Notes under the pieces: model-generated | Told to the model about the DNA's origin: nothing | Database searches by the model: none | What the model saw: only the letters and a program-made list of their open reading frames with translations | Program-made: the position numbers and the translations under genes | Virus record (IMG/VR): IMGVR_UViG_3300029841_000001 | Location: 64,001-128,000 of that record | DNA: 64,000 nt | DNA from: a virus | Taxonomy: Duplodnaviria > Heunggongvirae > Uroviricota > Caudoviricetes | Reading direction: 5' to 3' (one strand) | Shown here: positions 1-64,000 of the stretch, one piece after another | How the letters are laid out: the number at the start of each line of letters is the position of its first letter | How positions within the stretch are numbered: position 1 is the first letter of the stretch

Positions 1-229
1 CAATACTATCGAATCCACGTTTCTCTGCATCTATATACGCAGATGTAACTTGCTCTAAAAACTCGTCCTGATCCATAGGTTCATCAAGCAAATCATATCC
101 TACACTAATATTTTGATTGGCGTATTCATTTGCAAATTTTTCCAAATCTTCTTCTGTTTTTACCCATTCTGGAACTTTTGCAATATCTCCACCGCTCAAT
201 TCTACCCAAACTTTTATTTTCTCAACCAT
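1..229 (-). CDS. Hypothetical protein, 3' truncated by window edge (MVEKIKVWVELSGG...)
   Basis: ATG at 229 after GGAGG RBS; open to window start. Confidence 0.7.
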   Translation of the reverse strand, partial: MVEKIKVWVELSGGDIAKVPEWVKTEEDLEKFANEYANQNISVGYDLLDEPMDQDEFLEQVTSAYIDAEKRGFDSI

Positions 230-231
230 TT

Positions 232-459
232 TTATACCTCCATGAAAGTCGAATTATATTGTTCTCCAATAATAATTGGTCTATAAATAACATCCTCATT
301 TTTTAAAAGTTCTAATGCTTCATCACACGCTCTCCAAGCATCACTTAATTTTTTATATTGCCCCAAATAAATACTACCTTTAGGAGCATAATTAATGTAG
401 CTTGTATACATATGTAATTCCTTTCCTAAAATGTCTATTTCACTTATCATACGAAACAT
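232..459 (-). CDS. Hypothetical protein
   Basis: ORF in the co-oriented array. Confidence 0.65.
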   Translation of the reverse strand: MFRMISEIDILGKELHMYTSYINYAPKGSIYLGQYKKLSDAWRACDEALELLKNEDVIYRPIIIGEQYNSTFMEV

Positions 460-634
460 GACAATGCTCTATACACCATTTCCACCAAGGCATATTTTTC
501 ATACCACCAGCTCTTTCCCAATCTGCTTTAATAACTTCTCTAGTTTTTTCTGAAAAACAATTATAAATAAAACATGAACATTCCATTAATGCTATCTCTG
601 GATTTTCAAAACCAGTTGTGTCTAAATTAATCAT
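440..634 (-). CDS. Hypothetical protein
   Basis: AGGAGG RBS upstream. Confidence 0.7.
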   Translation of the reverse strand: MINLDTTGFENPEIALMECSCFIYNCFSEKTREVIKADWERAGGMKNMPWWKWCIEHCHVSYDK

Positions 635-666
635 ATTCTCTTATCCTCCTTTTTATATTCATAAAA

Positions 667-1074
667 TCAGTCTTTCAACTGGTTATTCTTTTCATCACAA
701 TACTTTTTTGCATCTTCATGCGTAGCAAATAAATGTTTTTCATCTGCTGTTTCTTTTATTGCTACATTGCACCAGTTATCAAATCCAATTAGTTTATAAA
801 CAACTATCGGATCATTATCTTTATTAATTGTCAATTTAATCGAAGAAACTTTCCACTCAATACGATGAACGTTATATTTAATAGCTGTTCTTTTTTCCGT
901 TCTAATTCTACGTCCACTACATTTTGGACACTTACATTTTTCACCTTTATAAATAAAGAATCCATTTCCATCACAAAATGTACATGGTATAATATCATTT
1001 ACTTCCTGTTTATTTCTATATACAAGGCATACATCTTGTCCTATATCATATTTTGTTTTAATATGTAAATCCAT
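667..1074 (-). CDS. Zn-finger protein (CxxCxGxG repeats)
   Basis: CTFCDGNG and CPKCSG motifs. Confidence 0.7.
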   Translation of the reverse strand: MDLHIKTKYDIGQDVCLVYRNKQEVNDIIPCTFCDGNGFFIYKGEKCKCPKCSGRRIRTEKRTAIKYNVHRIEWKVSSIKLTINKDNDPIVVYKLIGFDNWCNVAIKETADEKHLFATHEDAKKYCDEKNNQLKD

Positions 1075-1309
1075 AATAAATATACCTCTATTCTTTCTTC
1101 TTTAAAATTTTCGTCACTTCGCCAACACTTATACAGAATCTTTTAGCAACATCTTTCTTATCACCACTTCTATTGTAAGCATTCATAACATCTTCATATG
1201 TAAATTCTTTCTCAACTGGCTCATTCATAAAGCTATCCATCATCTATATACCTCCAAAATCTTTCTACAATATACTTCTCTGTTTGTTTCATTAATTACT
1301 CCTATTCTA

Positions 1310-2353
1310 TCATGATATACGTATGGATTCCACCTTAGATAATAAATCTTTTAATGTATCAGCATCTACTTCTGCATTAGTTTCTCTACCAGATTTAATC
1401 GCTTCTAACAGAATATCTCTTAAATCATTAGTTTTCATAGCAATTACAGGAGCATTATCAATAGCAGATTTTACACCGTTATCTATATCTTCAATTCTCT
1501 GTGCAACACTATTAAAACATTTTCTTGCCTTCTCTCGCATAACACCGATATATCGTTTCGTTGTCTCAGTGTCCGTATGTCCATATACAGTTTGTAAAAT
1601 ACCCAAACAATCAGGATCATACTTATTAATCTCATGTGCAATATAGCCAAAACTCTTTCTTAAAGAATGAGTGCTCACATTCTCAATGCCGAGAGAATCC
1701 GCTGCTTTTTTAAACTGGTGTCTGTATGAAGCTGCTTGTTTTTTTACTTCCTTATCATATTCTTCTTTGTTTTTTGCATAAGTCTTTGATTCTCTAGGAA
1801 AAATATCTTCATTCAGATGTTCTAATGGGTTAATATTCTCCATAGAACAATACTCATCAATATATTTCCATGTGACATTAGAGACAGAAATATCAATTGT
1901 TTTATCTGTCTTCTGTTCAATCAAAGTATTTAATACTTCTTTTCTTCTTCCATTCTCATAGTAAAAGTCATTCCATTTTAATGATAAAATGTCTCCGATA
2001 CGTCTTGCTAACAGGAATCCAAACATCGTAATTAAAAATTCCTGGTGATAATGATTATTTCTAAAGTAGTCAATCATATTCTTAATATCTTCTTCTCTAT
2101 AGAATGGATCAACTTCTGTTTTCCCACGTTTTTTAGTTTTCATTGTAATTTCAGATACAAGATATTCGCCATCATCAGACATATATTTAATCCATATCTG
2201 TGACTTATTATTAGAATATTTCAATGTATCAATATCATCTTCATCTGTTTCAATCGGAAGATATTTGTTTTCTTCTAATACAGAATCAATTTCTTCTAAT
2301 GATAAAACATGATCCAGAAGTCTTTCTCTAATATCATCAATCATCTTTGCCAT
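1310..2353 (-). CDS. Tyrosine recombinase/integrase family protein
   Basis: Catalytic set R (ARRIGD), K (EQKT), HSLR, H (YGH), Y (KRYI) is intact. Confidence 0.92.
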   Translation of the reverse strand: MAKMIDDIRERLLDHVLSLEEIDSVLEENKYLPIETDEDDIDTLKYSNNKSQIWIKYMSDDGEYLVSEITMKTKKRGKTEVDPFYREEDIKNMIDYFRNNHYHQEFLITMFGFLLARRIGDILSLKWNDFYYENGRRKEVLNTLIEQKTDKTIDISVSNVTWKYIDEYCSMENINPLEHLNEDIFPRESKTYAKNKEEYDKEVKKQAASYRHQFKKAADSLGIENVSTHSLRKSFGYIAHEINKYDPDCLGILQTVYGHTDTETTKRYIGVMREKARKCFNSVAQRIEDIDNGVKSAIDNAPVIAMKTNDLRDILLEAIKSGRETNAEVDADTLKDLLSKVESIRIS

Positions 2354-2355
2354 AA

Positions 2356-2541
2356 CTAATACCTCTCATCCTTCCTTATCTTTTCTAATTTCTCTTTCTT
2401 CTTATTCAAATGTCGCACTCTTGCTCTTGGTTTATATTTGTCACATTTCTGGCAATAATGCCAATGGTTTGCATATCTACCTTTCTTACATTCACCCATA
2501 CAAATATAATACAGACAAGGTGTTTCTCTGTCTTTCGCCAT
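2356..2541 (-). CDS. Small Cys/His-rich basic protein coupled to the recombinase
   Basis: Cx4Cx3C...HxxxCxxC pattern; stop lies 2 nt before the recombinase start. Confidence 0.75.
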   Translation of the reverse strand: MAKDRETPCLYYICMGECKKGRYANHWHYCQKCDKYKPRARVRHLNKKKEKLEKIRKDERY

Positions 2542-2634
2542 ATTGGTTTCCTCCGTATATTTTTTATAACTGCTTCTTTTGTCAAGAGAAGCATAGAACT
2601 TGCTTAACGCATATACGGCGTTAATAATATGTAT

Positions 2635-3543
2635 TTAGCTTACCATTGGTGTCTGTCCTACCATTTCAGTAGGTGATTTATCGTATGATTCACATAATGC
2701 AGCGAATGTTTTAAGAACTTTACTCCATTCATCTTCCTTAATCCATTGCAGATATGGAGATTTACCACGTTGTTTTAATGCAATTCCATATTTGTACTGC
2801 AAGTTTCTATATAATTCATTCCACATATCAGGGTAACGATTATGTGTTACAAGAGCAAGTTTTCTAATTCCTGCATTAAGAACACTTCTGTCTTTCCATT
2901 CAAGAATATCACCCGCGAGGGCTTTATTATCTTTCTCCAACTTGTCAATATGCCGATTCTTAAATGCAATTAGTTTTGACGTTGCTACCGCCGCTGCACT
3001 TGGATCACCACTTGATATTGCCATCCCAACTTCTAACATAAGTTTCTGTTCTTCTGTAATATCAATAATTTTGGTTTTAGATAAAGTCTTTTCTTCTATA
3101 TTAAGAAGTTGTGTTCTGACTTCTTTTGCCACATCGGATTGTTGTAATAACATTCCGATTCTCAAAACAGCTCTTCTACTAAACGCTTTAAGCCCACGAT
3201 TATTAATTGTGATGGTTTGTCCATCCTCAAAAGTATATGTAACGGAAGTTTGTTTCTTTTCAACGGAAGTAATATTTAGTTTACTTCCGTCATAATAGCT
3301 TCTTGGGAACATCTCAACACCATCTAAATCAATTTCACCTTTATTATTAGAATATAAAATCTTTATATATTCTGGTGTTACTTCATAATAATCTGCAACT
3401 TGATCAATAGACATCATATCCGTTCCAGGTAAAAGCAATAATTGTTTTACCTTTTCAAGAACTTCATAATGATTAACACACTTATCTCTAAGTGTTCTAT
3501 CGTTACATAGTGGGCTTTCATCTTGATTTTTAATTCTATTCAT
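2635..3543 (-). CDS. Antirepressor-like phage DNA-binding protein
   Basis: QVADYYEV HTH-like segment and 'RAVLRIGMLLQQSDVAKEVR' motif typical of phage antirepressor-like proteins. Confidence 0.6.
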   Translation of the reverse strand: MNRIKNQDESPLCNDRTLRDKCVNHYEVLEKVKQLLLLPGTDMMSIDQVADYYEVTPEYIKILYSNNKGEIDLDGVEMFPRSYYDGSKLNITSVEKKQTSVTYTFEDGQTITINNRGLKAFSRRAVLRIGMLLQQSDVAKEVRTQLLNIEEKTLSKTKIIDITEEQKLMLEVGMAISSGDPSAAAVATSKLIAFKNRHIDKLEKDNKALAGDILEWKDRSVLNAGIRKLALVTHNRYPDMWNELYRNLQYKYGIALKQRGKSPYLQWIKEDEWSKVLKTFAALCESYDKSPTEMVGQTPMVS

Positions 3544-3686
3544 ATTAAAATCCTTTCGTATGTAAAATTGTTAATAGTTACTTCTAAACAGTATTTCTCC
3601 ATTTAGTTTGTAAATATTTGCAATCACATAAGCAATCATTTCAATATTTAGTTATCAAGGTACAATTTATATATGGAAAATATGAC

Positions 3687-3715
3687 TTGAATTAGTCCAG
3701 GATATAAGTTATAAT
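3687..3715 (+). promoter_or_regulatory. sigma-A promoter, antisense to the early operon
   Basis: TTGAAT-17 bp-TATAAT. Confidence 0.6.
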
Positions 3716-3756
3716 ACTTTCTGGACTTATGCTAATTGCATATTTCCTATTCTATA

Positions 3757-3801
3757 TAAAAGAGTGAGTTTCGGTTTGGTCGCTGAGGACTCACTCTTTT
3801 T
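3757..3801. terminator. Bidirectional intrinsic terminator
   Basis: AAAAGAGTGAGT...ACTCACTCTTTT stem with A and T tracts on either side. Confidence 0.7.
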
Positions 3802-4198
3802 ATTGATTTTTCTTCCAATATCCATACATACAACAATCACCAGAATCCCACGTATCGTAGAAACTTCCGTCAATGGATGCAACAACATGATTTGCCACAC
3901 TTAAAAAATATGTACCTTCTTTATGTTCTTTTGTAAAACTTTCTACCGTAGGACGTTTAGATCCTTTTTTATTACTAATCCCCACATATTCAAATCCATG
4001 TTCCTCTAAATATCTCTTATAACAGGGCTTACTATTTGGATTACATTGAATATCTCTTGCAATCGGGAGTAATTCATCAAATACTTCCAACCAGGTCTTA
4101 TTCATTATTCTACACAAAGCACGAATAACACAATCACTCTGATCGTCTTTTTTGTCTTTATTATTTGGCTGAAAATATTTATAATGTTTACTTGTCAT
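3800..4198 (-). CDS. Conserved phage protein (DCVIRAL...HVV...YDTWDS)
   Basis: Motif pattern of a recurrent phage family, possibly a papain-like Cys-His fold. Confidence 0.7.
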   Translation of the reverse strand: MTSKHYKYFQPNNKDKKDDQSDCVIRALCRIMNKTWLEVFDELLPIARDIQCNPNSKPCYKRYLEEHGFEYVGISNKKGSKRPTVESFTKEHKEGTYFLSVANHVVASIDGSFYDTWDSGDCCMYGYWKKNQ

Positions 4199-4214
4199 TT
4201 TTGCTTCACTTCCT

Positions 4215-4559
4215 TTATCTTAATGCTTCTACAAATTTTCGTAACCATTTTTCTGATACATAACCAGATAATACTTCATGCAAACATCCCATAATAGCAT
4301 CAACTTCATCTTTAATAAATAAATCTGTTTTCTTGATACTATCTAACTTCTGTTCAATCAATCCAGAAAAATCAACTTCAACAATGTTATCAATATCAAT
4401 ATTAGTTACAATTACCAACTTTGACAAATCTTCCATTGTCAAAGACCATTCATCATCTGGTACATCATTATAGAAATATGCTTCCATATCATAAGTTTTA
4501 TCATAAGCTGTAATCTCTGCTCCATCTTCTCTTGATTTTAAATATTCATATAGTGTCAT
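4215..4559 (-). CDS. Hypothetical acidic protein
   Basis: ORF with RBS, downstream of a strong promoter. Confidence 0.75.
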   Translation of the reverse strand: MTLYEYLKSREDGAEITAYDKTYDMEAYFYNDVPDDEWSLTMEDLSKLVIVTNIDIDNIVEVDFSGLIEQKLDSIKKTDLFIKDEVDAIMGCLHEVLSGYVSEKWLRKFVEALR

Positions 4560-4591
4560 TTCTTATATCCCCTTTCTCTTAACTTGATTAT

Positions 4592-4620
4592 ATTATAGCA
4601 TTAGTACCATTGTATTTCAA
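4592..4620 (-). promoter_or_regulatory. sigma-A promoter overlapped by TAGTACCAWTGT direct repeats
   Basis: Minus strand TTGAAA-17 bp-TATAAT with extended -10 TG; repeats at about 4602, 4628 and 4670. Confidence 0.75.
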
Positions 4621-4694
4621 TAGGCATTAGTACCAATGTTTGTAATTGTTATTTGTGATATTTATACAATAGTACCATTGTATTTCTTGTATAA

Positions 4695-4724
4695 AAATAA
4701 GACACCTATTAAGATGTCTTATTT
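4695..4724. terminator. Intrinsic terminator
   Basis: AAATAAGACA...TGTCTTATTT hairpin. Confidence 0.6.
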
Positions 4725-4910
4725 CTAATTGTCTCTTTCCATTTTTTCTTTAATAGCTTGCCTTATGAAACCTGCTTTTGTATATCCTTTTTCTTCACAA
4801 TAAGTCGCAAGAGTAGCAGCTTCTTCTTTTGGCATAGACAATTTAACTTGTGCATATGCCTTTTTAAAATAACGCTCATTGGCTTCTTTTTTTGCTTTTG
4901 ATACTGTTAT
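4725..4910 (-). CDS. Ribbon-helix-helix (Arc/CopG-like) regulator, 61 aa, probable ATA start; absent from ORF track
   Basis: GGAGG RBS then ATA-TVSKAKKEANERYFKKAYAQVKLSMPKEEAATLATYCEEKGYTKAGFIRQAIKEKMERDN. Confidence 0.7.
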   Translation of the reverse strand: MTVSKAKKEANERYFKKAYAQVKLSMPKEEAATLATYCEEKGYTKAGFIRQAIKEKMERDN

Positions 4911-5091
4911 TTTAACCGCCTCCCATCATATCTCTTATTATTATAAAGGAAATCTACTCACGTAGCAAGTAATTATTTTATCAGCTTGACTGTATATTAC
5001 CGCAATTATACGGTCATTTCCGCTTTTTACCTCCGAAAAAGTCCTATAAGTACATATAACTTTTTCCATGAAATGTCTGTTTTAACTTTAA

Positions 5092-5625
5092 CTATTGTTT
5101 TTTCTTTTGTATTAACATATCACCAAATTCGTAGATAAAACGCCCATACCCAATTTTTTGTATAATGTTACGCAACTCAGACAAATTTTTGCAATCAATA
5201 CTATTAAACAAATTCATTACATTATCCTGGAATTTCACTCTTTTTAATTTATAATTCATTAATAAGATCATTCCATTATATGAAATAAAATCTGGATCAA
5301 TTATTTCATAATCTACTCGTTTAACAGTATTAGGTTTGTCAAAAATCCAAATTTCTTTTGTTGTGTTTACATCAGGAACATATTCGTGTATTTCATCAGA
5401 AATTAAAAAACTTTTTGAAACCATATAATATGCATGAATGATTAATGGCAATTTTAATTTCTGCATGTTGTGTAAAATTCTATATGATCCTGGAACATCT
5501 TCCAAGGAATTTCGTATAGAATTTGTAACACATATTCTTTTGATAGAATTGTTTTCGTTTATAATTTGATGCATCGGAATTTGTGGATAAAAGTTATCCA
5601 CTACATCAAATGATACATGAACCAT
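5092..5625 (-). CDS. Hypothetical protein (HVSF...RICV motif, possibly ADP-ribosyltransferase-like fold)
   Basis: ORF; the fold guess is weak. Confidence 0.6.
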   Translation of the reverse strand: MVHVSFDVVDNFYPQIPMHQIINENNSIKRICVTNSIRNSLEDVPGSYRILHNMQKLKLPLIIHAYYMVSKSFLISDEIHEYVPDVNTTKEIWIFDKPNTVKRVDYEIIDPDFISYNGMILLMNYKLKRVKFQDNVMNLFNSIDCKNLSELRNIIQKIGYGRFIYEFGDMLIQKKKQ

Positions 5626-5751
5626 ATTAATTATTCTCTTTTCATATTCGTATTAGAATCCCAATGAAAACAATTTTTGTTTTTAATTGTTACAAATGTT
5701 CTTTTTGAAATCTACAATGATCACTATTGAAGAATGATGCCTTTTTCTGTT

Positions 5752-6093
5752 TTAACTTCTCATCAAGTCATCTAATGAATCAAAAAGTTTCAAATCATCA
5801 TCTAAATTTTCATGAACCCCATGATGATAAGCAAATCTTCCAATCCATTCAATAACTTCTTTTCTGTTTTGTAAATAATCTTCTTTTCGCATCTTTCTAA
5901 TGTCATGTAACCGTTCCTGTATCACTGATCCGTTTGTGGTAAAAAGCTCTCCATGTAATTTATCATCAGAAATATTTAATAAATGACATGGATGCCAGGA
6001 CTTATCAATCCTAAATTCATACATATAATTATAATTTCCGTTAGCTTGTTCAACAGTCATTCTTATCACCTTCCATACAATTTTTGCATACAA
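5752..6093 (-). CDS. Hypothetical protein
   Basis: ORF; true start probably MTVEQ. Confidence 0.65.
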   Translation of the reverse strand: MYAKIVWKVIRMTVEQANGNYNYMYEFRIDKSWHPCHLLNISDDKLHGELFTTNGSVIQERLHDIRKMRKEDYLQNRKEVIEWIGRFAYHHGVHENLDDDLKLFDSLDDLMRS

Positions 6094-6294
6094 AAGATAA
6101 TTCTACATCCTCACAATCATTAATTTTTTATTATATCACAAATTTCATTTTCTTTTATTCCACGTTCAATAATACTGATTTCCATATCAGTAATATCATC
6201 AAACCAATCAAATCCTTGTTTTCCATCTTTAATATATGTTAATAAGATATTTTTATCTCCCATCTTTACACACCCTCATGAAAACAATCTTTCA

Positions 6295-6708
6295 TCACAT
6301 ATCTTCTAAAGTAAACCCATAATAATCCCGAAGGGTTCTTTTTTCATTAAATCCTGTAAATGGCAAACTAATACCTCTTTCCTTCAATAATTTACAAAAT
6401 TCATAATCACAAGTTTCAGGATATAGTCTTTTATCTGGCACATAATCATAATTCGATTTTATCACCAACTCTCTCATATTTTTTGGTTTTGTATAATCTC
6501 CGCTATAATCGTTACCATACATGACTGTATGAATTTCATCATTTTTTAAATATACATGAAATGTTTCTCTTGTACAAGTATAGCCATAAAGTAATGTCCT
6601 ATCTTTGGTATTTAACAAATCTTTCGCATTTATCAATTCAGCGATCTTATTTACATTTTTAAGAAATTTTAATTCCCTTAATGTCATATTGCCATCTCCA
6701 TTCTTCAC
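6295..6708 (-). CDS. Hypothetical protein (single-gene unit between repeats)
   Basis: Bounded by repeats at 6279 and 6711. Confidence 0.75.
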   Translation of the reverse strand: MKNGDGNMTLRELKFLKNVNKIAELINAKDLLNTKDRTLLYGYTCTRETFHVYLKNDEIHTVMYGNDYSGDYTKPKNMRELVIKSNYDYVPDKRLYPETCDYEFCKLLKERGISLPFTGFNEKRTLRDYYGFTLEDM

Positions 6709-6723
6709 CTTGAAAGCAATTTT

Positions 6724-7119
6724 TCAACTATTCATTTTTCCTCTTTTAATATCAAGCAATTCTTTTAGGATAACTTTTTTAATGTCAAATATTCCGTTCT
6801 CCCAAACATCCATCTCTCCGTATTCATTAAATCCAGATGTGCGGATTTCTCCATTATCCATGCAGCTAATACATTTCAAAATATCACAGTGTCCAGTTCT
6901 TGCTCCCCATAACCTAACAGAATCTAATACAATTTCAGAATATGTAAATATAACCAAATCTTCATTTGCTTTAGAGTATATATCACATAATTCCAAAATC
7001 CTTTCAGATAGTTTGTAAGGATGCAATGTATCTTGCTCTGGAAAATACTTTGCATGTTCATAATTTCCTGCAAGATATAAATTTCCATTTCGTTGACCTG
7101 TAACAATGATTATTTCCAT
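6724..7119 (-). CDS. Truncated ABC-ATPase C-terminal/DUF3696-like protein
   Basis: FPEQDTLHP, VIFTYSE and WENGIFD resemble the PE.HLHP, IIETHSE and WP.GFFD motifs; no Walker A. Confidence 0.55.
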   Translation of the reverse strand: MEIIIVTGQRNGNLYLAGNYEHAKYFPEQDTLHPYKLSERILELCDIYSKANEDLVIFTYSEIVLDSVRLWGARTGHCDILKCISCMDNGEIRTSGFNEYGEMDVWENGIFDIKKVILKELLDIKRGKMNS

Positions 7120-7145
7120 TATATCACCTCTTTAAAACCGTCATT

Positions 7146-7568
7146 TTACAATAATAAAACCGCAATTTCCGCTACGGATAACTCATTTCTTGTTATTTGT
7201 AATGCCTGCAAATCAGTAAGATTGTATTTGTCTCTAAATGGAATTGCTAAATTACATATTGCTTTTTTACTTACTTTATTACTTCTACATAATTTTTGAA
7301 AGTTGCTTTGCAAATTGCTTTGCAAATTTCCGACTTCTCTCAATAAATTTTCCATAGCATTATCTTGTGCAAAAATTCCATTCAGTTGCAATAACAATTC
7401 AAGCTGCTCAATTTCCGTTTTCAGCTTTTTCATTACCAGCAAATCATTAATTGTATTATCCTCATATGTGGGAGAATCCATGTTTTGTATATTTATTTTG
7501 AAGTATTCCTGTTTCTTAGATAAATCTTCTTTCAAAGAATTTATTCGTGCAACAATCCATTCATTCAT
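7146..7568 (-). CDS. Hypothetical coiled-coil protein
   Basis: Bounded by repeats at 7133 and 7581. Confidence 0.7.
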   Translation of the reverse strand: MNEWIVARINSLKEDLSKKQEYFKINIQNMDSPTYEDNTINDLLVMKKLKTEIEQLELLLQLNGIFAQDNAMENLLREVGNLQSNLQSNFQKLCRSNKVSKKAICNLAIPFRDKYNLTDLQALQITRNELSVAEIAVLLL

Positions 7569-7585
7569 ATTTTCGCTCCATAAAA

Positions 7586-8413
7586 CTATTCTTTCATCTT
7601 TCTATTCTTGTTTAATTTCTCCCATCTTTCAGGATATGTTTCTTTAAACCATTTTAAAAAATCTCCAAACATTGCGTCCTCTGCATCTTTACGTGCTTTT
7701 GCAGCATCTTCAATATTTTTATATTCTCCTAAAAAATACTTCTTTTTTTGAAATTCAATAAGAGCTACCCATTTTTGATTTCGACTATTTTGATATACGC
7801 CTTTAATTCCAGATTTATTATTTTTAGGTAACTTATTATTTGATATTGATATTACAGACGTATCGTTCAAATAAAATTGTTTTTGAACATTATTTGCTTT
7901 TTTCATAATTATCTTATTAAATTCATGCCTTAAACATCCACAAGATTGTTTAGAAGGAAATGCTGAAGCAGACACACTAAATTCTTTTCCACAAGCAGGA
8001 CATTTACATAACCATAAATAACTAAGACTTTTATTCTTTTTCTCTAATCGTTTTATTGCTATGCATCCATATTTATTTACTTTCCCCGCCAAATCAAGAG
8101 ATTTTGACTTATTCATTTGTTCTTGAGCTTTATGTCCACAGGAAACCGTAGCCCCTGATTGTAAATCATCAAATCTTATTGTACGTATATTTCCACATGA
8201 ACATTTACATATAGAATATATTTTTCCTGCTTTTCTATAAGATTTTTCAATGATTAATTCCCCAAATTTTTGATTATTAAATTCATCGGTATAGATAGGA
8301 GTATTCCTGCATTCTTCTGAACAAAATCTTGCATTACATTTTCCATCAAACACTTTCCCACAAACAACACATATTTTCTTAGACATTTTGATCCATTTCC
8401 TTTTCTTGAACAA
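7586..8413 (-). CDS. AP2-domain DNA-binding protein with repeated CxCxCG...SCG modules
   Basis: NKSGIKGVY...KWVALI...YFLG...DAAKAR AP2 signature; related to HNH-AP2 homing endonucleases. Confidence 0.82.
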   Translation of the reverse strand: MFKKRKWIKMSKKICVVCGKVFDGKCNARFCSEECRNTPIYTDEFNNQKFGELIIEKSYRKAGKIYSICKCSCGNIRTIRFDDLQSGATVSCGHKAQEQMNKSKSLDLAGKVNKYGCIAIKRLEKKNKSLSYLWLCKCPACGKEFSVSASAFPSKQSCGCLRHEFNKIIMKKANNVQKQFYLNDTSVISISNNKLPKNNKSGIKGVYQNSRNQKWVALIEFQKKKYFLGEYKNIEDAAKARKDAEDAMFGDFLKWFKETYPERWEKLNKNRKMKE

Positions 8414-8630
8414 AACCTTCTAAAATATCTTCGTATAATTTATCAGAAATAGTTTCATGTATTAATGGTTCTCTATTTTCAAATCCAATTGCTAAATCTA
8501 AACTCGTATCAATATCAGATAATGCTCTTTCTCTACTAAATCCCATTGCAACAACTTCATTCAATAAATCAATAGTTTTCTTCATAATCATTCTCTCCAA
8601 TCTTTTAATATATTTTATTACACATTCCAC
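8379..8630 (-). CDS. Hypothetical protein
   Basis: ORF in the array. Confidence 0.6.
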   Translation of the reverse strand: MECVIKYIKRLERMIMKKTIDLLNEVVAMGFSRERALSDIDTSLDLAIGFENREPLIHETISDKLYEDILEGFVQEKEMDQNV

Positions 8631-8862
8631 AATGGGACTATTAATTATAAATTTTTATTATATAATTCTACCACAAACTTATCAATCTGTCACCATATGA
8701 AAGAATCCTTTCAACTATACAGCTACATTTATTTTATGATTATTTTCCATCCATAAAATAGATTCATATTCTTTTTTCTTCATTGCACAAGCATTGTTTC
8801 CGCTCATTATAGTAACATAATCAATTCCGTTTACCTTAAATGTTCCAACAACTTTCATCATC

Positions 8863-10005
8863 TTATTCTTCCTCCATCATCTGCTTTACCGCTATACGAA
8901 AAATAGACAGTAAAGATTTACTATCATTGATGATATTTTTCTTCGATGCAGATTTACTTCCATACTTATTTATGTATCTTGTTTCTCGATTCTTCCAAGA
9001 AATTTTCTTAATTGTATCCATTCTTGCGTACACAAGTTTGTATGTAACACAACCTGCGTTACTCTTATCATTATATTTCTTAATCAGGGGTATAATGATT
9101 TTATCTGTCAAACATTCATTTTCTTTCGCTTCTGATTCAGAAATAAGATCATATAATACAGCTTCAAAAATTGATCTGTAAATGTCTTTTCCATATATAA
9201 TATCTAATGTTGGCGCACTGTTCCCATTCTGAGTAACATAATCTTTATGCTCTTGTTCCCAAACTATTCCATAATTCTTTGTCATGTATTTGTAGAGATA
9301 TTTCAGACAATCGTTTCTTTTTGTAAATCTTCCAACTGATATTAGCTGATCCATCATAGAGTATAGATTCTGTTTCCATTTAATCAGATCATCTTCTACA
9401 ACTTCTTTTAAGTTATTCTTTTGTGGAATACTTTTAGTATTCTTTAGTGCATTTATTTCTGATTTAAGATCAAGAATAATATTAGCAAGCTTTCCCATAT
9501 CAGAATATTGTTTATCAATCTTATCATTGATCACTTGAAAGCTTTCTGTGTAATCTTTCATTCCAGGAAGTTCCAACTGTAAAATATTTGATTGCGGAAC
9601 CATTGCAGATTCTTGTTTCTTCAAAAATGCGGAAGCAAGAACATCTTTTGCTTTTAACTGATATGTTATAAGTTTTTCCACAAGTTCAGGATTATTTTCT
9701 TTCATCTTCGGAGTAATGGAAATCTTTGCTAACCATAATGGCAAATAGTCTAATTCTATACATAAAACTTCTTGATTCCCACCATTTGTAGGGAGGACGA
9801 AATTTCGTCCACCTTTAGAAAGCACTAAATCTTCCCTTAACCGCTTACGTTCATTCTTAATCTGACCTTCACTAAGACCAATTCCATCACAAATCCACTT
9901 TACACCAACCCAAATTATATTATTAATATCTTGTGCAGCTTTTATAGTCGCACCATTAAATTCTATATCTCTTACTGTTAATCCGTTCATATGTATTTCC
10001 TCCAT
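8863..10005 (-). CDS. Phage antirepressor with P22_AR N-terminal domain
   Basis: IEFNG...IWVGVKWICDGIG...QEVLCIELDYLPLWLAKI. Confidence 0.85.
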   Translation of the reverse strand: MEEIHMNGLTVRDIEFNGATIKAAQDINNIIWVGVKWICDGIGLSEGQIKNERKRLREDLVLSKGGRNFVLPTNGGNQEVLCIELDYLPLWLAKISITPKMKENNPELVEKLITYQLKAKDVLASAFLKKQESAMVPQSNILQLELPGMKDYTESFQVINDKIDKQYSDMGKLANIILDLKSEINALKNTKSIPQKNNLKEVVEDDLIKWKQNLYSMMDQLISVGRFTKRNDCLKYLYKYMTKNYGIVWEQEHKDYVTQNGNSAPTLDIIYGKDIYRSIFEAVLYDLISESEAKENECLTDKIIIPLIKKYNDKSNAGCVTYKLVYARMDTIKKISWKNRETRYINKYGSKSASKKNIINDSKSLLSIFRIAVKQMMEEE

Positions 10006-10082
10006 GTATAAATTATTTCACTTGACTACTTATATTTTTCTCTGACCACCTCCACATTTTCATCAAGCTTGAAAACTGGTTT

Positions 10083-10361
10083 TCATCTACTATTTTCAAC
10101 CATATCAAAAATTTCATTCCAATCAGAATAATTTTTCAATTTTTCCTGCGGAACTAATAATTCATATTCTGATTCAATTTCTTCTCGTGATCCATATCCA
10201 TTAGAACTAGGAACGCTGCCAATTTCATAGGCATTATGTCTTTCCATTTGTCTAAAAATAACAGTGCTTTTATCTACCAGTTTTCCCATATGTGTAGCAT
10301 AACTATCAATTTGAATAATTGAATTATCTTTTTTATTTACATATACATCTCCAATTTTCAT
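10083..10361 (-). CDS. Hypothetical protein
   Basis: Stop codon lies within the repeat at 10070. Confidence 0.7.
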   Translation of the reverse strand: MKIGDVYVNKKDNSIIQIDSYATHMGKLVDKSTVIFRQMERHNAYEIGSVPSSNGYGSREEIESEYELLVPQEKLKNYSDWNEIFDMVENSR

Positions 10362-10368
10362 ATTGTTT

Positions 10369-10923
10369 CTACTCCTTAATTACAACATTATTTCCAAATA
10401 CTTTTCTTATTTCTTCCATCGTTACATATCGTACAGGTTCTATATTTCCATCTACATTTATGGCTACTGGATAATATGGATAATCATCACAGTCATTATC
10501 ATCAACCCATCCACCACCAAAATGAGCAACAATTTCTTTGATAATTTCTACACTTGATCCATAATAACTAAGAGATATAAATGTAGTTTCTGATCTTACC
10601 ATATCATCTAATCCATACTCTGCATAATACTCAGAGTTTTCGTAGCTATTAATATTTTCATAATTGTAGAATAAAGCTCTTTCTTCTCCGTTGTATTTAA
10701 AAATAATAAACCCATAATCTGTATACCAATTATAGCGATCATCACAGTTATCATTGATTTTAAAATTCCAATTACACATTGAAATAGGTTTGTAGATATG
10801 CTTACTAACTCCATTCTTTGCATTTATATCCCATTTTTGTCGAATAAAATTAACTATATTTTCAGGTCTAATGTGACCTTTAATTCTTCCATATGTATCA
10901 CATCCCATATCGTTTCCCTCCAT
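10369..10923 (-). CDS. Hypothetical protein
   Basis: ORF; likely start MGCDTYG after GGAGG. Confidence 0.75.
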   Translation of the reverse strand: MEGNDMGCDTYGRIKGHIRPENIVNFIRQKWDINAKNGVSKHIYKPISMCNWNFKINDNCDDRYNWYTDYGFIIFKYNGEERALFYNYENINSYENSEYYAEYGLDDMVRSETTFISLSYYGSSVEIIKEIVAHFGGGWVDDNDCDDYPYYPVAINVDGNIEPVRYVTMEEIRKVFGNNVVIKE

Positions 10924-11086
10924 GAAATTCTCGTTCTATTATATTATACTAACAACTGTCTTTTTCACATATTTTTCATTGATTAATTGCATAGAAATTC
11001 TCCTAAGAAAAATAACCCACACTACGAATCAAATTAGCACATAGACAGCCACACAACCTAAAATATAAGCCATTATTCTACGCCTC

Positions 11087-11644
11087 CTAATAATAAATTT
11101 CACTTGTTATATGTACTGTGGCATAGTATGTTCTGTTTATTTCCTTTGCAATTTCTTTATTTCCCATGCCTTTACGCATCATTCCTTTGATTGCTGCTTT
11201 CTCAAAATCAGTTATCCTATTCCTATGTCGTTCTGGTTTACCATTGTCTTTCTTCCATTCATAGTTAATCCAGGATGGCTCTGGAAATAATGTTTCTCTT
11301 TCATATTTCTTCCAGTTGATTATATCCTTGTGATTTTCAGCCCATTTCCAAAACTCTACAGGATCAATAGAATATCTCGTTTGATTATCCAGCTCAACTT
11401 TTTTACACGGAAGATCAAATTTATCAATCCATCTCAGAATAACTCTTATATCCGAATGAAAGCATTTTGCAAGTGTTTTTGCACTAATCTTTTCTCCATA
11501 ATAGTTGTTTAATCCAAGTTTTCTTGCCTTACCTTTTACGGAAGGAATACTTCTATTTAATCTTTTTGCTGTTGTTTCCACTGATTGTTTTAAGTATCTG
11601 TTGTTGAGATATTTTACTTCCTTATCTGTCCATTCTCTTCTCAT
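11087..11644 (-). CDS. Multi-HTH (Myb/SANT-like) DNA-binding protein
   Basis: WTDKEVKYL...AKRLNRS...KARKLGL plus a C-terminal EIAKEINRT HTH. Confidence 0.7.
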   Translation of the reverse strand: MRREWTDKEVKYLNNRYLKQSVETTAKRLNRSIPSVKGKARKLGLNNYYGEKISAKTLAKCFHSDIRVILRWIDKFDLPCKKVELDNQTRYSIDPVEFWKWAENHKDIINWKKYERETLFPEPSWINYEWKKDNGKPERHRNRITDFEKAAIKGMMRKGMGNKEIAKEINRTYYATVHITSEIYY

Positions 11645-11904
11645 TACTCCAACTCCTGCGTTTCAAACACCTTATAACACTGTATAACTTTATGTGAAAA
11701 CTTATCTCTAATTTCATATCCATCGGAAACTTTCTTATAATAGATACGATTTTCCTCACCTTCAATAAACGCTTCTACACGTTCTTCTGCGTCTTTCCAA
11801 GCTTCTTCTGATGTATTCCATAGAATTGCTGTACCAACAAAATCTGATGTGATACAAGCGCATATATAACACGTTCTCTTTACATTCCATTCTTTTTCAT
11901 TCAT
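11644..11904 (-). CDS. Hypothetical protein
   Basis: ORF with RBS. Confidence 0.65.
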   Translation of the reverse strand: MNEKEWNVKRTCYICACITSDFVGTAILWNTSEEAWKDAEERVEAFIEGEENRIYYKKVSDGYEIRDKFSHKVIQCYKVFETQELE

Positions 11905-12275
11905 TTTGTTATCTCCAATAAACTCTCCGATTTATTTAATTTTTCTTCCAATTAAATATAACGTTTTATCTAAATCTTTCTTATTGAATACAACAATATC
12001 TGTGCTATCACTTGATATATCATCTGGACACCATTCAATATCACTTGATTCCATAATGTCTATTTCTCTTTTTGTTAAATTTTCAATAATATATTCCATT
12101 GTATTATCTCCATATAATTTTATTCACCTATGTAATATTTCCTTCAACCATACATTAAAATTGAAGTTCTCCATATTTTCTTCTCTTTCCGTATAGTTCC
12201 CGTTATAATTACGGAAACAATTTCCAGAATCACGTTTATCCTTATCCCAATGTTCTACATATTTATTTGTGCCTT

Positions 12276-13533
12276 TCATTCTTTCTTCACCTCTTCCATG
12301 AGATATGCCAATCCTTTACTATAGTGACGATTGAACCAATCATATACAGTATTCTTGTTAGTTCCTTTTGGAAATGCATACCACGCAGCTTTAAGATTTC
12401 CGTTGCGGTCAACAGGAATACTCTGAAATTCCTTCCATAATACTTCTACATTTTTGTCAATCGTATCCTGTAATGTTGGTTCTGGCATTTTCGGTTCTTC
12501 GTTTTCTGTTACGATATTTGTATTTTTCATATGTATTCCATGTTCCTTTCTACAAATTAATTGGATTTCCATCTGTATCATATTTAATTGGTTCTATATG
12601 CGCTACATATCCAATGCCTGATTTCTTGTCATAAATTTCCATTGTGCCACCTACTGCAAACTCAAAAGAGTATCTTTCATCATTACTTTCGATCAAATCA
12701 ATTAAATAATTTACTAATCCATTGATATTTCTTGCTTCTTCTTTCTGTTTTTCAATTCTATTCATCGTTTTCTTCTTTCTTAATATAATTTATGAAAAGT
12801 ATCAATAATTTCCTGGTGCAATCGTTTTCTATCTTCAAGTTCTTTTCCTTTGTATAACTCCATTCCGTGATCTGCACTTGTAACATAATGTTCTCCATCA
12901 TTACGAATATACACATCTATTTCTTCAATTCTTTTATTGTCTAATCTCATTTTCATATAAATATGCGTTCCATGTGTATGTTCTTCTAATTTAATAGCCA
13001 TAATTCGCACCTCTTTAATATTCTTTACACAAATCCATAATCGTATCTACTAAATTCAATGGTGAATCAATTCCATATCCGCTTAACATATCGAATGATT
13101 CTCCGCTAAACGTATATACCAGATCACAATAATGATTCCACTCATTGCCATCTTGTGCGAAGGTAATTTCTAAAGAAATATTATCTGTTAAGTCAAATTC
13201 CCATATCTGTTCTTTAAATGTCTGTGGCTTATTTCCTTTACCGTTCCAAAATGTAGGGTTCATTTCTTTAAAGAAATCATTCACAATATTTTCTGCTTTT
13301 TCTCTTGTCATAATATTTCCCTCGCTGAAATCATCAATTCATCAAAGTCCTAAAATCATCAATGTGAATGCTATTATCAACATTATAAATGATAAGCAAA
13401 ATAGACATCCTCTAATCATACGCTGTTTTATTTCCTTTTTTGGTAAACAAAGCCCTATGTAAAAAATCACAAAACTAATTATTGCACTTGAAATACTTCT
13501 CATATCATGTCCTTTCCTTATCTGATAATACAT
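12276..13533 (-). CDS. Cluster of five small hypothetical genes (12276-12581, 12550-12765, 12780-13010, 13015-13311, and membrane peptide 13342-13533)
   Basis: Tightly packed co-oriented ORFs with RBSs. Confidence 0.65.
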
Positions 13534-13610
13534 TCTCCTAATGTAATTTCTTTAATCTTATATTCAATCCAATTATCTTCTAACATATATACTTTCATAA
13601 CTCATTCTCC

Positions 13611-13823
13611 TTATACTCTCTTATTCCACGCATCAATTAATCCATGTGGTGACTGATCGTACCCTCTATCAATCCCAGCCATACAGTTACAACAATAGAT
13701 TTTCCATCTTTTACCAGATGTATGTTCATATTCTTCTAAAACAATATCCTCTGATTCTCCACAAAACGGACAATGTTTTACTTTAATATCCTTATGTAAT
13801 TTGTTTGCTTTAATGATATTCAT
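13611..13823 (-). CDS. Lar-family restriction alleviation protein
   Basis: CPFCG...CxxC...AWNKR signature. Confidence 0.75.
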   Translation of the reverse strand: MNIIKANKLHKDIKVKHCPFCGESEDIVLEEYEHTSGKRWKIYCCNCMAGIDRGYDQSPHGLIDAWNKRV

Positions 13824-13835
13824 ATTTCCTACCTC

Positions 13836-16279
13836 TTAATGATACAATTTATCAATAGTATTCTGGCATTCATTCCATGATTTAACATATTTCTCATGCA
13901 ATTCAACAAATTTATCCCAGTCTAAATTCTGCATTAATGACTCATAAGCATAATATTCTCCCATTAAATATTCTATATTGAGAATATTTGTTTTATCATT
14001 TCCATCTTTGACTTTCTTTGCATATTCCAATGCCATTTCTATAACTTCTGAAATTTTGCTTTCCAGTTCTTCAATAAATTTCTCTTTATTCATAATATCT
14101 TCCACCTTTCTGAAACTCTTGTTTCAATCTAATTTACCAAGTGCAGATTCTAATGTATTAAATTTGTCCTTTATATTTACATTTTCATTGAAATTATTCA
14201 TTATGTGCAAAAATGCACTTTCTGCATCTATATATCTTCTGCTAAACCTTTCATGCGTCCCTATCTTTTTACCTGATACAGAATATTTATATGGTGAATA
14301 AATATTTTCCTCTCTTCTAAATATCAATTCCCATTCACTTCCGTAAAATGTAGTGTGTCTAAACATAACACATTGACCTTCTTTCCATGAATCACATTCT
14401 CTAATTGTATTTAATACAAATTTTTTGTTCATAATATTTTCTCCGATTTATAATACTTGTTTCATTGCTACTCACATTCTATTCTAATTCTTGAGCCAAC
14501 AAAAAACCAATTCTTAGGCTGACTTCTCCATGAATTAGGAGCAGCTTCTTTATGTTTATTGTCATATCCGATCAATAAATTATTTCTATCCAATGAATTA
14601 ATAACTCTTCCATTAATCTTATAATCATAAATAGGTAAATAATTTTTTTCACCTATTTTATGAATGATAAACCGTATTCTCCAAAAGTCATTAACATATC
14701 GTAAAAACACATTTCCTTTGCCGTATTTTGATTCTAAACGTTTATATTCTTCTATTAATTCATTCTGTTTTGGTGTAAGTTTCATATTTTCTTCCTCCAA
14801 TTCTCAATTTGAAATATCTCTTTCATTTTTACTAATTATTATATGTATTTAAAACTCTATTCTTAATTCTTCATCATAATCTATGATATACTTTTCCGCA
14901 TCTTTATAGCTATGTACTACCACTACATCTTCATATGTTTCACTGTTCTGTACAACAATATCCATTTCCGATACTTCCCAGATTTCAACATTATCTCCAC
15001 AAATTTCCTGTACAGCGTACTCTGTAACTTGATACATCGTTCCTGTACTTGCAGAAAACTCATTGATTTTCGTTTTATACTGGTACAGTGCTTTAATTGC
15101 AGCTCCTAAATTATCAAATGTTTTAATCACTTCCGGTTCTTCATCGTACTCTGTACATCCTGGAATGATATTAAAACGATCATTCCATTTAACTTCCGCT
15201 GTTCTCTTCACGATCTCAAATCTATTCATTTTATTTTCCTCCTAACACGTTTTATTTAAACGTTCAATCGGCATACGGAAACATTGTTCTGTATGCCTAT
15301 CAACATTCAAATTATGATAAGATCATCCATATAATAAAACCTATAATGATATAACCTGCTAAACAACCTAATAAGTACGCCATTGGTATCCCCTTCTTTC
15401 TCTTTCTAATAAAAATAGCCTTGTAGATATATTCTCTACAAGGCTATAAAAGATACATTTCATTCATTATTATTACGAATTTTATCAATATACCATTCTA
15501 TTGACATAGAATTTTTTTGACGTTCTGACTCATCAAAAATTTGTATAGCAATTTCATTTGCTTCTTCATGTGAATATCCTTTTCTTTCTATCATCTTTGT
15601 AGCTTTCACAACATTATTATATGTTCTTTTTTTCATATACAATCACCATCTTACATTCCAACTGACTTCCAAAATAAATCAAATGCCTTTTCCATCTCTT
15701 TTTGTCCTTCAATATTTGAATTTTTATTGTTTTTGTTTTTTATAACATTATCTATATGACTTATTTCTCCCCAATAATACTCATTTTGTAAATGATTAGG
15801 TAATTTGATCTGATCAGAATAAGATAACGGTATAATTTTGTATCCTTTATATAAATATACTTTATTTATACTGTCCCATTCAACAAATTTTCTCCATCCT
15901 CTACTCCAATTATCCATTTATTATTAACCTCTCAATTACATTCATTCTATTATACCTACGGTTTATAATCAAATTCCACTAAACCACCACTATCCATCAC
16001 AAATGCCTGTGCAGCTTCTGTATATGTCCCATCAAAATTTCCATTCTCTGTATCATAATCACTAACATGATTTCCAATTTCTTCTTCATAGTATGAAAAT
16101 ATCATTGTGATAAGATTTTCCATATCTGTTTTCGGTTCATATCCCTGTTCCCTAATCCACGCAGCCATATAATCATAATCACACCATTTTTCTTTTGGAT
16201 ATGTACTATAATCTTTTTCTTCTGTCCATCTTCCATATGTATCAACCATATTTATTTCCTCCATTCTTCCATTATGCAA
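13836..16279 (-). CDS. Cluster of small hypothetical genes (13836-14105, 14124-14432, 14468-14800, 14849-15229, 15460-15642, 15651-15917, 15956-16279)
   Basis: Co-oriented ORFs, several delimited by the 16-bp repeat. Confidence 0.65.
15412..15447 (-). terminator. Intrinsic terminator abutting the repeat at 15447
   Basis: ATAGCCTTGTAGA...TCTACAAGGCTAT stem with U-tract on the minus strand. Confidence 0.65.
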
Positions 16280-17471
16280 CTTTCATTAATTTATTAATTC
16301 TTTCTTCTACATCATTACCATTGATATCAATACTATTGATATTAACAGGTAATACCAGATAGGTAAAATCTCCATCGTATGCCATAACAGGAGATTTAGC
16401 ATTACGAAAACCCATTCTCGCAAATTCTGTATCAATTTCAGAACACAATTCTTTAATAAATAATGGATTGAATGCTATCATAAATTCTTCGGATACTGAA
16501 TTATTTGATACTGAAATTTTATCAAACGATTCTCCTTCTTCTGTAGCCATATAAGACATGATATTATTTCCAATAAATTTCATGACCATTGGTTTTTTAG
16601 AATCTTTTCCATGAAAAGAAATATTATATTCTGCTGATTCATTTAATTCTGATGTATTTACATTCACCATCATTAAATCCGATTCTGATAAAAGGATTTT
16701 ATCAACATCAAAATACATGATATCTGATTCTCTAACGATCATTTTAAAATCATTTCCAACGATATACGTTTTCTTATCTTTACTTGCAATAGATATGATA
16801 TTCTGTTCACCTTTAGACTCTTTTGCAATACAGTTCTTTAATTTAATCCAAACTTCACGATTTAAATTAACTTCTTTAACATCTGAATCAATATTAAAAG
16901 TTCCTACTTCATTTGACGGTTTACACATTCCAAGTCTATGACCATCAAGTGCTGTAATGCGATTTTTATTAGCATTAAAATTATAATAAGTCATTGCTTT
17001 ATTATATTCATCTGAATCTTTAAGATAGACATATAATTTTTCCATCATATTGAAAAATTCCAGATAGTTTGATGTAAAGAATTTTTCTTCTGGTTCTTTA
17101 ATATCTTTCATTAATGGAAAATCTTCCGCTGCATCCCACATCGAAGGAAACGTTACAATCTTCTTTCCAGTGCTAACTAATACATTTTTATGTTCTGAAT
17201 CGTATGTTATAGTGAGAAGATCGGATTTAAGTTTTATGATTTTCTTTAAGTTGTCCAGTTTAATACAGAAAGAATCGTTTCCGGTAACAAGAACATTCTT
17301 ATAAATATGCAGCTCCTCTTCTATATTGTTTGCAATAAATGCAAGCTGATCATTTTCCTGTTTAACAAGTACCGTTTCCAGAATTGAAAGTGCAGCTTTC
17401 TTCGTTACTGACTTTTCGATTTTCTTAACAACATCTTTCATTTCCTTCATAGCAATCTCAAATTTCATCAT
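16272..17471 (-). CDS. DNA polymerase III beta sliding clamp homologue
   Basis: AALSILETVL, EDFP, TALDGHRL, IAFNPLFIKE and LVLPV match DnaN motifs; 399 aa. Confidence 0.8.
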   Translation of the reverse strand: MMKFEIAMKEMKDVVKKIEKSVTKKAALSILETVLVKQENDQLAFIANNIEEELHIYKNVLVTGNDSFCIKLDNLKKIIKLKSDLLTITYDSEHKNVLVSTGKKIVTFPSMWDAAEDFPLMKDIKEPEEKFFTSNYLEFFNMMEKLYVYLKDSDEYNKAMTYYNFNANKNRITALDGHRLGMCKPSNEVGTFNIDSDVKEVNLNREVWIKLKNCIAKESKGEQNIISIASKDKKTYIVGNDFKMIVRESDIMYFDVDKILLSESDLMMVNVNTSELNESAEYNISFHGKDSKKPMVMKFIGNNIMSYMATEEGESFDKISVSNNSVSEEFMIAFNPLFIKELCSEIDTEFARMGFRNAKSPVMAYDGDFTYLVLPVNINSIDINGNDVEERINKLMKVA

Positions 17472-17585
17472 TGTTCTATCTCATTTATGTATGTGTATAT
17501 TCTTATATGTATTTATTCTCCAAAATTTTCCACTAAAAAAGGAAGTCTTATAATTGACTTCCTTCAATAGTTCTCTGTTATTCTG

Positions 17586-20359
17586 TTACATTCCATAGAA
17601 AACACTTTCTTTCCTATATCTATCTCTTTCAAAATCTTCCTGGACATAGTTCCATCTTATAGCGTTCTCTATATCGTTTAATTCGTCTATAGACAGCTTT
17701 TTGTTTCCGTTCCATATGTAAATAGGATCAACTGTAAAACGTATGTATTCAAGCGGTAAATCGTATTTTTTCGCTAGCATCTTATAGAATTGTCGTTTGT
17801 TCATACGATAATCACATCCTCTATTGATTCTCTAACTTTCTTACAAACAAGGTGAAATGCTGACGGATAATCAAACCTTGACAAGTTCACATCATTGTCA
17901 ATTCTTTTAAATGTTTCCGCTGTCATTCTGATTCCTTCTATTTCCAATTCTTTTTTAGCATCTTCAAATAAATCTTTCTTACTTTTTAGATATCCAGATA
18001 AATCCGTATACCACACAAGATTGTTAATGTTTTTGTGATGCCTAGAAACAACAGGATCGTCCCAATTAAGAACATATCTGTTATATGATTCCATTACAGA
18101 TTTAATCTGTTTTGGTGCTTCTATTCCTTTTCTTTTGCTGATTTCCGCTCTTGCATCTTCAAATTTAATCATAGTTTAAACCCTCCCTATAAAGCTGTTT
18201 CTTCCTATTATAATGCATTTTGTTTAGCTGCTCAAGCGGTACACCGAATTTATTCCGTGTACCTATCAACAGTCAAACATTGTTGTATAAACGGTCAATC
18301 GTTCTCATTATTTCCATCATTAAACCATATTCTGTAAGATTATCAACAGAAATAACAGAGGACTTTCCATTAACCGTGACAAACACACCATCTGATTCTT
18401 CTGAACACGTCACGGTTACTCTGTTTCCGTTTGTGTACGGATTTGATTCTAACATTTCATTCATCTTTGTGATCCATTCCATTCTTATTTCCTCCTGTTA
18501 AAATGTGAATTTCATTTATAATACTTTCCAACCTATACCACATTTACAAACTTTTATGCCGTATTTATCACAAAACTTTTTAACATTGCTATTTATAAAT
18601 TCTGGTTTATTTTTTAGATTTTCCAGCACGTTTACAAGTGTTCTTATATCATAAACAGATAAATTAAATCCTTTAATTTTTTCTCCATTCAATAGCTTAT
18701 TAACATCATTATTAATTTTATCATGTTGTTTCTTCGTCATGGTTTTATTTCCTCTCTATAACATATCCGAAAATTCTTTCATTTTTGGATGATGAAATCC
18801 GATTGCAACTAAAGTATAATAAATACCTTCTGAATAGGATATTGCATCCTGAAACTTCCGTAAATATGTTTCTGTTGATGCATAATCACCTTTTTTCATG
18901 CAACGCTCGTATGCTTTCCAATCGTCAATTGTGTTCCTGTGTTTTCTGATAGCTTCATCAAGAATCTTTTCCGCTTTTGTTTTCTCTGTATTTGTCATGA
19001 TTTCTATTCCTCCTGTTCTATATATTTAATAGCATCCGAAACATTTGCAAAATCTTTATAGTTTGTTTCCATATCTCCATCTTTTCCTATTTCTTCAATA
19101 GCCATTGTATAACCGTCATTAGACTGATATATGAAATAGTGTTTATTTCCTTCATAAAAAATCGTATGATTATCAATAATATGTAAATTTTCAATATCCA
19201 TTATGTTTCCCCATGAAATTGTACTTTTATCGGTTTTTATAAATAACCTATCGAAAGAATATCTTCCAGTTCTTCAACAGCTTCCCATTGTGTATTCCAT
19301 GCTCTACAGATCACACCAGAAGCCCATATAAGAAAGTATTTTCCGTCATGCTCTATGTTTCCGCATGGAAAAATATCCGTGAAATAAAGCTTTCCAGGAT
19401 ATAAAGCAGTAACTTTCTTTGCTAGTCTTTCCATTTTCTTTCTCATGATAAGTATTCCTCCATATCAATTCTAAACTCTGACCATAACAGAATCGAAAAA
19501 TCTGGATCAGCTTTGCAGTATTCCAGTAAAAACTTTTCATTGCTGCATGGGGCAAGATCGAAATGTAATGATTCTCTGATAGAATCATCCATATATGTTG
19601 AGATCGTTTCCATTAACTTACTATCAATAAGTCTTTTCATGTTCTTCCTCTCACTTTCTGCGATATACTTCAACTGGTTTCCGTTCTGATGCTTCTAATC
19701 TATCAATCATGCGATAGATTGCTTTATTTAATTCTCCTTTTCTAATTCTCATATCAGAAAAGCTTTCCTGTGATGCTGTCACGGTATAGCCGTTTCCGTT
19801 CTCATTAATATGTATATTAATTCTCATATAGCTGCACCTCCTAACATCCTTTAGAAAGCCAGTCCAGGAGCATCCAAACCGGCAATCCTCCAAAAATCAG
19901 GAAGAAAGCGGTATACTTTGCAACTGCTTCCAGACCGCCCGTGATAGTATCTTTGATTGCTTTCTTATAACGATCTTTCATAGTTTCTTTCCATTCTGTT
20001 TCCGTCATGAGTATGTTTTTCATGTTCTTTTCCTCCCTGTTTAATATGCTAAATCATTATGTAAGTGTGCTAAATGCCATTATAAGCACTATAAAAGGCA
20101 CGACTGTTAATTACTGCGGTCATGCCCTATTTAGTGATTATAAGGTTGTTTTATCTTCTGTGTTTTTCCCGTATGGGTTTATAAAATCGCTCTGAATATC
20201 ATTGTTTTTTATGTAGTTATATATATTTAGAAGCATGATAAAATCACCAGGACTAATTGTTGTTATGTTTCCGTTTCCATGTGTGACAGTTACGCTTTTA
20301 TCGTGTGTTTTCTGTTCAAGTGTTACTTTTCCACAGTTATTTACGTCAAATGTGATCAT
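17586..20359 (-). CDS. Cluster of ~11 small hypothetical early genes
   Basis: 60-123 aa co-oriented ORFs with RBSs and overlapping stop/start codons. Confidence 0.65.
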
Positions 20360-21597
20360 ACTGTTTCACCTTCTTCTTTCTTATGAATAGCTGTATAACC
20401 ATATACATCACCTTTAAATGATAAAGTCCATTCTATTTCCCCGTTTCCTGTTCTGATTCTTCTAGGCTTAATGGATTTTGCTCTTTCATTTCCGCTTTTC
20501 AATGTTACTTTATCATTAGTGATTTTTGTGATCGTATATTCTTTTTCAGCGTATTCTTTTCCATTCCATTCTTTAACTATATACTTTTCGCCTTTTTTAA
20601 ATGGATGAATAGGTTTATCTTCTACTTTATCAGATATAATGCTTTTAATTTCCGCATATGCAGCTTTTCCACCTAAACCAGAAGCACCACCTTCAAGAAT
20701 TATATATGTAATATTAACTTTTCCCGTCCCTCTAACAAGACATTTTCCCCATCTGTTAATATCTACTATATAACCTTCTTTGATGTTTTCTTTTGAGAAC
20801 TGAATACCTCCCAATTCTTCAATGCATTCATGATAATATACGGACTTGCTAATAGCATCATCAATAATTTCTTCTGCATGTTCTATCCATTCATTGACTG
20901 TTTCAAGTGTGAGAATTTCACCAGAATATCGCTTGATTTCTTCCCCATTAGAAATTCTATCAATATACTGTTTATAACTTTCAATGTTCTTTCTTTGCGC
21001 TCTGATAGTCTTTTCAGCATCTTTGATTCTACGATCACAAAATGCCTTGTCTTTAGGTTTTGTATTTTCCGCTGTTTGTCTTGCTACTTCCGCACGTTCT
21101 GCATAATATTCTGATTTTTTAAATTCATCAAAACCTTTTTCCCATGCCTCCCACATTCTATTTCTTCTTTTTGTGAATGCTCTGCCGGATGAGCTATTAA
21201 TGTTTGGTTGAGTAAAGAAAGAAATATCTCCATGCATATCATTAATAGGTTTCTGTAATGTTTTTCCATTTTCTTCTGCTCTGTTTGATTTATAATCAAA
21301 CCGTTCTGCTCTTGCTTCTGCTCTTTCTGCTTTACGTTCCATCTGTTCCGCAAATGTAAGTTTTTCGCCAACATTACCACCATTGGAAAGTCCTAAATCT
21401 TTAGCTACTTTTTCCGCTCTATACAGATTAGGGAATTTTGCACGACTTACCCATGCACGTTTTACACGACTAAATAAATAGTTGCTTTTAATATCTTTCT
21501 TTTGATCTTCTGCAAGTGCTAAATAATCCGCTTTGTCAAAATGTAACTCAATTTTTCCTGTTTCTTTATTCATAATATATTCGCTCATGTTTTCCAC
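20356..21597 (-). CDS. DUF3560 domain protein
   Basis: ERKAERAEARAERF...QPNI...RAFTKRRNR...YYAERA pattern; family common in plasmid leading regions. Confidence 0.7.
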   Translation of the reverse strand: MENMSEYIMNKETGKIELHFDKADYLALAEDQKKDIKSNYLFSRVKRAWVSRAKFPNLYRAEKVAKDLGLSNGGNVGEKLTFAEQMERKAERAEARAERFDYKSNRAEENGKTLQKPINDMHGDISFFTQPNINSSSGRAFTKRRNRMWEAWEKGFDEFKKSEYYAERAEVARQTAENTKPKDKAFCDRRIKDAEKTIRAQRKNIESYKQYIDRISNGEEIKRYSGEILTLETVNEWIEHAEEIIDDAISKSVYYHECIEELGGIQFSKENIKEGYIVDINRWGKCLVRGTGKVNITYIILEGGASGLGGKAAYAEIKSIISDKVEDKPIHPFKKGEKYIVKEWNGKEYAEKEYTITKITNDKVTLKSGNERAKSIKPRRIRTGNGEIEWTLSFKGDVYGYTAIHKKEEGETV

Positions 21598-21611
21598 CTG
21601 TTTAACCTTTC

Positions 21612-22190
21612 TTAAAAATTTGTTGTAACTAAATATGTTTCGTTGTTAATTGTTACCGCTTGCCATCCATCATTTACTGATAAAGCAATCCATACTTGTT
21701 CAAAGTCGATATAATCAATCATATCGTCTGGAATAGGTTCTTCAAAAAGGTTGTTATATCCTACTTCGTTTAGAACCATTCCATATAATTCTTCGGAATT
21801 TAATGTACAACTCCATTCCTGTGATACGCTGTCAACATTAATGATTGTATAGCATCCACTTTCCAATGTTTCCATTGCTTCCTCTTTAGAATCTGCAATT
21901 TTAAAAATGATTCTTGCTGTCAGATCATCAACTCCATTTTCGTTGATGTCCTGTAAAAATTCATTAAGAGAAAAAATATTTTCCCATTCTGATATTTCAA
22001 AAGCTGCATCATAGTCAAGTATAATTAATTCCTGATTCTTTCCAACGATTGCATTGAAAAATGTATGTAACTTTTCAGATTTCATGGGAAGTTGTAACCA
22101 CTTCCCATTTTCATTTCCTTCTGTATACTTTGCCAAATTTGATAAGTAAATCTTTACTTTTAACATGATCTCGTTTCCTCCTATTCTCAA
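21612..22190 (-). CDS. ardA: Antirestriction protein ArdA (acidic DNA mimic)
   Basis: IYLSNLAKYTEG..GKWLQLP, ILDYDA, YIDFE; very acidic. Confidence 0.82.
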   Translation of the reverse strand: MRIGGNEIMLKVKIYLSNLAKYTEGNENGKWLQLPMKSEKLHTFFNAIVGKNQELIILDYDAAFEISEWENIFSLNEFLQDINENGVDDLTARIIFKIADSKEEAMETLESGCYTIINVDSVSQEWSCTLNSEELYGMVLNEVGYNNLFEEPIPDDMIDYIDFEQVWIALSVNDGWQAVTINNETYLVTTNF

Positions 22191-23801
22191 ATTTCTACAT
22201 CCCTCTTACATGCTTTCCTCCATGCGTGAGATCCTACGTCCAACGTTCCATAACTAATAACGCATGATGGAGTAGCACAGCCAGGAACAACGCCATAGAT
22301 GTTCCGTTCATACTCTGCAATACGGAAACCTGATACGCTTTTCAAAGTGTACAGCTTCTTTCCTGTTTTCATGCTATAAACATGATCGCAGTTAAACTCG
22401 ATATCAATAGACAGGTGTTTTTCATCGGTTTCCGCATTCATAGCGAAAACGATATTTTCATATGTATTCATACCCGTGTATTTGATGATCTCAGGCATGA
22501 TCTGTTCAATCACGGATTCTGTAAACCATATTCTATCTAAATTAGACAGATCGAAAAGGACTGTCTGTTTCCCGTCTGCTGTCTTACAAGACGGATAAAT
22601 CTTTCTCATTTTTGCAAGTGTTTGAAATTCCATGTTCTTTCCTCCTTATTTCTCAAATACAAATTCGTTTCCATCTGATGTAATGATGTGTAGTTCTGTA
22701 TCAGTTACTTTCCAACTTGCTACATCTTTGCAAGGGATATACGCTCGTTTTCCCCCGTATACGTCACGGGATTTATAAGCGTATACCTCTGTATCATCGG
22801 AAAGCATCAGAGAAAGCTCTTTCCCATCTGTATTCCAATCGGTTATATCCTTAACAGCTATCAGAGTTTTTTCTGTTGCTGTGGTGGCGTGTCCCATCAG
22901 GAATGCGCTTGCTGCGATGATAACAGTGAATAACGTTGCAATGATTTTCTTTTTCATGCTTATGTTCTCCTTTTTTGATCTCTGTTTATAGGTACTAAAA
23001 AACACACAAGAATTTATCTTGTGTGCTATGTTACTGCCTATAAATTACTTGCATGATTAACTTTTGTCATATCGAGAATACCTGTTTTACAAAAACTTAT
23101 AAAAGCTTTTACAAGATCATTCTCAATAAAATCAGTCGTGTAAAGCATTTTCTGCAATGCTTCTTTTACGAGTTCATATTTTGCAATGTCTTGTAAATTG
23201 AAGTCCCGTAAAACTTCATTCATTGCTTTTTCTGCCTGTCTTGTGTTCATTCTTGCATCCTCCTGTTATCTGGTATAGTATTTCTGTACGTCTATGGTAT
23301 TTTCAAGATCGCACATCTTGCAACCTTTTACGTTGTCGAGTTCTACTTCGATATCAACCGGAAATGCAAGGCTCTGAAAAGTAGCTTTACACTCCTGGAA
23401 AATCTGATTTTGAATTGTTTCGGGTAACTCACATACATAGGTGTGAGCTGTGACTTTTGTTTTATTCATCGTGTTACCTCCTGTAATTCGCCAGATACTA
23501 ACATCATGGCGAAAGTGTCAGATGTGATGATCGTTACTGTATCATCATCAGAAATAACAAGTCCGTAAACCTGTTTATTTTCTGAGAATCTCACAGCCCC
23601 ACCAAAAAGAAAGTACAAATTAGTGCTTTCTTTTTCGCTTGCACGTCTGATTGACTTGCAAACTGCTTTGATATCGGCTGTTGTGCCGATGTATGCAACG
23701 CCTGTTACAATGGATGAATTATCATCCATCATGGAAATTATTTCATATTTTTTCATTTTTATATCCTCCTGTATATTGTTTATTCTCTTTTTTGTTTTCA
23801 T
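22187..23801 (-). CDS. Five hypothetical early genes (22187-22633, 22646-23005 with signal peptide, 23038-23250, 23266-23469, 23466-23756)
   Basis: Co-oriented ORFs with GGAGG RBSs. Confidence 0.65.
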
Positions 23802-24322
23802 TTTTGCAAGCCATATTATCAGGCATTAGAAACAAGTCTTTTCTACTACTCACCGCCCATCCAGGTTTTATGCTTTTGCCCGAAAAGGGTCTTGCTTTGC
23901 TTGCCCGTATGACTTGCAACTTATCAAAACAAAAAAGCAAGTGATTAATGATTAACCGCTTGCTATGAATTTCTCGATATTCAGATCGTTTTTAACGTTT
24001 TTTAATAACGACTTGTTTTTATGTATCATTGATAGAAAACAAGTAAACTATTTCAGTCTAAACAAATTTTAGGTCTTTGTTTTGCATCTTTCCCCGTTTT
24101 TTGATCGGATACGGACAACCGGATTTTTGCATTTTTGACCTGTCGCATGGTCTTATGATCGGACTTTTCTTTTACTTGCTATCCTGTCAGTATTGCAACC
24201 CTTGCAAGTTTTTGTTACTCGTTTGGATATCACATTCTTTTTTGAAATGGTTTTGACTCCATTTTTTGTTGCTTATGGAGGTAAGGGAAGACTTGCGTCT
24301 TCCCCTTTGTTGTGGTACTATA

Positions 24323-24475
24323 TCATTTAGAAAAGTTTTTACAATCGTTATGTATTTCGTTTACTACTTCCCTGTAAGAATCGCAGTAAACGAATTTGTC
24401 GATTGAAATAAGGAAGACTCTATAGCCTTCCTTATACTTTTCTATGATATAATTACCATAGATTATTTTTCCCAT
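24323..24475 (-). CDS. 50-aa hypothetical protein, first gene of the leftward operon; absent from ORF track
   Basis: AAGGAGGT RBS then MGKIIYGNYIIEKYKEGYRVFLISIDKFVYCDSYREVVNEIHNDCKNFSK. Confidence 0.7.
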   Translation of the reverse strand: MGKIIYGNYIIEKYKEGYRVFLISIDKFVYCDSYREVVNEIHNDCKNFSK

Positions 24476-24828
24476 TTTTTACCTCCTTATTAAATGGGAT
24501 TTTATGTATTTTATACCGCTTTTATTTTGTAGCGGTCAGTGAGTTATTAAGTAAACCCCTCTTATAAAACCTGTCGTTTTGGCTGTCTCATTTATTATAG
24601 CCACGGCAAGGACTGCCGACTTTCTTTTCAAGGCAGAAAGCTTTGCTACTTAATACATCAACCGCCCCACATGGGCTTCGTAGCTGATGCCTCAGTAAGT
24701 ACCCTTTATTCACTTGTCAAGGTTATAGGAAACTGTCTTGCCCTATTAGCGACTTTGCAAGCCGTGTGCTCAACGGATAAATCTCAGCTCCGTTTGTTTT
24801 TTATCTCTGTCCCTCTGTTGATGGTATT

Positions 24829-24860
24829 ACTATAACATACTTGTATTGATATATCAATAC
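24829..24860 (-). promoter_or_regulatory. Leftward sigma-A promoter with palindromic operator
   Basis: TTGATA-17 bp-TATAGT with extended -10 TG; perfect palindrome GTATTGATATATCAATAC at 24843-24860 covers the -35. Confidence 0.75.
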
Positions 24861-24917
24861 TTTTTAATGCAAAATAGTACACAAAAAATGATATAATTAT
24901 AACTGTAAATATTGTTA

Positions 24918-24957
24918 GTATTGCTATATTGATACTTTTACCATTTTATGATACGAT
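24918..24957 (+). promoter_or_regulatory. Rightward promoter with second operator copy
   Basis: GTATTGCTATATTGATAC at 24918-24935; TTGATA-17 bp-TACGAT with extended -10 TG. Confidence 0.6.
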
Positions 24958-24988
24958 ATAATACTACACTTTTGGAGGTAATGAATAT

Positions 24989-25213
24989 ATGAAGATAGAA
25001 TATACTGCTATAGATGACGTTACACTTGCGATCAGGCATATAATGTTAGATAAGGATATAAGACAGAAAGATATCTGTATCGCAACTGGATTAAGTAAGC
25101 AAGCTGTGAGCAACTTACTCAATAACAGAACGGAAAACATCACGCTTGACACGCTTAACAAGCTATGTAAGGCAGTCGGATGCAAGTTATCAATAGACAT
25201 AGAAGAAAAATAA
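24989..25213 (+). CDS. XRE/Cro-CI HTH transcriptional regulator
   Basis: RQKDICIATGLSKQAVSNLLN...ITLDTLNKLCKAVGC. Confidence 0.9.
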   Translation: MKIEYTAIDDVTLAIRHIMLDKDIRQKDICIATGLSKQAVSNLLNNRTENITLDTLNKLCKAVGCKLSIDIEEK

Positions 25214-26178
25214 TCACATATAATAGGAAATAACACTGTATAACGCTTGTGATCTGCCTAACCTGTATATCGTGCTTATTTACTCATATACCATTATAAG
25301 CTTGTAATTTGCGTTTTAAGACGTTTTTATACTTATATGATATAAGTGTTAGCTTATGTCAAGAAAATGGATTGCAGAGCGTTTTACAAGGCCGTTTTTC
25401 GGATATGATCGTTTTATCATGATGTTTTTGTCAGATCAGATGTTTTGTTTTAATGTGATTTTATTATGATTATTTATGTGGATTTTATCTGAAATAAGTG
25501 TGGTGTTATGTGGCTTTATGATATATTTTTGTTATGGATATTTTCGTTTTTTATTGCGATATATCCATATTATTTTTATATGATTGACTTATAATTGACT
25601 TGTGATAGATTTATTTTTTGTAATAATAGTATGATTTTTTGCGGTTTATTATAGTTGATATATTGATCTTATATTGATTTATTGTGATTAATATGATCGT
25701 GTGCAATGTCTTATATTATAAGGGTTTATAAGTGCTTTGTGGTTGATCTGGTATAATGTTTGGTGTGGCTATATTGTAGTATTATAATATAGTTAATGTG
25801 GTATTATAGTATTATATATGTGTGGCATGAGTATGTATGTATAATGTATGGTTGTATGATATCATATGTATATCATAGATATATGAGTATGGTTGTATAT
25901 ATGTATATATGGTTGTATGAGTACATGAATATATGTGTTGTATTATGTGTTGTATTATGTGAGATTGTAAGTGTATTGTTATGCGTGTATGATATAGAGT
26001 ATGAGTGCATGATGGCATGATCTCAGAGTGATATACATGTGTGATATGAGTAAGTATGTTATGATCTCAGATGGAGTTATATATAGTGTGTATGTGCGAA
26101 TTTTAGGCGTGCTGCAAGACTGGAATTTTTTGTATGTAGTTTTGAATACTACATGTAATTATGTTTGATACTATGTTA

Positions 26179-26260
26179 TGTGGATATTAGTATTATGTTA
26201 TATGGTTATGTGTGTATATGTGGATAACTATGTGGATAACTTCAATATTAATGTGGATAA
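26179..26260 (-). promoter_or_regulatory. Cluster of DnaA boxes
   Basis: TGTGGATAA (reverse complement of TTATCCACA) at 26219, 26231 and 26252; one-mismatch copy at 26179. Confidence 0.75.
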
Positions 26261-27441
26261 CTTTTTGTTGCATTTGCAACACTTTTACGAACTTTTTGAA
26301 AATATTGTATTTTCGCATGTTTTCGCACATCATCTATTATTATCTCTTGTTTACTCTTATTATCTCCTTTTTTTCATTATATCGTAACAATTAACTATAT
26401 TGTATATGCAATTTAATTGCAGCCTGGGGCGGTATGAGTTAATATGGACTATCTTTTTCATACTGTTTTGTGCTTCAAATTGTTTTATATCCAGACCACC
26501 AGAAAAAAGTCAAAAAATAACAAAACTTGACTTTTTTACACTTCCATTAAAAGTGTGATAGTTAGATTTAGTCAACTATAGCAAGGCTTTACGGGATCAG
26601 CTATATTATACTATTTTTATACAGATTGCAACGCCAGGACGGGGATACTTTACATTTTTAAAACGTTGAAACATTGACGTTTGGGGCGTATGTGTTCAAC
26701 TCACACTCCACGTCCAAAAATCAAAATTATAAATTATCACATCATATCACCAGCATAAAACTCTCACATCATCACTCTCTCACCTTACATCATCACTCTC
26801 TTAATAAATTGTACCAAATCCACACACAATTCACCAAAATAACCAAATTGACTTCGACACCAAGTTCGACAAAATCCTCACACCACAACCATAAATAAAT
26901 TTTCTGACAATTTAAAATCATCTATTTTACCCAAAATCATCCACCATCAATCTAAAAACCCCTTGTAAAATCTAATAATTTACGAACTCTTCTCGAACTC
27001 CTATCAAATCACATCTCTCAGGATCACAAATTCAATCCAATCTCACCATCACCCAAACTTCCAAAATCCCTTGTCACATCTATCTAAATCAACTGTATTA
27101 TTTCCTATTTAAATGCATTTCATTTTATTGCTTCGCTACAACAATCACACCTCTCGAAGTACACAATCTCATATTCCCAAAATCACCCATCTAAATTGTG
27201 CCAAATTTTCACACAATTCTAATCACTCAAAATTCACTCAAAAAATACATCACGAAAAACTTGAAATGACAAATTGACACCTCAAGATGAAATTATTAAA
27301 ACTTCATTTCACATCATTTACAATAAATATCTCAAAAACGTTTCAAACAGAGAATCTATTCATTAGCAACATATAAACTAAATATTTCAATCCACAATAA
27401 GAGAAATAAATAATATCAAAACGAAAAGGAGATTTTGCAAA

Positions 27442-28053
27442 ATGGCAAATAACGTTAAATCAGAAATCAAAAATACAGGATTTGCAGATATTCCATGTGA
27501 TGAAACTATACATCGTGATGATAATCATATCTTTCACCTTTGTAAATGGAATATTAAAGATCAGTTTATTGGATATTCAGATGTAATCTTTACACATAAA
27601 GATACACATCGACTACTTCATCCAGATTACACAAATTCTCTCAATCCATACAACGTCACTCTCTCATCGGCAACATTATCAAGAATTACAAATATAACAA
27701 ATAAATATCTTGCCGATAAGAGAATTTATATATCAGTATCATTAGAAAAACCAAATTACTACTATTCTATTGCTAGAGGAAGTGGAAAATCAATTAGAGA
27801 ATTATGTTATGTCGCAAAAGTAATGTCAAATCATTCTTCACATATGTTATCAACCACATATTCATCTGAATATAAAACACAAAATTATAAATCAGATATA
27901 GAGAATTTATATAAGGATAAGATCTTTCATAAAGCATTAGACTACTATCTCACAAATATCCATCACAATCAGAGAAGTAATAATCAAGAAGAAATGAGCT
28001 GCTTTAAACTTATTGCTGATAGAAACAATACAAATAAGAAATTTCATAAATAA
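27442..28053 (+). CDS. Hypothetical protein
   Basis: AAAGGAG RBS; first gene of the right arm. Confidence 0.6.
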   Translation: MANNVKSEIKNTGFADIPCDETIHRDDNHIFHLCKWNIKDQFIGYSDVIFTHKDTHRLLHPDYTNSLNPYNVTLSSATLSRITNITNKYLADKRIYISVSLEKPNYYYSIARGSGKSIRELCYVAKVMSNHSSHMLSTTYSSEYKTQNYKSDIENLYKDKIFHKALDYYLTNIHHNQRSNNQEEMSCFKLIADRNNTNKKFHK

Positions 28054-28068
28054 AGGATATCAACTACT

Positions 28069-28932
28069 ATGAGAAAATCAAAAAACAATAAAAATAACAC
28101 AACTACTATCATACCATCAACATCTGATAAGACACCAATTGAAATTGCATTACAGATTGATTCAGATGGAATGACAACGGCAAGTAAATTATATGCTTTC
28201 TTAGAATTGAATCCAAGTAATTTTGCATCATGGTGTAGAAGAAACATCACTAGAAATAAATTTGCTACTGAAAATGAAGATTATATAGTTTTCGTAGTGG
28301 AGAACGAAAACCCCAAATTAGGTGGTAGACCAAAGACAGATTATAAACTCACATCTGAATTTGCAAAGAAACTTTCAATGACAGGCAATACCGAAAAACA
28401 TGAGCAAGCAAGAAATTATTTTATTGCTTGTGAACAAGGACTAAAGATTGCTACCGCTAAATTACAAGCAAGAAATGATGATATTCAAGCTTTAGCGCAG
28501 AGTGTAAACAATCTTGTGCAAAAGATTGATAGTAAATTTGTTTCATTAGAATCAAGAGTATCTACATTGGAAAACAACACTACTACTTCAAAAGCATTAC
28601 CACAAAAGAAACAGCGATTTACATATTGGCAATCCAAGATGTTTCCAAAGTATCAAGCATTAGCAGAATACTTTGAAATTCAACTGAAAGATCTCTACAA
28701 GAATTTATATAGAGAATTTCAGAATATGTATCCTGATATTGAACTAAACCAGATTGTAGATGATTACTGCTACGAGAATAAATTGGAAACATGCTATACA
28801 TTAGACGCAATAGAACACGATAAAACTGTAAGAGTATTATTTGAGCAGTTAGTAGATACTCTTTTGGAGAAATATGATTTAGTACTTCATAAAGAGAAAC
28901 TTATAGTGTCAACAATTTTTGACACAAAATAA
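28069..28932 (+). CDS. AntA/AntB-family antirepressor
   Basis: TASKLYAFL...ENEDY...GGRPKTDYKLT...ARNYFIACE. Confidence 0.85.
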   Translation: MRKSKNNKNNTTTIIPSTSDKTPIEIALQIDSDGMTTASKLYAFLELNPSNFASWCRRNITRNKFATENEDYIVFVVENENPKLGGRPKTDYKLTSEFAKKLSMTGNTEKHEQARNYFIACEQGLKIATAKLQARNDDIQALAQSVNNLVQKIDSKFVSLESRVSTLENNTTTSKALPQKKQRFTYWQSKMFPKYQALAEYFEIQLKDLYKNLYREFQNMYPDIELNQIVDDYCYENKLETCYTLDAIEHDKTVRVLFEQLVDTLLEKYDLVLHKEKLIVSTIFDTK

Positions 28933-28995
28933 TTATCCTTTATGAGAACAAATAAAAAATACACCAAAAATCAATTTGAAGGGAGAAACACATAA

Positions 28996-29414
28996 ATGTC
29001 CACTAATAGCAAGAAAATCGAAAATAGCACCACCAAATACAACAATTTAAAGAAGAATCTGACAAACCAATCCACAGATACTATCTTGGAATGGAAAGAA
29101 TACTTTGAAAGCTGGAAAAATCATCCAGATTATGATTCAGAATATTTCTTAATGGCAATTAATGTATGTAATGATATTTTAAAAGAAAGATCGGAGAAAT
29201 AATACATATGACAGATTTAGAGAAGAAATTAAACAAGATTTACAATTATGCTGATTTGATCCATACAGAGAATATATTAATGTTAACCATTTTGAGTTCA
29301 TTGTTAAATGAAGAAATCAAATCACATATCGAAAAATGCATCAAGAGATATATTCAACAAAGAGAAAATATATTAAGTGGATTATATGAAGACGATGTTG
29401 ATATTACACAATAA
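28996..29414 (+). CDS. Two small hypothetical genes (28996-29202, 29208-29414)
   Basis: ORFs with RBSs. Confidence 0.6.
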
Positions 29415-29616
29415 AAAAAACAAAACAAAAAAAGATAGCACTCTTTAGAGTGGTATATATATCATCGTTATTGGGTATAATACATAGTTATTGGGTTTTA
29501 GTATAAAAAATTACAATTTTTTGCACATTTTTTCTCCACACTCCGGAGTGTGATGTACAAAAAAGTGTCACTTTTTATACCATGGAGAAATATCTATATA
29601 AAGAAAGGATTGAAAA

Positions 29617-30576
29617 ATGCAATTATGGTTAAGAGAAGATATTTATAAAGATTCAAATTTATCCGTATATGGACTTTCAGCTTATTGTGCAATAAGAAGT
29701 TTGATAACAAATGAAGAAACAACAAATTTAGTAACCACATTAGAAATCCTCTCCTATCAGCTTACTGGGACTTTGAAATCATCCCGTAGATTTTATGAAA
29801 CACTTAAAATAGGTTTAGATGAATTAATTGAAAATAAGATTATAACCAAAGTAGAAGAATATAAGAAGCATTACCTTATAGATTGTAAAAATCTTTTTAT
29901 CACGGAAGATAATCAGTATTTCACAATCATTACATTTGAAGAAATGAGAAAAATATTTCAAATTAAAAATACAAACGGTTTTTTACTTCTAAAGTATTTT
30001 GTTTTTCTTGTAGATTCAATCAGTTCATCAGTCGATGTGTACTTAGATGCATTTCAACATAAAAATAGAGTTGTTGGGAAAATGACGTTTAATTATCTTA
30101 TGAAAGTTAGTGGATTATCTAAAAAATCAATCATTGATTATACCAAAGCTTTAGAAAAAGCAGAATTAATATATATCAATAGATCAAATGATTTTCTACT
30201 TAATGAAGAAAATGGTGAGATTTCAAGACTACCAAATATATATGGTAGACCAGAAGATAAACCATATATTGATAAATATGCTGAAAATCAAAAAGATTAT
30301 TATGGATCATATCGAAAAGTAACATCAAATATTCAAAACGCAAATAACAAACGTAGATTAGCTCAAATATATTTTCAAATTATTAATGGTAATGGAGAAA
30401 AGTATAGTAAGGAAGAAATCTCAGATGTTTATGCTTATGTCATTTCAGAAAATAAGAAATATGAAAATCTAGCAACTAAACACAATGATGATTCTTATTT
30501 AGAGAAAATACGTAGAGTGGATGTTTTTAATAGGTATAACTTTATAAGAGAGAATGGTGATGATACACATGATTGA
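29617..30576 (+). CDS. Tandem winged-helix protein, possible replication initiator
   Basis: Two wHTH-like segments (LDELIENKII; SGLSKKSIIDYTKALEKAELIYI). Confidence 0.5.
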   Translation: MQLWLREDIYKDSNLSVYGLSAYCAIRSLITNEETTNLVTTLEILSYQLTGTLKSSRRFYETLKIGLDELIENKIITKVEEYKKHYLIDCKNLFITEDNQYFTIITFEEMRKIFQIKNTNGFLLLKYFVFLVDSISSSVDVYLDAFQHKNRVVGKMTFNYLMKVSGLSKKSIIDYTKALEKAELIYINRSNDFLLNEENGEISRLPNIYGRPEDKPYIDKYAENQKDYYGSYRKVTSNIQNANNKRRLAQIYFQIINGNGEKYSKEEISDVYAYVISENKKYENLATKHNDDSYLEKIRRVDVFNRYNFIRENGDDTHD

Positions 30577-30672
30577 ATAAATGAAAAGAGAATATACATA
30601 TATAACTATTAATCAGTATCACAAAAAGGAGTGATGCAACTATGAATTTTAAATCAAAGGAGAAAATTAATC

Positions 30673-30918
30673 ATGACAGAAACAGAAACAAAAAGAAACC
30701 ATGAGTACAACTACAATAAATATTACACTATGCCAAGTAGAGAAGAATTACATAGATGTTATGGTGGATATTTAAGTGAATCAGATTTTACAACTGCAAG
30801 AGGACGCAATCAAAATAAATCAAGAATTGCAGAAAAAATTGCAGCGGATTGGGCGGTTGATCGTCAGTGTGAGAAAAATATGCAAGCTATGGAAAGAAAG
30901 ATTGAGGTGATGGAATAA
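30673..30918 (+). CDS. Hypothetical protein
   Basis: AAGGAG RBS. Confidence 0.65.
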   Translation: MTETETKRNHEYNYNKYYTMPSREELHRCYGGYLSESDFTTARGRNQNKSRIAEKIAADWAVDRQCEKNMQAMERKIEVME

Positions 30919-31231
30919 TGGAAAAGATTTTGATAACAACAATGAAAATTGCATTGAGTTCCTATCTGGTGAACATTATGCGGTTGCTACTTTCACAAAC
31001 AGAAAACATATCAATCGTATTAAAAATATTTATACTGATAGAAAAGATGAATTCAAATATTTAAAGGAAAATAAAGATGGAAGTATCTGTGTGAAGTTCC
31101 CTCTTAAATGGGTAAAGATAAATCCTGGCGCAATCCCTGATCCAAACAAACCAAAAAGAGTTATGTCGGAAGAACAAAAAGAAAAAATGAGACAAGCATT
31201 AAAGAAATATCGTGAGTCTAAAAAGAAATAG
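30918..31231 (+). pseudogene. Frameshifted ~104-aa phage protein gene
   Basis: ATG GAA AA|GAT: the protein-like frame DFDNNNENCIEF...NKDGSICVKFPLKWVKI...MSEEQK is one base out of frame with the ATG. Confidence 0.6.
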
Positions 31232-31408
31232 TGTATGCCACTACTCTCTTATGTTCAGTTTATCGTAAAATTAAAAAGAAATGATAGTCAAATTTCAATT
31301 CTACGGTATCTATGGTTAAGTTGTTCCACCTACAACTTAAAATCGAAATTCACCACAAAATTTATTTACGTATATAAGAGAAAATTAAATATAGGAAATT
31401 GATGAAAT

Positions 31409-31852
31409 ATGATGAGAAAAATTGATTACAAATATTTCTCTAAAGCTAAACAGATTGCACAAGTGTCTGATTTCCCAAAAGTGCATATCGGATGTATCGC
31501 TGTTTATCAGAATCGAATTGTCGGGATTGGTTGTAATACAAATAAAACCCATCCAGCTCAGAAGTATTATAACCGATATCGTATAGATGATGCTGATTAT
31601 AACAGCTCAGAATCACTTTTACCAAAGCTCCATGCGGAGATTAATTGTCTTAATCAACTCAAACATTTAGACATTAACTTTTCAAAAGTGAAATTATACA
31701 TATATCGCACTAGGAAAGATATTGAATGTGGAATGGCAAGACCTTGTGCAAGCTGTATGCAAGCAATAAAAGATCTTGGAATTAGAGAAATATATTACAC
31801 AACTAATGACGGTTATTCGTATGAAAAAATAGAAAAGCGAGGTGCTGCTTAA
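31409..31852 (+). CDS. Zinc-dependent CMP/dCMP-type deaminase
   Basis: HAE and RPCASC motifs. Confidence 0.85.
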   Translation: MMRKIDYKYFSKAKQIAQVSDFPKVHIGCIAVYQNRIVGIGCNTNKTHPAQKYYNRYRIDDADYNSSESLLPKLHAEINCLNQLKHLDINFSKVKLYIYRTRKDIECGMARPCASCMQAIKDLGIREIYYTTNDGYSYEKIEKRGAA

Positions 31853-32076
31853 TGACATGTGAAGAATGTCACATGATGAGATGCTCCCTGACATGTCCTT
31901 ATTTTGTTCCAAAAAAGAAAACTAACTACTACTGCTCTATTTGTGGAGATGGAATATGCGATGGAGAAGAATATATAAAGAACGATGTTGGTGATTATGC
32001 TCATTGGGAATGTATTGACAGAAAGAAAGACTTAGCTGAATGGTTAGGTTATGAGATTGAAATTATGGAGGAATAA
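31852..32076 (+). CDS. Small Zn-finger protein
   Basis: CxxC motifs plus HWEC. Confidence 0.65.
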   Translation: MTCEECHMMRCSLTCPYFVPKKKTNYYCSICGDGICDGEEYIKNDVGDYAHWECIDRKKDLAEWLGYEIEIMEE

Positions 32077-32082
32077 AATTAT

Positions 32083-33495
32083 ATGAATATGTATGTACCA
32101 GAGTTAATGTACGCATTAGATTCTTTAAGTGAACATTCCGATTGGAAGAATGTTTACAATGTAAGTGGTGATGACGTATGTTATTGTCCTATTTGTTTAG
32201 GGAAAGTTAAACTTTGGAATGGACAAGATCCAAATAAGATCTATAAAAAGCAAAGATGTTTTCATCACATTGATGGTACTTGTTCACAAGAAAGCCAAGT
32301 TCACTTTGCTTATAAGAATTGGCTATTAGAAAAAGGCTCTAGATTTAAAGTAAATGATAAATTGTATGAAGTAGAAAGTGCAGTTGTAGAAAAAACAATA
32401 CATACTTCATTTGGAGATTATAGACCTGATATTATGATACAAACTTCTTGTGGGAAAACTTTTCTTGTGGAAGTAGCTTATAACAGCAAAAAGACTGATC
32501 AATATATTTATAAATGGGATGAAATTGGAAATGATGTATTAGAAATTGATGTAAATGAACAGATGTATACTGTAGCAACCAATGAGATACCATCGTTTAA
32601 ATTGATTTATTCTTCTAAAACTGGTGAGTGTTATATAAAAAGATATACTACTCAAGAATATGATGATTTGATTACAAGTAGAAAAATTTATTGGAAACGC
32701 AAGGATATTTTAGAATATAAAATTAAATGGGAACAATTAGACTGGTTTTGGAGAGAACTTCAAAATTTTTATTCTAATACTTCTGCTATAGAATCCGTTA
32801 TAGAATCTTTTGTTAAAATGAATTCTAAAGATCAAAAATTTGTTTGTACACATTTAAAAGGAAAACATTTAAATTTAAAACATACGTTAGAAAAACATTA
32901 TACAGACAAAGACGATTTAAAAGAAGCACATTTAAAACATATTAGTTGTGTTGTTAAAAAATTAAATAAGGAATTTGGATATAGTACATTAGATGAGGTT
33001 TATTTGTATAGAAAAGGTGAAAAAGTAATATTTATAGACAATTTTCCTTTTTACAATTGTTCTCATATGTATATTCATGATGAAACAAATGAGAATGATG
33101 TTTATGACTATTTTTATCCAATAATGAAAAAATACTATGAAGATGATATAGAACGAAGAGAACAGATAAAACAGAGACACATAAAACTAGAAAATAATAA
33201 AAAGTATTTTAACGATTATATAAAACCAATATTAAAAAAATTTAAGAGCAAGATAAATACATGTAAAAATAATGTATGGACTATGGATTTTTATTATAAT
33301 TATAATTGTATTGAATTTTCTATTGATATAAGACTTGATAATTTCTGGTGGAAAAGTAAAGTTATTGAAGTTAATGAAATGGATAATGTGGAAAATTATA
33401 TTCAAAATATTATTTATGGTATGATGTGTCAACTATTTAATGAGGGGTTAAAAAGTAATGGTACTCGTAGGCTTTTAAGAATGGAGGAAAGATAA
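32083..33495 (+). CDS. CoiA-like PD-(D/E)XK nuclease domain protein
   Basis: CPIC...FHH...C..ES.VH...K followed by RPDI...LVEV. Confidence 0.65.
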   Translation: MNMYVPELMYALDSLSEHSDWKNVYNVSGDDVCYCPICLGKVKLWNGQDPNKIYKKQRCFHHIDGTCSQESQVHFAYKNWLLEKGSRFKVNDKLYEVESAVVEKTIHTSFGDYRPDIMIQTSCGKTFLVEVAYNSKKTDQYIYKWDEIGNDVLEIDVNEQMYTVATNEIPSFKLIYSSKTGECYIKRYTTQEYDDLITSRKIYWKRKDILEYKIKWEQLDWFWRELQNFYSNTSAIESVIESFVKMNSKDQKFVCTHLKGKHLNLKHTLEKHYTDKDDLKEAHLKHISCVVKKLNKEFGYSTLDEVYLYRKGEKVIFIDNFPFYNCSHMYIHDETNENDVYDYFYPIMKKYYEDDIERREQIKQRHIKLENNKKYFNDYIKPILKKFKSKINTCKNNVWTMDFYYNYNCIEFSIDIRLDNFWWKSKVIEVNEMDNVENYIQNIIYGMMCQLFNEGLKSNGTRRLLRMEER

Positions 33496-36366
33496 ATGAT
33501 TGATTTAACAACAGGTGTATATATCCCAAGTGTGGACGCAAAAGATATTTATCTTTCTGCACATTACTACGGTTACGAAAATCACGACTATGATTTAAAA
33601 CTTAAAGATGGTAATTATAATTTAAGAAAATTTGTTAATACTCTTGATTACAGCTTGGACTTAATTGAGTTATTGGATATTTATTATAAAAAATATCGCA
33701 AAAATAATTTTTTGTTTACTGTAAAAAAGCACAAGTATACTACAAATGTTATTAATCTCACATTCAAATATTCTGTAAAAGAATGGAATCAAATGAACAA
33801 GAATACATTTGTAAAGTTTGGATACAACTATAGAGATTTGACGTTTGATGATTGCATTGCCAAAAGTAAGACAGGGGAAATTGTTGGTATTCAAATAAAT
33901 TCAAAAGTAAAAAATAAATTAGAAATACCATCTCCGTTTGTCGTGAAAAAAGTTGAAATCAAAGATAAGAAAGATAAATCAATTGTAAAAGAAGTTCAGT
34001 TACAATATCAGAAAAAAGGTGAACCTAAGACTTTAAAAACAAATGCTCAGTTAAGAGGTGAATTATATAAAAATGGTTTTACTTGCAATGGCGTTAAATA
34101 TTGCAGAATGAAACGGTCTACTGGATCAGCTAGAGTTGGAAAATGCCTTTTTATTAACGAATCATTATTTAAGCCATTACTAAATTTTAGTTCTGGTGCA
34201 ATCCGTTTAAATCCTGGTGATGAAATAGACCTTGCTGCATATGAGGGGTATATCGCTCTCCCATCAAGTAGTATTATTGATACTCTACCAATTAAACCAG
34301 AGAATATTTTATTAATTGATGATTACGATAGTGTATTCAATGAAGATGTAATTGAAACTCACGATGAAAACAACTGGTTAAAAACAACTGAAAAGAATTG
34401 TACTATTACAAATACGATATGGGATGGACAATCATTAATGGATATATCTTTATTTGGAGATTATTCAGAATATGGAATGGTGCTTCTCAGAAACTTAATG
34501 TTTAAGTCATGTTGTTTTAATTGTAATATTCAACAATGGTTTAAGGATAATAATATTACAGATATTTCACAATTAAATGGGAAAACAAGAGCTACCAAAA
34601 TTGAAGATGTAAAATTAATCACTACACCAAATAGTATTAAATATCTGAAATTTAGTACATGGGATGAATGGCTTGATAATTTATATCCTAATTTTGGAGT
34701 TGTAAAACATGATAAAAAGACTCACTTTTTTGAAGGTAGACTTGTTCAAACTCATTACCAGCTTTTGAACACATTACAAATGTCAAAAGATGAAGTTAAT
34801 GAATTTTTATCAGAAGCTTTAGACTTTGCACAATTATTACGCAACAATCCAGAGGTTGTACGATATTATATTAAATATCCTGATATTGATGAGTTAGATC
34901 CATTATCACGGCCTATGAACAGTAAAAATGATGTTGTATATAATTTAATGAGTATTAATGATAACTTCACAAAGACTAAATATTATAAAGATTTTTTAAT
35001 TGATTTACTCAGGTCATATTATAAGAATCTAAAAAATGGACATGTTTATGTAAATGGAAATTATTCTACTTTGCTAGGAAATCCAATTGAAATGTTACAA
35101 CAATCAATTGGTAAATTCGATGGTAAAAGTCAAATTGGAATTGGTAATATACATAGTATACGATTTGATTATAATAAAACATTATTGGCAAGTCGTAGCC
35201 CTCATGTAACGATTGGTAATATTTGGCTTCCGTATAATACGGAGAATAAACTAATAGATTGTTATTTTAATCTCACACCTGAAATTATATGTCTTAATTC
35301 AATTGGAGAAAATGTTTTACAAAGATTATCAGGCGCAGATTTTGATAGTGATACCGTATTACTAACGGATAACGAAATACTAATTCGTGCGGCAAAAAGG
35401 AATTATCATTTATTCAAGACTCCTACTTCTTTTGTATCGGCTCGAAAAGTAAAAAGATATTATACTCCTGAACAACAAGCAGATCTTGATATTAAGACAT
35501 CGGTAAATAAGATTGGAGAAATTATTAACCTGTCACAAGAGTTAAACTCTTTATTATGGGATAGAATGTATCATGGAGAAACTTATGATGATATCAAAGA
35601 ACTATATTATGATATTTGTCAATTGGATGTAATGTCTGGTATTGAAATTGATAAAGCAAAGAAAGAATTTGATGTTAATAATGTTAAAGAACTCGATAAA
35701 TTAAGACAAAAATACGCACCCGTCCTTGAACACATCGAAAAAGATGAAGAAGGAAGAGATGTTAAAAAGAAAAAAGTGCCACATTTCTTCTCTCATATAT
35801 CAAAACAAAAAGGATTCTACAATCCAGAGAAAAAATATTATTGCAAGTATCATACGACTATGGATTATTTACAAACAATAGTAAATGGATTTAGAATTAA
35901 AAATCCATATAAAAAAGATTGGTCGCCATTCACAACATTGTTGGATAATGAAAAATATTACAGCTATAATGTAAATCAAAATCAGATTGATAAAATTTAC
36001 ACTATGATCAAAAAATATGTTAATGATAGAAAGTTAATATATTCATCCGATTCGGACTCAAAAGAAGATAAGAATGAAAGATCCAATAAATTAAAAGTTG
36101 ATTTAATTTCGGATATTGAATCTGAGACTATAGGATACTCTACAATGTATAGATTATTATCTTCTGTCGAAGATAAAGAAAATGCACAGATCAAAAATTT
36201 ATTATTAGAGATATTATTTTTATGTGGAAATAAAAGTTTTAACGAGACAATAATTCAATCTTCTAATGAAATAAAACAGTTAGAAATTGACGGAAACGAC
36301 ATAAAAATCTTTGATATTGGTTTTAAAATTGCAAAAAAGCGAATAAATTCATGCAAAAATGAGTGA
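33496..36366 (+). CDS. YonO-type single-subunit (two-barrel) RNA polymerase
   Basis: RSPH and GADFDSD metal-binding motif, DG motif and IDKAK; 956 aa; SPbeta-like synteny. Confidence 0.85.
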   Translation: MIDLTTGVYIPSVDAKDIYLSAHYYGYENHDYDLKLKDGNYNLRKFVNTLDYSLDLIELLDIYYKKYRKNNFLFTVKKHKYTTNVINLTFKYSVKEWNQMNKNTFVKFGYNYRDLTFDDCIAKSKTGEIVGIQINSKVKNKLEIPSPFVVKKVEIKDKKDKSIVKEVQLQYQKKGEPKTLKTNAQLRGELYKNGFTCNGVKYCRMKRSTGSARVGKCLFINESLFKPLLNFSSGAIRLNPGDEIDLAAYEGYIALPSSSIIDTLPIKPENILLIDDYDSVFNEDVIETHDENNWLKTTEKNCTITNTIWDGQSLMDISLFGDYSEYGMVLLRNLMFKSCCFNCNIQQWFKDNNITDISQLNGKTRATKIEDVKLITTPNSIKYLKFSTWDEWLDNLYPNFGVVKHDKKTHFFEGRLVQTHYQLLNTLQMSKDEVNEFLSEALDFAQLLRNNPEVVRYYIKYPDIDELDPLSRPMNSKNDVVYNLMSINDNFTKTKYYKDFLIDLLRSYYKNLKNGHVYVNGNYSTLLGNPIEMLQQSIGKFDGKSQIGIGNIHSIRFDYNKTLLASRSPHVTIGNIWLPYNTENKLIDCYFNLTPEIICLNSIGENVLQRLSGADFDSDTVLLTDNEILIRAAKRNYHLFKTPTSFVSARKVKRYYTPEQQADLDIKTSVNKIGEIINLSQELNSLLWDRMYHGETYDDIKELYYDICQLDVMSGIEIDKAKKEFDVNNVKELDKLRQKYAPVLEHIEKDEEGRDVKKKKVPHFFSHISKQKGFYNPEKKYYCKYHTTMDYLQTIVNGFRIKNPYKKDWSPFTTLLDNEKYYSYNVNQNQIDKIYTMIKKYVNDRKLIYSSDSDSKEDKNERSNKLKVDLISDIESETIGYSTMYRLLSSVEDKENAQIKNLLLEILFLCGNKSFNETIIQSSNEIKQLEIDGNDIKIFDIGFKIAKKRINSCKNE

Positions 36367-36497
36367 TTTCGTCCTAAATTTAGGACGAAATTTAAGTTAC
36401 TATGGAGAGGGTAGTTTTCAAATTATTATTTTAACGATTACTACCCTACTCTATCTTGTGTAACTTATCTTAATCTGAAACAGAGGAGGAATTTAAC

Positions 36498-36815
36498 ATA
36501 CAAGAAAATTATACATATATTTCTCAAAAGGAAATTTCCCATGAAATCGAAAAAAGATTGGGTTGTTCTGCACATGATGTATTTAAAATATTAGATACAT
36601 TAAGTGATGTGGTAAAGGATAAAATTAGTGATACGGATAATGCAGAAATAAAAATATTTCCTGGACTAAAAGTAACTTCTAAGTGTGTACCATCAGAACA
36701 ATATAATTCTAATTTAAAAAATGTAAATATACCATCTGACCATGTTTTAAAATTATCTGTATATTTTACACATGATTATAAAAGAAAAATAAGAGAAACA
36801 TATAAAACTCATTAA
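36498..36815 (+). CDS. Divergent HU/IHF-like protein, probable ATA start
   Basis: GAGGAGG RBS precedes an in-frame ATA; SQKEISHEI...EIKIFPGLK resembles the HU fold. Confidence 0.55.
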   Translation: MQENYTYISQKEISHEIEKRLGCSAHDVFKILDTLSDVVKDKISDTDNAEIKIFPGLKVTSKCVPSEQYNSNLKNVNIPSDHVLKLSVYFTHDYKRKIRETYKTH

Positions 36816-36890
36816 TTGGTATATAATCTTCGGTTGCACTGATTCTTCCCCCTTTCGCTACAGTGCTTCCGTTGATTAAAAATATAATAA

Positions 36891-36963
36891 TGCGGATTAG
36901 AGAAGTAGTTAACTCGCTTGGCTCATAACCAAGAGAACATTGGTGCAAATCCAATATCCGCTA
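36891..36963 (+). tRNA. tRNA-Met(CAT), initiator-like
   Basis: Cloverleaf with GCGGAT/ATCCGC acceptor, unpaired 1:72 and anticodon loop CTCATAA. Confidence 0.8.
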
Positions 36964-36997
36964 TTTGATGCGTTTTATGACGCATCATAAATTTTAC

Positions 36998-37855
36998 AAT
37001 GTTATTGTTACGATTATGTGGCTTGACACAGATAGTATATCGTGAGGTATATAAAGATAGATTTACGCCCTATCGCTATAGAGATATAGTCAATTCAAGC
37101 AAAACTGACATACTAGTAACTCAAAAGGTTACGTTTCGCAATTGAGTCTATGCGGAAATAGTATGTATTATAAGGAGCGATAAGGTAATTTAGGGGCGAC
37201 CGCTGAGAATTACTTTTTGACCGCAAATCAGATAGCTCATGCAAACTTATATGCATATGATGGTGAATCAGGAGGATAAATAGTGCAAGAATTTATTAAT
37301 CGAGTGCGTTATCCATTTATATGAGTATATTACTTATGTGAACGTTGAGTAGGGATTATAACTGAAAGACACGAAGGTGTGATGTATTTTTGTTCTCAAA
37401 AGGAACGAAAGCGTCTGGTGTAGCACATCTTCTGTTATTTAGACTTCGATTTTCTAATATTATGTTTATTGAATTTTATTATATGATTGGCAAAAGAATT
37501 TAGTAGAAACTACAAAAGTAGAAAATTAATTAAAGCGAAAGTCTACACCTCTACATGGTGAAAGCAACCTAATTCCATAGTACTTGTAAGAGTATAATAT
37601 GGACATTAATAAGTCTCGCAAGACTTTGAGATGTTTGATCAAGTTTGCACAGTGTTCTTAGCGGAACTTTACGGCATGGCAATGTCGATGGAATAACAAA
37701 ATCAGAGTAATCATGTAGCAAAAGAGAAATGCCTCTCTTTCAAAAAGGCGGTTGTGGAAGTTTACTATATATGCGTAAGGTATATAGTGGATACGGAAAG
37801 AACTCATAATGTTCTAAAAGAACTTCTGTATAAATGTGTAATCTCAGCATTTACA
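36998..37855 (+). ncRNA. Probable GOLLD large ornate RNA
   Basis: ~860-nt ORF-free hairpin-rich region between tRNAs; CTGGTGTAGCAC and 3' GTGGATACGG...TGTAATCTCAG hairpin resemble GOLLD as recalled. Confidence 0.7.
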
Positions 37856-37865
37856 ATAATAATAA

Positions 37866-37944
37866 TGATATATAGCTCAATTGGTTAGAGTGATCGCTTC
37901 CGTTATGGATTCGGTAGATTTAGGTTCAAAATCTAATGTATCAA
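37866..37944 (+). tRNA. Degenerate tRNA-like element
   Basis: TGATATA/TGTATCA acceptor, TAGCTCAATTGGTTAGAG D arm and GGTTCAAA T loop; anticodon arm aberrant. Confidence 0.55.
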
Positions 37945-38015
37945 TTAAGCCAGGAATAAAATAACTCTCTTAAAAATACTGGCGATAAGGGACACCGTGA
38001 GGTGTTCCCTTTTGT

Positions 38016-38104
38016 GTACAGGTGGCAGAGTCAGGTTTAATGCGGATGCCTTGAAAGCATTTGATGGATAAAACCATCCGTGGGTTCAAATCCTACCCTG
38101 TACG
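38016..38104 (+). tRNA. tRNA-Ser(TGA)
   Basis: GTACAGG/CCTGTAC acceptor, CTTGAAA anticodon loop, long variable arm, G discriminator. Confidence 0.88.
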
Positions 38105-38369
38105 TTACTCTCCTATTTGGAGAAATAAATGAAAAGGACGTGAATTGTTATTAAACAAATTACTAAAAAAGAAATGGAATACCTTATGAATAAAGGTTTT
38201 AAGTTCCATGAAGATATTTTTAAGACATATAGTGGTAATAGTAAATATTACTATAGAGAATGTCGAGAAATTAATAAGGCATTAGATAATTACCACAACT
38301 GCTTAAATGTTGTGGAATATAAATGACAGAAAAGCAAGACAAAATATATAGGAAAGGTGGTATCTTTTA

Positions 38370-39602
38370 TTGGAATATAAATTATTTCTGGATACCAATG
38401 CGTTATTAAATTTACAAAGCGCAGCATTTAAAGAGAAATTTGTCATTTCTCAAAAGACTCTTGAAGAAATTGAGTCGATTAAAACATCAGGTCATAAGGA
38501 TGGGGATGTAAAATATAAAGCAAGATCAATCGCAAGATTACTTGATCAAAGCGAAAATTATGAAGTAATTGCATATACACCAGAAGTCAGAAAAATTATT
38601 AATGATTTTACATTGGACGAAACACCAGATAATATCATTCTAGCCTCTGCTTATTGGTATAATCAATCTTCTTCCATTATCGTTTGTACAGATGATCTTA
38701 ATTGTAAATTCATTTCAAAGAATATTTTTAAACTTCCCACAAAAGGAACGCAAGAACTTAATCTTGTTAAGAATCTTGATGAATATACAGGATATAAGGA
38801 TGTAACTCTTTCTGATGAAGAAATGAGTTATTTTTATTTACATACAAATGAGAATATGTATGATTCTCTTCTAAATGAATATTTGATTATTCGTAAGAGC
38901 GATGGTGAAGTTGTTGATTATCGTAAATGGAATGGCGAAGAATATAAACCTATCTCATACAAACAAATTTCAAACAGATTTTTAGGCAAGATTAAGCCAC
39001 GTAATCCAGAACAGGTTTTGGCTTTTGATATGCTACAAAATAAAGATATTACGATTAAAGTTTTATCAGGTAGATTTGGTAGTGGAAAATCAATGCTAAT
39101 GATTTCTAACGCTCTTAAACTGATTGAGGAAGGTAAATTTGAACGGTTGGTATTTATTAGAAATCCTATAACAGTTCATAATATTACAGAAATTGGTTTT
39201 ATTCCTGGAACGATTGAAGAAAAAATGAAGCCAGGTGCAATGGTTCTAGCGGATCACTTAGGTGGTGAAACAGGACTTGATATGCAAATCATGGCAGGAA
39301 ATATTTCAATTGAATTTATCGGAAATATTCGTGGTCGAGATTATAAGAACTGTATTCTATATTGTACAGAATCAGAAAACTTAACAAAAGAACATATCCA
39401 ATTATTAATTGGTCGTATCGGAGAGAATTCTGAATTATGGCTAGACGGGGACGTAAAACAAGTGGATAGTCCTTTATTTAGAAATAACAATGGATTATTA
39501 TGCTCCGTTCAAAAACTTTCTGGACACAAAAAATTCGGATATGTACAACTTAATAAAACTGAACGTAGTGAAACGGCTGCAATGGCAGATTTGTTAGATT
39601 AA
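38370..39602 (+). CDS. phoH: PIN-PhoH protein
   Basis: N-terminal LDTN PIN domain; GRFGSGKS Walker A; IGFIPG and IRGR motifs. Confidence 0.9.
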   Translation: MEYKLFLDTNALLNLQSAAFKEKFVISQKTLEEIESIKTSGHKDGDVKYKARSIARLLDQSENYEVIAYTPEVRKIINDFTLDETPDNIILASAYWYNQSSSIIVCTDDLNCKFISKNIFKLPTKGTQELNLVKNLDEYTGYKDVTLSDEEMSYFYLHTNENMYDSLLNEYLIIRKSDGEVVDYRKWNGEEYKPISYKQISNRFLGKIKPRNPEQVLAFDMLQNKDITIKVLSGRFGSGKSMLMISNALKLIEEGKFERLVFIRNPITVHNITEIGFIPGTIEEKMKPGAMVLADHLGGETGLDMQIMAGNISIEFIGNIRGRDYKNCILYCTESENLTKEHIQLLIGRIGENSELWLDGDVKQVDSPLFRNNNGLLCSVQKLSGHKKFGYVQLNKTERSETAAMADLLD

Positions 39603-39633
39603 AAATATTACGAAAATCGAGGAATTATAGCCT

Positions 39634-40251
39634 ATGAAATATAAAAATGAAGCAAATACCACTATGAATATCTGTTATACGGATATTTATGATATGGAAG
39701 AACTTGATAATCGAAGACTTTATATTAATAACGATATTGATAATGAAATTATTGATACAATTGTATATCATATTTTGCGTTTTAATAGAATTGATAAAGA
39801 TAAGAAACCAGAAGAAAGGAAGCCAATCTTATTATACATTAACTCACCAGGGGGGGATGTTTACTCTGGCTATGGACTTATCTCTGCCATGCAAGATAGT
39901 ATTACACCAATTTATACGATTAATCAAGGTATGTGTGCATCAATGGCATTTCTTATTTTCTTAGCAGGATCTAAGCGATATTCTATGAGAAATTCTACAT
40001 TTCTTATGCATGATGGCTCAAATGGTGCATTTATTGAAAGTGCATCTAAACTTAGAGACAGAATTGAGTATGAAACTGGTCAGCTAGAACAATTAACAAA
40101 GAAATTTGTGCTAGAACATACAACTATTGATGATAAATTTTATGATGAAAAGTATCGTGTAGAATGGTATATGCTTCCAGAAGAAGCAAAATCTCATAGA
40201 ATTTGTGATTATATTATTGGAAAAGATTGCACTTTAGACGAAATCATCTAA
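39634..40251 (+). CDS. ClpP-like protease subunit
   Basis: YINSPGG, CASMA and FLMH motifs. Confidence 0.88.
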   Translation: MKYKNEANTTMNICYTDIYDMEELDNRRLYINNDIDNEIIDTIVYHILRFNRIDKDKKPEERKPILLYINSPGGDVYSGYGLISAMQDSITPIYTINQGMCASMAFLIFLAGSKRYSMRNSTFLMHDGSNGAFIESASKLRDRIEYETGQLEQLTKKFVLEHTTIDDKFYDEKYRVEWYMLPEEAKSHRICDYIIGKDCTLDEII

Positions 40252-40312
40252 GAAGAGTTATTAATACTCTTCTATTTTTTATGAAAATATATAAATTTAA
40301 GGAGAAGAAAAC

Positions 40313-40513
40313 ATGATCAAGATCAACGAAACACCAGAAAAATTAAATCCACGCAAAATTAATATCCAGCTTAAAAATATTTCTTTAAAAGATCTTCACT
40401 TAATCGACACTGATACAGGTGAAGATGTGACTCAGGAAGTAATTGATACTCTTCCAGAAGGAACAGAGACAATTGATTTTAAAATCACTAAAGAACTTCC
40501 AGAAGAAGAATAA
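40313..40513 (+). CDS. Small hypothetical protein (YonK-like position)
   Basis: AAGGAG RBS; synteny. Confidence 0.6.
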   Translation: MIKINETPEKLNPRKINIQLKNISLKDLHLIDTDTGEDVTQEVIDTLPEGTETIDFKITKELPEEE

Positions 40514-40521
40514 GTTGGGCG

Positions 40522-41739
40522 GTGAATGATATACATAACTATAAAAGAATAGATGGTGAATCAGAACAGGAATTAATTTATAGAATTTGTTCCGAAAAAG
40601 ATAAAATTGGTACTTGGTCTGATGTACAGAATGTTTTAAATTCAATTTTAGGTAAACACTATCAAGAGTCGACTTATCGAAAGTCCTATCAATCATTTAA
40701 TAAAATGATGGAAGCGAATAGAAAGAAATTTGTTGACTCAGATGGACAACTAAAAGAGATAGATAGAAAAATCGAAGAACTAAAGCGAGAACGTATTAAA
40801 ACACAAACATGTAATATCGAAAGAAATCGTATTGATCGTAGTATATCAAGACAAGAAATGTACTACGAGTATGTTGGAAAAGCTATTACTTCTCTTCCAC
40901 TTCCAGAATTTAATCCTATTCATGTTAAAGATGAAGATGATGGAACTATTGAATATTTAGTAGCTCTTAGCGATTTGCATTACGGTGCTACGTTCAAAAG
41001 TGAAAATAATGAATATTCACCTGAGATTGCACAAGATAGATTGTCATATCTTACAGAAGAATTGATTCAATTTATACGTAATAATAAATTAACAAAACTT
41101 AATATCGCATGTCTTGGTAATGTATTACAGGGTCTTATTCATTTAACTGATTTAAAAATTAATGATAGTGCTGTTGTAAAATCATGTGTGGAAATTTGTA
41201 GATTAATTGCAATGATGTTAAATACGCTTTCTACATATACACAAATTGAATATTATCATGTTCCATCAGCAAATCATACTCAAATTCGTGCATTAGGAGC
41301 TAAAGCAAATGAACTAATGGATGAAGATTTAGAGTATCTGATTGGAAATTATATCAAAGATTTATGCAAAAATAATAAACGTATTAACGTACATCTTGCG
41401 GATGAAGGAAAACAATATATTGTCGTTTCTATAAATGGATATGATGTTATTGCAATGCATGGACATCAGATTAAAAATATTGAAAATTCTATTAAAGATA
41501 TTTCTATGATGAGAAGAGAATTTGTTGACTATCTTTTATTAGGACACTTTCATGCAGGAAAACAAATCGTTGCTCATGAAGGATGTTGTAATGATTCAGA
41601 AGTTTTAGTTGCTGGTTCATTTGTTGGTAGTGATCCGTATTCTGATTCATTGTTTAAAGGAAGTAAATCATCTGTAAGTATATATGGATTTGATTATGTT
41701 TATGGACATACAGAAACACATAAAATTATTTTAAATTAA
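40522..41739 (+). CDS. Calcineurin-like metallophosphoesterase
   Basis: SDLHYG, ANH, MHGH and GHFH motifs; usual GD motif reads GN. Confidence 0.8.
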   Translation: MNDIHNYKRIDGESEQELIYRICSEKDKIGTWSDVQNVLNSILGKHYQESTYRKSYQSFNKMMEANRKKFVDSDGQLKEIDRKIEELKRERIKTQTCNIERNRIDRSISRQEMYYEYVGKAITSLPLPEFNPIHVKDEDDGTIEYLVALSDLHYGATFKSENNEYSPEIAQDRLSYLTEELIQFIRNNKLTKLNIACLGNVLQGLIHLTDLKINDSAVVKSCVEICRLIAMMLNTLSTYTQIEYYHVPSANHTQIRALGAKANELMDEDLEYLIGNYIKDLCKNNKRINVHLADEGKQYIVVSINGYDVIAMHGHQIKNIENSIKDISMMRREFVDYLLLGHFHAGKQIVAHEGCCNDSEVLVAGSFVGSDPYSDSLFKGSKSSVSIYGFDYVYGHTETHKIILN

Positions 41740-41805
41740 CGTTATGGAGAGTACACCGCTACTCTCCTATTTTAGTAGAAATATAGAAGAAAGAGGTTTT
41801 TATAA

Positions 41806-42084
41806 ATGACAAAAACAGATTTTATTAATAGATTCGCAGAAGAAACAACATGGACAAAAAAAGACTCTGAATTTGCTATTAATTCTGCAATTAAAGTTAT
41901 CAGTGATTTTCTTGTAGAAGGAGAAAAACTTACTCTAGTAGGATTTGGAACGTTTGAAGTTGTTGAAAGAGCAGCAAGAGAAGGTCGCAATCCTCAAACC
42001 GGCGAATCACTTATGATCAAAGCGTGTAAAACACCAAAATTTAAACCAGCAAAAGCACTTAAAGAACTTGTTGATGGCAAATAA
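41806..42084 (+). CDS. hup: HU DNA-binding protein
   Basis: GFGTFEV..RAAREGRNPQTGE...PKFKPAKALKE. Confidence 0.95.
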   Translation: MTKTDFINRFAEETTWTKKDSEFAINSAIKVISDFLVEGEKLTLVGFGTFEVVERAAREGRNPQTGESLMIKACKTPKFKPAKALKELVDGK

Positions 42085-42096
42085 GAGGAATTATAT

Positions 42097-42711
42097 ATGA
42101 ACAGTAAAACAATTTGTTATGATGATATTTTTGAATTTTGCGAAGATGTAGATTCTAGTTTTTTGAGAAAATATTACGCTGCGATGAAAGATAATTCTAC
42201 TGTAGATATTACTATTGCAGCAAAGTACGACACATCAAGAAAGATCATTAATATTCTTACTGATTATGGATTTGAAATTGCAAATATTGATTTTCATGAT
42301 GCGATATGTGACGGGTATAAAGATGAGTTTGTTATCTCTCTATGTTATGGACTAAATCACAGCAATGCAATGGAGATTTGGTGTAAACCTGCAAAACGTG
42401 AAAATGGATATATTATTTTTGACGGTGATGAAATTTATATCTTTGACGAATGTAATAGTAAGATTATGAATAAAGTTGAATCAAATGATGTATATATCGT
42501 AGAACTACATGATGAAATTGAAAAAGAATACGATGACTTTACAGATGATCTTGAACTTGGAAATTGCAATGGTGATTGTGAAAGTTGTCATGAGTACAAT
42601 GTAAATGATGATACGGATGATGAGTATGTAAATCTGAAACTTACTAAAGATGAAGCAGAAACACTTCATAAACTTTATCATGTATTTGGACTACTTGATC
42701 TCGTTATTTGA
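42097..42711 (+). CDS. Hypothetical acidic protein
   Basis: ORF with RBS. Confidence 0.7.
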   Translation: MNSKTICYDDIFEFCEDVDSSFLRKYYAAMKDNSTVDITIAAKYDTSRKIINILTDYGFEIANIDFHDAICDGYKDEFVISLCYGLNHSNAMEIWCKPAKRENGYIIFDGDEIYIFDECNSKIMNKVESNDVYIVELHDEIEKEYDDFTDDLELGNCNGDCESCHEYNVNDDTDDEYVNLKLTKDEAETLHKLYHVFGLLDLVI

Positions 42712-42981
42712 TGTTTATTATCATAGTTTAGCCTTTCTTTAGGGTGCGTAGGTGTCATAGCTTACGCACTCTTTTTGTTTCCATTGGATTGTTTTGTTCA
42801 ATGGAGAATTAATTATTAGGTGGGATTGATAATCCATTAAAGAGTAAACGTAGGATGGTTGGTACTCTCCTATCTCTGAACCTCTGTAAATATTAACTGG
42901 TTGGTCAGTTAGACCAATAAAGAGAATTACAAGCGTATGCTTATCTCTACCTTCAATTTTATTATTGGAGGAATTTTTAAA

Positions 42982-43713
42982 ATGGATGAAATTATTTTAA
43001 GAAATGAAAACGGACAAATTTTAGCAAGTAGTCGTGAAGTTGCTGATAGATTCGGTAAAAATCACAAAGACGTGCTTGAATCAGTTAGAAATCTCACTGC
43101 GGAAAATTCCGCCGTGAAAGATATGTTTCAAATTTCTCAATATACAAATTCAAGAGGAAGAAATTATGATCAGTATCTTATGAATCGTGATGGATTCTCA
43201 CTTCTTGCAATGGGATTCACTGGTAAAAAAGCATTGGAATGGAAATTAAAATATATTAATGCTTTTAATATGATGGAAGAAAAATTAAATCATCCTTATA
43301 AATTACCATCTACATATAAAGAAGCTCTAATACAGCTAGTTGAAAAAGTTGAAGAAAACGAAAGATTGCTAGAAGACAATGAACATAAACAAGAAATTAT
43401 TAATGGATTTACAGATGATATTGATATTTATAAGAAGAAAGATATTATCAATAGAATTTGTAGACATAGACATGAAAATTATGCAAATAGATATACAGAA
43501 TTATATCGTTGCTTTAGAGAAATTAATCATATAGATCTTGAAGCAAGATGCGAAGGATATAATTTAAAACAAACAAAAAAGAAAGATAAACTATCAGTAA
43601 TTAGATATGCTGAACAGTTTGGTCATATTGATGATTTATATTCTTGTTGTGTTAAGTTATATGAATCGGAAGTGAAAGCAATTATTGAGCAATTAAACGA
43701 GTTGCAAAATTAA
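42982..43713 (+). CDS. Rha-family phage regulatory protein
   Basis: SSREVA..FGK.HKDVL...MNRDGFSLLAMGFTGKKA.EWKLKYINAF. Confidence 0.9.
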   Translation: MDEIILRNENGQILASSREVADRFGKNHKDVLESVRNLTAENSAVKDMFQISQYTNSRGRNYDQYLMNRDGFSLLAMGFTGKKALEWKLKYINAFNMMEEKLNHPYKLPSTYKEALIQLVEKVEENERLLEDNEHKQEIINGFTDDIDIYKKKDIINRICRHRHENYANRYTELYRCFREINHIDLEARCEGYNLKQTKKKDKLSVIRYAEQFGHIDDLYSCCVKLYESEVKAIIEQLNELQN

Positions 43714-43787
43714 AAACGTGGAGAGTTTAGTGAATAATTATCACCCACTCTCCTTTTATTATATAAAAATTGAAAGGAAGTGAGTAA

Positions 43788-44741
43788 GTGGCAGAACGAA
43801 GTAAACGTGTATATTTATATGATAAAGATAAAATGGAACATATCAACCCAGAGACATTAAAATTATTTCAAAAATATCAAGTTGATATGTCTATTAGAGA
43901 TTTATCAAAAAATACCGTGGAACAATATAATGCGGATTTAAAACAGTGGTTCATCTTCATGTATATTAATCAATATAATTTATCTGTATTAGAAGCAACA
44001 GAGGATGATATTACTGAATATTATTATTGGCGAAAACAACAAGGAAACAATGTAAATAGACAAAAACGAGTTATGGCATCTATATCTGCTTTTTACAAAT
44101 TCCTTAGAAAAAAGAAAATCATTAAAGAATCACCCGTAGAATTTATTGATAGACCTAAACAGGGACAGCCAATTGCTGTTCAAACTTATTTAACAAAAGA
44201 GCAAGTACAATTGATGAGAGAAAAACTTGAAGAATATGGTGATATTCAATTGCAAGTATACGCTTTTATGTCATTAACTACTATGGCTAGGGTACATGCA
44301 ATTGCAAATCTTAAATGGGATCAGATTGATTTAGAACAACGTATTTGCGAAAATGTTCTTGAAAAAGAAGGAAAGATTGTAGAATTAAGTTTTTCAGAAG
44401 AAACAAAAGGTTATCTTGAAAAATTAATTGAATATAGAAAAGAAAATAATATCAATGATTACGGATGGTTATTTGCAACTCCATTTGTAAATGCTGATAA
44501 TCCAATTCAAGATAGTACATTAAATAGTTGGTGTAAAAAAATTGGAAGCATGATTGGAGTACCAACGTTCCATCCTCATGATTTTCGTCATAGCTATGCG
44601 ACTCTGCTTCGCAACGCTGGTGTGAGTTTGGAGGATGTATCTACTATGCTGAATCACTCTGGAACGGATGTTACGAAGAAATTTTATATTAAAGTAGATA
44701 CTACAAAAGTAAGGAAATTAAAAGATAGTGTAATAATTTAA
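43788..44741 (+). CDS. XerC/D-like tyrosine recombinase
   Basis: SAM-like N domain; AR, EK, HDFRH, LNH and FY catalytic residues. Confidence 0.9.
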   Translation: MAERSKRVYLYDKDKMEHINPETLKLFQKYQVDMSIRDLSKNTVEQYNADLKQWFIFMYINQYNLSVLEATEDDITEYYYWRKQQGNNVNRQKRVMASISAFYKFLRKKKIIKESPVEFIDRPKQGQPIAVQTYLTKEQVQLMREKLEEYGDIQLQVYAFMSLTTMARVHAIANLKWDQIDLEQRICENVLEKEGKIVELSFSEETKGYLEKLIEYRKENNINDYGWLFATPFVNADNPIQDSTLNSWCKKIGSMIGVPTFHPHDFRHSYATLLRNAGVSLEDVSTMLNHSGTDVTKKFYIKVDTTKVRKLKDSVII

Positions 44742-44994
44742 TCCGTCCCAAATCCCAACTCCCCAAAAAGCCCGTAGTGTAGACCAAACACACCTATATA
44801 GAAACAAGCGCACGACATCGGACTGTCAAACCGCTTCGGGCAAATACCTATCTTTCTATATATTTTCTTGTTTCATATAATCTCTTCTCTTGAAAAGGGC
44901 AGCTCACTACTGCCCTATCTTAAAGCAAACTTGTCCTTTACAATATTTTCCAATTGTGATAATGTAAAAATATCAAATATTGGAGGTGTTGTAT

Positions 44995-45972
44995 ATGGAG
45001 TTTAACAGAAAGACACAAACTGTCAAATCATTTGCACGAGATATGAAAAATGGGAAATACAATATGTTCCATAAACTACAGCGAAAAGAAGGACAATGGA
45101 AAAATTATGAGCAGAGTCTATTAATCGATTCAATGCTTCGCAATTATCCTGTTGATCCTATTCGTTCAGAAGAAAAAGAAGATAAAATTAGATATGTATT
45201 TGACGGTGTTCAGCGTAGCACAACTATCAGGGATTTCTTAAATGATGGATTCAAATTAAGCAAAAAGCTGAAACAAGTATCAATTGAAAATACTGTATAT
45301 GATATTGCCGGAAAGAAATTCTCACAGTTAGATGAAGTTGTCCAGGATAAAATCACAGATTATGAAATTGTACATTATATCTTTTCTGATTGTACAGATG
45401 AAGATATTCGTGAGATGTTCCGCAGACAGAATGGTGGTAAACCATTATCTAATACTCAGAAGAGAAAATCATTAGAGAGTGATGAAGTTAGTGCAATTAT
45501 CTTTGATGTTGCAAATCATCCATTCTTTGCAAAAGTATTATCTCCAACACAGTTAAAGAAAGATGTAGCAAATGATGTTGTACGTCAGACACTTATGTTG
45601 ATCAACACTACAGATGATAATGACTTTACATCGTTTAGAGCAAAAGATATTGATATATTTGTAGAATGGTATAATGAACATGTTGATGAAAAAGATATTA
45701 TTATATTAAAATCTGCTCTGTCATTCTTAGATGAAAAATTTGAAGAAAAACTCAATCTCAAGTCTACTTCTCTTCCGATGATGTTATATGCCGCATATAC
45801 ATGTGTGAAGAACGAGAAAGACTTTGATAAGTTTACAAACATTGTGCAGACATTTGTAGATAGCTATGGTAATGATATAGATTATGTTCAGTATTGCACC
45901 AGTGGTACATCTTCTGCTCAGTCTGTTCAAGGAAGATGTAACTATTGGAAGAATCTTTGCAAAGGATTATAA
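44995..45972 (+). CDS. DUF262 (ParB/Srx-like) domain protein
   Basis: LQR...W...LIDS.L...DGVQR...F.RQNGGKPL. Confidence 0.85.
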   Translation: MEFNRKTQTVKSFARDMKNGKYNMFHKLQRKEGQWKNYEQSLLIDSMLRNYPVDPIRSEEKEDKIRYVFDGVQRSTTIRDFLNDGFKLSKKLKQVSIENTVYDIAGKKFSQLDEVVQDKITDYEIVHYIFSDCTDEDIREMFRRQNGGKPLSNTQKRKSLESDEVSAIIFDVANHPFFAKVLSPTQLKKDVANDVVRQTLMLINTTDDNDFTSFRAKDIDIFVEWYNEHVDEKDIIILKSALSFLDEKFEEKLNLKSTSLPMMLYAAYTCVKNEKDFDKFTNIVQTFVDSYGNDIDYVQYCTSGTSSAQSVQGRCNYWKNLCKGL

Positions 45973-46148
45973 ATATATAGAAACTTAATATTGAAATTTA
46001 TGAGAAGTCGCCTTATTGGTGGCTTCTTTTATTATGCAAAAAAATATGCGAGTAACATGATGTCGAAAGCTACTAATGGGATGCATACTGTTTTTAGCTC
46101 TGGTTGGCTCACTACCTCCACTCGCTCTATAATAAAGGAGAAAATAAA

Positions 46149-46382
46149 ATGTATAATATTCTAATTAAATACAATGATAGCAAAAAACTATGGCAACTAT
46201 ATGGCACTACCACTTCTGCTACATCAAGTGAAGAAACATTTGTCCCATTTGAGACAGATGATTTGGAAAAATTAAAAACAGAAATTAAAACTCTTGATGA
46301 AAAATATGGTCATGAAAACATTAAAGTTGTAAAAGATGTTGCGTATGTAATAGATGTAAATATTATTGATAATAAAGAATGA
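46149..46382 (+). CDS. Hypothetical protein
   Basis: AAGGAG RBS. Confidence 0.65.
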   Translation: MYNILIKYNDSKKLWQLYGTTTSATSSEETFVPFETDDLEKLKTEIKTLDEKYGHENIKVVKDVAYVIDVNIIDNKE

Positions 46383-46755
46383 AAATGTAAGTCAAATTAG
46401 TATAAATATTATATATGAAGGAGTCATTCACGATGGCGTGGGTGGCTCTTTTATTATGCAAAAAATATAAATTAAATTTATATTCAGGTAATTCCTTACC
46501 TGTAAAGTGAGGTTATTACACTCACTAGATATCATATGGATATGATAATGGAAACAAGATAACAATGCTACTCTCCTATTTTAATTGGAGAAATCCACAG
46601 TAGATTTCGCCACTGGATAGTGAGAATAATATTACTCACTAAACATTACTTATGTAATGACGAAAAGGTATAGTAGATACTCACAATATAGAAAAATATC
46701 ATAAAGTCGATTGTCATTAAAGCAATCGGCTTAATTTTATGCAAAAATAAAGGAG

Positions 46756-47772
46756 GTGATGTTCTTGGCTAATAGAAAACCTAGACAATCAAGAGAAGAA
46801 GCGATTCGTGAGTCAATGAACTCACCAATAAAACTTGATCCAACGATCACATTTAGTATTCCAAGAGCCAATGTGCAATTCGATCCAGAAAAACATAAAT
46901 ATAAATGCTCATGTTGTGGAAAAGGATTTAATAATTTAAAACAGAATTTTCAAAAGTCTAGTAGTCCATTATTCCAGGCAAACGATGGATATTTACCTTG
47001 GTGTAAGGAATGTACTGACAAATACATGAATACGTTAGTTGCTTTCTATTGTGGTAATGAAGAACATGCAATTAAACACTTTTGTCAACAAGTGGATTGG
47101 GTATATAATATTGAACCTTTAAAAGCAGCTAGGGAAATATCTTCTGATAGAAGCAGAATTTCTCATTATGCAGCAAAGAAAAATTTGAATGTTGGAAGTA
47201 TGAAAACATATTTTGATTCTATGGTAAATGATTATGAAGAAAAACAAGGACAACTTATTCTATCCAGAGAACAAGCAAAACAGGATGATGTTAATATCTC
47301 TGCTTCTGCTGTTGATAGATGGGGTGTTGGTTTTACGGAAGCTGATTATAAAAACCTTGACGATCATTACCGTATGTTGAAAAAGAATAATCCAAATGCT
47401 GATAATAATCAGGAGATTTTTATTAAATCATTATGTAATATAAATATGCTAATGGTTAGAGCTTTAACAAAAGGTGATGCGAAAGAATATAGTAGTCTTG
47501 TTGAACAATATAGTAAGACATTTAAGCAAGCAGGATTGAGAACCATTGAAGAAAAAGATTCAAGTAATGATGAAGTTTTTGGTGTGACTCTTGCTACTAT
47601 TTCTCAATACACGCCAGAAGAATTTTATAAAGATAAAGATTTATATAGTGATTGGGATGAAATTGGAGATTATTTTGAACGTCATGTATGTAGACCAATG
47701 GAAAACATTATGACAGGAAGTGATATAAGAGACAAAGAGTTCTTTGTTCCAGAGGAAGATGAAGATGAATAA
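46756..47772 (+). CDS. Zn-finger protein upstream of terminase (YonG-like, possible small terminase)
   Basis: CSCCG and CKEC motifs; synteny. Confidence 0.6.
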   Translation: MMFLANRKPRQSREEAIRESMNSPIKLDPTITFSIPRANVQFDPEKHKYKCSCCGKGFNNLKQNFQKSSSPLFQANDGYLPWCKECTDKYMNTLVAFYCGNEEHAIKHFCQQVDWVYNIEPLKAAREISSDRSRISHYAAKKNLNVGSMKTYFDSMVNDYEEKQGQLILSREQAKQDDVNISASAVDRWGVGFTEADYKNLDDHYRMLKKNNPNADNNQEIFIKSLCNINMLMVRALTKGDAKEYSSLVEQYSKTFKQAGLRTIEEKDSSNDEVFGVTLATISQYTPEEFYKDKDLYSDWDEIGDYFERHVCRPMENIMTGSDIRDKEFFVPEEDEDE

Positions 47773-49576
47773 TTTGAATCAATATCCTGCGGATGATAAT
47801 CAAAAAGAACTATATAAGAAATTTCCTTCTACTCACTATTTGAGTAATCCTATGAATGTAATACATAGCTTGGCATGGTGTACATTTTGGCGTAGAAATA
47901 TGCATAGATTTGTAAGAGATTATTTAAAACTTTCATTATATGTTTATCAAGAATTAGCAATATACTTAATGGGTATATCTAACTTCATTTGTATAATTGC
48001 TAGTCGTAATGATGCTAAATCATTCATTATAGCATTATATGCTTGTTGCAGATGTATTCTGTACCCAGGAACAAAATTTCGTATAGGATCAGCTACAAAA
48101 AAGCAGGCTAAATTAATTGTGTCTGATAAAATACTTGACGAATTGTGCGAATGGAGTAAACCATTAAAAGCTGAGATAGCTGATTGGAGTACAAGTGAAA
48201 ATAATATTTTTGTAAAATTTAAGAATGGATCAAAGATTACTGTATTTGTAGCAAATGACAATGCTCGTGGTTTGAGATCAAATGCTATTTGTCGAGAAGA
48301 ATTTAGACAAATTGATAAAAAAATCGAAGATTCTGTTATTTCTCCATTCCAGACAGTTAGAAATCAGCCATATATGCTTAATTCATATTATGGTGAAAAT
48401 CCTGTTTTACAAGAAGATCCAGTAGATGTTTATATCAGTTCAAGTTGGATTGATAACGGAGCGTGGATTTGGGATATTGTAGATCAAGCATATACTGGTA
48501 TGCAAAAGCATAATGGTTCAGTGCTTTTGACATTTGATGAAAGTATTACATTGAAGCATCATTTAAAAACATTAAAACAGCTCATTAAGGAAAAGAAAAA
48601 ACAAGACCCGATTACATGGAAAATTGAGTTTTTAAATCTTCGTGTAAAAGATTCTATGTCTTCTTATTTTACTTATTCAATGTTAATGAATAGACAAATC
48701 TCAAAACATGTCTTTTATCCTCGTGAAACAATCGACTTTAAAACCAATAAAAGAAATAAATATGCTATTCCTAAAATTGACAATGAGGTAAGAGTAATAT
48801 CAAATGATATTGCATTTGTTGCAGGTGCACAGAATGATAATTCTGTATACGCTTGTATACGAGGTATTCCAGAATCCTCTACTTATCTTTCAAATGATAA
48901 TGAAATTGAAATCAAACAAGGTTATCGAAGACAATATCCATATATTGAATCAAATCAGATTGGTGATACTACTTTACAAGCAATTCGTATCAGACAATTA
49001 TATGAAGATTTTGATGCTGATTATATTGTCATAGATGCTAGAAATGGTGGGTTACAGATAATTTATTCATTACAAAAAGTGTTATTCGATGAAGAAAGAG
49101 GCGTAGAATATTCACCATTACGTTGCATGAATGTCGATGATTATGCAAAAGTGTGTCCTGATCCAAATGCTCCTGCTTGTATATACGCTATTAATGCTAC
49201 TCAATCATTAAATAGTGATATTGCTACAGCATTTAGAAAAAATCTTATTGAAAATAAAATAGATTTTCTTGTAAATTACAATACTGCCAAAGAAGAAATA
49301 TTATCAAATAATAATGATTATAAGAATGAAATTGATACAAATAAACAGATAGAATATGAACGACCATTCCTTGAAACACAAGCTATGATTAGTGAATGTG
49401 CAGAACTTCAATATGAAAAAATGCCACAAACAGGCATAATTAAAATTTATGAGCAAGGTAAAAATCGTAAGGATAGATATACTGCTTGTTCATATGGTTC
49501 ATATTTCTTTGACCAATTAGAACTTGATATGATGGGAAATTCAAGCGATTACGAATATTGCACCTTAATAAACTGA
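47765..49576 (+). CDS. Terminase large subunit
   Basis: ASRNDAKS Walker A-like, RGLRSNAICREE Walker B, ISS and KDRYTA nuclease motifs. Confidence 0.88.
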   Translation: MNNLNQYPADDNQKELYKKFPSTHYLSNPMNVIHSLAWCTFWRRNMHRFVRDYLKLSLYVYQELAIYLMGISNFICIIASRNDAKSFIIALYACCRCILYPGTKFRIGSATKKQAKLIVSDKILDELCEWSKPLKAEIADWSTSENNIFVKFKNGSKITVFVANDNARGLRSNAICREEFRQIDKKIEDSVISPFQTVRNQPYMLNSYYGENPVLQEDPVDVYISSSWIDNGAWIWDIVDQAYTGMQKHNGSVLLTFDESITLKHHLKTLKQLIKEKKKQDPITWKIEFLNLRVKDSMSSYFTYSMLMNRQISKHVFYPRETIDFKTNKRNKYAIPKIDNEVRVISNDIAFVAGAQNDNSVYACIRGIPESSTYLSNDNEIEIKQGYRRQYPYIESNQIGDTTLQAIRIRQLYEDFDADYIVIDARNGGLQIIYSLQKVLFDEERGVEYSPLRCMNVDDYAKVCPDPNAPACIYAINATQSLNSDIATAFRKNLIENKIDFLVNYNTAKEEILSNNNDYKNEIDTNKQIEYERPFLETQAMISECAELQYEKMPQTGIIKIYEQGKNRKDRYTACSYGSYFFDQLELDMMGNSSDYEYCTLIN

Positions 49577-49589
49577 AAGGAGGCGACAC

Positions 49590-51266
49590 ATGCCAGAAGA
49601 AGTAAAACGCAAGAGGGGTCGCCCTCCAAAACAAAAACTCATAGAACAATCATCTGCACAGAAACAAGAGCCTGTAAAACAAGAACCTATAAATGAAATT
49701 AATAGTTTTTCTGCTTCTATTTCATTTGATGCATCACAATTCTTGTTTTCGTGTGGAGTATATAATTATTTCAAAAAACAAGATATTGATAACATTCTTC
49801 GCAACCCTGTGTTGTATCATGAAGAAGCTATACGATTATCCGATTTTATATATACTAAAAATGGTATTGTCTCTAATTCAATTGATTATATGACCTCTCT
49901 TCCATGTCTTGACAAAGTAATCATATCATCTAAGAATTCCACTAAATCTAAGAAGAAAAAGAATAAAGAATTAATGCAATCAGCGTTAAAAATGATTGAT
50001 GATAAAATGTTTATTCGTGATGCATTGCATACAGAAATGCGTGAAGGAACTGCATTTTATTATTTTGATATTCGACAAGGAACTCAAGATCGTAATAAAT
50101 TTATGACTGATTATGATGTGGAGAATATAGTTGAAATTAATGAAATTGGAATCAATGCAAGAATTATTACTCTTCCATGGCGATATACTAAAATCGTAGG
50201 GAAAAAGAATGGCAGGTATGTTTTAGCTTTTAATCTGAGATATTTTGATGATTTTACAGGTGAACAACTTGACCGTAAGCTAAAGAAATATCCCCCTGAA
50301 ATTACAGAAGGATATGATAAGAAGCACAATGGATTGGTTAATGGAGATTGGATGATTCTTGATAACAACAAGACTATGGCAAGAAAAATCAAATGTAAGG
50401 ATTCTGAGCCGTGGGGTCGGAGTCTTATTATCGCAGCTCTCGAAGACGTTCTATATAAAGATTATTTTACAGATACAAAACGAAATGTATTGGATGAAAT
50501 TAATTCACGTATTATATACGAAACATTTCCAGAGGGCAAAGACAAAGGCACTTGTGCATTAAGTAAAAAACAGCAAGAAGATCAACATAATACTGTAAGA
50601 CAAGCAGTTATGAATAAAAATACTCGTGGTGGAATTAGTTTCTTTTCAGTCGCAGCAGGTACAAAACTTGATTCTATCAAAGTAGATACTGATTTATTTG
50701 ATTCTAAAAATGAGTCAGATCTGAATAATAATATCTCTCAAGATTTAGGTATCTGTGCTTCTCTTATCGGAGCAATGACTACGGGAAATTTTGCCGCAGG
50801 ACAATCAAATCTGGAAATGATTACTGCTCAATTATACTCATGGGTATATGAATGGCAACAAGAATTAAATTATGTTATTAATAAAAATATAATCAAAGAT
50901 GAAAAGAATAAAGTAGAAATTTACTACTTCCCCACTTCATTTGTAAATAAACAGACATTTTTTAATTTCTGTAAGGATTTATATATGTCTGCTGGTGGGT
51001 CTTTATCATTCTTAATTGCATCAGCGGGTATTGATCCAGATGCTTACTTTAGCGTTCTTGATCAAGAGATTGAGGATGGAATATTTGAGCGATACAAACC
51101 GCATGAAACCAGTTATACACTAAGTAAGAATCAAGAAAATTCTGGAACTTCTGTTGATGATTTGGTTGGTGGTAGACCACAAATAGATAATCCGACAAAT
51201 GAAAATACAATTACTAGCAAGGGAAATAATGCAAATGCACTTCCCTCTCCTAGTGACAATAAATAA
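49590..51266 (+). CDS. Portal protein
   Basis: Size, position after terminase and C-terminal GGRP motif. Confidence 0.78.
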   Translation: MPEEVKRKRGRPPKQKLIEQSSAQKQEPVKQEPINEINSFSASISFDASQFLFSCGVYNYFKKQDIDNILRNPVLYHEEAIRLSDFIYTKNGIVSNSIDYMTSLPCLDKVIISSKNSTKSKKKKNKELMQSALKMIDDKMFIRDALHTEMREGTAFYYFDIRQGTQDRNKFMTDYDVENIVEINEIGINARIITLPWRYTKIVGKKNGRYVLAFNLRYFDDFTGEQLDRKLKKYPPEITEGYDKKHNGLVNGDWMILDNNKTMARKIKCKDSEPWGRSLIIAALEDVLYKDYFTDTKRNVLDEINSRIIYETFPEGKDKGTCALSKKQQEDQHNTVRQAVMNKNTRGGISFFSVAAGTKLDSIKVDTDLFDSKNESDLNNNISQDLGICASLIGAMTTGNFAAGQSNLEMITAQLYSWVYEWQQELNYVINKNIIKDEKNKVEIYYFPTSFVNKQTFFNFCKDLYMSAGGSLSFLIASAGIDPDAYFSVLDQEIEDGIFERYKPHETSYTLSKNQENSGTSVDDLVGGRPQIDNPTNENTITSKGNNANALPSPSDNK

Positions 51267-51316
51267 ATTAGGTTAATCCTATTTTATATAAACAACTCAA
51301 TAAGGAGGATAAATAT

Positions 51317-52573
51317 ATGTTAAACAATATCCTCGAAATTTCTAAGCGAGTCAATAAAAATGGTCGTGTTCCAATTAAGATTGCTCTTCTCAAAATTCAT
51401 AATAATCCCAATGAAACAAATAAAAATGGATTGCATTGGAAAAAAGAATATGTAGAAAAAGCGATGGATACTGCTATCGGAATGCCTTTTTGTGCAGAAT
51501 TTGTCGATGAGGAAAAGAAAGAAATTCCATTGGGGCATGGACTTACAGGTGAAATAACTAATTCAGATGGAATCCAAGAACCTATTTTTGAAAATTCAGA
51601 AGTTGTAGGAACTTGTGAAAAAGTTAGTATTGAAACAATTAAAGATGAATCTGGTGATGATATAGAAGTTCTATGTGGAGAAGGTTTTCTTTATGCACAG
51701 CGTTATCCAAGATTTGTTAAATGGGTAAGAAAAAATTATGCACTAGGAAATGTTTTTACTTCTATTGAAATTATGGGAACTGTCGAAAATGACAATAAAA
51801 TTATTTATGAAGAATCAAATCCAACTAATAATTTTAGAACTCCAATGGAGATGGCATTTTCGGGTAGTTGCATCTTAAATATCTCACCAGCGGATGATGA
51901 TGCTGTTATTATTGAGGTCGCTCAAAAGAAAGAAAAAAAGGAGGAAAACTCAAAAATGGAATTCGATATGAATGAAATTAAAAGCGCCATCAAAGAAACT
52001 ATTTCTGAGATGAACGAAAAATCTGAGGCTTATGAAACACAGATTTCAGAGCTTAATACTCAGATTGAAAACAAGAACACAGAACTTGCAGAAAAAACTA
52101 GTATGATTGAAGAAAAAGATACTAAGATTTCTGAACTAAACGCTTCTATTGCAGATATGCAGAAACTTCTTGATGATATGAAAAAAGATCAAGAAACTAC
52201 ATGGGCTGAAATGGATATTCTTCAAAAAGAAATTGCAAAAGCAAAAGTCGCAGAAAAGCTTGGTGAACTTGATTCCGCTCTAGCAGAATTTAGTGCAGAG
52301 GAAAAAGAAGTTGCGAAGGATGATATTGAAAAGCTAAAATCTGAAATTAGTGCATGTGAAAAGAAAGAAGAGCTTAATAGTATTGATGAAAAAATCACAG
52401 CTATTAAATCTGAAATCTGTATGAGTATTGTTGCAGAACAAAAGAAAGCTGCCGCTGATGCTAAGATCGCAGAGCAAAATTCTGCTCGTAACGATGATGT
52501 AGAGGATATCTTCTCAGAGATGTGTGAAGATATTGACGCAGAAGAAAAAGAAGAAGACACAAATATTTTTTAA
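51317..52573 (+). CDS. Prohead protease/scaffold fusion
   Basis: N-terminal protease-like domain (GH, TSIEI) plus acidic coiled-coil C-terminus. Confidence 0.72.
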   Translation: MLNNILEISKRVNKNGRVPIKIALLKIHNNPNETNKNGLHWKKEYVEKAMDTAIGMPFCAEFVDEEKKEIPLGHGLTGEITNSDGIQEPIFENSEVVGTCEKVSIETIKDESGDDIEVLCGEGFLYAQRYPRFVKWVRKNYALGNVFTSIEIMGTVENDNKIIYEESNPTNNFRTPMEMAFSGSCILNISPADDDAVIIEVAQKKEKKEENSKMEFDMNEIKSAIKETISEMNEKSEAYETQISELNTQIENKNTELAEKTSMIEEKDTKISELNASIADMQKLLDDMKKDQETTWAEMDILQKEIAKAKVAEKLGELDSALAEFSAEEKEVAKDDIEKLKSEISACEKKEELNSIDEKITAIKSEICMSIVAEQKKAAADAKIAEQNSARNDDVEDIFSEMCEDIDAEEKEEDTNIF

Positions 52574-52637
52574 AGAACATTTAATTTAAAGTCCGAAAAT
52601 TCGGGCTTATTTTATTGCAAAAATTAAGGAGGACAAA

Positions 52638-53063
52638 ATGGTTAAATTTGCTTATATTTCACAAATTGAACATGGAGATTATCCATTCGTAGATGCTGTA
52701 GCATCCGCAGATACATTTAATGGTGCGTATGGTGATGTTGCAGATGGAAAATTTACAGTAGGTGCAAAAAAGGGAAAAGTTATCATGCAGATTGAGCGTG
52801 GTGATGACGAGTATATGCCTACTTATAAAATTGTAAAAGGTGAGCATGTAAGAGTTCTTGATCTTGCGAAAGTTGACGGAAAAGCTATTGAAGTTTATGG
52901 TGATGAACTTCCTGCTGATGTAGCAAAAGGTGACAAGCTTGAATCTGATGCTAGCGGAAAGCTTGTAAAAGGTGCTACAGTTGCTCCATATCTGGAAGTA
53001 ACTGGAATTGTAGGAAATCATCTTGGTGTTGAGGTAAAAGTTGTAGCTACAGCTACAGAATAA
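52638..53063 (+). CDS. Head decoration/cement protein
   Basis: Small Gly/Ala/Val-rich protein immediately before the capsid gene. Confidence 0.6.
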   Translation: MVKFAYISQIEHGDYPFVDAVASADTFNGAYGDVADGKFTVGAKKGKVIMQIERGDDEYMPTYKIVKGEHVRVLDLAKVDGKAIEVYGDELPADVAKGDKLESDASGKLVKGATVAPYLEVTGIVGNHLGVEVKVVATATE

Positions 53064-53087
53064 TTTTGATAAGGAGGATAAAATATA

Positions 53088-54188
53088 ATGTCTTATACAT
53101 TTGAATTAAACAATGAAAGAAAAGACGCTAACTATGTTAGTGGAAAAATTAATGGTAAGTCCGCAGTTGTAGAGATTTTCTCTGCTATGACAAACGGAAA
53201 ATCTCTTGATAAATTTGGAAAGAAAGCAGATATTGCTGCAAATTATATCATGGAACTTAATCAAAAGGCTTCTGTTGGAGATGTAACTGCTATTTCTGAG
53301 CTTAATGAGCTTCGTAGATTTGCAATGGAACCAGTTCTTCTTCAAGAAATTAAGCTTCTTGGTATCTATGGAACATACAAGCCACTTGGATACAATGAAT
53401 CTTGCGAAGTTGAAATTACAGATTTTGCAAATCTTCCAGCAAATGAACAAGCTCTTGGTCAGGATGTGAAATTCCCAGTAATCAGAAAGAAACGTGTTCC
53501 AATTACAACAACTACTATCTCTGGTGGTTATGCTGTAGATTACAGAAAAGCTGCTCTTGGTGACATGTCTGATGAGAACACACTTCAAGATCAGGTACGT
53601 GTACAAATTAGAAACAAAGCGGCTCTTTATGTTATGAGAACAGTTTACAATGCACTCAAGAACGCAACTGGCGTTAAATATGTATTTGAAGGCGCAGGAC
53701 TTACAAAAACAGGTGTTGATAAAGTTATTTCTGACGTTAGACGTTTTGGTAAACCAACTGTAGCTGGTGATTATGCACTTATTTCTCAGTTCAACGCATT
53801 TGCAGGATATCAAGGAACGACTCCTACCGTTACAGGTATTTCTGAGGCTGTTATGAAGGAAATCCATGATACTGGACTTATGGGAATGTACAACGGAACA
53901 ATTCTTACAGAGATTCCAAATCAGTATGATCTTACGACTCTTACAGATGATGGTGAAAACTTTAAGACTCTTATTCCAGCAGGTATTGGATTTGTTATGC
54001 CAGCTGGTGGTAGAAGCCCAATTCATACTGTTACAAGAGGTGGGCTAACTTCTATCTCTGGTACAGATATCACAACTGGACAGCTGATTTCCAGAATGGA
54101 TCTCGAAATTGGTGCAATGGTTGAAGAAGGACATGAATATATGGTTGGTCTTATCAGCGATACAAAGCTTGGATCTTTTGATAAATAA
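53088..54188 (+). CDS. Major capsid protein
   Basis: 366 aa, high-expression codon style, synteny. Confidence 0.8.
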   Translation: MSYTFELNNERKDANYVSGKINGKSAVVEIFSAMTNGKSLDKFGKKADIAANYIMELNQKASVGDVTAISELNELRRFAMEPVLLQEIKLLGIYGTYKPLGYNESCEVEITDFANLPANEQALGQDVKFPVIRKKRVPITTTTISGGYAVDYRKAALGDMSDENTLQDQVRVQIRNKAALYVMRTVYNALKNATGVKYVFEGAGLTKTGVDKVISDVRRFGKPTVAGDYALISQFNAFAGYQGTTPTVTGISEAVMKEIHDTGLMGMYNGTILTEIPNQYDLTTLTDDGENFKTLIPAGIGFVMPAGGRSPIHTVTRGGLTSISGTDITTGQLISRMDLEIGAMVEEGHEYMVGLISDTKLGSFDK

Positions 54189-54256
54189 TATTCTTTAAAA
54201 TAAATATAAATGGAGCCATACATTAATTTGTGTGGCTCTAATTTAATGGAGCGAAT

Positions 54257-54436
54257 ATGAGCGAATATTTTTATTGCTATTCAAAAAGAATGGCATATTT
54301 TATTATGGCTTTTGGTATTCGCTATGTTACATATTCCGTAAACAAGCGTACAAATACGCCATATTACACTTTTGAAAAATCAAAACGTTTGGATCAAATT
54401 ATAGTTTTGTATAAATCTGTAATCCATTCTGTTTGA
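54257..54436 (+). CDS. DUF5659-like small protein; absent from ORF track
   Basis: MSEYFYCYSKRMAYFIMAFGIRY...YYTFEKSKRL. Confidence 0.6.
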   Translation: MSEYFYCYSKRMAYFIMAFGIRYVTYSVNKRTNTPYYTFEKSKRLDQIIVLYKSVIHSV

Positions 54437-54498
54437 AGTTATTAATTAGTCAATTAGTGAAATAGTCGAAATCGAAAAAGTAATTGAAAGGAAATATA

Positions 54499-57400
54499 AT
54501 GGCAGTTAGTAAAAAAGTTGAAAATAATACAAAACCAGTAACACAAAGAAAACCCTCTTCTACTACTTCTACTGATGAGAAGAAAGAAGTTGAGAAAAAG
54601 GTTGAACCAAAAATTGTAAAATATAATCCAGAAAAGAAAGTAACCGTAAGAAGTATTGCAAACTGGACTACAGGATTCCAAAGAATTGAATCTAATGGTG
54701 ATGTTACTATTCCTGCTAATGGATCAGTAAGACTTTTAGCAAGTGAAATTATCACACAGGTTCAAAATGGAAATCTTCTCTTTACAGGAATTGATGGACA
54801 AGGTACACATGCAACTCTATACATCGAAGATAAACCAACTAGAATTGAGGCTGATTTTGAAACCGAAACAACAAATCAAGTTGTAATTTGTGAGGAAATT
54901 GTAAAAAATCTTTTCGCAAAGAACAAAAAAGATTTTGAATCAGAACTTATAGAACTTGTAAAAACACGTGCAGAGGAATTTGCAATTATTGGGATTATTC
55001 GTAATCTAAAAATTAACGATTATGAAAAAGTTAGAGCAGTTGAAAATCTAACTGGACTTAGAGTATAAGGATGGTGAATTGATGGAGAAAAACACAACTT
55101 ATACAGAAGTTATAGATAGCTTTCATAGTACATTTCAAGATAAAGTTGTTATACCAGAAGGACTTGAAAAAGTATGGTTTTTAAAAGCAGTTGGAAAATA
55201 TTCTTTTGAGATTGACTCCATCAATTTTGATGAAGAATTAAATGAGTTTGATTCTAAATTAAAAAGATACACAATAGATACTCTTGGTCTTATGATGAAG
55301 AAATTTTATCAAGAACGTGAGCTATCAAAAGTTAATAAACGTATCAGTATTGTTTCTAAAGATTTATCTATTGATGGTTCTAATGGAAGTAAATCTGCTA
55401 CGCTAAATGAACTTGCAAAAGTATCCGAAGAATTAAACGAAATGATATATAAGCAAACTCCTTCTGCTTATGACTAGGAGGTGTCTAAATGCAAGAATGG
55501 TATTTAATGACACCAGAAACTAGACCTAATATCACAGGTGGTTTTGAAAATGAATCACATGTAAATTATAAAAAAGATGCTTTTGATGAATCATTACAAA
55601 CAGATATTGCTACTACTGTTACACTATTTAAAAGTGATTTAACAGATGGAAAATTAGTAAGATGTATTATTCAAGGGAATATAGCTGATACACAGCTTAA
55701 ATCATTTGAACGTATTGGGTTATTTCAAATAGGAACTGTTTTAGCAGGAATGTATATTCTTTACGAAGATAGATACTGGCTTATTACAGGGTATCCAGGG
55801 AATAATGGAATCTATGAAAAAGTTACTCTTTCATTATGTCAATTTAAAATCAAGTGGCAAGATGATAATGGTAAAGTTATAGAACGTTGGTGTAATGGCG
55901 CATCAGCCAGCAAATATGATACAGGTAGAACTGGGAATCAATATGTAATTTTGACTTCAAATAACTTTACAGTATTACTTCCTGATGATAACGATTCAGC
56001 AAGTTTAGATGGTAAACGTGTGTTTATTGATAGAAATATTAATAATCCACGTAAAGTATTTAAAATCACTAGGTCTGATGATATTTTATATCTCTTTGGT
56101 GAAACTCATGGTGGAATTTTAAGTTTTATTGCAGATAAGAATGAATTTGATCCTAATTGCGATAGACCAGATTTAGGAATTTGTAATTATATTGATCCAA
56201 ATATTTTTAAAAATCCAGAACTACCAAAAGATAATTCTTCTATAGATAATATATCCGCCACAATCACGGGAAATACTAACTTAAAAATTGGAATATCTCG
56301 TACCTATACTGTATCTTTTATGAACGGTAATTCAAAAATTGAAGCTTCATCTATTGATTTTAAATGGTATATAAAGTCTAAATTTCCAATAGAACAAAAA
56401 GTATCTGGTGAATATAATGAAAATATTACATTAAAGGTTTCAGACGAGGATTATATTGATGATATTTTTGAACTTCAAATTATTGTCAATGAATCTATTT
56501 TATCCAAAAAAGAAATCACTATCGTTGATGTTATTTAGGAGGTGCTATGAACAATTCAAACATTTTGCATATTGTAACAGAATATAAGAACAAAATCATG
56601 CAACTTCTAATCAGCAACGAAAATTATCGAAAATTATTATCTCCTGAAAAAAGTAAATGTGAAGAACTTGATGAAGTTGATGTTATTCGTGGTGGAGAAT
56701 GGATTATAAATGAAAAGAAATGGACAGAGCAAGGACATGTTTTTGATCATGACTTTGTTGACGATGCTATAAAAGAAAAGAAAGTTTTTACGTTTGTTGA
56801 CGCTAATATTTCTAGCATTACAAATAATATGTTTATTGATTTTGATTTATATATATTTCCATTTGTAGATAAAGATTTAATCCGATTATCTAAATACTCA
56901 TCTCCTACCGCTAAAGAAGTGAAAGAAATGGGATATTATGCGACAAGCACATACGCAAATCGAATAGATGCTATGTGTGAATGTATTGAAAGCATTATGT
57001 CAAATACAGATAAAATCAAAGGATTAGGGGAAGTAAAACCTGCATATAGAAATTTTCTACAAACATATAGACCAAACAATCAATACTATGGTAAATGCTT
57101 ATGTTATCAAATCAAAAATTATAATGTTGGTGGTGATAATTGTGAAATTTACTAAAGATAGTATGCAGGATTATTTACTATATGATACTCCATATAAATA
57201 TAATGATGTATTAACTATACATCCTATTACGATGGCAAATATATTATCTTTTAATAAATATCAGAAAGCATTTATGATTCGCAAAAATGCAATTTTTACA
57301 GAAAAGAAATTTATTAAAATGTCGTATTATAATTTTATCAAATATGCTTCAAAAGATTTTTCTGTAGCAGAAAAATATAATATGCCGATATTACCATTTT

Positions 57401-57918
57401 GCTTTAAAATGAGTTGTTATCTTTTAACTCTTATGTGCGGAGATGGTTCACAATTAACATATGATCCAGAAACATTAGATGTGTGGATTAATGATTTTTT
57501 GATTACAGATGATGTTTTTGATGATTTACGCAGAATATTTATTATTCAAAATGATGTTGATTTTGACATTGATGAATTTATGAATATTGATGCGATAAAT
57601 GCATTAGAAAAAGCACGAGAACATGAAGCAAAAAAGCACAAGAGTGATGCAAGTACCGAGGATTATATTGATTCTCTAGCCGTAGCACTTCATGTTACAA
57701 ATGATTATATTGAGAATTTAACAATTAGAAAATTTTGGAGATATATTAGAAGAATACAGAAACATGAAGAATATCAAGCTTGTCATACTGGCGAAATGGG
57801 TGGATTTGTAAAATTCAAAGAACCACTTCAACATTGGATGACCAGTATGGAAGTTGTAGATAAATATGAAAATTTAAAAACAAACGAGGATGATCTTAGA
57901 AGCAAAATCGAAGGATAA
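54499..57918 (+). CDS. Head-tail connector/neck/tail completion genes (54499-55068, 55079-55477, 55489-56538, 56547-57155, 57142-57918)
   Basis: Synteny between capsid and major tail genes, as in SPbeta-like phages. Confidence 0.65.
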
Positions 57919-57962
57919 TGCTTCTTTTTTTATTGCTCAAATATAAGAAAGGAGTCATTAAA

Positions 57963-58964
57963 ATGGCAAAGAATTCTAAAGACTTTTTAGTATCTGTAGC
58001 GGATGTTGCATTTTATGTTGATGGCGCACTTGCATTTACAGGTACAACCGCACTCAATACATCCATTTCCGTATCAATGGAAGACCAAGAAGTAACTGGT
58101 GGTAAAGGTGCTAAGACATTATTTAAATATAAATATGGTAGAAAACTTTCTCCAACAATTGAAATGGCAGATTGGAATCTTTCATATATCGCAGCAAATA
58201 CAGGTTCTCAAATTGCTACTGCTCTTAGAGATGTTTGTGCTATCGCTGAATGTGTAACACTTACAAAGGGTGTTGGTACACTTGCTCATGAGCCAGTTGC
58301 AGGTGGAAAAGCTTATGTAGAAAAAGAAGATGGAACAATCGTAGAAGCTAGTGTAAAAGGAAGTACTATTACTGTTGGCTCTGCTGACGCTACAGTTAAA
58401 GCTACATATAAATTTAAGAAGAGTGCAAAATTCATTACAATTGATGCAGATTCCGCACCTCTTATCGGTACTCTTATTCTATCCGCAGATAGATATAATA
58501 ATAAGAAAGGTAAAGTAGGACAGGTTCAGATTGAAATTCCTTCTTTCCAACCAAACGGTACATTCGATATTTCTCTTGAAGCAGAAGGTGTATCTTCTTT
58601 CTCCATTGAAGGTGACGCTCTCGCTGTTGACGGAGATAGCTGTGCAGATGGTACTGTATACGCTTACGTAACAGAAGTAAATGATGGTGATGCTGATGTA
58701 GCTATTACTGATATTGCTGTAACTCCTGCGGAAGTTGCAATTAAAGGTAAAGGTACTGCTGATCTTTCCGTCATCGGACTTCGAGGTGGACTCTATTCTA
58801 ATGTATCTATTGATGCATCTGAATGTGAATTTGCTTCCGAGGCTATCGCAACAGCAACCGTTAAAGACGGAACAATCACAGGCGTAGCTGCTGGTACAAC
58901 ATATGTAACAGTAACACATAAAGCATCTGGTTGTAAAGATATCGTTAAGGTAGTTGTATCTTAA
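57963..58964 (+). CDS. Major tail protein with C-terminal Ig-like (Big_2) domain
   Basis: ATVKDGTITGVAAGTTYVTVT Ig-like signature. Confidence 0.8.
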   Translation: MAKNSKDFLVSVADVAFYVDGALAFTGTTALNTSISVSMEDQEVTGGKGAKTLFKYKYGRKLSPTIEMADWNLSYIAANTGSQIATALRDVCAIAECVTLTKGVGTLAHEPVAGGKAYVEKEDGTIVEASVKGSTITVGSADATVKATYKFKKSAKFITIDADSAPLIGTLILSADRYNNKKGKVGQVQIEIPSFQPNGTFDISLEAEGVSSFSIEGDALAVDGDSCADGTVYAYVTEVNDGDADVAITDIAVTPAEVAIKGKGTADLSVIGLRGGLYSNVSIDASECEFASEAIATATVKDGTITGVAAGTTYVTVTHKASGCKDIVKVVVS

Positions 58965-58978
58965 TTGATTTAAAAAAT

Positions 58979-59008
58979 TAGGGGGAGGAAATTTCTTCCC
59001 CCTTCTAT
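58979..59008 (+). terminator. Hairpin/terminator after the tail gene
   Basis: AGGGGGAGGAAATTTCTTCCCCTT. Confidence 0.55.
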
Positions 59009-59023
59009 TAAAGGTAAGTAAAA

Positions 59024-59495
59024 ATGTGTAAAAATTGTTCAGAAAAACTTGTAGAAAGAACTGGGCGAATCATGCTTTTTTGTAAATTAAAAGGTGATAT
59101 TACAGATGAAGATTTGTCTAAACTTTGTACATGTCAAAGATATTGTAATGAAAAAGATAGATATATCCCATATAAACAAAGGGAGAACTGTAAAAATTTT
59201 GAGAATATATGTTAGTGTTAAATATTATAGGGTTAGTAGAGATAAAAACACTAATATGTCTTTTATTTGTACTAACCCTATTTTTTACGCTAAAAAAGAA
59301 AGGTGTGATACTTAATTGAAAATAGATCGTGAATATAGCACGAATTGGTCAGAAGAATGTAAATATCTCCTGGAACACGGAATTAGATATGTTTTTGTTA
59401 AAAATATTGATGGTGTGACTACATGGAAATATAAAAAGAATGAAGAATTATTTCTAACACTTGCGGAATTTTATGCAAATGTATACACGAGGTAA
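59024..59495 (+). CDS. Two small genes: Cys-rich 59024-59215 and DUF5659-like 59316-59495
   Basis: Read directly; the second begins TTG after AAAGGTG. Confidence 0.6.
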
Positions 59496-59497
59496 AT

Positions 59498-60010
59498 ATG
59501 GCAAGAAGTGTAGGCAAACAATTTGAAGATAATATAAAGGCATCTTGTCCAAAAAGGCTTTTGGTTTATAGACCACCAGACGCAGCTCAATCATTTAATA
59601 TGACTTCAAAATTACGATTCAGTCAGCACTCTCCCGCTGATTTTTTCTTTTTTAATGGAGAAAACGGATTTTTTTATGTGATTGAATGTAAAACATTTCA
59701 AGGATCGTGTAGTTTTGAAAGAGACAAAAATGACAAAGGAATAATTCATTATTATCAAGTAGAATCTCTGAAAAAGTTCTCTTCCTATGAAAGAGTGATT
59801 TCAGGGTTCTTTTTAGATTTTAGAAAAACTGACAATACGTATTTTTTATCAATACAGGATTTTATTAAAATGGAGAATAATTTAAATAAGAAGAGTTTTA
59901 ATGAACAAGATATGTTTAACTACTGTTCTCCCATTGTAATTGAAAAAAAGAAATTAAAAGTAAACTATAGATATAATATAGAAAAATTTCTATTGGATAG
60001 TTTAAATTAG
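59498..60010 (+). CDS. RecU-like Holliday junction resolvase
   Basis: GKQFE...PADF...IECKT...HYYQV PD-(D/E)XK pattern. Confidence 0.75.
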   Translation: MARSVGKQFEDNIKASCPKRLLVYRPPDAAQSFNMTSKLRFSQHSPADFFFFNGENGFFYVIECKTFQGSCSFERDKNDKGIIHYYQVESLKKFSSYERVISGFFLDFRKTDNTYFLSIQDFIKMENNLNKKSFNEQDMFNYCSPIVIEKKKLKVNYRYNIEKFLLDSLN

Positions 60011-60032
60011 TTGAAAAGTGAGGAATTAATTT

Positions 60033-61108
60033 ATGATCAAAAATAATTTACGTATCAAAGAAAATATTACACTTATGGATCAAGTAAATGCTATTGAATT
60101 TATTTCTGAATATTATTTTCAGAATGGTAGATATACACCATATTATGCAAAAACGGCTGAAACTATCGCTATTGCTACATATTTCATCACAGGGTATACA
60201 CTTGAAAAAGATGAAAATGGAAATACCGAAAATCTTCTAAAATTGTGCTATGAAGATGAAGATATGCAAAATGCAATTGAAACTTTTAGAGAAGATAGAT
60301 TTGTTTATAAGAATATCAGAGAATTTATAAATGAACAAGTTGCTGATAAAGTAGATTTTATGAAAAATAAAATCATTCATGCAAATCCAGATCTCGATAT
60401 TATTGTAGAAGCCGCAAATGTAATTATTGAATCTTTAGCTAATTTTGCAAATATGAATGTTGAGTTAATGAACCCAGAAAATATGCAAACAGTGATTCAA
60501 GTTGCACAAAAACTAAAAGATTCTAATATTCCAATCACAAAGGAGTTTATTACACAGGTTATTTGTGATGCAGCCGCATTTGATTTTGATAATGCTACAA
60601 AAGAAATTCTTGATGGTAAAAATGAGCAAATTAAAAATTTGTCAGACGAAAACAAAGAATTAAGAAAATATAAAATGTTATGGGATTCTCGTAATACAAA
60701 TAAATAAGGAGAAATATTATGGGTGGATCATTTGATTCATGGGGTGCGTTAGAAGCTGCTTTGCAAGCAGAATTGGAAAGTGCAATGAATGAAACAGAAT
60801 CTTTGTGTTATTTGGATGCCGTAAAAAACACAAGTGATTATCGACAAGTTCAACCGAAAGTATATGAAGTAACTGGACAGCTTGAAAACTCTGGAAGATC
60901 CACGGGTGTTGTAGGTGGAGGAAATAGTTACTCATTTGATATTTATGATGATATGATGTTTGATTACGACACAGGTACATGGTCTACCCCCAAAGTATTC
61001 ACTGTTGCAGAAGCAGGTGGATTAATTAACCCAGGAGGATTTTGGGAAAAGACCGAAGCAGATATACAAAAAAATATAGATGCTGTTTTTAGTGCACATT
61101 TTGGATAA
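60033..61108 (+). CDS. Two tail-region genes (60033-60707, 60719-61108)
   Basis: Position before the tape measure gene. Confidence 0.6.
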
Positions 61109-61183
61109 TAAAATATGATTTTTGGAGAGATTATATTCTCTCCTTTTTTGTTACAAAAAATATGAATAAAGGAGGGAATAAAC

Positions 61184-63703
61184 TTGAGTGATTTTAGAGC
61201 GCATATAGTTGGTAACTTGGACTTATCAGAAGCTAGAAGTCAAATGGAAAGCTTCTTGAATGAATATAAAGATAAAAAACTTAAAATAACACCTGAGATA
61301 AATACTTCTCAAGCTCAAAAAGCAGGTGAACAAGTAGCTCAAGCCGTTTCTAAGGGCATGGAAAAAAGCGCACAAAGTACAGGTGCTCAATTTGCACAGG
61401 CTGTTTCTAAAGGTGCTTCAAAGAGCAAAAAAGGAAAAGATCTATTTGGATTCTCAGAAGAACAACAAAAAGTACGTAAAAAAATAGCGAAAGATGCAGA
61501 ATTATTACAGGAGTCATATCCTGGATTAAATAAAAAAGACGCTAAAAAGGATGCTCGTGGATATTATACAGCGCAAGAATCTGAACGTAAAAAAGCTGAT
61601 CAGGCGGCTCAAAAAGCTTCTGAACAAAAAATGAAGGATTCTATCTCTGCTATTAATGAAGAATCCAAAGCAAGAGAAAGAGCGGAAAAACAAAATTATC
61701 AGACACGTAAGAAAAATGCCGATGCAATAATGAAAGAATCTCTTGCTAATATTGAAAAACAAAGCAAGAATAAAGCAGATATTATTAAAGCACAAGCATC
61801 TGGAAAAGATTCTACAGTTGATGTACTAAAAGAGCAAAGAAAGCAACTAAGATCAGAAGGAAGAAAGCTACAAAAAGAAATGCGTAGCTATAATGATATA
61901 TACTCTCCATCGGAACGTTCTCAGATTCTTCGTAATAAGAGAATGGAAAGTTCATATGATGTTGATATGGCTCGTGCGGCTGTATCAGATAAAGTAGCTG
62001 CTTCTTTGAAAGTAAGTTCTTCTGGAAGTGCATCATCTTCTAATTCTACAAAGTCTGGAAATAACAAAATCAGATATAATGTTGAAACAGGTAACTATGC
62101 TGCAAGATCTTCAAAAATGGAAAAGCAACTTTCTGTGTATAGTGGTCAAGATACCGAAAATGTAGCAAAAGCTACTATTGCTCTTAAAACATACAATGAA
62201 GAATTAGGAAATTTACAGAATCATTTTAACGGAAGTAAACGCATGAATGGTTCAGAACTTGCCGCAAGCTTTGAAAGAATGACTAAGGCAGGGGACACAT
62301 TTAAAAACACTCTTTCTCAGATTAATGATACTCAATCGAAAAATTTAGCAACGGGTGTTGCTGAACGAGGTGCGAATAAAATTGCAGCTTATTACGAAGC
62401 AAATAGTAAAGCTGTAAAAAAATATGGAGCATCTTTAAAAGAGCTTGAAAGTCAATATCGAAATGCCAAAACCGTTGAAGATAAAGGTAATATAGAAAAT
62501 GAATTTTCTACTCTTAAATCAAGAATTTCAGCTGAAGGATTGACTGGAAAATCTGGATTAGATGAAGCGAAAAGAGCTTTTAAGCAGATTGGACAATTTG
62601 CAATGACATATGGATTAATCCAAAATACTGTTATGCAAATTCCATCTCAAATGATTAGTGCTGTTAAAGACTATGATTCTGCTATGACCAATATGCAGAT
62701 GGCAACAGGTATATCAAATAATCAAGCACAAGAACTTATGAATACTTATTCAGATATGGGTAAACAATTAAAAGTTACTGGTGTAGATGTTGCCACTTCT
62801 GCTACAGAATGGATGAAACAAGGTAAAACAATTGAAGAATCAAACAAACTTGCACAAGATTCTATTGTTTTATCCAAGATTGGTGATTTGTCTTCCGATG
62901 ATGCTACAAGAACCATTACCGCTGCTATGAAATCATATGATTTGAATGAGTCTCAAGTTATGGATTTCGTTGATCAGATTTCTGCAATTGATATGGCTTC
63001 TGGTACTGATGTTGGTGGATTAGCAAATGCTTTTAACGAGGTTGCAGCCAATGCAAATCAGGCAGGTATTAGTACAAAACAACTTTTATCTTATGCTGCT
63101 GTAATTGGTGAAACTACACAGGAAGGAATGTCTTCTGTTGGCACATCTCTTAATGCAATTTTCTCTCGTATGGGTAATATCAAACTTTCACGTTTAAAAG
63201 ATTATCAAAATGGTGGAGAAGATTTATCTAATGTAGAAACTGTATTAAAAGGTGTTGGAATCTCTCTTAGAGATACGGATGGAGAATTTAAAAATTTTGG
63301 TGATGTATTAGATGATACTGCGGCTAGATGGTCTGATTTTGGCACAGTTCAGCAAAGGGCGGTTGCACAGGCATTTGCAGGCACAAACCATATGAATGAT
63401 TTCATGGTGTTGATGCAACAATATTCAAAAGCTCAAGAATATATGCAGACAGCGAGTGATGCATCTGGCACATCAATGGAAAAATATGGTGCTTATACAG
63501 ATTCTTTTGAAGGTAAACTTGAAGGACTTGAAAGTACATTTGAATCCTTATCAAATACAGTAGTAAATTCTGATTTCTTAAAGGGTACTATAGATACAGG
63601 AACTCAAGCACTTGAGATATTTGATAAAGTAACTAATTCTTTAGGTGTGATAAACACAGCAGCAATCGGACTAGGTATATTCCAAGGCAAAAACAACAGC
63701 GGT
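61184..63703 (+). CDS. Tail tape measure protein, 5' exon
   Basis: Ala-rich helical protein with TP901-type TMP core (VGTSLNAIFSR); reading frame closes shortly after a predicted 5' splice site. Confidence 0.88.
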
Positions 63704-64000
63704 GAGAGTACATGGGATTCGCCCCATGCGTTCTTCAAAACGACTTATGCCGCTTGAGAGTTTAGCAGTAATGTGTACGAGTTTATTTATAAACAAGGAC
63801 TCTCTGGTAACTTTCTTAAATGGAGTGGGTGGTAATGCCCCACTCTCCTGTTATGAATGACAGGACGGGAAACTTTCACAGTTCAAAAGGCTGTGTCACA
63901 TGAGTTTGATACTAAACTTATATTTAATAGGTATAAGTGGCAAATCTGAAAGGATGAGGTATAGTAACAATTCAAACTACGAAGTGATCCGCAGGCAAGG
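63704..64000 (+). ncRNA. Probable group I intron (5' part)
   Basis: P1: exon AGCGGU pairs with GCCGCU (63749-63754) with U.G at the splice site; P-like GACGGGAAAC at 63864; Q-like GATCCGCAGGCAAG at 63986. Confidence 0.75.

Follow-up and report, generated by a model that had tools for sequence, protein, structure and literature searches.

What is a short palindrome doing at the ends of so many early genes of a large gut phage? The question is raised by the window analysed here, a 64,000-nucleotide stretch (positions 64,001 to 128,000) of virus record IMGVR_UViG_3300029841_000001, for which an earlier note had proposed an integron-like array of gene cassettes. Our scan for the motif TRAAA-N6-TTTYA, a 16-base palindrome of 5-6-5 layout, gave 19 matches in the 64 kb, against 3.89 ± 1.97 expected from 100 dinucleotide-preserving shuffles, of which the richest held 9 and none gave 19. 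Fourteen of the strict matches lie in 427-19229 and five in 43115-59788. The 13 strict copies listed earlier are all present, and a fourteenth, at 427-442, had been overlooked. The observation of palindromes at gene junctions is confirmed, on a larger scale than first described; the interpretation placed on it is partly supported.

The array genes of the window lie on the minus strand, and it is on that strand that the order runs from stop codon to site to ribosome-binding site; the earlier placement at such junctions holds, but its reading direction is corrected. With centres given in the letters of this coding (minus) strand, the site's own TGA is the stop codon at 427..442 (TAGACA), 6711..6726 (AATTGC), 14111..14126 (CAAGAG) and 15447..15462 (TGTATC), its own TAA serves at 7133..7148 (TGACGG), and at 662..677 (GACTGA) the upstream stop codon falls inside the centre. 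Variant contigs break on either side of the strict sites at 5069..5084 (CAGACA; breaks at 5068 and 5089) and 6279..6294 (GATTGT; 6274 and 6295), one picks up again at 7579, next to the strict site at 7581..7596 (GAATAG), and the strict site at 18499..18514 (TTCACA) is retained as an island in a contig that skips both neighbour genes. The remaining strict sites are at 8698..8713 (GGATTC), 10070..10085 (ACCAGT), 14810..14825 (GAGATA) and 19214..19229 (GTACAA). Among the five degenerate copies proposed, four differ by one arm mismatch: 243..258, set in the final codons of the ORF upstream and followed by a ribosome-binding site and ATG, 10923..10938 (CGAGAA) and 13326..13341 (TGATGA), both strict in relatives, and 14449..14464 (CAAGTA). 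The fifth, 5665..5680, has two arm mismatches and is a weak candidate. One-gene spacings of 432, 422 and 448 bp, and of 338 and 361 bp, agree with those noted before.

Rather than being bounded at position 243, as first drawn, the array spans the entire early arm of the 172-kb phage (minus strand, genome 6283-83214). In a whole-genome scan for enrichment at stop/RBS junctions, as the earlier note had suggested, 31 of the 33 strict copies in this arm were non-coding, where the non-coding share of the genome is 11%; of the 12 strict copies located elsewhere in the genome, 10 fall within genes. A strict site is found at 29-38 of the 168-194 early junctions in each of six genomes (17-22%), and at 1 of 52 late-arm junctions in this phage; five relatives have one at 0-1 of 51-65 late junctions. 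These counts bear out the claim that the structural arm lacks them. The overall picture is that of a dispersed dyad, with many short, mostly intergenic inverted repeats on one transcription arm. Of the 31 non-coding early-arm copies, 11 supply the stop codon themselves, as a TGA or TAA. Promoters are not close to most sites: only at 8698 does a strong promoter follow, the region's strongest sigma-70-like one, 12 nt after the site, and only at 15447 does an intrinsic terminator (15447-15415) follow directly.

The site is a family-wide feature of SPbeta-like phages. Close gut relatives have it, and strict matches exceed control counts in SPbeta (36 versus 3), Mammaliicoccus phage phi6255 (39 versus 6, including 36 perfect copies of TAAAA-N6-TTTTA), phi3Ts (30 versus 2) and Geobacillus phage E3 (42 versus 10); phi3T is a carrier as well. 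In the same comparison the site was absent from the related phages TR-TP1 and CB473P1, with no enrichment in TR-TP1. The variable arm letter is G in the gut clade and A in SPbeta, and SPbeta arms reach ~11 bp; gut phage sites measure 16-18 bp in total. Nine SPbeta genes are annotated as ending at the TAA of a site. At aimR and yorE of this phage the palindrome sits between an upstream intrinsic terminator and the promoter, and further SPbeta sites follow terminators or occupy divergent promoter regions.

Several properties of the palindrome bear on whether it is read as DNA or as RNA. TGAAA/TTTCA is the most over-represented gapped palindrome at a spacing of 6 only (15 versus 0.66 expected), with none at spacings 5 or 7 in the same count, and the TAAAA palindrome of SPbeta is likewise enriched at spacing 6 alone (27 versus 1.37 expected). 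Across 71 distinct sites, the R/Y combinations G/C, G/T, A/C and A/T occur 41, 16, 10 and 4 times, where independence predicts 40.9, 16.1, 10.1 and 3.9; the arms vary independently, where orthologous copies differ in the arms one side alone has changed, and among the 71 sites we found neither covariation nor compensating changes. The centre avoids A at position 1 and T at position 6 (7/71 each), a mirror-symmetric constraint. The possibility that the site is a hairpin of the polycistronic early mRNA, acting in processing, stability or translational coupling, as the earlier note had considered, has in its favour the location between stop codon and Shine-Dalgarno sequence and, in 6 of 14 copies, z values of -2 to -4 relative to shuffled sequence. 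We nevertheless consider it highly improbable. Predicted RNA hairpins range from -0.1 to -4.9 kcal/mol, with 5 of 14 essentially unfolded, and neither the stable stem nor the compensating changes of an RNA hairpin or REP-like element are found; the A-C combination is as frequent as chance predicts, the loop length is strictly constant, the SPbeta form would offer A-U pairs only, and Rfam holds no family that matches the site. On RNA, moreover, the palindrome gives no equal half-sites, which a homodimer needs, and the SPbeta copies that follow terminators or occupy divergent promoter regions do not fit a signal of this kind. Fixed 6-bp spacing, independently varying arms and weak hairpins together point to recognition as double-stranded DNA by a symmetric protein, rather than to an RNA element.

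A new finding concerns the centre. Every site has its own six bases, identical across diverged genomes: in 14 orthologous junction pairs centre identity is 84/84, compared with 236/280 for adjacent third codon positions and 51/84 for the six downstream bases, and among sites with a common upstream gene all six centre bases are identical in 34 of 44, at an overall third-codon identity of 0.69. Moreover, 38 distinct centres recur in different genome subgroups although the gene families on both sides are not the same. In these pairs, which were selected for identical centres, the flanks are 0.30 (-36..-13) and 0.35 (+13..+36) identical, the left arm 0.91 and the right arm 0.97. SPbeta and phi3Ts have 23 centres in common, five of them with both flanks unrelated. 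Common sites are collinear in several genome pairs (28/28, 26/26, 32/32 and 36/36), and site order is kept while the genes between differ. A repressor operator, the other alternative first offered, fits better than the integron reading, but a plain operator does not account for the centres, which its protein would not read, being better conserved than any other part. One rather unlikely answer is that centres are addresses, such that an enzyme or a phage annealing protein would join two sites only if their centres match. If true, co-infecting SPbeta-like phages would swap cassettes between same-numbered sites, in register, and the accessory (anti-defence) arm would possess a built-in, order-preserving shuffling grid.

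Gene gain and loss among relatives bear on such a possibility. Many gene-content breakpoints adjoin sites, but of 87 distinct indels 53 are at junctions without a site, and site-free junctions host breakpoints about in proportion to their share of junctions. Of the 34 site-bearing indels, 25 are one-sided with a single site, five are two-sided, and four have no site in the longer form; a second site seldom comes with an inserted gene. Variant contigs break at or beside sites (5068, 5089|6274, 6295|7579, 18501 and 18520), two sites bound some replacements, and a few single-gene inserts are bracketed by two near-identical copies, as at 10070..10085, where such copies enclose a ~180-195 bp cassette in relatives G003 and G005. 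In one case a single-copy site looks hybrid: its right arm is that of one flanking copy, its left arm and centre are those of the other.

These observations, with the recurrence of centres in unrelated surroundings, their conservation beyond synonymous positions and the collinearity in several genome pairs, are what would be expected if related phages exchanged cassettes at the sites, either through a site-specific enzyme dependent on equal 6-bp centres or through annealing across 16-18 bp of identity; exchange between same-numbered sites only would preserve gene order. The centres shared by SPbeta and phi3Ts and the ~11 bp SPbeta arms, whose dimensions match a recombinase core site, agree with this, as does the finding that synteny is variable at 248 of 257 junctions with a site compared with 567 of 712 without, or 117 of 122 compared with 80 of 98 when the gap is limited to 20-45 nt, in counts pooled over genomes with shared ancestry (per-genome p = 0.0004-0.11). 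Such a linker role is nonetheless unlikely in our estimation. Apart from the 53 site-free indel junctions and the 25 of 34 others that retain only one copy, homology between SPbeta and phi3Ts ends within 10 nt of a site in 8 of 48 cases, against 1.5% for random positions, yet by our rough estimate a site is present at about one in four early junctions of SPbeta, so homology ends are not enriched over junctions generally. The site-free late arm is mosaic too (208 broken versus 95 conserved junctions), and intergenic gaps are so short that viable breakpoints necessarily fall within a few bases of a site. Unrelated upstream genes end at differing offsets from the same site, with both ends inside the arm in 2 of 41 cases; there is no conserved recombinase; in laboratory hybrids of SPbeta and phi3T the crossovers fell in long tracts of homology; and exchangeability alone is a weak selective force for centre conservation.

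The original proposal, in which the sites would let a phage tyrosine recombinase take up and rearrange promoterless cassettes, meets further difficulties and now appears very improbable. Its structural premise was sound, as inverted arms of 5-6 bp around a strict 6-bp centre match the layout of a tyrosine-recombinase core site, the two integrase-family genes of the window (Int1 and Int2) retain the H-x-x-R, H and Y motifs in an alignment to XerD, and site copies flank five inserts. An integron, by contrast, has an attC on every cassette and a conserved cognate integrase beside the array. Here only 17-22% of early junctions have a strict site, leaving most cassettes without one, and the 16-18 bp palindrome of the gut phages lacks an attC-type folded structure. 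At an identity of at least 35%, each integrase is confined to two of six genomes, Int1 to G000 and G003, Int2 to G000 and G001, and relatives in the remaining genomes are 21-27% identical, yet the site is invariant; in one contig unrelated DNA takes the place of Int1. The hybrid-like site and the duplicated copies might be recombination products, but two sites also persist side by side after gene loss: in G001 the site corresponding to 6711..6726 stands 6 bp from the next one, the intervening gene being absent. Retention of both sites counts against integron excision, because excision would leave one hybrid site.

We favour, as quite possible though short of probable, a different role, in which the sites are putative docking sites of a dimeric protein that blocks, pauses or insulates transcription of early genes by the host polymerase. 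Protein binding, dimerization and an action on transcription are here inferred on the model of Cluster A stoperators and Cluster O dyads. The protein would be symmetric and would dock on double-stranded DNA wherever the sites mark gene ends along the early arm. The sites would also serve as short-homology joints in part of the gene swaps and deletions, because they are the sole sequence common to otherwise unrelated neighbour genes; the PeSLs of T4-type phages provide a parallel. Among the phage DNA-binding proteins of the compared genomes, none tracks the distribution of the site. A conserved HU-like protein was rejected as the binder, being present in the unenriched TR-TP1 and absent from phi6255 with its 36 perfect copies. 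The known master repressor box of SPbeta is a different, non-palindromic motif, so a docking system would be a second silencing system without a known need.

That no phage DNA-binding protein follows the site could also mean that the binder is a host factor, such as a nucleoid protein or global regulator of Firmicutes that binds A-tract/T-tract palindromes and whose sites the phages have accumulated; occurrence in Bacillus, Mammaliicoccus and Geobacillus phages and in the gut clade would fit. Clostridial CcpA binds inverted TGTAAA/TTTACA cores with variable spacers (PMC5263246), whereas the spacing here is constant. With the arm letter differing between the gut clade and SPbeta, and the related TR-TP1 and CB473P1 without the site, a host factor seems improbable.

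SPbeta is a model phage with fifty years of study behind it. That a chain of 30-55 sites keeps its individual centres and its order across phages of Bacillus, of staphylococcal relatives and of gut clostridia implies a conserved recognition system on the early arm, the home of anti-defence and other accessory genes. Either role, transcription control or cassette exchange, is accessible to standard SPbeta genetics in Bacillus subtilis, and the chain would provide landmarks with which to align and annotate the hypervariable arms in large SPbeta-like phages. Our literature search, which included term searches of PMC8270828 and bioRxiv 10.1101/2021.11.22.469490, found the palindrome named nowhere; a possible description in the 1999 genome paper lies outside that search.

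Dispersed elements of other phages resemble the docking-site candidates to differing degrees. Cluster O mycobacteriophages, of another phage family and host, have 17-bp dyad repeats read as sites of a dimeric regulator, with deletions between repeats (Cresawn et al. 2015, PMC4351075). Like the palindromes here, these number more than 30 per genome, most of them in the narrow gaps between genes along a single long transcription arm; in contrast, they have a 7-3-7 layout, a mostly uniform centre and about one third of copies inside genes, and the portions of that report used here describe neither site-specific conserved centres nor a fixed order. The ~50 PeSLs of T4-type phages are repeated intergenic motifs, found chiefly between early genes that are small and variable (Arbiol et al. 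2010, PMC2839356; Comeau et al. 2014, PMC4122927). They too extend from the upstream stop codon to the next ribosome-binding site, bound indels and leave one copy at a missing gene, but each is ~100 bp long, with a strong promoter and a stable terminator hairpin. The palindromes, at 16-18 bp, do not show the sigma-70 promoter and stable terminator stem-loop of a PeSL unit. Cluster A stoperators are repressor sites that occur by the tens in short gene gaps within operons, and they serve as the model for a roadblock function; they are asymmetric and oriented with transcription, whereas the candidate sites are palindromic with mirror-symmetric constraints. Within the SPbeta-like phages themselves, the SPBRE/SroF (MrpR, YopR) operator is a repeated element scattered along the early arm and bound by a phage regulator; it is non-palindromic, 15-26 bp long, monomer-bound and present in ~10 promoter copies (PMC10516654; bioRxiv 10.1101/2025.11.27.690993). 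The box upstream of aimR, yorE, yopV, yonT, yonX, yopM and yonP differs from our palindrome; at aimR and yorE of SPbeta it adjoins the palindrome as a separate motif, and the ATACA-N7-TGTAT core scores apart from it.

The palindrome TRAAA-N6-TTTYA, in which two five-base arms enclose a six-base centre, matches the window 19 times, against a mean of 3.89 (sd 1.97) in 100 dinucleotide-preserving shuffles, none of which reached 19. All 13 strict copies listed in the earlier note were recovered, and an additional one lies at window 427-442. The complete 172,353-bp record, of which the window is bases 64001-128000, holds 45 strict copies, and their distribution bears out the placement at gene junctions that the note had described: 33 fall in the minus-strand early arm (genome 6283-83214), where 31 of them are non-coding as compared with 11% of the DNA genome-wide, and 10 of the 12 outside this arm lie within genes. 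Genes occupy the minus strand from window position 1 to about 27000, and a typical junction reads stop codon, site, 0-3 bases, Shine-Dalgarno sequence and ATG; 11 of the 31 non-coding copies supply the stop codon through their own TGA or TAA. Conservation extends one further base on each side, an A preceding the site and a T following it. Five perfect TGAAA-N6-TTTCA copies also occur inside genes of the late, structural arm (window 43115, 52033 and 59788, and the region of genome 128042), where about half a copy would be expected on a rough estimate scaled from the early arm's 0.66.

The site belongs to a family of phages and not to this genome alone. Strict copies number 11-17 per 15-21 kb in seven IMG/VR relatives, 15-25 in five further relative contigs (control 0) and 40-56 in five whole gut relatives (control 8-18). 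With gene calls from a simple ORF and RBS script, strict sites stand at 29-38 of 168-194 co-directional early junctions per genome in these five and the present phage, and at 0-1 of 51-65 late junctions. Beyond the gut phages, strict matches exceed controls in SPbeta (NC_001884.1; 36 against 3, nearly all TAAAA-N6-TTTTA), Mammaliicoccus phage phi6255 (39 against 6), phi3Ts (30 against 2) and Geobacillus E3 (42 against 10), and moderately in phiCD211 (31 against 12). Enrichment was classed as weak or absent in Lysinibacillus LC76P1 (8 against 1) and PhiSepi-HH3 (22 against 12), and there was no clear excess in TR-TP1 (6 against 6), Enterocloster CB473P1 (4 against 7) or Lactococcus 949 (12 against 6). 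In the SPbeta early arm the top gapped palindrome is TAAAA at spacing 6, seen 27 times with 1.37 expected, and each of the other spacings from 0 to 12 yields 0-2; 24 of 29 early-arm sites are non-coding, and yoqG, yoqS, yoqY, yorT, mtbP, yorZ, yosC, yosF and yosR all have the site's TAA as their annotated stop. In phi6255, 29 of 39 matches are non-coding and 10 supply the stop codon. A search of species genomes with the clamp protein and SPbeta YorI returned no relatives, whether prophage or host.

Several properties bear on how the sites are read. In this genome 15 pairs of TGAAA and TTTCA stand six bases apart, where 0.66 would be expected, and none stand five or seven apart. The variable arm positions of 71 distinct sites combine as G/C in 41, G/T in 16, A/C in 10 and A/T in 4, as the product of their separate frequencies predicts (40.9, 16.1, 10.1 and 3.9), and orthologous copies differ on one side only (9 changes of G/C to G/T and 8 of G/C to A/C). 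Within the centre, A is avoided at the first base and T at the last (7 of 71 each), a mirror-symmetric constraint. Across the 36 SPbeta sites the symmetry reaches beyond the 16-mer: T at -6 and -4 is matched by A at +19 and +21, at 81% and 69% once symmetrised, and on the deposited strand A at +21 is present in 94%, so that each arm measures about 11 bp and the whole site 28 bp. An RNA element, which the earlier note had allowed for as an mRNA hairpin, is in our view the least probable reading: the predicted hairpins are weak (-0.1 to -4.9 kcal/mol), 5 of 14 being essentially unfolded and one folding otherwise, an Rfam search of the sites returned no family, and two SPbeta sites sit 3' of an intrinsic terminator and 5' of the next promoter. 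From the fixed spacing, the independence of the arms, the mirror-symmetric centre ends and the weak hairpins together, we conclude that the sites are recognised as double-stranded DNA by something two-fold symmetric, presumably a protein dimer.

The centres gave a result that had not been expected. No two of the 31 non-coding early-arm copies in this genome have the same centre, and the centre of a given site persists from genome to genome: in 14 orthologous-junction pairs between subgroups (10 distinct sites), 84 of 84 centre positions agree, as compared with 236 of 280 third codon positions in the adjacent genes and 51 of 84 in the stretch of six bases that follows the site. With each gene family represented by a single pair (families by blastp at 35% identity and 60% cover), 44 sites share the upstream gene, with a third-codon identity of 0.69 in total, and their centres match at 6/6 bases in 34, 5/6 in 4 and 4/6 in 1, and are unrelated in 5; where the downstream gene is shared, 24 of 38 centres match at 6/6. 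Arms have changed more often than centres. Moreover, 38 distinct centres recur across subgroups with neither flanking family shared. Around these, identity stays at the background level (0.30) as far as 13 bases ahead of the site, is 0.91 and 0.97 in the arms, and is 0.35 again from 13 bases beyond it; a few such pairs are misclassified and have similar flanks, and mean flank identity is still background. There are 115 different centres, of which 66 are present in two or more genomes and 11 in all six. They follow one another in unchanged order in six genome pairs (28/28, 26/26, 26/26, 32/32, 36/36 and 36/36), and SPbeta and phi3Ts have 23 centres in common, 5 of them with both flanks unrelated; three consecutive shared sites with unrelated flanks lie between yorZ and yosG. 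Thus, the early arm amounts to a series of palindromes that can each be told apart and keep a fixed order, the genes between them being exchangeable. One block of sites has moved in the relatives G001 and G002, where sites 29-31, 50, 63, 26 and 27 (in our numbering) precede 32, 23 and 24; this is a single segment transposition in an otherwise collinear chain.

The earlier note had read the array as an integron-like system that captures and shuffles cassettes at the sites. Early arms are indeed highly mosaic. Synteny varies at 248 of the 257 junctions that have a site (at most one mismatch) and at 567 of the 712 that have none (117 of 122 against 80 of 98 when gaps are held to 20-45 nt), pooled counts that repeat shared ancestry and correspond to per-genome p values of 0.0004 to 0.11. 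In close genome pairs several replacements run from the end of one site to the start of the next, and contigs of four DNA runs contain variants that break at 5068, 5089|6274, 6295|7579, 18501 and 18520. Three single-gene inserts are flanked by two site copies, with near-identical centres in two and a degenerate right copy in the third, whose single-copy counterpart has its left arm and centre in common with one copy and its right arm in common with the other. Most gains and losses of genes tell against the note's reading, 53 of 87 distinct events being at site-free junctions. The other 34 have a site on the downstream side only (15), the upstream side only (10), both (5) or neither (4). Other variants in the contigs of these runs break where a junction has no site or within a gene (1313|2356, 4192|4554, 8961|9661 and 13840|14471). 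Homology between SPbeta and phi3Ts ends within 10 nt of a site in 8 of 48 cases, eleven times the rate for random positions; since sites are present at roughly one in four of the SPbeta early junctions (an estimate made without a tool count), these ends are not enriched over junctions generally. The late arm, which is devoid of sites, is mosaic as well (208 broken against 95 conserved junctions).

Capture by integrases fares no better. Both integrase-family genes of the window, Int1 and Int2, retain the catalytic H-x-x-R, H and Y motifs; each is common to only 2 of the 6 genomes and is represented elsewhere by relatives of 21-27% identity, and the site is identical in all six despite this. G001 lacks the gene that separates the 7133-type site from the 6711-type site and retains the two sites themselves, 6 bp apart, which argues against excision between two sites, since that would have left one. 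With most gains and losses site-free, the integrases poorly conserved and two sites persisting in G001, we consider the integron model unsupported and very improbable, by a hair more credible than an RNA element. Crossovers in laboratory hybrids of phi3Ts and SPbeta lie within long tracts of 98-99.7% identity and are thus uninformative about the sites. In a 28-kb contig of run X4, 824 unrelated bases take the place of Int1 (window 1313-2356) in a gene-for-gene replacement that has a palindrome at neither boundary, and the same contig has an in-frame 699-bp deletion (8961-9661) inside an Ant-like gene (8866-9990).

What, then, might the chain be for? Strong conservation of site-specific centres is not predicted by a plain operator, the other alternative in the earlier note. 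A mechanism that needs matching centres would predict it, and so would affinities fine-tuned via DNA shape. The former would suit sites that act as recombination linkers, our second choice and an unlikely one. Breakpoints at site edges are no proof of crossing-over within sites, because viable breakpoints in short gaps necessarily lie a few bases from the site and because unrelated upstream genes end at differing offsets from the same site, with only 2 of 41 cases in which the two stops both lie within the arm. We tentatively place first a dispersed docking site for a putative dimeric protein that acts on a host-transcribed arm. The assignment of the arms follows by analogy with transcription in SPbeta (PMC5467207): a phage polymerase would transcribe the site-free arm and the host polymerase the site-bearing one. 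A 956-aa protein (window 33496-36363, plus strand) that found no match in Pfam is distantly related to YonO, the late-gene RNA polymerase of SPbeta (22% identity across 593 residues, pairwise E 4e-6), with its D-x-D-x-D stretch aligned to the D-N-D-G-D of YonO.

A site for a host factor seems improbable; the CcpA variable-spacer site was rejected, its core being different and its spacing variable. A promoter is not indicated, as no conserved -10-like element stands at a fixed distance from the sites, and promoter-like sites are fewer than in shuffles. We also rejected SPBRE, the MrpR/SroF operator reported at ten promoters (PMC10516654), since the genes named in work on this operator share a different motif upstream; at aimR and yorE of SPbeta that motif stands beside the palindrome. 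The phi3T box is described as 26 bp long and bound by a monomer (bioRxiv 10.1101/2025.11.27.690993). Among phage proteins, the HU-like protein is kept in 6 of 6 gut genomes and shares 52% identity with YonN of SPbeta; its distribution excludes it as the binder, as it is present in motif-free TR-TP1 and missing from motif-bearing phi6255. Only replication proteins (YorH-, YorI- and YorK-like) are found in this phage, SPbeta and phi6255 and not in TR-TP1; this profile carries no weight, the genomes being few in number and closely tied by common ancestry. Int1 aligned with SPbeta YopP at E 0.088 over 65 residues and had no match to YopR.

Stoperators, the dispersed repressor sites of Cluster A mycobacteriophages, are asymmetric. 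Of the kinds described, the nearest is a 17-bp dyad repeat carried by Cluster O mycobacteriophages. Each of these phages has over 30 copies, most of them in the gaps between genes of a single arm; they are interpreted as binding a dimeric regulator, and deletions between repeats occur (PMC4351075). The PeSLs of T4-type phages resemble the present sites in their setting and their link to indels and differ in being 100-bp promoter-terminator units (PMC2839356). New here are the occurrence in an SPbeta-like family that includes a model phage, the overlap with stop codons and, most notably, centres that are conserved site by site and keep a fixed order.

The window encodes a terminase (33-37% identical to those of SPbeta-group phages), a portal, a tape measure, a clamp-like processivity factor, Ant/Rha-type proteins, the HU-like protein and the two integrase-family proteins; the remaining early arm has genes for replication, nucleotide metabolism, RNA repair and anti-defence. 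On the site-bearing arm are Gad1, an anti-Gabija protein (genome 4902-5810), a Lar-like restriction-alleviation protein (window 13614-13823) and an anti-restriction protein (window 21615-22166). A MazF/PemK-like toxin gene (genome 60140-60902, locus L058) is kept in 6 of 6 genomes and is faced in this one by a small HTH gene of Cro/C1 type, encoded on the other strand, possibly forming a switch or toxin-antitoxin pair inside the early arm. Also within this arm, an IS605 OrfB/TnpB (Cas12f-like) gene (genome 58329-59543; L058:1329-2543) is restricted to this genome by our clustering. At one end of the record, adjoining dUTPase and ribonucleotide reductase genes, a Tn7-like set (genome 162080-171218, loci L060 and L061), which may be either a transposon insertion or an integration module of the phage itself, comprises TniQ, TniB, a protein with a Mu-transposase C-terminal domain and a weak TnsA-like protein.
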